Source: an uncultured Deinococcales bacterium
GTDB lineage: Bacteria > Deinococcota > Deinococci > Deinococcales > JAAFIG01
Direction of reading: 5' to 3'
Assembly (NCBI GenBank): GCA_964247135.1
Contig: CAXTTL010000044.1
Location: 1 to 25,562 of the forward strand
DNA: 25,562 nucleotides
The position numbers and the translations under genes were made by a program. The notes under the pieces are model-generated. The model was not told where the DNA came from. It searched no databases and saw nothing but the letters and a program-made list of their open reading frames with translations. Shown piece by piece: positions 1 to 25,562 of the stretch; within the stretch, counting starts at the first letter, position 1; every line of letters begins with the position of its first letter.

Positions 1-18
1 GTTCGGGAGAAGGTACTT

Positions 19-330
19 TTAACGCAAACGAATCGCTTCCATGACTTCATCGACCATTTCGGTCGCATCGCCGCGCAACGCCGCCGTGGCAACGTGCGCC
101 TCGAGATGACCGCGCAGCACCACGTCACCCGCGCCCTCGAGCGCCCCCTGAACCGCTTTGATTTGCCGCAGCACATCCACGCAGTACACGTGCGGATTCT
201 CGAGCATTCGTTGAATGCTCTCCAAATGTCCTTTGGCGATGGCGAGACGGCGAATCGCCCGTTTGCGCGACTCGAGCGGCATACATAAGACTGTTTCGGG
301 TGCTTCAATGGTGGCGGCGGTTTTGGGCAT
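19..330 (-). CDS. csoR: CsoR/RcnR family copper-sensing repressor
   Basis: RRLAIAKGHLESIQRM..YCVDVLRQIKAVQGAL..LRGHLEAHV; Cys-His-His ligand pattern as in Thermus CsoR; start overlaps the copZ stop. Confidence 0.93.
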   Translation of the reverse strand: MPKTAATIEAPETVLCMPLESRKRAIRRLAIAKGHLESIQRMLENPHVYCVDVLRQIKAVQGALEGAGDVVLRGHLEAHVATAALRGDATEMVDEVMEAIRLR

Positions 331-539
331 TACGCTTTTGCGACGCTGGCGCCGTAACCTTCGTCGATGACAGCCGCAATCAGGGCTTCGGGGTTGACAT
401 TCTGACCTTCGACGCTGGCGGTTCCGTTTTTGAGGTCAACCTGAACAGTTTGCACGCCTTCAATGCTTTTTAGGGCTTTGGCGACGGCGCTTTCGCAATG
501 TCCACAGGTCATACCACTGACGTTGAGTTGAATATTCAT
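330..539 (-). CDS. copZ: Copper chaperone, HMA domain (69 aa)
   Basis: GMTCGHC motif; ATG at 539 preceded by AGGAGG; the upstream extension in the ORF track is promoter sequence. Confidence 0.93.
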   Translation of the reverse strand: MNIQLNVSGMTCGHCESAVAKALKSIEGVQTVQVDLKNGTASVEGQNVNPEALIAAVIDEGYGASVAKA

Positions 540-553
540 GTCTTGCCTCCTGT

Positions 554-573
554 ATATCCCCTTATAGGGGTAT
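554..573. promoter_or_regulatory. Putative CsoR operator for copZ-csoR
   Basis: ATATCCCCTTATAGGGGTAT, a C-tract/G-tract pseudo-palindrome typical of CsoR sites, between the -10 and the RBS. Confidence 0.75.
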
Positions 574-579
574 GGGAAA

Positions 580-608
580 ATGCTACAACCGAACGGTTTT
601 TCCGTCAA
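580..608 (-). promoter_or_regulatory. Sigma70-type promoter of copZ-csoR
   Basis: TTGACG (608-603), 17 bp, TAGCAT (585-580). Confidence 0.75.
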
Positions 609-736
609 GTTTAGACGGTGAGGGTTCCTCGAGTTTGATGCCGAAATTATAGATTTTGAAACTCGAGAAATTCTTTCTGCACTGGGTTATCTCTCGGTAA
701 TTCGACAACGTAATCTGGGATTGTGGTGCCGATAAC

Positions 737-765
737 TTGACGATTGATTCAAATCTGAGTAGGCT
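737..765 (+). promoter_or_regulatory. Sigma70-type promoter of copA
   Basis: TTGACG (737-742), 17 bp, TAGGCT (760-765). Confidence 0.75.
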
Positions 766-775
766 GTATTTGGAT

Positions 776-795
776 TTAACCCCCAGGGGGGATTA
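776..795. promoter_or_regulatory. Putative CsoR operator for copA, overlapping the RBS
   Basis: TTAACCCCCAGGGGGGATTA C/G-tract pseudo-palindrome immediately before the ATG. Confidence 0.7.
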
Positions 796-3125
796 TGATT
801 CAAGCAAACACTCAACATCAAACCACCCTCGAGTTGGGAGTCACGGGCATGACCTGTGCCGCCTGTGTCGCTCGAGTCGAGAAGGCGCTAACCAAAGTTC
901 CTGGCGTGTTAAACGCCTCAGTCAACCTTGCCACCGAACGCGCCACGGTGCAATACATTCCCGAAAGTGCCAGTCAAACCCAGTTCAAAACCGCGATTCG
1001 AGACGCCGGTTATGACGTGCTCGAGGCGCAAGTTGGCAAGGACCGTTCGGATATTGAACGGGAGGCTCGAGAGGCTGAGATTGCCGTTTTGAAGCGCGAT
1101 TTGATCTTTGCCACAGCCTTTGGAGTGCCGCTTTTGCTGCTCGCCATGATTCCAATGCTTTGGATGCCCGCCATGATGTTTTTACAAAGTCTTGCGCCCG
1201 CACGGGTTTGGGATTGGTTGATGCTGGCGCTGGCAGTTCCCGTCTATTTTGGTCCTGGCAAACGCTTTTTGACCCACGGCTGGAAAGCCTTGATTTCCGG
1301 CAGCCCAGACATGAACAGCTTGGTCATGCTCGGCACGAGCGCCGCTTTCTGGTACAGCAGCGCGGTGGTGCTGCTCGAGACGTTTGTGCCTGGCATGATT
1401 CCCGAAAATGGACGTTCGGTCTATTTCGAGGCGGCTGGCGTGGTGATTGCCCTGATCTTGCTGGGCAAGTACCTTGAAGCAATCGCCAAAGGGCGCACCA
1501 GCCAAGCCATGAAAAAACTCTTGGGCTTGCGAGCCAAAACCGCGCGGGTGCTGCGGGGCGGCACCGAACTCGAGTTACCGATTGATGAGGTGCTGGCAAA
1601 CGATCTGGTCAGCGTTCGCCCTGGCGAAAAAATTCCCGTAGATGGCACGGTGATTTCAGGCTCGAGTTATGTGGATGAAAGCATGATCACGGGCGAACCG
1701 ATTCCGGTCAGTAAATCTGTTGGCTCGAGCGTGGTTGGCGGCACCTTGAACGGCACGGGCGCGTTGACTTTTAAGGCGACGGCGGTCGGTGCGGACACGG
1801 TGCTGGCGCAAATCATCAAACTCGTCGAAACCGCGCAGGGCAGCAAATCCCCGATTCAAGGGCTGGCAGATCGGGTGGTGGCTGTTTTTACGCCAATCGT
1901 TTTGGGAATTGCCAGTTTAACCTTTGTACTCTGGATGATTTTTGGGGGCAACAGCGCCCTGGGTTTCGCGGTGGTCAACACCGTTGCGGTCTTGATTATC
2001 GCCTGCCCCTGCGCGATGGGTTTGGCGACGCCGACCAGCATCATGGTCGGTACGGGCAAAGCCGCCGAAATGGGCGTTCTGTTTCGCAAAGGCGACGCGC
2101 TCGAGGCGTTGCAGGGCGTTCAAACGATTGCGCTGGATAAAACTGGCACGCTCACCCGTGGCAAACCCGAACTGACCGATTTGATCAACTCGAGCGACTT
2201 GACTGACACGGAATTGCTGCGCCTTCTCGCCAGCATCGAGAACCTCAGCGAGCACCCGATGGCGCAAGCGATTGTCAGCGCCGCCAAAGAGAAAGGCTTG
2301 ACACTCGAGGATGCCACTGATTTTGAGGCAAACCCAGGTTTTGGGGTTTCGGCTCGGGTTTTGGGAAGACTGGTGCAAATCGGCGCGGATCGTTACATGA
2401 CCCAGTTGGGTTTGAACCTTGAAGGCTTCTCGGGCAACGCGGCACGACTGGGTGACCAAGGGAAGTCATCACTTTACGCCGCCATAAACGGCAAACTGAG
2501 CGCAATTCTGGCGGTCGCAGACCCGATCAAAGACGGCTCGAAATTGGCGCTCGAGGAACTTCACCGAATGGGCATCAAGGTCGTGATGATTACGGGCGAC
2601 AACCAACGCACGGCTCGAGCCATCGCCGTCCAGCTCGGCATTGACGAGGTTCTTGCCGAAGTGCTGCCCGACGGAAAAGCCAAAGCCATAGCACAATTGC
2701 AAACGGGTGGCACAAAAGTGGCGTTTGTCGGCGACGGCATCAACGACGCGCCCGCGCTGGCGCAAGCCGATGTTGGGCTGGCGATTGGCACGGGCACCGA
2801 CGTCGCCATCGAAACCGCCGATGTAATTTTGATGTCCGGCGACTTGCGCGGCGTGCCAAACGCGCTGGCACTGTCTCGAGCCACGATTTCAAATATCAAA
2901 CTGAATTTATTCTGGGCGTTTGCGTACAACATCGTGCTGATTCCGGTGGCGGCTGGCGCGTTGTACCCGATTTTCGGTTGGTTGTTAAGTCCAGTTTTGG
3001 CGGGTGCGGCGATGGGATTCTCGAGCGTCTTTGTGCTGACCAATGCGCTCAGACTTCGCAGCTTCAAAGCACCACTGATTGAACGGGTCCAACCAATCAC
3101 AAAAATGCGTCTGGCGAAAGTTTAA
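795..3125 (+). CDS. copA: Cu(I)-translocating P1B-1 ATPase
   Basis: N-terminal [31 protein letters not shown] and MxxSS motifs. Confidence 0.97.
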
Positions 3126-3196
3126 AGGACTGAACCGAACAAATCATTTTCACGTATTTAAGCTGAGCCTATCATCCTGATCTCGAGGTTTTAATC

Positions 3197-3805
3197 ATGA
3201 AAAAATTATTGTTGACACTTGGACTTGCTGGCATGATCGGCTTGCTCAACTTTACCGGTTCAATTCTTGCCCAAATGAACATGGGCGAGGGCGCAATGGG
3301 CGACTCAAGCAGCAAAGCGCTGGTGAAGTTAAATGGCAAAGCGTATGACATCGCTTGGCTTTCGCAGATGATCGAACATCACCGTGGCGCAGTTCAGATG
3401 TCGAATGCGTGCCTCCAAACCTGCATCGATAAAGATGTCAAAACGGCAGCCCAAAAAATCATCAACGCGCAAGACAAAGAAATCAAACAAATGACCATGT
3501 GGTTGAAAAGCTGGTACAACGCCAAAGCCGATCCAAAACAAATGGCACTGATGAAAGCCGACAATAAATCCATGATGGACACTTCAATGACCGGCATGAC
3601 CCCAACAAGAGGTATGAAAATGCAGGCTGACCGCAGCTTTCTCGAGGGCATGATTGGGCACCACGAGCACGCCGTGGAAATGGGCAAAGATGGGGCAAAA
3701 CGTGCTTTGCGCCCAGAGTTGCGTAAGTTTGGACAGAACGTGGTGATTGATCAAAGCAAAGAGGTAAAGCAATTTCAAGGCTGGTTGAAAACCAAAAAAA
3801 TTTGA
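3197..3805 (+). CDS. Exported DUF305 (CopM-like, ferritin-fold) Met/His-rich metal-binding protein
   Basis: Signal peptide; two MIxHHxxAVxM repeats; directly after copA. Confidence 0.85.
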   Translation: MKKLLLTLGLAGMIGLLNFTGSILAQMNMGEGAMGDSSSKALVKLNGKAYDIAWLSQMIEHHRGAVQMSNACLQTCIDKDVKTAAQKIINAQDKEIKQMTMWLKSWYNAKADPKQMALMKADNKSMMDTSMTGMTPTRGMKMQADRSFLEGMIGHHEHAVEMGKDGAKRALRPELRKFGQNVVIDQSKEVKQFQGWLKTKKI

Positions 3806-3853
3806 ACCCAAGAAACCCGAGGTGTTGATTTCAATTTTGGGTTATAACCAAGC

Positions 3854-5344
3854 ATGACCTCAAGCCTCGAGTCCGAGTTTTTACTGCCCGAAGTCAAAAC
3901 CTGGTTGTCACAACCACGCAAACTCTTGATTGCGGGCAGGTGGCTCGAGGCTGTCGATGGAAAATTCTTGACCATCATCGACCCTTGCACGGGCGGGCAA
4001 CTCGCCACCGTGGCTGCGGCAAATCTCGAGGATGTGAACCTGGCGGTGGCTGCCGCCAGGCGGGCGCTCGAGGGTTCTTGGGGCAGCACAACACCCGCCG
4101 AACGTGGACGCCTGCTGTGGAAACTGGCGGATTTGATCGACGAAAACGCCGATTTCTTGCGGCAACTCGAGAGTTTGGACACGGGCAAGCCGGTCATGGA
4201 AACGTATGTCTTTGACCTGCCGATTGCCAGCGATCACTTTCGGTACTTTGCGGGTTGGGCAACCAAACTCACGGGTGAAAGCATTCCGACCTCCTTGCCT
4301 GGCGAGGCGCTCGCCTACACCCGCCGCGAACCCGTGGGCGTGGTCGGCGCAATCACACCCTGGAATTTTCCGCTTGCGATTGCCGCCTGGAAACTCGCAC
4401 CCGCGCTGGCGTGCGGCAACACCGTGGTCTTAAAACCCAGCGAACTGACGCCGCTTTCGGCACTCAAACTGGGCGAGTTGATCCTCGAGGCAGGGTTTCC
4501 GCCAGGGGTGGTGAACATTCTGCCTGGACTTGGACTGGAGGCTGGCAATGCTTTGGTCGAACACGCCGACGTGGACAAGATCAGCTTCACGGGTTCGACC
4601 CGCGTCGGGCGTGAAATTCTGGCAAAATCGGGCGGCAATTTCAAACGCGTGACGCTCGAGCTTGGCGGTAAAAGCCCGAACATCATTCTGCCCGACGCCG
4701 ATTTGGATGTTGCCATCGACGGCAGCCTGAGCGCGATTTTTTTCAACCAAGGCGAGGCTTGCGTGGCAGGCTCGAGGTTGTTCGTGCCAAAATCCATGAG
4801 TCAAGAAATTGTCAACGCTTTAAAATCTCGAGCCGAAAGCATTGTGCAAGGTTTTGGACTTGACCCAACCTCGCAAATGGGTCCAATGGTCTCGAGTTTG
4901 CACCAAGACCGCGTGATGGGTTTCGTTGAACGTGGCAATCAACATGCCGAATTGATTACAGGCGGCTCGAGAAACACCAACCTGCCAGGGTTTTACGTCA
5001 ACCCCACGATTTTTCTGGGCAGCGACGACCTCGAGATCGCCCGTGAAGAAATTTTTGGACCTGTGTTGACCATCCTCGAGTTTGAAAACCTTGAAGACTT
5101 AACGCGCCGTGCCAACTCGAGCCAGTACGGGCTTGGCGCTGGCATCTGGACTTCGGATGTGCGCCAAGGGATTCGACTGGCGCACGCTTTAAAGGCTGGC
5201 AGCGTTTGGATTAACGGTTACGGAATGCTGGATGCCGCACTGCCTTGGGGCGGGTTTAAGAGCAGCGGCATCGGGCGTGAGATGGGTTCGGCGGCGCTCG
5301 AGACGTACACTGAACTCAAAACCGTTTGGGTGAATTTACTTTAA
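3854..5344 (+). CDS. NAD(P)-dependent aldehyde dehydrogenase
   Basis: ITPWNFP, KPSELTP, FTGST, LELGGKSP, catalytic Cys in GEACVAGSR, EEIFGP. Confidence 0.96.
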   Translation: MTSSLESEFLLPEVKTWLSQPRKLLIAGRWLEAVDGKFLTIIDPCTGGQLATVAAANLEDVNLAVAAARRALEGSWGSTTPAERGRLLWKLADLIDENADFLRQLESLDTGKPVMETYVFDLPIASDHFRYFAGWATKLTGESIPTSLPGEALAYTRREPVGVVGAITPWNFPLAIAAWKLAPALACGNTVVLKPSELTPLSALKLGELILEAGFPPGVVNILPGLGLEAGNALVEHADVDKISFTGSTRVGREILAKSGGNFKRVTLELGGKSPNIILPDADLDVAIDGSLSAIFFNQGEACVAGSRLFVPKSMSQEIVNALKSRAESIVQGFGLDPTSQMGPMVSSLHQDRVMGFVERGNQHAELITGGSRNTNLPGFYVNPTIFLGSDDLEIAREEIFGPVLTILEFENLEDLTRRANSSQYGLGAGIWTSDVRQGIRLAHALKAGSVWINGYGMLDAALPWGGFKSSGIGREMGSAALETYTELKTVWVNLL

Positions 5345-5360
5345 CCAGTAAACTCTGTTC

Positions 5361-5978
5361 ATGTCGCTCGAGATTCATGCTTCAGACCAGTACGTGACCG
5401 CTCCCGCCAGCACCACGCTCGCCCAACTCGAGACGGCACTGCCCGAAAATTTGCATTACCGTGCGCCGTTGATTGACCTCACGCTCGAGGATTGGGTGCT
5501 TTCGGGTGGCGTCGGTCTGTTGGCTGCGCCTGTGGTTCGCAAGGACGTGCTGGGTTTAACCTATACCTCGAGCGCGGGTTCGGTGCAGGCGGGTGGGCGC
5601 GTGGTCAAGAACGTTTCGGGTTATGACTTGGTGCGTTTGGTCGTGGGTTCAGACCCGAGTTTAAGCCGTGCGGTGAGGCTCGAGTCGGTCACATTGCGAT
5701 TGCGTCCAAAACCCAACATCACGCGGCTCGAGAAAGTAGTTTCCAATCTCGAGGCGGGTTTTGAGGAATTGCGTAGTTTAGGCGCCGCATTTGGCTTGGC
5801 GTATCAACAGAACAACACTTGGGTCTTGCGCGGCGAATGGTGGGATGCCACGCCAGATTGGGGAACATCAGCACTCGAGGTTGTACCAAAAACCATCTGG
5901 CAAGATGCGCTCGGCGTGTTTCCTCGAGCAGTGAAGGTTTTGGATTCGCTCGAGCAACGGGTCTTGAGGGCATTGTGA
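5361..5978 (+). CDS. Short GlcE-like FAD-binding oxidoreductase subunit
   Basis: AGGRVVKNVSGYDLVRLVVGS and VTLRLRP motifs of GlcE; no SD, TAAACT 6 nt upstream of the ATG (likely leaderless). Confidence 0.75.
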   Translation: MSLEIHASDQYVTAPASTTLAQLETALPENLHYRAPLIDLTLEDWVLSGGVGLLAAPVVRKDVLGLTYTSSAGSVQAGGRVVKNVSGYDLVRLVVGSDPSLSRAVRLESVTLRLRPKPNITRLEKVVSNLEAGFEELRSLGAAFGLAYQQNNTWVLRGEWWDATPDWGTSALEVVPKTIWQDALGVFPRAVKVLDSLEQRVLRAL

Positions 5979-5998
5979 TTCAAAGCCTCGAGTCGGGT

Positions 5999-6034
5999 CG
6001 CTATTAAGGTTTTTGCCCTAAAACTTTAATAGCG
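5999..6034. terminator. Stem-loop after the GlcE-like gene
   Basis: CGCTATTAAGGTTTT-tgccct-AAAACTTTAATAGCG, 15-bp stem with one G-T pair. Confidence 0.55.
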
Positions 6035-6256
6035 CTTGGCGTTATTAAAGAAGTCTTAATTAGTGGTTGGTTCAATCATTTGAAATGACGCCTAAGAAAC
6101 TCGAGTGGGTTAGAGTTTCGATTCCGATAGGGCAAAAATAGCATTCAAGAATTCGACTAAGTCGTGGAATTTGCCCTGGTGAAACTATTTTGTACTCAAT
6201 CCAAGATAGTTCCAAAAACCGTGAATGATAAAATGAAATTCTCCATTCGTCAAGAC

Positions 6257-6285
6257 TTGCACGATTAATTTATCAATGCTAGAGT
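6257..6285 (+). promoter_or_regulatory. Putative promoter of the lipoprotein gene
   Basis: TTGCAC, 17 bp, TAGAGT with extended -10 TG at 6277-6278. Confidence 0.6.
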
Positions 6286-6335
6286 TTTTGCTCGAGACTC
6301 CCTACCATTTCGAGTCTTACAAAAAAATCACAGGG

Positions 6336-6393
6336 GCTTCTGAAAAGGAAGCTTCTGAAAAGGAAGCTTCTGAAAAGGAAGCTTCTGAAAAGG
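6336..6393 (+). repeat. 15-bp tandem repeat GCTTCTGAAAAGGAA, 3 full copies plus 13 nt
   Basis: Units start at 6336, 6351, 6366 and 6381; the last runs into the AAGGGG RBS. Confidence 0.95.
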
Positions 6394-6401
6394 GGCTGTT
6401 T

Positions 6402-7529
6402 GTGAAGAAAGTATCGTTGTTCTACCGTTTAAGGGCTTTATCGTTATCGGCACTGATTTTGTTTACAAGTTGTGCCACCAATTTACCTCAACCTCCCAAA
6501 AGCGAAAATCCAAACATAGACACACCACAACCCATAGTCACGGCTGATGATCCAACAGCAATCAAGGGTTGGTTTTGGAATCCTTCATGGTGGGAACAAG
6601 ACGGGGCACTTGTACCTGAAGTCGTTGGCACAATCAATGAAAATCCTTGGATTTTGCAAACGGCAGGTCGCGCACGAAATGCAGCTTTAAGAACAACAGC
6701 AACAACCCCTCAGTTTAATTTAGCAAAAGCAAAACAAAAATGGAATGCAGCGACAGGACTTTTGACCGTTCTCGTACCGTTTCAAGATGTTGCATCCCCA
6801 TATTTCGCCACTGTTTTTATCCGTCCTCAATGGAATGCTTGGGGACCGCATACTTGGACTATTGAAGGCGTAGATGTAACTGGAATACTCAAAGTATCGG
6901 GAAACTCAAACATTGCTGTAATGACCGTACAAATTAATTCAGATTCTACTTTTGGTACAGGTTTTATGCAGGTTATTGACCCAGTTGCCAAAAAAACAGT
7001 TTCTAGTTTTGAAACCGAAGGCAACGCATTAGAGACTCAAATTGCATCACTTGCATCACCTACCGTAACTGCTCTCGGCGTTGAGCCTTGTGCTCCCTCT
7101 GGTGTTACGGTTGCTAAGGTAGGTTCAACAGTTCCTACCCCCGTTCCTCCATGTAAAGATAGTACGGTAAATCCACCAAAAAATACTGGTTCAAATACGA
7201 TTGACAGCAACAACACAATCTCTGAAACAAGACCATTACCATTTCCACCTGTCGATGCTTCACAACCAGACTGTGCCGCCCTGTTACAGGCATGGAAAGA
7301 TGCTGACGAAACTAGAAAAAATGCTGACGAAAACTCTCGCTCATACTGGGCAGCATCAGGAGCATTTTGTACCGGTGCTGCTGTGCAAGTAGGGCTAGAC
7401 CCCCTTACCGATGTCGCATGTGGCATTGCTGTTTGGCAGGCTAAAGTTGCTACTGCTCAAATGAATCAAGCTCGAAAAGCTGAAGCTCGAGCAGCAGCAG
7501 CTTATAAGAATGCCAATTGTAAAAAGTAA
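6402..7529 (+). CDS. Lipoprotein with Pro-rich linker and Cys-rich helical C-terminal domain (possible toxin)
   Basis: GTG at 6402 after AAGGGG; signal peptide with FTS-C lipobox; six further Cys in the C-terminal part; AT-rich. Confidence 0.75.
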   Translation: MKKVSLFYRLRALSLSALILFTSCATNLPQPPKSENPNIDTPQPIVTADDPTAIKGWFWNPSWWEQDGALVPEVVGTINENPWILQTAGRARNAALRTTATTPQFNLAKAKQKWNAATGLLTVLVPFQDVASPYFATVFIRPQWNAWGPHTWTIEGVDVTGILKVSGNSNIAVMTVQINSDSTFGTGFMQVIDPVAKKTVSSFETEGNALETQIASLASPTVTALGVEPCAPSGVTVAKVGSTVPTPVPPCKDSTVNPPKNTGSNTIDSNNTISETRPLPFPPVDASQPDCAALLQAWKDADETRKNADENSRSYWAASGAFCTGAAVQVGLDPLTDVACGIAVWQAKVATAQMNQARKAEARAAAAYKNANCKK

Positions 7530-7537
7530 ACAACTGC

Positions 7538-7573
7538 TTTCCTGGGTTAAGAAAGCTTTCTTAACCCAGGAAA
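7538..7573. terminator. Perfect 36-bp palindrome (terminator or RNA-processing stem)
   Basis: TTTCCTGGGTTAAGAAAG|CTTTCTTAACCCAGGAAA. Confidence 0.7.
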
Positions 7574-7592
7574 ACTAGTGGAGGAGAATACT

Positions 7593-7874
7593 ATGGATTT
7601 TATCTTAGATAGCGATCATATTTTCACATATATTGGCGCAACTATCACTGGTTTGATACTTTATGGTTTTTTTAAAAAAGATTCAAAAAGAATTTTCTTT
7701 TCTAGTATAGCGTTGACTATTATCTCTGCTCTCTACATTCTCTGGTCAACGAGAAATCTTAAAACTACACCAGAATCTAATGTTTTTAAAAATTATATAA
7801 TTCCTGATTTTATTATTTTTCTTTGTATAAATATTGGGATCATACCAAATATTTTACGCAAAAAAGTAAGCTAG
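7593..7874 (+). CDS. Small membrane protein, about 3 TM segments (possible immunity protein)
   Basis: GGAGG RBS then ATG 7593; three hydrophobic stretches separated by Lys-rich loops; very AT-rich. Confidence 0.75.
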   Translation: MDFILDSDHIFTYIGATITGLILYGFFKKDSKRIFFSSIALTIISALYILWSTRNLKTTPESNVFKNYIIPDFIIFLCINIGIIPNILRKKVS

Positions 7875-7922
7875 CCATAACTTAAATATAATAAACGCTT
7901 AAATTCTATATCTAATTATAAA

Positions 7923-7952
7923 GTAAAGGGTGAGCAAATGCTCACCCTTTAC
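7923..7952. terminator. Bidirectional terminator between convergent genes
   Basis: GTAAAGGGTGAGCA-aa-TGCTCACCCTTTAC, 14-bp stem. Confidence 0.8.
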
Positions 7953-7973
7953 ATATTGCTTCTCGAGATTCTA

Positions 7974-8681
7974 TTACTCTGCGCGTCCAGCGTTTAAGCT
8001 CTCGGTCAGTGCTTTGAAGCCTTCTTCGTCGCCCTTGGCGAGAAGTTCGGCTTGTGCAGCCCATGATCCCATGCTTGGGTGGCTCTTCATGTCGGCAGCC
8101 TCGAGTGCAGCTTTGAGGCTGTCTTCGTTGCTGGCGGCAAGTTGGGCGTAAGTGGTGATTCCGGCGGCGATCAGGGCGTCATTGATTTGGGGTCCGATGC
8201 CTTCAATGCGCTTGAGGTCTTCGGTCACAACGGCGTTGCTCGAGTTGGTCACAGCAACGGCGGCGGCAGCCACAGCGCTGGCTTTGCTGGCGGCGGCGCT
8301 GGCTTGGACTTTCATCATACGACCGCGATCTGTTTTGATCTTGGCGGCTTTACCACGGAGTTCGCGCAAGTAGTACAGCTTGGCGCGGCGAACCTTACCA
8401 CGCTCGAGCACCGTAACCTTGTCAATCAATGGGGTGTTGTACGGAAAAATACGTTCGACGCCTTCGTTGAAAGCAATTTTGCGCACGGTGAAGCTTTTGG
8501 CGGTGCCACCGTGGTTGATGGCGATGACGACACCCTCGAACGCTTGAACGCGGGTTCGGGTACCTTCGGTGACTTTGTAATCGACACGAACGGTATCGCC
8601 CGGACGGAAGTCTGGGATGTCAGAACGCAAGTGAGATTGTTCGACGCTTTTTAAAATCGCGCCTCGGTTAACTGTTGTCAT
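7974..8681 (-). CDS. rplS: 50S ribosomal protein bL19 with Ala-rich linker and C-terminal helix-hairpin-helix (DUF4332-like) domain
   Basis: [50 protein letters not shown], then [30 protein letters not shown] before ATG 8681. Confidence 0.96.
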
Positions 8682-8765
8682 GTGTTTCCTTTCGCCGCAG
8701 GCGGAACGCGGTATACTCACTCCCGAGTTCACTCCGGCATCACCCTGTTTCAGGGCAGCCGTAAG

Positions 8766-8794
8766 AGTGTACACCTGAACACCCAACTCGGCAA
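8766..8794 (-). promoter_or_regulatory. rplS promoter
   Basis: TTGCCG, 17 bp, TACACT. Confidence 0.65.
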
Positions 8795-8881
8795 GCGGCA
8801 TTGACCCAGGCAAAATCTGGGACTCATACCGTTTTTTGAATAAATTTGGTAAAGTCTCAAAATATTTACGGGGGAATGAAC

Positions 8882-9352
8882 ATGTCTCGAGAGGTAAAAT
8901 TAACCCAGGAAGGCTTTGAACGCCTTCAGAAACAATTGGAAATTGAACAGCAGCGCCTGGCAGACGCCACGGGAATCTTGCAGGAACAAACCGGCTCGAG
9001 TGACGATTTTGACGATTCGGGCATTGAAGATGCCAAACGCGAGAAGCAAAACATTGCCATTCGCATCGACGAACTCGAGGACACCCTGGCTCGAGCCGTG
9101 ATTATTGCCCACAAAGAGGGCAGCAAAAACGTCGAGTTGGGCAGTGTGGTGAAACTGATCGAGGAAAAATCGGGGCGCGAACTCGAGGTGCAACTCGTCA
9201 GTGGAGCGGAAGCCACCGTACTTGGCGGCATTCGCAAGGTTTCGGACGACAGCCCGCTTGGGACAAAACTGATCGGCAAGAAGAAAAACGAAATGTTTAT
9301 TGTGGACCTTGAGAAAAACCAGCTCAAATACAAAGTGCTCGAGATACGTTAG
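8882..9352 (+). CDS. gfh1: Gre-family transcription factor, Gfh1 type
   Basis: [29 protein letters not shown]; acidic DDxDD tip matches Thermus Gfh1 rather than the GreA GDLSENAEY tip. Confidence 0.88.
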
Positions 9353-9370
9353 GGAGTGGCTTGAATTTTT

Positions 9371-9399
9371 GGGCGCTCCGAGGGGCGCTCGATTTTTTT
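9371..9399 (+). terminator. Rho-independent terminator after gfh1
   Basis: GGGCGCTC-cgag-GGGCGCTC stem with G-T pairs followed by a T7 run. Confidence 0.7.
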
Positions 9400-9489
9400 G
9401 GAAATGAAGCAGCAAATAGCAGTTAGCGATTGGCAATGAGCCAAGATCAAGAACCAAAACTCGAGAAATGTACCGTATCGCCCCTGAAT

Positions 9490-9536
9490 CCCTCATCCGG
9501 CTCGTTCCTCGCCACCTTCTCCCCAAGGGGAGAAGG
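9490..9536 (+). repeat. REP-like element of the CCCTCATCC..CCTTCTCCC..GGGAGAAGG type
   Basis: CCCTCATCCGGC..GCCACCTTCTCCCC-aa-GGGGAGAAGG hairpin; related to the elements at 9574 and 24705. Confidence 0.75.
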
Positions 9537-9573
9537 AAATTCAAAAACCTCGAGCTTCACATGTAAAACAATC

Positions 9574-9656
9574 AAACTCCCTTCTCTCGATGTTGAGAGA
9601 AGCGCCCCAAGCCCGAAGGTGCTGCCGTAAGGGGCAAGAAGGGTTGGGGATGAGAG
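9574..9656 (+). repeat. REP-like palindrome (host B) interrupted by a 39-bp insertion
   Basis: Removing 9602-9640 restores the perfect stem CCCTTCTCTC-gatgtt-GAGAGAAGGG and gives 41/44 identity to the host at 24705-24784. Confidence 0.9.
9602..9640 (+). mobile_element. Small structured insertion E1
   Basis: GCGCCCCAAGCCCGAAGGTGCTGCCGTAAGGGGCAAGAA; absent at the equivalent position of the 24.7-kb host copy. Confidence 0.75.
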
Positions 9657-9726
9657 CAGAAAAAGCAATTGCTGATTTTGGTATTTGAACAGTAAAAATT
9701 AAAAATAACCACCAAGGAGCAAACCT

Positions 9727-11256
9727 GTGAGCAACCCAACCAGCCAACCAGACCTCGAGATCAGCCTTCACGAACAAACCGTTGCGCGGTTGAACAACGC
9801 CGACGCGATTGTGGCGGCGGGTTTTGAACGCTTTCCGTACAGTTATAACCAAACCCATCATGCCGATCAGTTGCACAAATTACACCCCGCGCCGCTCGAG
9901 CCTGGGCAAGAGTGGCTGGCAGAAAAAGTCGGCGTGGCGGGGCGCGTCATGGCGTGGCGCGACATTGGCAAACTGATTTTTGCCAGTTTGCAAGACGAGA
10001 CTGGACGGATTCAGTTGTTCATGTCCAAAAACGAACTCGAGCATTTTGATGTGGCAAAAAAGATTGACCTGGGCGATATCATCGGGGTTTCGGGGCATCT
10101 CATCACGACCAAATCGGGTGAGTTGTCGATCAAGGCGACCAGTTTCACGCCGCTGGTGAAGTCCTTGCACCCGCTGCCGAGCGATTACTATGGTTTGACG
10201 GATGTTGAAACGCGTTACCGTCAGCGTTATTTGGATTTGATCGTCAATCCAGATTCTCGGGCGGTCTTCAAGGCGCGTTCCAAGACCCTGCGGTTTATCC
10301 GGGATTTTTATGAGGCTCGAGATTTCATGGAGGTCGAAGGTCCGACGCTGCAAGCGATTGCGGGCGGGACTGAAGCCAAACCTTTTAAGACGCATCACAA
10401 TGCGCTGGGTCACACGTTTAACTTGCGGATCGCGCTCGAGCTGCATTTGAAGCGCTTGTTGGTCGGCGGCTTCGAGCGGGTCTATGAAATTGGGCGCGTG
10501 TACCGCAATGAAGGCATTGATCTGACCCACAATCCAGAGTTCACGATGCTCGAGTTGTACTGGGCATACGCGGATTACAGGGATATGGCGAAGATGACCG
10601 AGGATTTGTTCCGTGGGTTGGCGCTTGAGGTGACGGGCGGCACGATGCTGGAGTTTGAGGGTAAAACACTGGATTTTGGAGCGCCGTTCAACGAAATCGA
10701 TTACGTTGAAGGCTTAAAGAAGCACGTGCCCGATTTGGATTTTGACCCGCTCGAGCTTTCAAAACTGCGGGCGTTTTGTGACGCGCGTTACCCGCAGTGG
10801 AAGGGGGTGCCCGATTACAAGTTGCTGGACAAGTTGTTCGGCGAGTACGTCGAACCGCTCTTGGTCAACCCGACGTTTGTCATGAATCACCCACTGGCGA
10901 TCAGCCCGCTGACCAAGCCTCACCGTTCCAAACCCGGTCTGACCGAACGCTTTGAATTGTTCGTGGCTGGTTTTGAGGTCGCCAACGCCTACAGCGAGTT
11001 GAACGATGCCGCCGAACAACGCGCCAGGTTTGAAGCCCAAAGCGCCCGCCGCGACGCTGGCGACGACGAAGCGCACGAGCAAGACGAGGATTTTTTGGTC
11101 TCGCTCGAGTACGGAATGCCGCCCGCCGCTGGCATTGGCATCGGCATTGACCGCCTGGTGATGCTTTTGACCAACCGTGTCAGCATCCGTGACGTGCTGT
11201 TATTTCCACTCTTAAAACCCGAGAAGGTTGCCACCACAAATGAAGGGCTAGCGTAA
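9727..11256 (+). CDS. lysS: Lysyl-tRNA synthetase, class II
   Basis: [50 protein letters not shown] start after AAGGAG. Confidence 0.98.
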
Positions 11257-11268
11257 GATGCAAGCGTT

Positions 11269-11628
11269 GTGATACTCGTTCGGATGACCGACAAAGCCAG
11301 TTGGGAACGAGCCAAAACCTTGGGCGTCTTTCACGGCGAACTCGAGGATCAAGGCTTTGTTCACCTTTTAGAGCCAGATCAAGTCCTGAAAATTGCCAAT
11401 GCTTCTTTTGCTGGACGCGAGGATTTGCTGTTGTTGGTCTTGCACCGTGCCAGGGTTCGCTCGAGTATTTTTGAAGCTGACCTTTACAAGACGGGGGAAT
11501 TGTTCCCTCATATTTTGGGGACGCTCAACCTCGAGGCGGTGATGATGGTGCTTGATTTTCCACCGTCCGACGATGGGACGTTTAAAATGCCAATGCGTTT
11601 GACGATGTTGATGCAAAAATTCTTATGA
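11269..11628 (+). CDS. DUF952 family protein
   Basis: W..A..G.F..LEDQGFVHL..QVLKIAN..ELFPHILGTLNLEAV. Confidence 0.85.
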   Translation: MILVRMTDKASWERAKTLGVFHGELEDQGFVHLLEPDQVLKIANASFAGREDLLLLVLHRARVRSSIFEADLYKTGELFPHILGTLNLEAVMMVLDFPPSDDGTFKMPMRLTMLMQKFL

Positions 11629-11658
11629 GATCAATTGCCATGACGCACCAATATTTTT

Positions 11659-11720
11659 GTAGGGGCGCTGCGACCATGCCCGTAAGGTGCATTTTATGGT
11701 CAAAAAGCTTGCTGCGCCCT
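11659..11720 (+). repeat. GTAG-type REP palindrome (host A) carrying 37-bp insertion E2 (11670-11706)
   Basis: 60/62 identical to 21072-21133; flanks rejoin to a GTAGGGGCGC..GCTTGCTGCGCCCT hairpin. Confidence 0.92.
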
Positions 11721-11737
11721 AAAATTATGGTGCTGCC

Positions 11738-12586
11738 ATGACTGAAACCTCGAGCGGAATCGTTTATCTGGTACCCACACCGATTGGGAACTTGGGCGAC
11801 ATCACGTTGCGGGCACTCGAGGTTCTGAAATCGGTGGATGCCATTGCCTGCGAGGACACACGACACTCGAGAAGGTTACTCACACATTTTGGCATCAACA
11901 AACCCCTCGAGCGTCTGGACGCACACACAATGGGGGCTAGGGCGGCGTATGTGCTGGGCAAATACACGCGTTTGGCGTTCGTCAGCGATGCGGGAACGCC
12001 TGGCTTGTCCGACCCTGGGGCAGAACTGGTGTCGGTGGCGCTCGAGTTGGGGTACAAAATCGAGGCGTTGCCTGGGGCAACCGCGCTCGTGCCAGCGCTG
12101 GTCTTGTCGGGTTTATCCACCGCTCGGTTTACGTATTTCGGGTTTCTGCCGCGCTCTGGGCGCGAACGGCGCGAACGCATTGCCGAGATTGCATCCTCGA
12201 GCATCACCAGCGCGATTTACGAAAGTCCGCACCGTCTGCTCGAAACGCTGACAGATTTGGGTCAAGCTTGCGGGGTCACTCGAGCTTGTGCGGTGGTGCG
12301 GGAACTGACCAAATTGCACGAGGAGGTTTTCAGGGGCAGTCTCGAACAAACGTTTGACCACTTCCAACGGGGGCAGATTCGTGGTGAAATTGTGATTGTT
12401 GTTGCGGGACTCGAACCAAACAATGCAGCTCCAGACCACACCAGCTTTGAAACCAAGGCTTTGGAACTGGCAAAAGATCAGAAAACAGCCAGGGACATTC
12501 GAGAAATACTGCAAAATTTGGGTTTGGACCGCAACAAAGCCTATGAAATCGCGCTCGGGGCAATCTCGAGCATCAAGCAAGAATAA
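11738..12586 (+). CDS. rsmI: 16S rRNA C1402 2'-O-methyltransferase
   Basis: [52 protein letters not shown]. Confidence 0.96.
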
Positions 12587-12629
12587 TTGTTCGAGGGAGA
12601 ATTGTGATGAAACACGATCAGAGGGACGT

Positions 12630-13595
12630 ATGAAACGAATCGGTGTACTCACCTCTGGCGGTGACGCCCCAGGCATGAACGCCGCCATCCGAGCCGTGGT
12701 TCGCACGTCCACGGCGCACGAGCTTGAAGTCATGGGCATCAAACGTGGTTTCGCGGGCATGATCGACGGCGAATTTAGCAAAATGGGTCCTCGAGATGTC
12801 GCCAACACCATTCAACGTGGTGGCACGGTACTGCTGACGGCTCGTTGCAAAGCCTTTTATGAACCCGAAGGTCGCGCCCGAGCGGCGGCACAACTCAAGG
12901 GCGCTGGGATTGAAGGTTTGGTGGTGATCGGCGGTGACGGTTCGTTTCATGGGGCGCATTACCTGTGCCAAGAACACGGCATCAAGGTGATGGGCGTGCC
13001 TGGCACCATTGACAACGACTTGTACGGCACCGATGCGACCATCGGTTACGACACGGCATTGAACACCGCCCTCGCCGCGATTGACCGCATTCGGGACACT
13101 GCCGCCAGCCACGAACGCCTGTTTTTTATTGAGGTCATGGGACGCCACGCCGGTTTTATCGCCCTGAGCGTCGGCATTGCCGGCGGCGCCGAAGAAATTT
13201 TAATTCCCGAACAACCCGAGCACCTCGATCAGGTCATCGAAACCGTGCGCATGAGCGCCTTAAAAGGCAAAGCCTCGAGCATCATCGTGGTGGCTGAAGG
13301 CTTCGAGGGCGGCGGCTTGAAAGTCATGGAAGCCGTCTCCAAAGCCACAGGTCTGGACGCTCGAGCCAGCATTTTGGGGCATGTGCAACGCGGTGGCAGC
13401 CCCACGGCGGCGGATCGTATCCTTGCCTCGAGGCTCGGTTATGCGGCGGTTGAGGCGTTGATTGAAGGCAAAACCGATTTGATGGCGGGTGTGGTCGCCG
13501 ATGAGATTCATTTCACGCCGCTGCATGAAACCTGGGAAAAACGCAAGGATGTCAACCAGAAAATGCGGCAGATGGCGAAGGTTTTGGCATTGTAG
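12630..13595 (+). CDS. pfkA: ATP-dependent 6-phosphofructokinase
   Basis: [46 protein letters not shown]. Confidence 0.98.
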
Positions 13596-13635
13596 GCAGA
13601 TCACCACAACTTTTTCGGTATGATTAAAGCTCGAG

Positions 13636-14811
13636 ATGAAAGATTATGCGCTCCGCAACTCGAGCTTTTTACCCTCAGCCTTTGGCGAGATGACACTTCT
13701 TGCTGCGCAGCACGGGGCGGTCAATCTTGGGCAGGGTTTTCCCGATTTTGCGCCGCCCGATTTTGTGCTCCAAGCCGCCAAGGAAGCTTTCAATGGCAAG
13801 TTGCATCAGTATGCCCCGCCAAGAGGTCACGGGCGGCTTCAAGAGGCTTTGGCGCGAACCCTCGAACCAAGTTTGGGATTTGCCCCAGACCCAACGCTCG
13901 AGGTCACCGTGCATTGCGGCGCAACCCAAGCCCTTCACGCGACCATGCAAGCGTTACTCGAGCCAGGCGATGAGGTGATTGTGCTCGAGCCGCAATTTGA
14001 CACGTACACGCCGCAGGTTTTGTTGGCTGGTGGCGTGCCTATTTACGTGCCGCTTCATCCGCTAGAGACGGGCTGGGAACTTGATTTCTCTGAACTTCGT
14101 GCCGCCTGCTCGAGTCGTACAAAATTGATGCTCTTGAACACGCCGCACAATCCCACGGGCAAGGTTTTTAACCGCGCCGAACTCGAGCAAATTGCCGAGA
14201 TTGCGCTTGAGTTTGATTTTTACGTGATCGCGGATGAAGTCTATGATCGTTTGGTGTACGGCGTGGAGCATGTCTCGATTGCCCGTTTGCCAGGAATGCG
14301 TGACCGCACGATCACGATTGGTTCGGCTGGGAAAATGTTCTCGGTGACGGGTTGGCGCATCGGGTGGACGGTCTCGAGCACTGCCATTGCCAGCGCGATT
14401 CGGGCAGGTTTGCAATGGACGACCTTTGCAGCGGCGACACCAGTTCAAGAAGCCATCGCTTTGTGCCTCGAGCGCATGAAAGACGAAAATTACGAACACG
14501 AATTTCGCTCGAGTTTCCTGAAAAAACGTAACTTTTTAGCCGCCGCGCTCGAGGGTGCAGGTTTTAAAGTTTGGCAACCCGAAGGCGCGTATTACATTGT
14601 TGCCGATGCCTCGAGATTTACGCATGACGCGAACGCTTTTTCAAAACGTCTGGTCACCGAATTTCAACTTGCCGCCATGCCGATGAGCGTGTTCTATTCG
14701 GCTGGCACCCGAGAAACCGCCATTGCTGGTTTTCGGTTTGCGTTTTGCAAATCCGAAGAAACCCTGGCTCGAGCTGCCGAAAAACTCGAGTTGTTGCGCA
14801 GCAGTCATTGA
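13636..14811 (+). CDS. Class I/II PLP aminotransferase (YbdL/kynurenine-glutamine transaminase-like)
   Basis: NLGQGFPDF, NTPHNPTGKV, DEVYD, SAGKMFSVTGWRIG, RFAFCK. Confidence 0.92.
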   Translation: MKDYALRNSSFLPSAFGEMTLLAAQHGAVNLGQGFPDFAPPDFVLQAAKEAFNGKLHQYAPPRGHGRLQEALARTLEPSLGFAPDPTLEVTVHCGATQALHATMQALLEPGDEVIVLEPQFDTYTPQVLLAGGVPIYVPLHPLETGWELDFSELRAACSSRTKLMLLNTPHNPTGKVFNRAELEQIAEIALEFDFYVIADEVYDRLVYGVEHVSIARLPGMRDRTITIGSAGKMFSVTGWRIGWTVSSTAIASAIRAGLQWTTFAAATPVQEAIALCLERMKDENYEHEFRSSFLKKRNFLAAALEGAGFKVWQPEGAYYIVADASRFTHDANAFSKRLVTEFQLAAMPMSVFYSAGTRETAIAGFRFAFCKSEETLARAAEKLELLRSSH

Positions 14812-14862
14812 TTCTGAAGGTTGTCTCACGATAAAAACATCAAGTTTTGTTGATATTGGGTT

Positions 14863-15102
14863 ATGTATTCCGATATTCTGCCGCCCTGGGTTCAATTTCC
14901 CGACAAACCGCCGTGGTGGGCTGGTTGGCGCGAAGGCAACAGTGAATTGTGGCTGCATGAAGCCTGGTTCCCGTTCTGGTATGCCATGTCACGCCTCGAA
15001 CAATTGCAGTATTTGGCATCTCGGCGCGTTCCCGACGATTGGATTGACCATGTGCTCGAGTTTTGGGTGCACGATGAACTTGACCCGAACCTGCCAAAAT
15101 GA
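14863..15102 (+). CDS. Small Trp/Pro-rich hypothetical protein (79 aa)
   Basis: Fills the intergenic gap in the same orientation as its neighbours; PPW..P..PW..GWREG..E.W pattern. Confidence 0.6.
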   Translation: MYSDILPPWVQFPDKPPWWAGWREGNSELWLHEAWFPFWYAMSRLEQLQYLASRRVPDDWIDHVLEFWVHDELDPNLPK

Positions 15103-15147
15103 TATGAATAAGTATGCACTCGAGTGAATAAAGCTCGAGCATTCACA
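15080..15147 (+). promoter_or_regulatory. Putative argG promoter with ARG boxes (ArgR operator)
   Basis: TTGACC, 17 bp, TATGAA; box TATGAATAAGTATGCACT (15103-15120) fits the TGAAT-N4-ATTCA consensus; a second half-site TGAAT starts at 15125. Confidence 0.7.
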
Positions 15148-15151
15148 AACC

Positions 15152-15178
15152 ATGACCATCAACCGACGACCAGCCTAA
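15152..15178 (+). CDS. Candidate leader peptide MTINRRPA
   Basis: ATG ACC ATC AAC CGA CGA CCA GCC TAA in the argG leader; no clear SD. Confidence 0.45.
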
Positions 15179-15258
15179 ACTCGAGCGCCCAAATCTGGGA
15201 TGGCTCGAGCTTGTCGCTGGCGGTTTATGCTGTCTGCAAGAATCGGAGGAATATTAAA

Positions 15259-16461
15259 ATGTCTGACAAGAAAAAAGTGGTACTCGCCTACAGCGGTGGC
15301 TTGGACACCAGCATGATCTTAAAGTGGCTTCAACTCGAGCGCGATTACGAAGTCGTGTGCTTCACCGCCGACATCGGGCAGGGCGAAGAGGTCGAGGAGG
15401 CTCGAGTCAAAGCCCTCAACACGGGCGCAGTTGCCGCTTACGCCCTGGATTTACGCGAAGAATTCGTGCGCGATTTTGTCTTCCCGATGCAACGATCCTC
15501 GAGCTTGTACGAAGGGTATTACCTGCTCGGCACAAGCATCGCTCGACCGCTGATTGCCAAGCATCTTGTCGAGATCGCCTTCAAAGAAAACGCCGAAGCC
15601 ATCTCACACGGCGCGACCGGCAAAGGCAACGACCAAGTACGTTTTGAAATCAGCGCCTACGCCTTAAACCCAGAAATCAAAATCATTGCCCCCTGGCGCG
15701 AATGGGGACAAAGTGGGCGCAAAGAACTGATGGAATTTGCCGCCAAACACAACATTCCCGTTCCAGTAAGCGCCGCCAAACCCTACAGCGTAGACTCGAA
15801 CTTGTTGCACAACAGCTTTGAAGGCGGAATTCTCGAGGACCCGTGGGCTGAGCCGCCAACTGGCATGTTCAAACTGACCAAGTACATTGAAGACACCCCA
15901 AACACTCCCGAATACGTCGAAATCGAATTTGTCGCAGGCGATCCTGTCGCCATCAACGGCGAGAAATTAAGTCCAGCCGCACTGCTCGAGAAAGCCAACC
16001 AAATCGCGGGCAATCACGGCATTGGCGTGGTGGATTTGGTCGAGAATCGTTTTGTCGGCATGAAGTCCAGAGGGGTTTACGAAACTCCAGGCGGCACGCT
16101 CTTGTACCACGCCCGTCGCGCCGTCGAAAGCATCACGCTCGACCGCGAAGTGCTGCACACTCGAGACAGTATGCAAGCCAAATACGCCGAATTGGTTTAC
16201 AACGGTTTTTGGTTTACCGCTGAACGCGAATCCATGCAAGTTTATTTTGACCATGTGGCAAAAAGCACCACAGGCATTGCCCGCATGAAAATGTTCAAAG
16301 GTCAAGCGTTGGTGGTTGGACGCAAATCCCCGATCAGCCTGTACGACCCGACGCTGGTCACGTTTGAGAAAGAAACCGTCTACGACCAAGCCGATGCTGG
16401 CGGGTTTATCAAACTGAACGCCCTTCGTGCTCGAGTTCGCGCGAGGTTGCAAAAGGATTGA
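15259..16461 (+). CDS. argG: Argininosuccinate synthase
   Basis: [50 protein letters not shown] before ATG 15259. Confidence 0.98.
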
Positions 16462-16516
16462 ATTCGGCTGTGAAATGATAGTTGATGCTCGAGTTTAGGC
16501 AGGTTGCAAAAGGATT
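16428..16516 (+). repeat. Imperfect direct duplication of the argG 3' end
   Basis: TGCTCGAGTT-cgcgcg-AGGTTGCAAAAGGATT (16428-16459) versus TGCTCGAGTT-taggc-AGGTTGCAAAAGGATT (16486-16516). Confidence 0.88.
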
Positions 16517-16549
16517 AAGAGCATCTACAATAAGCAAAAGAGGTGAATT

Positions 16550-16798
16550 ATGACACTCGAGATTAGTGAAAACACCATGCGAATGCTTGAAGCTGAAGCA
16601 GCCCGCCAGCACACCAAACCAGAAGTTTTGGCAGATGAATTCATCCAAATTGGAATCACCAAATCTCTGGAAAATTCAAAAGGCTTCAGCGCCTTTTTAG
16701 GGCTATGGTCAAACGCCGAAGCAGAAGAATTTAAACAAGCCATAGCTCCACTTTCCAGTGTGGATGAGGAGTTATGGCGTGAAAAAAATCTTGATTGA
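16550..16798 (+). CDS. vapB: Probable antitoxin (VapB-like)
   Basis: 82 aa; RHH-like N-terminus and acidic tail GLWSNAEAEEF..VDEELW; overlaps a PIN-domain gene. Confidence 0.75.
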   Translation: MTLEISENTMRMLEAEAARQHTKPEVLADEFIQIGITKSLENSKGFSAFLGLWSNAEAEEFKQAIAPLSSVDEELWREKNLD

Positions 16799-17174
16799 CA
16801 CAAATGCTTACTCCGAGCTGATAGAAGGCAACGTCAAAATTCAGGTTATTCTCGATGCCCACAGCGTTTGCATACCCCTGATCGTTATTGCAGAACTCAG
16901 GGCAGGATTTCAATACGGTTCAAGACAACAAAAGAACGAGCAAATTCTCAAAGCCTTTCTCGAGAAAGCTGAAGTGATCGCACCAAATTTAGAAACCACT
17001 ACCGAATACGCAAAGATTTATGCAGCGTTGCGTAAGGCTGGAAATCCAATACCAACCAATGACATTTGGATTGCAGCCATTGGCAAACAGTATGACCTGC
17101 CGCTTCTGACGTTGGATTCTCACTTTCGGTTTATCGATGGACTTGTGGTTGTGAATCCTCTCGAGAATTCGTAA
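16779..17174 (+). CDS. vapC: PIN-domain toxin
   Basis: ILIDTN, AELRAG, PIPTNDIWIAA, LLTLDSHF; GTG at 16779 after GAGGAG. Confidence 0.93.
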   Translation: MKKILIDTNAYSELIEGNVKIQVILDAHSVCIPLIVIAELRAGFQYGSRQQKNEQILKAFLEKAEVIAPNLETTTEYAKIYAALRKAGNPIPTNDIWIAAIGKQYDLPLLTLDSHFRFIDGLVVVNPLENS

Positions 17175-17196
17175 ACAATACTTTAGTGAAAGCAAA

Positions 17197-17751
17197 ATGA
17201 TTATGCCCAAGAAGAAAGTCATTTCAATGCTCGAGTTTTTACGAACAGGAATGTTTGGTGGATTGTCTGTTGGTGCCGATATTTCTAATTTACTCCCTCT
17301 TTTTGGCGAACCAACCTACATCAAAGATTACAGGGACTTTACAGCAAAATGGGCTTACGAAGACATGGAATTTTATGTAAATCTCGAGCTGCAAAAAGTT
17401 TACGGGATTATTATTAATGGTTTTCAAAACAGCGATGACCTAGGACGTTTCCCACGCGAAAACAAAGAATTTAAGATAGACCCCTGGGTTCTGCGTTGGG
17501 AATCAGGTTTATTGAACACAAAGAATGCTTTAGATTCAGTAAATTTGGAGTTTCTACAAATCCCTAACGCACCAAGCGAAGGTTATGAAACTTTTCGACT
17601 CAAATCGGGAACACAAATTATTTTTGCCGAAGAACCAGTTTGGGTAGATGGAAAACAAGTTTGGACTGAAAATCCAAGAATCGTTATTGATGCAATTATC
17701 AACACCAGTAGTGAACTGGCTAAAACTTCGTCTGATTTTCAATATTCATGA
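17197..17751 (+). CDS. Hypothetical protein (184 aa), AT-rich
   Basis: Long ORF closely packed in the operon; no motif recognised. Confidence 0.75.
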   Translation: MIMPKKKVISMLEFLRTGMFGGLSVGADISNLLPLFGEPTYIKDYRDFTAKWAYEDMEFYVNLELQKVYGIIINGFQNSDDLGRFPRENKEFKIDPWVLRWESGLLNTKNALDSVNLEFLQIPNAPSEGYETFRLKSGTQIIFAEEPVWVDGKQVWTENPRIVIDAIINTSSELAKTSSDFQYS

Positions 17752-17763
17752 AAGTTTATATCC

Positions 17764-18177
17764 GTGAATCTATCAAAACCTCAATTCTTTTTTGATCTCG
17801 AGCGTCCAACCATCGTGTGCTTGTGCGGTTCAACACGGTTTTATGATGTGTTTTCAATATTGAATCTCGAGGAAACCTTAGCTGGAAAAATCGTGCTTTC
17901 CATTGCGTCAGACCGTCAAACCGAAGACGAAATTTTTGCGACCATGAACGAACTTGAACTCGAGCAAGTCAAACAAAAACTCGAGAAACTGCATTACCAA
18001 AAAATTGATTTGGCAGACGAAATTCTGGTGGTGAACGTGAACGGTTATGTGGGTGAAAGTACCACTCGAGAAATTTTGTACGCTCGAGAAACCAAGAAAA
18101 CCGTTCGTTGGCTCGAGCCTGAAAATATACCCAATTGGTTTGACCTCAACTCTCGAGAGGAGCAAGTACGTGGTTGA
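17764..18177 (+). CDS. Nucleoside 2-deoxyribosyltransferase-like / DUF4406-like protein
   Basis: IVCLCGSTRF..LHYQKIDLADEILVVNVNGYVGESTTREILYA. Confidence 0.7.
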   Translation: MNLSKPQFFFDLERPTIVCLCGSTRFYDVFSILNLEETLAGKIVLSIASDRQTEDEIFATMNELELEQVKQKLEKLHYQKIDLADEILVVNVNGYVGESTTREILYARETKKTVRWLEPENIPNWFDLNSREEQVRG

Positions 18178-18682
18178 TTCATTTGCCCATTGTGGATACT
18201 GCGGGACAGCCTTCGCACCCGATCAGCCCGTTCACACTCGAGTCTGCTCGGGTTGTGGGCGCACCAGTTACCGCAACCCCACGCCCGTCGCGGTCACACT
18301 CGTCCCCGTTGCGCTCGAGACTGGAAGTGAAGGCTTGTTGGTGATTCGGCGCAGCATTCCACCCAAAGAAGGACAACTTGCTTTGCCTGGTGGTTTTATC
18401 AGTTACGGCGAATCCTGGCAAGTGGGCGCTGTTCGAGAAGTTTTTGAAGAAACAGGTTTGCAACTCGAGGCGGAATCAATTCGTTTGGCAAGTGTTTTAA
18501 GCGCTCCTGACAGCACCATTCTGATTTTTGGAATTGCGCCAGTTCAAGCTTCAAACGTGCTCGAGGGTTTGAGCATCTCGAGTGAAACGTCCGAGGTGGC
18601 GGTTTTAAAATCCTTTGCAGCTTTGGCTTTTCCGCTGCACACAAAAGTTGCTCAAGAATTTTTTGCTGGAACACTTCGTTAA
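18170..18682 (+). CDS. Zinc-ribbon NUDIX hydrolase
   Basis: CGYCG..CSGCG..YRNP and Nudix box GGFISYGESWQVGAVREVFEETGL; GTG 18170 after GAGGAG. Confidence 0.92.
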   Translation: MVDSFAHCGYCGTAFAPDQPVHTRVCSGCGRTSYRNPTPVAVTLVPVALETGSEGLLVIRRSIPPKEGQLALPGGFISYGESWQVGAVREVFEETGLQLEAESIRLASVLSAPDSTILIFGIAPVQASNVLEGLSISSETSEVAVLKSFAALAFPLHTKVAQEFFAGTLR

Positions 18683-18708
18683 GCTCGAGTTTAGGCATTG
18701 CAAAGGAT
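18683..18708 (+). repeat. Third degenerate copy of the argG 3'-end repeat
   Basis: GCTCGAGTTTAGGCA identical to 16487-16501 (15/15), followed by TTGCAAAGGAT. Confidence 0.8.
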
Positions 18709-18713
18709 GAAAC

Positions 18714-19166
18714 ATGAAAACACATTTAAAGGAAATAATTTCACGGGTCACGCCTTATCTTGAGGCTTTGACAAATGAAGCTGTTTCTTTCAAGTCAGAC
18801 CCGAATGTGTGGTCAGGCAAAGAAATCCTTGGTCATTTGATTGATTCTGCCATGCACAACCACGAACGTTTTGTTGGCTTGGGAACAGGTGAAAAGCTCG
18901 AGTTTCCTGGCGATAATCAAGATTCATGGGTGAGTTTTCAACATTGGCAGGAACGCGATTGGCTCGAGATTGTGGGTTTATGGAAATCCTACAACCTTCA
19001 TCTCGCTTGGCTGATTGAACACCTGCCAGATGATGTACTCGAGCGGAAAGCCATTGTTTTTCTCAGTCGAAAGACCATAACTTTAGGTTGGTTGATCAAA
19101 CATTATCTCGAGCACCTCGAGCATCACTTAAAACAAATTGATGAGCGCGTCAGAGGAATATCATGA
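18714..19166 (+). CDS. DinB/YfiT family protein
   Basis: WSGKEILGHLIDSA..QDSWV..HYLEHLEHHLKQI. Confidence 0.9.
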   Translation: MKTHLKEIISRVTPYLEALTNEAVSFKSDPNVWSGKEILGHLIDSAMHNHERFVGLGTGEKLEFPGDNQDSWVSFQHWQERDWLEIVGLWKSYNLHLAWLIEHLPDDVLERKAIVFLSRKTITLGWLIKHYLEHLEHHLKQIDERVRGIS

Positions 19167-19693
19167 TTCCAGAACTTCGCACCGCCACACTCAAGGATGC
19201 AGCCTTGATTGCGCGACTCACACGTGATTGTTGGGTTGGAAAACCCGCAAACTCGAGCGGGCATACCGAATCGGTTGAAGCGGTGGAAAAAAGTTTGCGT
19301 GAAGGCACTGCGATCATCATGTTTCTCGAGGGCAAACCTGTCGGCAGCGTGAGGTATTACCCTGTCATGGGCGAAAGCACGTCGGAAGTCACGTATTACG
19401 GCGCAATCGCTTGGGAAATCGGGCGGCTTGGCATTCTCCCCGCGTACCGTGGGCGAGGGCTTTCAACCTGGCTGATGAACGAAATCATGATTCGCGCCAC
19501 CTCGAGCGGCATCGAAGAATTGCGGCTTGCGGTGCGAACCGACGAACCTGGCTTGCTCGGGTTTTACAAGCGTCAAGGGTTTTTTGAAGACTCGAGCATC
19601 CGTTATTCACACGCGAATCCGAACAGTCCAAAACCCATTTCAATGCGAAAATATTTGTTTCAACACCGTCCAACTCGAGGAGATTTTGCATGA
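19163..19693 (+). CDS. GNAT family N-acetyltransferase
   Basis: EIGRLGILPAYRGRGLS, GFYKRQGF; ATGA overlaps on both sides. Confidence 0.9.
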   Translation: MIPELRTATLKDAALIARLTRDCWVGKPANSSGHTESVEAVEKSLREGTAIIMFLEGKPVGSVRYYPVMGESTSEVTYYGAIAWEIGRLGILPAYRGRGLSTWLMNEIMIRATSSGIEELRLAVRTDEPGLLGFYKRQGFFEDSSIRYSHANPNSPKPISMRKYLFQHRPTRGDFA

Positions 19694-21075
19694 GCAATAA
19701 AAAACCGTGGGGTGGACGTTTTGAAGCCCCGACTGACAAACTCGTTGAAGCGTTTAACGCCAGCGTAGATTTCGATAAACGCCTGGTGCTCGAAGATATT
19801 GCGGGCAGCAAAGCGCACGTCACAATGCTGGGTGCAACTGGGATTCTCGAGGATTCAGAGGTCACGCAGATTCTGGGCGGTTTGGATTCGGTTTTGAAAG
19901 AAGTCGAATCTGATGTGTTCCCGTGGCGCACCGAACTCGAGGATGTTCACATGAACGTCGAAACGCGCTTGAAAGAATTGATTGGGGCTGTGGCTGGAAA
20001 ACTGCACACGGCTCGCAGCCGCAACGATCAGGTGGCGCTCGATTTTCGGCTTTGGGTGAAAAAAGCGTGTCTTCGCATGGCACACAAACTCGAGGTGTTG
20101 CGTGAGGTGATGCTTTCGGAGGCAGAACGAAATTTTGGCACGATCATGCCTGGTTACACACACTTGCAAGTCGCGCAACCGATTTTGCTCTCGCATTGGT
20201 TTATGGCGTATTTCGAGATGTTCAACCGCGACATCTCGAGGTTTTATGACGCGGCAAATCGCATGAATGAAAGCCCGCTCGGGGCTGGCGCACTGGCAGG
20301 AACGCCCTGGCAGATTGATCGTTTTGCCACCGCAAAAGAATTGGGGTTTGCCGCGCCGACCCGCAACAGTTTGGACAGCGTGGGTGCTCGAGATTTCGCG
20401 CTCGAGTTTTTGAGTGCCGCCAGCATTTGCATGGCGACCCTCTCCCGAATTTCTGAGGAATTGATTCTCTACTCGAGCTTCGAGTTTGGTTTTGTGATCC
20501 TGCCCGATTCGCACACCACAGGCTCGAGCATCATGCCGCAAAAGAAAAATCCTGATGTTTCAGAACTTGCCAGGGGCAAAGCGGGACGTGTCTTTGGTGA
20601 TTTGATGGCACTCTTGACCGTGGTGAAGGGTACGCCACTGGCTTACAACAAAGATTTTCAGGAAGACAAAGAACCCGTTTTTGATGCCGCCGACACGCTC
20701 GAGGTTATCTTGCAACTTTATGCAGAGATGCTGCCCAAATGCGCGTGGCAAACCGAGACCACCAAAATGGCTGCCGCTCGAGGGTACAGCACTGCCACCG
20801 ACTTGGCAGATTACTTGGCGCGTCAAGGTCTGCCGTTTCGTGACGCGCACGAAGTTGTTGGTAAACTTGTTGGCTTGTGCGTGAACACCAAACGTCAACT
20901 TTGGGAATTAACCACCGCAGAACTCGAGAATGCCCATCCGAAACTGTCACTGTCCGCACTCGAGGTTGTGACTGTGGAATCCAGCGTCAACGCCCGAACG
21001 AGTTACGGCGGTACAGCCCCAGTCCGTGTCAAAGAAGCCATTGAAGCCGCCCGAAAATCCATTCAAAACCCGTAG
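19690..21075 (+). CDS. argH: Argininosuccinate lyase
   Basis: WGGRF, HTARSRNDQ, MPGYTHLQ, GSSIMPQKKNPD, YNKDFQEDKE. Confidence 0.98.
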   Translation: MSNKKPWGGRFEAPTDKLVEAFNASVDFDKRLVLEDIAGSKAHVTMLGATGILEDSEVTQILGGLDSVLKEVESDVFPWRTELEDVHMNVETRLKELIGAVAGKLHTARSRNDQVALDFRLWVKKACLRMAHKLEVLREVMLSEAERNFGTIMPGYTHLQVAQPILLSHWFMAYFEMFNRDISRFYDAANRMNESPLGAGALAGTPWQIDRFATAKELGFAAPTRNSLDSVGARDFALEFLSAASICMATLSRISEELILYSSFEFGFVILPDSHTTGSSIMPQKKNPDVSELARGKAGRVFGDLMALLTVVKGTPLAYNKDFQEDKEPVFDAADTLEVILQLYAEMLPKCAWQTETTKMAAARGYSTATDLADYLARQGLPFRDAHEVVGKLVGLCVNTKRQLWELTTAELENAHPKLSLSALEVVTVESSVNARTSYGGTAPVRVKEAIEAARKSIQNP

Positions 21076-21133
21076 GGGCGCTGCGACCATGCCCGTTAGG
21101 TGCATTTTATGGTCAAGAAGCTTGCTGCGCCCT
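21072..21133 (+). repeat. GTAG-type REP (host A) carrying 37-bp insertion E3 (21083-21119)
   Basis: 60/62 identical to 11659-11720; its GTAG supplies the argH TAG stop. Confidence 0.92.
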
Positions 21134-21163
21134 GCCTTTTCGTACCCAAAGGAGGAAACCCCA

Positions 21164-21751
21164 ATGCCCAACGCCCCTCTTGATCCTAAAACGCACCTTC
21201 GGGCAGGATCGCTCGAGTCTCAACTTGTCACCCCAATCCCAGAACTCGCCCCTGCCGCGCCGCTCGAGCTTCGTGCGGCAACGCTCGAGGACATCCCGAG
21301 ACTGTATGACCTGATCAAGTATTGGGCGGAGCGTGGTCGGATGCTCGAGCGCAGTCCTGAGCTTCTGGCGAGTACAATTCACGGGTTTTTGTTGCTCGAG
21401 GATCAAAACCGTGAACTGGCGGGTGTGGTGGGTTTGCATCGCATGGCTGAGGATTTGGCGGAGGTTCGCGGTTTGGCGGTTGCGCCGAATTATCAGGGCA
21501 AGGGTTTGGGGCGTTGGTTGGTGCTGGGCGCGGAAAGATTGGCTCGAGATTGGGGTTTGAAGCGCTTGTTCGCTTGGACGTATGAGCAACGCTTTTTTGA
21601 ACGTTGCGGGTACACCAGAATCCCCCGTGAGGAGGCGACCTTGCCGCAAGAAATTTACGGCGAGTGTCAGCGTTGTCCGTTTTTAACCAATTGCAAAGAA
21701 ATTCCGATGTTAAAGTTGATTGACTTGCCCAAGCCTGTCGTCGCGTCCTAG
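21164..21751 (+). CDS. argA: Short GNAT-type N-acetylglutamate synthase
   Basis: WAERGRMLERS, LAEVRGLAV..QGKGLG, LFAWTYE..FF, ECQRCP..CKE; follows argH; AAGGAGG RBS. Confidence 0.8.
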   Translation: MPNAPLDPKTHLRAGSLESQLVTPIPELAPAAPLELRAATLEDIPRLYDLIKYWAERGRMLERSPELLASTIHGFLLLEDQNRELAGVVGLHRMAEDLAEVRGLAVAPNYQGKGLGRWLVLGAERLARDWGLKRLFAWTYEQRFFERCGYTRIPREEATLPQEIYGECQRCPFLTNCKEIPMLKLIDLPKPVVAS

Positions 21752-21820
21752 TTTCTCGAGCATTGTGAACCTTGGATTTACAAAGAGAATTTGGGTTGCA
21801 TTTTCAAAAATAGTTGTGCT

Positions 21821-21848
21821 GTAGGGGCTAGGCGTGCCTAGCCCCTAC
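21821..21848. repeat. Uninterrupted GTAG-type REP palindrome
   Basis: GTAGGGGCTAGGC-gt-GCCTAGCCCCTAC, perfect 13-bp arms. Confidence 0.85.
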
Positions 21849-22026
21849 ATTGGATTGCGTTCAGATTGCAGACGATTTTTGGGTTTCTTTTTTTGATTGC
21901 ATTCGTCTGAAACTGTTCTGCACAATACCGTTTGGTTTTGTGGTGTGATTTTCTGCCATCCATTTCAGGCTCGAGGTGCGATACTAAAACTCGATTTTCA
22001 AACTCTTCTTGAAGGCTCGAGGTTTT

Positions 22027-23694
22027 ATGGTGACGCGCTCGATTGCTGTGCTGACTCTATTGCTTTTAACGGCTTGTGGCTCGAGTCCTACGCCTGAACC
22101 TTTGGTGGACTTGGGCGACCCAACGGCGGTTTCGCAGACAGCTTTAAACTTGTGGCGCAAGCAGCAGGTCAAAGGCTCTTGCAGCGGTTGTCACGGCGCA
22201 GATTTTTATGATCTGGCACGGATTGGGTCTTCGGATTTTACGATTCACCGTCGGGCGACGAACGACGGCGCGACAGAAAACGAAGCCAAAGCCTTGGTGC
22301 AAGCGGTTCATAACACCCGAGAAAAATTTCAGTTACCTGCCGAAAATCCGCTCGAGTTTAGACCGTTTCAGCCTTCTGCTGCGCCACTTCCTGGGAGCAC
22401 CCCTGTTGAACGGGACATTGCGCTCGGGCATCAACTCGAGACGCTGACACCAACTTTGATGGGTGCTCCGGTGGATTCGCTCGAGAAAGCCAAAAGTGCG
22501 TGTTCTGAAATGCTGGCAATCAATTTGCGTTCCATGCCGACGGGGATTGTCTATCCGCGTTGGTCGAGCGATGCGTTTAACGGGTCTGAAATGGCAACCA
22601 TGAACGATTGGGTCTCCGACATTGCACGTGAACCGATTCCCGAAAAACGCCTCGAGTGGCAAGCGTTGCAAAGTGCCTACCTCGAGAATCCGTCGGATCA
22701 GAATTTTTGGCGCATGTACGCGGCGGTGGACAGCATGACACAACCGTTTGCGGTAACGGTGGGTGCAGACGCGATCAATTTTACGAATCAAAAATTTAAG
22801 GCGGCATTGATCGGACAGCATTTGTTACGCCAAGAAAAAGTGGCAAACTCGAGTTTTATGCAGGGAAAATTGGCGTTCTCGTACCTCGAGAAACCCGAGT
22901 GGCAAAGCATCATCAAGACCTCAGAATTTTTGCCTGGCAACAATTTGTGGGAGGTTGGCGACAACGCCCGCACGGTGTTGGGCAATCACAACAACCTGGC
23001 TGGCGTCGATGTCAGCAATGCGCGAAAAGTGCTCGAGGCGAGAGGTTTTCCAAAGTTTGCGGTGGACAGTGTAAACGCTGATCGCTCGAGTTTTGTCCAC
23101 GAGGAAGAAGTGCGGCTGGCGTGGTTTTGGATTGGTTTTACGGTTGATCCCAGTTTTGCGCGGGTTTCTGGCAGCAACAGCACCAAGGTTGGCGAGTACA
23201 TGATCGCGAGTTTACTCAACGTCAACATGCACCTACACGATTCGTTTTTTACCAACATGCGGCTTTGCGCCAAAGGTCTATTGCCCGAGGGGAACTATAA
23301 AAGCACGCCCGCGTTTAAACCCGATTACGGTTATTTTGTGGGTTATGGGCGCGAAATCCTCAAATGGAATTGGAGCAAGGGCGACCCAATCATTCCCGAT
23401 GCTCAAAAACTCGAGCAGCAGAACTTGTGGCACAGGTTTACAGGCAATGGTTTTCGCATGAGTTTATACCTGAACTTGGACACGCTCGAGCATCTGGACG
23501 CGGCTGGGCTTGCCAAAGAACGCGCTTGGGTGCTGGGCGGCGACGGTTTGTACGGCATTAATCCTGCCACGGGCAAATCCGATGACCGTGCGCCGTGGAA
23601 TGCCATGCAAAATCATTTCGCCACTTACGAACCCGAAAACGCCACGGCAGACACGGCATTGATTGCCAAAGTCATGACAAAATTAAGCTTGTAG
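22027..23694 (+). CDS. Lipoprotein with a single CxxCH haem-binding motif and a large uncharacterised domain
   Basis: ATG 22027; LTA-C lipobox; GSCSGCHG. Confidence 0.8.
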   Translation: MVTRSIAVLTLLLLTACGSSPTPEPLVDLGDPTAVSQTALNLWRKQQVKGSCSGCHGADFYDLARIGSSDFTIHRRATNDGATENEAKALVQAVHNTREKFQLPAENPLEFRPFQPSAAPLPGSTPVERDIALGHQLETLTPTLMGAPVDSLEKAKSACSEMLAINLRSMPTGIVYPRWSSDAFNGSEMATMNDWVSDIAREPIPEKRLEWQALQSAYLENPSDQNFWRMYAAVDSMTQPFAVTVGADAINFTNQKFKAALIGQHLLRQEKVANSSFMQGKLAFSYLEKPEWQSIIKTSEFLPGNNLWEVGDNARTVLGNHNNLAGVDVSNARKVLEARGFPKFAVDSVNADRSSFVHEEEVRLAWFWIGFTVDPSFARVSGSNSTKVGEYMIASLLNVNMHLHDSFFTNMRLCAKGLLPEGNYKSTPAFKPDYGYFVGYGREILKWNWSKGDPIIPDAQKLEQQNLWHRFTGNGFRMSLYLNLDTLEHLDAAGLAKERAWVLGGDGLYGINPATGKSDDRAPWNAMQNHFATYEPENATADTALIAKVMTKLSL

Positions 23695-23696
23695 AT

Positions 23697-24047
23697 TTAA
23701 GCTGGCTCGAGTTCGGGCTTTAATGCTGGTTTCCAATGCACCCGCGCCCAGGAGTCAATTGCGCCCACAACGGTCTGAAGCTCGTATCCCGCGCACGTCA
23801 GTTTGTAACTGGTGCGCGGCGGCATGGTGCTGTGCACGGTTTTACTAACAATCCCTTCGCGCTCGAGCATCTCGAGGCGCTCTGAGAGGGTGCTGGGGTT
23901 GCAGTTGCCGACATCCCGTCGGATTTCGTTGAAGCCTTTGCTGCCATCCAAAAGTGTACGGACAATATATAAAACCCATTTCTCTTGCAAAAAAGAGATG
24001 GCTGCTACGGCTGGACAGGGTGTTTCGACCTCGTTCACGGTTTGCAT
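23697..24047 (-). CDS. HxlR/DUF24 winged-helix regulator (start may be GTG at 24038)
   Basis: CP..EKWVLYIVRTL..FNEIRR..TLSERLEMLE..PPRTSYKLT. Confidence 0.92.
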   Translation of the reverse strand: MQTVNEVETPCPAVAAISFLQEKWVLYIVRTLLDGSKGFNEIRRDVGNCNPSTLSERLEMLEREGIVSKTVHSTMPPRTSYKLTCAGYELQTVVGAIDSWARVHWKPALKPELEPA

Positions 24048-24138
24048 TTTAACACAACTTGGTATTTTCGTTTACATTCTAAATTACTATGGAATATATA
24101 CTACTATTGTTCGGGATCACCCAACAGGAGGAATACCT

Positions 24139-24681
24139 ATGAGCCAAACTTGGAACATTGACGCCAGCCACACCAGCCTCGACTTCGCGGTAAAACACAT
24201 GGCAATCTCTACCGTGCGCGGGCATTTCAAGGCACTCTCGGGAACAGTCACCACCAACGATTCTGGTGCCCTCGAGAGCATCGAAGCCACCATCGACGCC
24301 AGCACCATCGACACCAAAGACGCCCAACGCGACGGACACCTCAAGAGCCCAGATTTTTTTGATGTTGCCAGCCACCCCAACATCACCTTCAAAAGCACCA
24401 GTGTTCAAGCCAAAGGCGGCAACGAATACAGTGTCACCGGCGACCTGAGTATGCACGGCATCACCAAACCCGTGACGCTGGCGGTTGAAACTGCCACGCC
24501 AATCAAAGACCCTTGGGGCATGACCCGCACCGCCGCCAGCGGCACCGCCAAAATCTCGCGCAAAGAATGGGATTTGACCTGGAATCAGGTGCTCGAGCTG
24601 GGCGCGTTGTTGGTCGGCGATGAAATCAAAATCACGCTCGAGGTTGAAGCGGTGATCCCGCCAGCCGCACCAGCCGCGTAA
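24139..24681 (+). CDS. YceI family polyisoprenoid-binding protein
   Basis: WNIDASHTSLDFAVKHM..VRGHF, RDGHLKSPDFFD, GDLSMHGITKPV; AGGAGG RBS. Confidence 0.95.
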   Translation: MSQTWNIDASHTSLDFAVKHMAISTVRGHFKALSGTVTTNDSGALESIEATIDASTIDTKDAQRDGHLKSPDFFDVASHPNITFKSTSVQAKGGNEYSVTGDLSMHGITKPVTLAVETATPIKDPWGMTRTAASGTAKISRKEWDLTWNQVLELGALLVGDEIKITLEVEAVIPPAAPAA

Positions 24682-24704
24682 AGTCAGCAACTGCTCGGTC
24701 TACC

Positions 24705-24784
24705 CTCTCTTGACCATAAAACGCACCTGGCGGGCATGGTCGCTCATCCCCAACCCTTCTCCCAACATCAGGAGAAGGGAGTTT
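24705..24784 (-). repeat. REP-like palindrome (host B) carrying 36-bp insertion E4 (24708-24743)
   Basis: Minus strand AAACTCCCTTCTCCTGATGTTGGGAGAAGGGTTGGGGATGA[GCGACCATGCCCGCCAGGTGCGTTTTATGGTCAAGA]GAG. Confidence 0.9.
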
Positions 24785-24836
24785 AGGTTTTTTACACGTG
24801 TGGCTCGAGGTTTTGTCTTTTTTAAGGTTCGAGCTT

Positions 24837-25469
24837 TTACGCCTGGGCTTGAGCACCTGCCAGCACCTTCGACATTGCCTCGTAAAGCAATTGATCCAAA
24901 ACCTCGAGTTCCTCATCAAGCACCATCTCGGCACTCGAAAGCACCCGCTCGAGTTCTTCGACGGCATCGCCGAAGGGCTGCGAATTGACGCGCTCGTGAA
25001 ACACGCTGACCAACGGCGCGAGCGCCCCGCGCACCACCTGGCGGAAACGCTCGAGCGTCTCGCTTTCGTCAAGCTCGAGTTTGGGCGGAATCAAATCGAG
25101 GTTTTGCGCCTGAACCCGCTCGAGGGTGTCCCGCGCAATGTCGGGCAGTTTTGCCAGGTAATGCGAATCTTTGACAATATAATTGGCTGCCCCAGCGTGC
25201 AGCGCTTTGACTGCCAGTTGCGCCTCGGAACGACCCGTCACCAGAATCACGGGCGCACCGAACGGCAAGAGTTTCTCGAGCAAGGTCAAACCGTCGGTGT
25301 CGGGCAGTTGGTAATCGAGCATCACCAAGTCAAACGTGCCAACCCGCGCCGCCTCCAACCCCGCCGCGCCCGTCAGTTCGTGCGCCACTGCAAAACCTGC
25401 CCGCTCGAGAAAACGGCTGGCAACGAACGCTTGATCCGGGTTGTCTTCAATCAGCAAAATTCGTGACAT
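24837..25469 (-). CDS. Response regulator: receiver domain plus unidentified helical C-terminus
   Basis: RILLIEDN, DLVMLDYQLPD, VILVTG, GAANYIVK. Confidence 0.9.
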   Translation of the reverse strand: MSRILLIEDNPDQAFVASRFLERAGFAVAHELTGAAGLEAARVGTFDLVMLDYQLPDTDGLTLLEKLLPFGAPVILVTGRSEAQLAVKALHAGAANYIVKDSHYLAKLPDIARDTLERVQAQNLDLIPPKLELDESETLERFRQVVRGALAPLVSVFHERVNSQPFGDAVEELERVLSSAEMVLDEELEVLDQLLYEAMSKVLAGAQAQA

Positions 25470-25562
25470 GCGCGTCCATTCTCGAGATGGTGTGGCACTT
25501 CTGAAGGATCAGTCTAAGCCAAATTGCTGATTTTCGGAGCAAATATGCAAAAAATGTTGTTT

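What the first reader, a model, noticed from the sequence alone, without database searches (positions are those of the whole stretch)
100..25486. CTCGAG is a HIP1-like highly iterated palindrome (about 190 copies versus about 6-7 expected)
Seen: hand count 191 in 25.6 kb; at roughly 50-55% GC about 6-7 are expected, so the excess is near 30-fold. Sites occur in all three frames (Leu-Glu, x-Arg, Ser-Ser/Arg), in conserved genes (lysS, argH, rplS) and in intergenic DNA, so codon bias alone cannot explain them. Known: cyanobacterial HIP1 (GCGATCGC) shows this pattern and is linked to methyltransferases; CTCGAG is the XhoI/PaeR7I site and contains the TaqI site TCGA. Inference: a lineage-specific system (orphan methylase plus biased repair or recombination, uptake signal, or chromosome-organising protein) creates and keeps the motif. 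I cannot confirm whether this is already reported for this lineage.
Basis: partly seen in the sequence, partly recalled or inferred. Interest (0 to 1): 0.8.

Follow-up and report, generated by a model that had tools for sequence, protein, structure and literature searches.

The report
Hyper-abundant CTCGAG palindrome in Deinococcales
The six-letter palindrome CTCGAG occurs about every 150 bases in this bacterium and its whole family, is actively kept, has reshaped its proteins, and resembles the unexplained HIP1 repeats of cyanobacteria in a different phylum.

Summary
The window holds 191 CTCGAG sites against 4.8 expected. The whole 5.09-Mb genome, a Deinococcales MAG, holds 33,925: 6.7 per kb, about 25-35 times expectation and 4% of all bases.

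Codon usage does not explain it. Noncoding DNA is as dense as coding DNA, all three frames are enriched, and synonymous shuffling gives 4,085 sites against 29,132 observed. The Leu-Glu dipeptide is 2.4-fold over-represented.

- **Distribution:** every contig is enriched, and all 12 other genomes of the family hold 21.9-35.4 thousand copies, one of them a closed chromosome. Meiothermus-labelled relatives reach 1.4-3.4 per kb. Thermus-sized genomes show no excess, and Deinococcus is depleted.
- **Maintenance:** sites are lost at 0.36 of the control rate.
- **Phage:** a Meiothermus phage shares the enrichment.
- **Agent not found:** no XhoI-type nuclease (0 of 13 family genomes), no Vsr (0 of 21 genomes), and no methyltransferase shared by the six family genomes examined.

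It is HIP1-like in pattern, but the agent and the function remain inferred. My best guess is a self-DNA signal used in uptake or recombination.

The parts
100..25486 (.). Array of 191 dispersed CTCGAG hexamers with a mean spacing of about 133 bases. By my ORF calls, 105 lie in frame 0 (Leu-Glu), 24 in frame 1, 38 in frame 2 and 24 in noncoding DNA.
   Evidence: Shuffles expect 4.8 sites.
3854..5344 (+). Aldehyde dehydrogenase gene with 15 CTCGAG sites (10.1 per kb) and 12 Leu-Glu dipeptides. It illustrates both site conservation and the effect on the protein.
   Evidence: In each of four congeners all 12-13 sites lie at window positions. In six more distant relatives, 4-6 of their 7-17 sites do. 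Seventy orthologs from other lineages carry 1-6 Leu-Glu dipeptides and 0-4 sites.
9727..11256 (+). lysS (class II lysyl-tRNA synthetase) with 8 sites.
   Evidence: Four congeners share 7-8 of the window's 8 sites. Two other genera of the family share 3 and 1.
6036..7959 (.). Site-poor, low-GC (0.40) strain-specific insertion with 3 sites in 1,924 bases (1.6 per kb). It is absent from the congener locus L001. It shows that newly arrived DNA lacks the motif.
   Evidence: The ORF at 6276-7529 has no Pfam match.
19107..19121 (.). Example of two sites 9 bases apart (CTCGAG-NNN-CTCGAG). Any two copies are mutually complementary and can form a 6-bp stem.
   Evidence: One search gives the coordinates and the spacing statistics. 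One search shows such pairs forming terminator-like stems elsewhere in the genome.
23862..23876 (.). Second example of a pair of sites 9 bases apart.

Best explanation
CTCGAG is a DNA-level, lineage-wide, actively maintained highly iterated palindrome: a HIP-like element of an uncultured family of Deinococcales.

**Shown**
- The unit is the bare hexamer. The only flank signal is a weak, symmetric preference for A at -3 and T at +3.
- It is enriched equally in coding and noncoding DNA.
- Existing sites are lost about three times more slowly than comparable sequence, and gains and losses both still occur.
- A recent low-GC insertion lacks it.
- It has pushed up Leu-Glu and Ser-Ser in the proteome.

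**Inferred**
- A weak but genome-wide directional force favours the exact hexamer. Its population-scaled strength is about 2.7-3.1, from the ratio of sites to their transition one-mismatch neighbours.
- The force is exerted through a dimeric protein that reads the palindrome.

**Most likely mechanism, by analogy only.** The motif marks DNA as 'self' during natural transformation and homologous recombination. Fragments that carry it are taken up or recombined preferentially. The motif then spreads by molecular drive, as proposed for USS and DUS and recently for HIP1. Any element that lives long in these cells, phages included, is stamped the same way.
For: **Abundance**
- 33,925 copies in 5.09 Mb. 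This is more than twice the count of any other 6-mer, and the next two 6-mers overlap it.
- Observed over expected is 24.7, 35.2 and 14.4 for Markov orders 0, 1 and 2.

**Acts on DNA, not on translation**
- 7.57 sites per kb in noncoding DNA against 6.56 in coding DNA. Frames 0, 1 and 2 hold 17,738, 4,647 and 6,747 sites.
- Ten synonymous shuffles give 4,085 +/- 50 sites against 29,132 observed.
- Leu-Glu is found 23,096 times against 9,640 expected, while Glu-Leu is at 1.01 of expectation. CTCGAG encodes 77% of Leu-Glu, although CTC is 24% of Leu codons and GAG 46% of Glu codons.
- Ten sites lie even in 66 predicted tRNAs.

**Lineage-wide**
- 12 of 12 other family genomes hold 21,883-35,442 copies.
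- Genera g12-g14 of the Thermus-sized family hold 3,336-12,522 copies; two g13 genomes are titled Meiothermus sp..

**Maintenance**
- 805 of 1,038 site comparisons within the genus are intact, against 44.6% for other hexamers.
- Third-codon-position mismatch is 13.1% inside sites and 28.5% outside. In noncoding DNA it is 5.3% against 15.2%.
- 84 sites were lost against 235 expected.
- Positions are shared across genera.

**Turnover and flanks**
- 170 positions are shared by all taxa, 84 look like losses and 52 like gains.
- The flank preference is symmetric.

**Newly arrived DNA is poor in sites**
- Window 6036-7959 holds 1.6 sites per kb.
- 7 of 2,341 two-kb windows hold two sites or fewer, with mean GC 0.40.
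- A recently acquired restriction-modification (R-M) pair holds 0 and 1 sites.

**Phage follows host**
- Meiothermus phage MMP17 holds 87 sites (observed over expected 7.8). Its relative Thermus phage Riverbug holds 23 (2.0).

**Analogy**
- The abstracts of Xu et al. 2018 (PMC5861425), Kamoku & Nielsen 2024 (bioRxiv 10.1101/2024.09.10.611283) and Rodriguez-Cruz et al. 2026 (PMC13756078) report conservation of HIP1, enhancement of transformation by HIP1, and a proposed uptake-sequence role.
Against: **No direct evidence for the function.** Nothing here shows uptake or recombination bias. No reader protein was identified.

**The motif differs from known uptake sequences.** It is a palindrome and only 6 bp long, whereas known uptake sequences are 9-12 bp and not palindromic (recalled, not from a call). 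It gives only about 25-fold discrimination per site.

**Related competent genera do not share it.** Thermus and Deinococcus are naturally competent (recalled). Thermus-sized genomes show no enrichment, and Deinococcus is depleted.

**Gains are not visibly faster.** From one-mismatch precursors conserved in the other taxa, 4 gains were observed against 3.3 expected (n = 158). That set is biased toward constrained positions.

**No local compensation.** Three losses have a same-lineage gain within 60 bp against 2.0 under the null. This does not favour selection on regional density.

**Selection and biased conversion are not separated by any of my tests.**
Confidence: 0.4

Rival explanations
1. 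The motif works through methylation, as HIP1 does. An orphan methyltransferase modifies CTCGAG, and it is the methylated motif that is read, for replication, repair, gene regulation or uptake.
For: - HIP1 is recognised by two methylases, and its effect on transformation depends on methylation (abstracts).
- The genomes are rich in methyltransferases.
- An orphan PF01555 enzyme lies beside alaS in conserved synteny in G000, G002 (93% identity) and G007 (73-74%).
- A D12-class enzyme is found in 6 of 13 family genomes. A homolog 37-40% identical sits in the enriched Meiothermus phage. Its specificity was not determined.
Against: - No enzyme is shared by all six genomes examined.
- The single-contig genome G011 (23,515 sites) has no PF01555 hit. 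Its only C5 enzyme lies in a low-GC island. Its PF02384 and PF07669 hits are a Type I HsdM and a Type ISP enzyme.
- The alaS-linked orphan was found at 73% identity or more only in G000, G002, G007 and as a fragment in G010.
- The Dam-like D12 enzyme was not found in G000. Outside the family it has matches of 50% identity or more only in genus g6, 2 of the 151 genomes searched in the phylum.
- The other D12 enzyme is paired with a SacI-family nuclease. GAGCTC is absent from the genome, which fits a GAGCTC specificity.
- The MAGs are 74-94% complete, and unknown methyltransferase families would have been missed.
Confidence: 0.2
2. The motif is a functionless by-product of biased repair or gene conversion. 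A sequence-directed nicking or mismatch-correcting activity converts near-cognate sequences to CTCGAG in these probably polyploid cells, much as VSP repair favours CCWGG in E. coli.
For: - The inferred force is weak and uniform over coding DNA, noncoding DNA and even tRNA genes.
- A resident phage is stamped as well.
- There is no compensation between nearby losses and gains.
- Losses are mainly transitions: CTCAAG/CTTGAG 25, CTCGAA/TTCGAG 17, CCCGAG/CTCGGG 13. Yet CTTGAG/CTCAAG is the least abundant transition neighbour in the genome, as if it were removed fastest.
Against: - A Vsr-family nuclease was found in 0 of 21 genomes.
- One-mismatch neighbours are not depleted.
- Gains from conserved precursors are not elevated: 4 against 3.3 expected.
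- Known repair biases give roughly two-fold effects, not 25-fold (recalled).
- Xu et al. argue from conservation against this reading for HIP1 (abstract).
Confidence: 0.2
3. CTCGAG is a Chi-like or nuclease-attenuating self signal. It is read by an AddAB-type helicase-nuclease or another defence nuclease, so DNA without frequent sites is degraded. Alternatively it is the binding site of an abundant nucleoid protein.
For: - Large ORFs with a PDDEXK_1 domain, of AddAB size (691-989 aa), occur in 7 of the 13 family genomes and in the three other families with normal or raised motif levels. None was found in the two depleted Deinococcus-like genomes.
- Kamoku & Nielsen mention a Chi-like effect for HIP1 (abstract).
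- The symmetric flanks fit a dimeric binding protein.
- Spacing is close to random with short-range repulsion (coefficient of variation 0.96; deficit below about 20-60 bp).
Against: - Thermus-sized genomes carry the same nuclease type without any enrichment.
- Known Chi sites are asymmetric and strand-skewed (recalled); a palindrome cannot be.
- No candidate binding protein was found.
Confidence: 0.12
4. The excess comes from codon-pair or amino-acid preference, or is an assembly or binning artefact.
For: Frame 0 (Leu-Glu) is the commonest frame, with 17,738 of 29,132 coding sites.
Against: - Noncoding density equals or exceeds coding density, and frames 1 and 2 are about 12- and 17-fold enriched.
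- A synonymous shuffle explains 14% of coding sites.
- All 386 contigs are enriched.
- Twelve independent assemblies, one a closed chromosome, agree.
- Sites are conserved at orthologous positions.
Confidence: 0.02

Closest known systems
HIP1 (GCGATCGC) of cyanobacteria
   Same: - A short palindrome, hyper-abundant by 15- to 300-fold (abstract).
- Found inside and between genes.
- Conserved between genomes beyond background.
- Distributed across a whole lineage, with exceptions.
- Function unsettled.
   Different: - A different phylum (Deinococcota), and a hexamer rather than an octamer.
- Density is 6.7 per kb.
- No cognate orphan methyltransferase was found, whereas HIP1 has DmtA and DmtC (abstract).
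- A visible imprint on dipeptide composition (Leu-Glu 2.4-fold).
- Local spacing is near-random; long-range periodicity was not tested.
GGCGCC in Calothrix PCC 7103 and other alternative HIPs (Elhai 2015, PMC4390886; passages seen)
   Same: A palindromic hexamer that stands out as an extreme outlier in a single lineage.
   Different: - Those cases are cyanobacterial and confined to single strains or small groups.
- This case covers a family of at least five genera, and weaker forms occur in a neighbouring family.
DNA uptake sequences (USS of Pasteurellaceae, DUS of Neisseriaceae; recalled, no call)
   Same: - Genome-wide excess in both coding and noncoding DNA.
- Family-level conservation.
- Scarcity in recently acquired DNA.
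- Recruitment into terminator stems.
- A measurable effect on encoded peptides.
   Different: - USS and DUS are 9-12 bp, not palindromic, and occur about once per kb.
- Uptake bias has been shown experimentally for them; here it has not been tested.
XhoI/PaeR7I restriction-modification target
   Same: The same hexamer.
   Different: - An R-M target is expected to be avoided, as it is in Deinococcus (26-1,010 copies per genome; 0-5 per roughly 20 kb in most named species).
- Here it is enriched, and no XhoI-family nuclease was found in 13 family genomes.

Membership tests
Highly iterated palindrome (HIP) in the sense of Elhai 2015 and Xu et al. 2018 | A short palindrome far above composition and low-order Markov expectation. 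| tested here: met
   Observed over expected is 24.7, 35.2 and 14.4 for Markov orders 0-2. The window holds 191 sites against 4.8 expected.
Highly iterated palindrome (HIP) in the sense of Elhai 2015 and Xu et al. 2018 | Present within ORFs in several frames and between ORFs, and not explained by codon usage. | tested here: met
   7.57 sites per kb in noncoding DNA and 6.56 in coding DNA. A synonymous shuffle gives 4,085 sites against 29,132 observed.
Highly iterated palindrome (HIP) in the sense of Elhai 2015 and Xu et al. 2018 | Sites conserved between related genomes more than background sequence. | tested here: met
   805 of 1,038 site comparisons are intact, against 44.6% for other hexamers. 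Losses are 84 against 235 expected. Positions are shared across genera.
Highly iterated palindrome (HIP) in the sense of Elhai 2015 and Xu et al. 2018 | Cognate orphan DNA methyltransferase(s) that recognise the motif or its core. | tested here: inconclusive
   Five methyltransferase Pfam families were searched in six family genomes. No shared ortholog was found, and G011 lacks PF01555 altogether. Enzyme specificities and methylation could not be tested.
Highly iterated palindrome (HIP) in the sense of Elhai 2015 and Xu et al. 2018 | Long-range (10-90 kb) periodicity along the chromosome. | not tested
   Only local spacing was analysed: it is near-exponential, with a coefficient of variation of 0.96. 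The closed chromosome could be read only in 20-kb pieces.
HIP1 proper | The sequence GCGATCGC in cyanobacteria. | tested here: not met
   The motif is CTCGAG in a Deinococcales genome. CGATCG occurs 47 times.
DNA uptake sequence (USS/DUS) | Preferential uptake or transformation by DNA that carries the motif. | not testable with these tools
   This needs an experiment.
DNA uptake sequence (USS/DUS) | Genome-wide excess that is shared by the family and scarce in recently acquired DNA. | tested here: met
   One caveat: the second strain-specific insertion in the window (16460-18179) is site-rich, at 8.1 per kb.
Target of an XhoI-type restriction-modification system | Cognate nuclease present in the genome. 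| tested here: not met
   PF04555 was found in 0 of 13 family genomes and once in G015 of another family. PaeR7I-type nucleases were not searched.
VSP-repair-driven motif (Vsr type) | Vsr nuclease present, and T:G-derived neighbours depleted. | tested here: not met
   PF03852 was found in 0 of 21 genomes. TTCGAG/CTCGAA are at 1.7 times expectation and CTTGAG/CTCAAG at 1.2 times.

The most novel reading that the evidence does not exclude
An entire uncultured family of Deinococcales, and more weakly the Meiothermus group and their phages, uses a bare 6-bp palindrome as a self-DNA signal for uptake, recombination or nuclease control. No dedicated methyltransferase is involved. The drive behind it has been strong enough to overwrite 4% of the genome and to add about 13,000 Leu-Glu dipeptides to the proteome. 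Deinococcus, whose lysS is the closest match outside the family, purges the same hexamer.
Probability: 0.3. Interest if true: 0.85.

Novelty: new variant of a known kind. Interest (0 to 1): 0.75.

Why it matters
**A second, independent case.** HIP1 has stood for thirty years as a largely unexplained cyanobacterial curiosity. An independent, even denser case in another phylum shows that the phenomenon is general. It also allows comparison, because the same hexamer ranges from purged to normal to 25-fold enriched within one order.

**Experiments become possible.** Weaker forms occur in Meiothermus-type genomes and in an isolated Meiothermus phage. Methylome, transformation and pull-down experiments are therefore feasible.

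**A clean example of DNA-level pressure on proteins.** Leu-Glu is 2.4-fold over-represented and Ser-Ser 1.6-fold.

**Practical uses.**
- The motif is a sharp signature for binning metagenome contigs and for spotting recently acquired DNA in these genomes.
- XhoI would cut such DNA about every 150 bp.

Tried and rejected
- **Codon-pair or amino-acid explanation:** rejected by the synonymous shuffle and by noncoding density.
- **Contig or assembly artefact:** rejected.
- **Longer hidden motif or mobile element:** rejected. The flanks carry at most 0.19 bit in noncoding DNA, and palindrome extension follows chance.
- **Maximal-order Markov model:** it gives an observed-over-expected ratio of only 1.24, because the 5-mers are themselves dominated by the motif. 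It is uninformative.
- **XhoI nuclease and Vsr:** not found.
- **alaS-linked orphan methyltransferase:** patchy in the family, and only 26% identical to the methyltransferase beside the one XhoI nuclease found, in G015.
- **Dam-like D12 enzyme:** not co-distributed with the enrichment.
- **Site-specific integration at CTCGAG:** I looked at both insertion boundaries in the window. One island is flanked by a direct repeat of about 28 bp that happens to contain a site. Nothing there is specific to the motif.
- **Loss-gain compensation test:** no signal, with low power.
- **Viral-contig scan for triple sites:** It says nothing about this lineage.
- **Public sequencing runs:** only shares of 0.06 or less, held as contigs, so polymorphism could not be studied and read laying was not called.
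- **An earlier impression corrected:** I first took both low-GC stretches of the window to be site-poor. Only 6036-7959 is.
- **Literature:** searches with CTCGAG plus HIP, Meiothermus, Deinococcus-Thermus, methylome or over-represented palindrome terms found no report of this enrichment. Supplementary files were not opened.
Full report
**1.

One search finds exactly 191 CTCGAG sites between 100 and 25486. Dinucleotide-preserving shuffles expect 4.8 (largest 9).

The window is an ordinary stretch of chromosome. It carries a P-type ATPase, an aldehyde dehydrogenase, rplS, lysS, pfk, an aminotransferase, argG, argH and others, and it has no Rfam match. By my rough ORF calls, 105 sites lie in frame 0 (Leu-Glu), 24 in frame 1, 38 in frame 2 and 24 in noncoding DNA.

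**2. It is a property of the whole genome**

The window is contig C44 of a 5,091,702-base, 386-contig assembly rated 84% complete.
- That genome holds 33,925 CTCGAG sites, or 6.7 per kb. This is more than twice the count of any other hexamer, and the next two hexamers overlap the motif.
- Observed over expected is 24.7 (composition), 35.2 (order 1), 14.4 (order 2) and 3.4 (order 3). Higher orders are dominated by the motif's own sub-words.
- The sites cover 4.0% of all bases (my arithmetic).
- All 386 contigs carry at least 2.56 sites per kb. Only 7 of 2,341 two-kb windows have two sites or fewer, and their mean GC is 0.40.

**3. The unit is the bare hexamer**
- The flanks are weak: G at -1 in 39% of sites and C at +1 in 38%.
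- In noncoding DNA the only signal is A at -3 and T at +3, each 45% and 0.19 bit. Palindrome extension follows chance.
- Spacing is close to exponential (mean 148, coefficient of variation 0.96). There is a deficit below about 20-60 bases and a three-base periodicity that comes from the preference for frame 0.
- A spacing of 6 never occurs. It would create GAGCTC.

**4. Coding does not explain it**

My gene set is a greedy pick of ORFs of 100 aa or more: 4,616 ORFs covering 87% of the genome.
- Noncoding DNA has 7.57 sites per kb and coding DNA 6.56. Frames 0, 1 and 2 hold 17,738, 4,647 and 6,747 sites.
- I permuted synonymous codons within each gene. This keeps protein sequence and codon usage, both of which the motif already inflates. 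It gives 4,085 +/- 50 sites against 29,132 observed (10 replicates).
- The pressure reaches the proteins. Leu-Glu is the most over-represented dipeptide (23,096 against 9,640 expected, 2.40-fold), Glu-Leu is at 1.01 and Ser-Ser at 1.63.
- CTCGAG encodes 77% of Leu-Glu pairs, although CTC is 24% of Leu codons and GAG 46% of Glu codons.
- In the aldehyde dehydrogenase, the window and 10 relatives from the enriched lineages carry 7-12 Leu-Glu. Seventy orthologs from other lineages carry 1-6.
- Ten sites lie even in 66 predicted tRNA genes.

**5. Who has it**

Record titles of the closest loci read 'Deinococcales bacterium' MAGs. Whole-genome counts give the following picture.

| Group | Genomes | CTCGAG copies | Note |
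|---|---|---|---|
| Same family, f1 (five genera) | 12 of 12 | 21,883-35,442 in 4.2-5.7 Mb | includes the single-contig genome G011 = OZ252252.1 |
| f5, genera g12-g14 | 20 | 3,336-12,522 (1.4-3.4 per kb) | reversed word GAGCTC 278-2,187; two g13 genomes are titled Meiothermus sp. |
| f5, genus g9 (1.8-2.5 Mb) | 27 | 1,455-2,803 | about the same as GAGCTC; Thermus is my inference from genome size |
| f3, genus g7 | 77 | 26-1,010 | depleted; Deinococcus is my inference |

The last three rows come from 151 genomes drawn from the phylum. Named Deinococcus loci fit the depletion: among the 34 loci titled Deinococcus or Deinococcaceae, 18 have no site and the rest have 1-9, in 3-21.5 kb each. The same hexamer therefore runs from purged to 25-fold enriched within one order.

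**6. Sites are maintained, with turnover**

I aligned about 50 kb of three G000 regions to five to seven congeners at about 84-89% nucleotide identity.
- 805 of 1,038 pairwise site comparisons are intact, against 44.6% for all other hexamers.
- Mismatch at third codon positions is 13.1% inside sites and 28.5% outside. In noncoding DNA it is 5.3% against 15.2%.
- Where at least two other taxa agree on CTCGAG, the focal lineage lost it in 84 of 789 cases. Control rates matched for base and codon position predict 235.
- Losses are mostly transitions.
- Among positions with three or more taxa, 170 are shared by all, 84 look like single losses and 52 like single gains.
- Gains from one-mismatch precursors that are conserved in the other taxa are not elevated (4 of 158 against 3.3 expected). 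That set is biased toward constrained positions.
- Across genera with 65-73% protein identity, 4-6 of 7-17 aldehyde dehydrogenase sites still sit at the window's positions.
- From, the ratio of sites to each transition neighbour is 14-21 times the composition expectation. This corresponds to a population-scaled bias of about 2.7-3.1 (my arithmetic), a weak force acting everywhere.
- These tests cannot separate selection from biased conversion.

**7. New DNA lacks the motif, and a resident phage has it**
- Window 6036-7959 (GC 0.40) is missing from congener L001 and has 1.6 sites per kb.
- A recently acquired MvaI/BcnI restriction-modification (R-M) pair (GC 0.38-0.40) has 0 and 1 sites.
- The other strain-specific insertion, 16460-18179, is site-rich at 8.1 per kb. 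It probably circulates within the lineage.
- Meiothermus phage MMP17 (MH939157; the accession comes from passages of PMC7448439) has 87 sites, observed over expected 7.8. CTCGAG is its top palindromic hexamer.
- Its relative, Thermus phage Riverbug, has 23 sites (2.0), and Thermus phage P23-77 has 2.
- In Meiothermus, then, the motif is not a restriction target that this phage avoids. This rests on one phage pair.

**8. Search for the agent**
- An XhoI-family nuclease was found in 0 of 13 family genomes and in one genome of another family.
- Vsr was found in 0 of 21 genomes.
- The methyltransferases of G000 are these:
  - enzymes paired with NgoPII, Eco29kI, MvaI/BcnI, NotI-like and SacI-like nucleases;
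  - two MmeI-like enzymes;
  - a 1,499-aa N6-methylase-helicase fusion;
  - a 466-aa ORF with a partial PF01555 match;
  - one orphan PF01555 enzyme beside alaS.
- The orphan has orthologs at 73% identity or more only in G002, G007 and as a fragment in G010. It was not found in the closed genome G011.
- G011 has no PF01555 hit. It has one C5 enzyme in a low-GC island, a Type I HsdM, a Type ISP enzyme and two D12 enzymes.
- One D12 enzyme is Dam-like. Outside the family it has matches of 50% identity or more only in genus g6.
- The other D12 enzyme is paired with a SacI-family nuclease. That nuclease was found in G000, G001, G002, G003 (with one stop codon), G005 and G011.
- That pair fits the complete absence of GAGCTC from G000 better than it fits a role at CTCGAG. 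Its specificity is untested, however, and phage MMP17 carries a homolog 37-40% identical.
- AddAB-sized nuclease ORFs with a PDDEXK_1 domain (691-989 aa) are present in 7 of the 13 family genomes. They also occur in the families with normal or raised motif levels, and were not found in two Deinococcus-like genomes.

**9. Interpretation**

The pattern matches the defining features of a highly iterated palindrome as described for HIP1: over-representation, presence in and between genes, and conservation (abstract of PMC5861425). I could not find the methyltransferase link that characterises HIP1 (abstract of PMC13756078).

I take the most likely mechanism to be a self-DNA signal acting in uptake and recombination and spreading by molecular drive. 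This follows the recent HIP1 work (abstracts) and what I recall of USS and DUS. It is an inference from analogy, with confidence 0.4. A methylation-dependent role, a functionless repair or conversion drive, and a Chi-like or nucleoid-protein site remain open.

**10. Novelty**

Five literature searches found no report of CTCGAG hyper-abundance in Deinococcota or Meiothermus. Elhai 2015 does not mention these taxa. Supplementary files were not consulted. I class the finding as a new variant of a known kind.

Noticed in passing
whole genome G000; operon at G000:C320 (locus L148:320-2244, minus strand): GAGCTC, the reversed word and the SacI site, occurs 0 times in 5.09 Mb, and 0-25 times in 11 of the 13 family genomes. 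A D12-class adenine methyltransferase paired with a SacI-family nuclease (PF09566, 29.7 bits) is present in G000, G001, G002, G003 (with one stop codon), G005 and G011. This is a likely GAGCTC R-M system that has purged its own target.
   Followed up: partly
whole genome G000; contigs C14, C178, C189, C207: Many other palindromic hexamers are almost absent, for example GGGCCC 1, CGGCCG 3, AGGCCT 4, CGTACG 5, GGATCC 7 and CCGCGG 11. Matching R-M pairs exist for some of them: NgoPII type (GGCC) on C14 and Eco29kI type (CCGCGG) on C178. There is also an MvaI/BcnI pair on C189 and a NotI-like pair on C207.
   Followed up: partly
window 6036-7959: A low-GC (0.40) insertion that is absent from congener L001. 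Its 417-aa ORF (6276-7529) has no Pfam match.
   Followed up: no
window 16460-18179: A strain-specific insertion, absent from congener L004, that lies just after argG. It carries a PIN-domain gene. The left junction shows a direct repeat of about 28 bp (CTCGAGTT...GGTTGCAAAAGGATT). Unlike the other island, it is rich in CTCGAG.
   Followed up: partly
genome-wide, downstream of stop codons: Site density doubles in the first 30 bases after stop codons (13.1 per kb). There is a sharp spike for sites that start exactly 2 bases after the stop (131 against about 30 per position). Several examples show two CTCGAG copies forming the stem of a terminator-like hairpin followed by a run of T. The spike at +2 is not explained by the A at -3 preference alone.
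   Followed up: partly
genome-wide spacing: Two sites 8 bases apart are rare (11 cases) compared with 7 (87) or 9 (115). GAGNNCTC occurs 383 times against 1,723 for GAGNCTC. This may be another avoided word. It is unexplained.
   Followed up: no
G000:C2:11089-11139 (locus L116:1089-1139): A sequence of about 50 bp that matches dozens of contigs in all five congeners at 79-100% identity. It is a small dispersed repeat.
   Followed up: no
locus L321 (Meiothermus phage MMP17) 26062-27388: The phage carries a D12 methyltransferase next to a gene annotated as a very-short-patch-repair endonuclease. The methyltransferase is 37-40% identical to the SacI-linked enzymes of the family. The endonuclease has no match in G000.
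   Followed up: partly
loci L281-L309, L314, L315, L317 and L319 (named Deinococcus species): Most Deinococcus loci of about 20 kb contain neither CTCGAG nor GAGCTC. Deinococcus pimensis is an exception, with 1,341 and 3,417 copies genome-wide.
   Followed up: partly
window 7974-8813 (minus strand): The ORF that holds ribosomal protein L19 is 279 aa long and carries a C-terminal helix-hairpin-helix match (HHH_5, DUF4332). This is either an unusual extension or an over-long ORF call.
   Followed up: no

Follow-up and report, generated by a model that had tools for sequence, protein, structure and literature searches.

Mini elements, as we call them here, are with high confidence a family of non-autonomous mobile DNA elements of 36–41 nt, which are recognised by their anatomy, their insertion rule and their preferred sites. 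They are among the smallest mobile DNA elements seen, and hundreds of copies are spread over the genomes of one uncultured Deinococcales family. Five strong matches to the covariance model (42.9–54.8 bits, filters off) are present in the window, by which is meant the whole stretch of 25,562 nt that was analysed, and the next best match scores 13.5 bits. A preliminary description of this DNA had counted four inserts; all four are present where it had placed them, and a fifth, E5, had been overlooked, which brings the total to five.

The mini element reads (G)CG-arm-GCCCG-G(N)NA loop-GGTGC-YTT-arm'-CAAGAAG and takes the form of an imperfect hairpin. The outer stem has 5–6 bp and its sequence varies among subfamilies while its complementarity is kept; the inner stem, (N)GCCC/GG(T)GC(N') with a bulged T, is conserved and carries the G(N)NA loop, and the 3' side of the hairpin has an unpaired spacer rich in YTT. 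Both ends are conserved, with (G)CG at the start and CAAGAAG at the close, this tail being found in 109 of 141 copies. Among 64 distinct copies, pairing was found in 87.4% of cells as against 73.1% after shuffling and 27–43% in slid controls; 6 of the 11 pairs are altered on both sides, 87 cells are altered in this two-sided way, and the covariation score was matched by 0 of 500 shuffles. The proposal that the element is defined by its structure is therefore upheld, as a two-helix hairpin backed by compensatory changes. The folds of single copies are no more stable than those of their shuffles (z from +0.72 to −2.11), a result which speaks against the HUH mechanism discussed below. With 36–41 nt the mini element has no protein-coding capacity, and it follows that it is non-coding and moved in trans, as had been suggested. 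The mini element lacks the hallmarks of a classical MITE. Its ends, GCG and CAAGAAG, do not form terminal inverted repeats, the complementary arms being subterminal, and there is no target-site duplication of constant size, as between 1 and 5 nt are shared at the junctions; the boundary ambiguity of the window copies, which had been noted before, has this same range.

E1 (9602..9641, plus strand, 54.8 bits) belongs to the subfamily with arm CCCCAA, has the loop GAA and is inserted at site 1 (GAGAAG^GG) of a host repeat whose first copy, CTCCCTTCTCTC-GATGTT-GAGAGAAGGGTTGGGGATGAG, covers 9574..9656 on the plus strand. The second copy of this host repeat (24705-24784, minus strand) carries E4 (24705..24743, minus strand, arm ACCAT, loop GCCA, tail CAAGAG, 42.9 bits) at site 2 (GGGGATGAG^). 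Direct reading of the sequence bears out that the two host copies are identical at 41 of 44 positions when the inserts are taken away, that the insertion sites are 13 nt apart, and that excision of E1 regains a 10-bp stem, CCCTTCTCTC/GAGAGAAGGG, in the host repeat. E2 (11670..11707, plus strand, arm ACCAT, loop GTAA, tail CAAAAAG, 46.5 bits) is placed within a GTAG-type REP (11659-11722), in its loop, and E3 (21083..21120, plus strand, arm ACCAT, loop GTTA, 54.2 bits) in a REP of the same type (21072-21135), so that the host assigned to both in the preliminary description is correct. The newly found E5 (21176..21212, minus strand, arm ATCCT, loop GAA, 46.6 bits) is inserted directly 3' of codon 3 of a GNAT acetyltransferase ORF (21164-21751, plus strand), to which it adds 36 nt or 12 codons with the frame kept. 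CTCGAG, which is the hyperabundant palindrome of the host genome, adjoins E5.

The mobility of these copies is supported by comparison of orthologous sites, as for every one of the five the orthologous site is empty in one or more of five congeneric genomes. The site of E1 is empty in G001, filled by the same subfamily in G003 and by another subfamily in G002, while in G005 the whole host repeat is missing from this locus. The REP of E2 is empty in G005 and filled in G001. The REP of E3 is empty in G001 and G003, where it reads GTAGGGGCGCTGCT(T/C)GCTGCGCCCTG, and E3 is thus a precise insertion of 37 nt with a boundary ambiguity of 2 nt. At the E4 site the host repeat is present and empty in G003 and is missing in G001 and G005, and E5 is present in G000 (the source genome), G002 and G003 and absent in G001 and G005. 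Sequencing runs were also consulted. In contigs of four runs (likeness 85) a 39-nt skip of E1 was found, in one contig per run and with short sides of 21–28 nt. The same runs gave contigs with variants of loop length and with a mini element nested in a loop like that of E3. Because the hosts are repeats, none of these findings can be tied to the window locus. Of the sampled words, no listed run contains a fraction above 0.06, and the list includes no RNA run.

It may be asked whether the inserts are immobile by themselves, being fixed modules of composite repeats (a REP or host repeat plus the insert) that are spread as units or by gene conversion. The REP-plus-insert unit of 62 nt common to E2 and E3 is 97% identical between them, so that short-patch conversion between REPs could mimic insertion at E3, and many of the hosts are themselves repeats. 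Against this, mini elements are held in at least eight unrelated contexts besides a coding gene and an IS, the REP at E3 was already present and empty in two congeners, and one orthologous site carries different subfamilies. The tabulated alleles speak in the same direction: the host repeat has 65 empty alleles versus 26+5 filled ones, one REP family has 45 exact empty copies versus 7 filled, and empty and filled alleles coexist for every host repeat. Orthologous empty sites, subfamily swaps and allele counts together largely refute the composite-repeat explanation, which we regard as highly improbable.

The source genome contains approximately 141–158 copies of the mini element. The core pattern gave 158 matches in this genome versus 0 for the reversed control, which places it far above chance. 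With the covariance model, mini elements were found in all 19 genomes of one uncultured Deinococcales family (the source genome and 18 of 18 others), while the 42 genomes of four sister families gave no match. In a set of 79 loci from other species 123 copies were recorded, of which 23 are nested and 21 tandem; the pattern scan across species genomes covered the subfamilies having six letters between GCG and GCCCG. Among the matches listed, about 30 without complementary arms (21 in other named taxa, 9 in further loci) were set aside as seemingly chance or coding matches.

The landing sites of 141 clean copies in the source genome were classified. Nested copies, in the loops of other copies, number 27; a further 27 are tandem, 22 are placed in the host repeat and 25 in other hairpin loops. 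Mini elements prefer the loops of hairpin repeats, their own loop, which gives rise to nesting, and their own 3' end, which gives rise to tandem arrays. Nesting goes up to three deep, the tandem arrays run head-to-tail, and 14 outer elements turn canonical after the inner one is cut out. The hosts include the loops of three GTAG-type REP families, the two sites of the host repeat (a repeat family of its own, of which the genome has about 111 cores), and in frame the GNAT gene. The earlier idea that palindromic repeats are the targets is largely borne out by these counts, though not as an exclusive rule, since E5 is located in the GNAT gene. For in-gene copies in general, an ORF-spanning scan returned mostly stop-to-stop artefacts, and the comparison with orthologues covers E5.

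The junctions follow a common rule. At 80 of 83 sites the CG of the element is preceded by a G, and the second base upstream is A in 56 of 83 sites in the source genome and in 70 of 79 in other species; integration is precise, beside a G and mostly after AG. As the element itself also ends in AG, an inserted copy reads AG-CG...CAAGA-AG, and on the opposite strand the arrangement is CT, bulged hairpin, CT. Such junctions may be compared with a process without any dedicated enzyme, in which template switching during replication at AAG microhomology copies the hairpin unit from elsewhere. Microhomology of 3–5 nt (AGAAG) at many sites, the tandem arrays and one partial internal duplication on contig C6 are in agreement with such copying. 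Insertions into one REP type share only 1–2 nt, however, hundreds of copies are precise and full-length, and the covariation of the hairpin together with the conserved unpaired spacer points to recognition by a protein. Template switching is hence judged very unlikely as the source of the family.

The conservation of the copies raises a further possibility, that the mini element is kept mainly for a function in the cell, for example by acting as a terminator, a protein-binding site or another structured signal at the RNA or DNA level, and that its spread is secondary. Within a subfamily about 30 positions are near-invariant, whereas two letters of the loop have reached saturation (12 loop variants among 55 copies), a pattern which fits purifying selection on each copy, and convergent intergenic regions are favoured over divergent ones (20 versus 9 copies). 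On the other hand, there is no orientation bias with respect to neighbouring genes (23 sense and 20 antisense), copies are present within genes and within each other, their presence differs between close species, and Rfam gave no match in the window at gathering thresholds. Selection for a cellular role as the main cause seems unlikely to us. The preliminary description had also left room for an end of a known IS or an intron remnant, and in the same Rfam scan of the window no IS end or intron was found to match the mini element.

As to the machinery, we give about even chances that the mini element is moved by an enzyme or process which is so far unrecognised. The leading guess, held tentatively, is a single-strand mechanism of the HUH/RAYT-like type. 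In such a mechanism the mini elements would travel as single-stranded hairpin DNA, and a trans-acting HUH/Y1 enzyme of RAYT/IS200 type would cut and rejoin them at the flanking CT dinucleotides. RAYT is described in PMC8266576 as cleaving single-stranded DNA at CT, 5' or 3' of the bulged REP hairpin. In the source genome RAYT is represented by two intact genes and the IS200 transposase by one, on contig C249; the RAYT genes are on contigs C1 and C136 with GTAG REPs on their flanks, and on C136 an empty copy of the REP type of E2 and E3 directly follows the RAYT gene. The orientation of mini elements relative to local GC skew, which is a weak proxy in an assembly of 386 contigs, places 60 of 101 loci on the G-rich strand (p=0.07).

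The co-distribution of a RAYT/HUH transposase which the preliminary description had proposed to look for did not appear, as RAYT and IS200 are neither linked to the mini element nor co-distributed with it. None of the four Y1 loci has a mini element within about 1.5 kb, and the GTAG guide required by RAYTs is absent from the aligned element. Of 18 family genomes, 11 were found to have RAYT and 12 to have IS200, counts which are weak evidence as the assemblies are incomplete. G012 has 107 pattern matches and is 94% complete, and neither RAYT nor IS200 was found in it; G011, which is a single contig, has only 8–12 copies of the mini element yet three RAYT and three IS200 genes. Other candidates were surveyed in the source genome. 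No TnpB (PF07282) was found, and a reverse transcriptase was rejected as mobiliser, the single retron-type gene being placed beside a tRNA and showing no likeness to the mini element. The search for cargo-bearing elements, in which left halves were paired with right halves over distances of up to 6 kb, gave 122 pairs, of which 98 are simple and about 20 nested, with no cargo-bearing element; the lone distant pair (3,925 nt) was discarded as probably two separate copies. The scan for orphan halves returned mostly noise and no abundant class of halves.

A different machinery is suggested by a family-specific IS of the IS110 type (NF033542 transposase, 197 bits; ends CT|TGTAAGTT...ACACGGCTG|CT), which occupies the loop of the mini element at the exact AG/CT used by nested copies. 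It may be supposed that mini elements are ultra-short non-autonomous derivatives or clients of this family of bridge-RNA recombinases, inserted through conservative recombination in which a CT (=AG) core is shared, and they do have this same core on both sides. The flanks of the full IS copies are halves of a mini element, downstream in 8 of 8 and upstream in 6 of 8, and a mini half was found in 15 of 16 further end junctions. In all 8 copies the 5' non-coding region of the IS contains a segment which is the reverse complement of the flank, including the variable loop letters, and this guide-like segment agrees with the IS621 guide logic as given in PMC11208160. A mini element is also present inside the predicted donor-binding loop in 6 of 8 IS copies, and for ISPpu10 a unit of LE, cargo and RE moved in trans is described in bioRxiv 10.64898/2026.03.19.712850. 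Several observations do not suit this supposition. The ends of the mini element compare poorly by eye with the donor ends of the IS (4/7 and 2/7 letters), its arms differ among subfamilies, and its targets have no common flanks beyond AG, whereas IS621 is stated in PMC11208160 to require nine matched positions. A double-stranded circle or synapse of 37 bp is hard to imagine, only 9 of the 19 genomes of the family were found to have the IS, and a conserved two-helix hairpin is not required by the IS110 model. Movement of the mini elements by the IS110 recombinase is, on balance, doubtful.

Both observations may also be joined in one speculative scheme, to which we likewise give a rather low probability. 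The hairpin would be the substrate of an unrecognised single-strand or RNA-guided recombination system and at the same time the obligatory landing pad of a co-evolving IS110 recombinase; a mini element in the donor-binding loop would re-programme the enzyme to move mini elements, and the hypervariability of two letters in the loop would be the trace of an arms race in which pad and IS are opposed. Among transposable DNAs that have a dedicated machinery, the mini element would then be the smallest known.

The closest parallel among known systems is given by the SDRs of Nostocaceae, which Elhai et al. (2008, Genome Res 18:1484) reportedly described as eight families of 21–27 nt. Mini elements differ from these by belonging to Deinococcota and not to cyanobacteria, by their greater length of 36–41 nt, and by targeting mainly hairpin loops and themselves and not the palindrome, only 2 of 83 sites being directly 3' of CTCGAG. 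We know of no sequence likeness between the two. As far as the SDRs are characterised in the papers that cite them (PMC4390886, PMC5861425, PMC3116915), both kinds are very small, non-coding, dispersed, inferred to be mobile, precisely inserted and lineage-restricted, a likeness in behaviour and not in descent. Both also reside in genomes with a hyperabundant palindrome, CTCGAG here and HIP1 there, and the insertion point of SDR5 is reported to lie within HIP1, with three letters of that palindrome before it and the fourth after it (PMC4390886). In PMC5861425 no SDR-like repeats are said to have been found outside Nostocaceae.

REPs and REPINs are also imperfect palindromes of 20–40 nt with a bulged hairpin and hundreds of mostly extragenic copies, and the genome of the mini element has both RAYT genes and three GTAG-type REP families. 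In both kinds a CT flanks the hairpin on one strand, where RAYT cuts according to PMC8266576, and in REPs a GTAG or CGTC tetranucleotide is described as conserved at one palindrome end (PMC3733652, PMC8266576). Mini elements have no GTAG or CGTC tag and have instead the invariant ends GCG and CAAGA(A)G; no RAYT gene is flanked by them, their copies are nested or in direct tandem and not inverted doublets, and they insert into REPs. With IS621 and ISPpu10, as these are presented in PMC11208160 and bioRxiv 10.64898/2026.03.19.712850, they share the CT core on both sides of the insert and the use of a structured repeat as landing site, and the resident IS110-type IS lands in their loop. They differ from IS110/IS1111 elements in having neither a gene nor a bridge RNA, ends unlike the donor ends of the IS, and diverse targets.

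The SNRs of Deinococcus radiodurans are longer than the mini element. Their number is given in PMC1978522 as 295 copies of at least nine types, with none in D. geothermalis, and like mini elements they are small non-coding mosaic repeats of the same phylum; the mini pattern and model, however, find nothing in Deinococcus-sized genomes of sister families. Our literature search turned up no description of such an element in Deinococcota, so the earlier statement to this effect stands.

Mobile DNA of less than 50 nt is almost undocumented, and the citing papers present the cyanobacterial SDRs as the only comparable case, without a mechanism since 2008 and thought to be confined to one lineage. 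The mini elements provide a second, independent case of very small mobile repeats, in which the mechanism is made testable by the abundance of copies (hundreds, over 19 genomes), by subfamilies that are clear, by the occurrence of sites both filled and empty, by nesting and by a simple junction rule. They also show where an IS110 bridge recombinase lands in nature, and its guide segment, which tracks their variable loop, bears on the choice of safe targets by such enzymes. The hyperabundance of CTCGAG, which resembles that of cyanobacterial genomes, hints that tiny repeats and iterated palindromes may share a genome biology.

The window was scanned with a covariance model of the mini (a hairpin-forming mobile element of 36–41 nt), which was built from 95 distinct copies and run with filters off, and exactly five strong matches were obtained (42.9–54.8 bits; the runner-up scored 13.5 bits). 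E1 (9602–9641), E2 (11670–11707) and E3 (21083–21120) lie on the plus strand, and E4 (24705–24743) and E5 (21176–21212) on the minus strand. The four inserts reported in the preliminary description were all found where it had placed them, and E5 is an addition to it. Its account of the host repeat, a separate hairpin repeat family housing E1 (in the copy at 9574–9656) and E4 (24705–24784), also holds: the two copies are 41/44 identical once the inserts are taken out, their insertion sites are 13 nt apart and excision of E1 leaves a perfect 10-bp stem. The window is ordinary chromosome and encodes a copper ATPase, an aldehyde dehydrogenase, ribosomal protein L19, a class II tRNA synthetase, argG, argH, a GNAT acetyltransferase and a YceI protein, and an Rfam scan of it gave no match. 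At 6336–6408, inside an ORF (6276–7529) for which the Pfam search was without match, there are about 3.5 repeats of a 15-nt unit, GCTTCTGAAAAGGAA.

The mobility of these elements was assessed by comparing the loci of the window's own genome (G000) with their aligned orthologues in five congeners, among them G001, G002, G003 and G005. E3 is present in G000 only and the same REP (a GTAG-type palindromic repeat) stands without insert in G001 and G003, and it is therefore a clean 37-nt insertion. E1 is found in G000 and G003 (same subfamily) and in G002 (a different subfamily), its site is empty in G001 and the host repeat is missing from G005. E2 is filled in G000, G001 and G002, where it lies in an inverted REP, and empty in G005, the repeat being missing from G003. 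E4 is filled in G000 and empty in G003, with the host repeat missing from G001 and G005; E5 is filled in G000, G002 and G003 and empty in G001 and G005, and lengthens the GNAT gene, in frame, by 36 nt behind its third codon. Empty alleles are abundant in every mini-housing repeat of G000, which goes against the refuting conditions set in the preliminary description and upholds its reading of the inserts as mobile: of about 111 cores of the host repeat, 65 carry no insert, 26 have one at site 1 and 5 have one at site 2; in one REP type 45 exact copies are empty and 7 filled, and in a second about 116 are empty and 18 filled. Excision of the inner copy from 14 interrupted sequences across the genome likewise gave the canonical element.

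At orthologous loci, some congeners have the host repeat (CCCTTCTCYC-loop-GRGAGAAGGGTYGGGGATGAG) and others lack it, which makes it a further repeat family that is mobile or unstable. In G003, one of its copies is directly adjoined by an IS110-type gene, other than that of the IS found in mini loops.

The mini consensus is composed of a 5′ part, having (G)CG, an arm of 5–6 nt, GCCCG and 1–3 variable letters plus A, and a 3′ part, having GGTGC, a YTT-rich spacer, the complementary arm and CAAGAAG. The hairpin was tested for covariation with 64 distinct longer-type copies, in which 87.4% of cells are paired as compared with 73.1% in shuffled sets and 27–43% with the partners slid; changes on both sides were seen in 6 of 11 pairs (87 cells), and the observed score was reached in none of 500 shuffles. 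For the pair adjoining the conserved inner stem, A-T, G-C and T-A were all seen, and the short type is without both of its letters. One subfamily retains a tandem G.A/A.G mismatch. In predicted folds the T of GGTGC is bulged, and single copies are predicted to be marginally stable as DNA (−3.9 to −5.9 kcal/mol). Among 55 copies of the ACCAT-arm subfamily in G000, 12 loop variants were found, length variants included; the 1–3 loop letters before the conserved A (window 11683–11685, 21096–21098 and 24728–24730) are hypervariable in sequence and length, and the rest is nearly invariant, with one of two right halves in 47/55 copies.

The insertion sites follow a short rule. At 83 non-nested, non-tandem sites of G000 the base preceding CG is G in 80 and the second base upstream is A in 56; in other species the latter is A in 70/79 sites, and the G there is partly imposed by the search pattern. 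The end CAAGAAG is present in 109 of 141 copies, and an inserted mini thus reads AG-CG...CAAGA-AG, with the opposite strand presenting a bulged hairpin between two CT dinucleotides. The mini's own loop (GNNAG^GTGC) and own end (AAGAAG^) obey this rule, which accounts for the nesting and tandem arrays: in G000, 27/141 copies lie in the loop of another and 27/141 are head-to-tail neighbours, and 455 kb of other-species loci parsed in the same way gave 123 minis, 23 nested and 21 tandem, with nesting to triple depth. Among the hosts are three GTAG-type REP families, the two host-repeat sites, further hairpin repeats of several kinds, an IS and also coding sequence. Relative to the genes beside them the minis are oriented at random (23 sense, 20 antisense), and no clear correspondence was seen with GC skew, a weak proxy for the replication strand in an assembly of 386 contigs (60/101 on the G-rich strand, p=0.07). 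Minis also break two copies of one reading frame of G000 at matching positions (contig C14, ~6900–6980; contig C65, ~20540–20580), one of these insertions being a nested and tandem cluster; judging from a protein motif, the broken frame may be that of an IS3-type transposase.

The G000 assembly (5.09 Mb, 386 contigs, 84% complete) gave 158 pattern matches and, by iterative parse, the 141 clean copies. All 18 other genomes of the family, an uncultured Deinococcales family of 19 genomes, were positive by pattern search (five genera, 1 to 318 matches each), whereas 22 genomes of four sister families had 0–3 matches, roughly as many as the reversed control gave. The covariance model was likewise positive in 18/18 family genomes versus 0/42 non-family genomes. 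In a one-genome-per-species pattern scan, covering the longer subfamilies only, the matches with complementary arms, among those listed, were all in uncultured Deinococcales or Deinococcota assemblies. The phylum named in the preliminary description is thereby borne out.

The family genomes are also marked by the palindrome CTCGAG (for example at window 21211–21216), which occurs 33,925 times in G000 against about 1,370 expected and 12,000–35,000 times in each of the 19 genomes. GAGCTC, its mirror, is not found in G000 and numbers 0–25 in 15/19 family genomes, while sister families have 128–7,001 CTCGAG and 62–3,684 GAGCTC. The excess suggests restriction-modification or repair bias and resembles the HIP1 palindrome of cyanobacteria. 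The closest known kind to the minis is the SDR family of Nostocaceae, whose members are described as very small, precisely inserting and lineage-restricted, of unknown mechanism, in HIP1-rich genomes (PMC4390886, PMC5861425); the genome background is alike too, with CTCGAG here and HIP1 there. The minis do not count as REPs by the GTAG/CGTC criterion and are not of the classical MITE class, and pattern and model searches, as far as they reach, also set them apart from the mosaic SNRs of D. radiodurans. They belong with the very small mobile repeats.

Candidate enzymes were searched for in G000, which has two intact RAYT genes (C1 45006–45608 and C136 1883–2440, both minus; NF047646, 196.8 and 82.8 bits), one RAYT remnant and one IS200 transposase. 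Each intact RAYT gene is flanked by its own GTAG-type REPs, of the same families that house minis in their loops, and one adjoins an empty copy of the REP type housing E2 and E3. Biochemical work on RAYT describes a bulged single-stranded hairpin and cutting at CT on either side (PMC8266576), and by this analogy an HUH enzyme would still be the best fit to a bulged hairpin flanked by CT, although the missing GTAG guide counts against it. No mini was found inside the four RAYT/IS200 loci, neither RAYT nor IS200 presence tracks the mini across the family genomes, and a TnpB search of G000 found none. The only reverse transcriptase of G000 is a retron-type gene with a protease-like C-terminal part, beside a tRNA-like sequence (contig C4, locus L142 7607–9235, plus), which is probably a defence retron.

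The sole IS110-family transposase gene of G000 lies within a 1.2-kb IS (contig C51, locus L143, ~1827–3016), which occupies a mini's loop, the mini itself lying inside a REP. Other copies are present in eight other genomes (loci L145–L155 and L162–L177), and this IS is family-specific (9/19 family genomes, 0/22 outside). Downstream of the IS, all eight full copies (eight genomes) have the left half of a mini in reverse complement, and upstream of it six have the right half, the remaining two upstream flanks being a contig end and only ...AGCACC; 15 of 16 further end junctions have the same pattern and the 16th a 1-nt deletion. CT, the dinucleotide where nested minis sit, is found on both sides. 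In 8/8 copies a segment of the 5′ non-coding region is reverse-complementary to the flank, down to the variable loop letters, which is the prediction of the IS621 bridge-RNA model for the right target guide (PMC11208160). The IS carries minis as well: at one CT within its predicted donor-binding loop a mini of one of two subfamilies is present in 6/8 copies (L143 1936–1975, minus; same place in L145, L146, L148, L153 and L155), and the site is empty in L147 and L149. That the IS110-type enzyme also moves the minis is improbable, as mini ends and IS donor ends do not match and AG is all that the mini targets have in common. The minis are the dedicated landing pad of the IS110-type IS, because its flanks and junctions are consistently mini halves, and this link between the minis and an IS110 bridge recombinase is newly seen.
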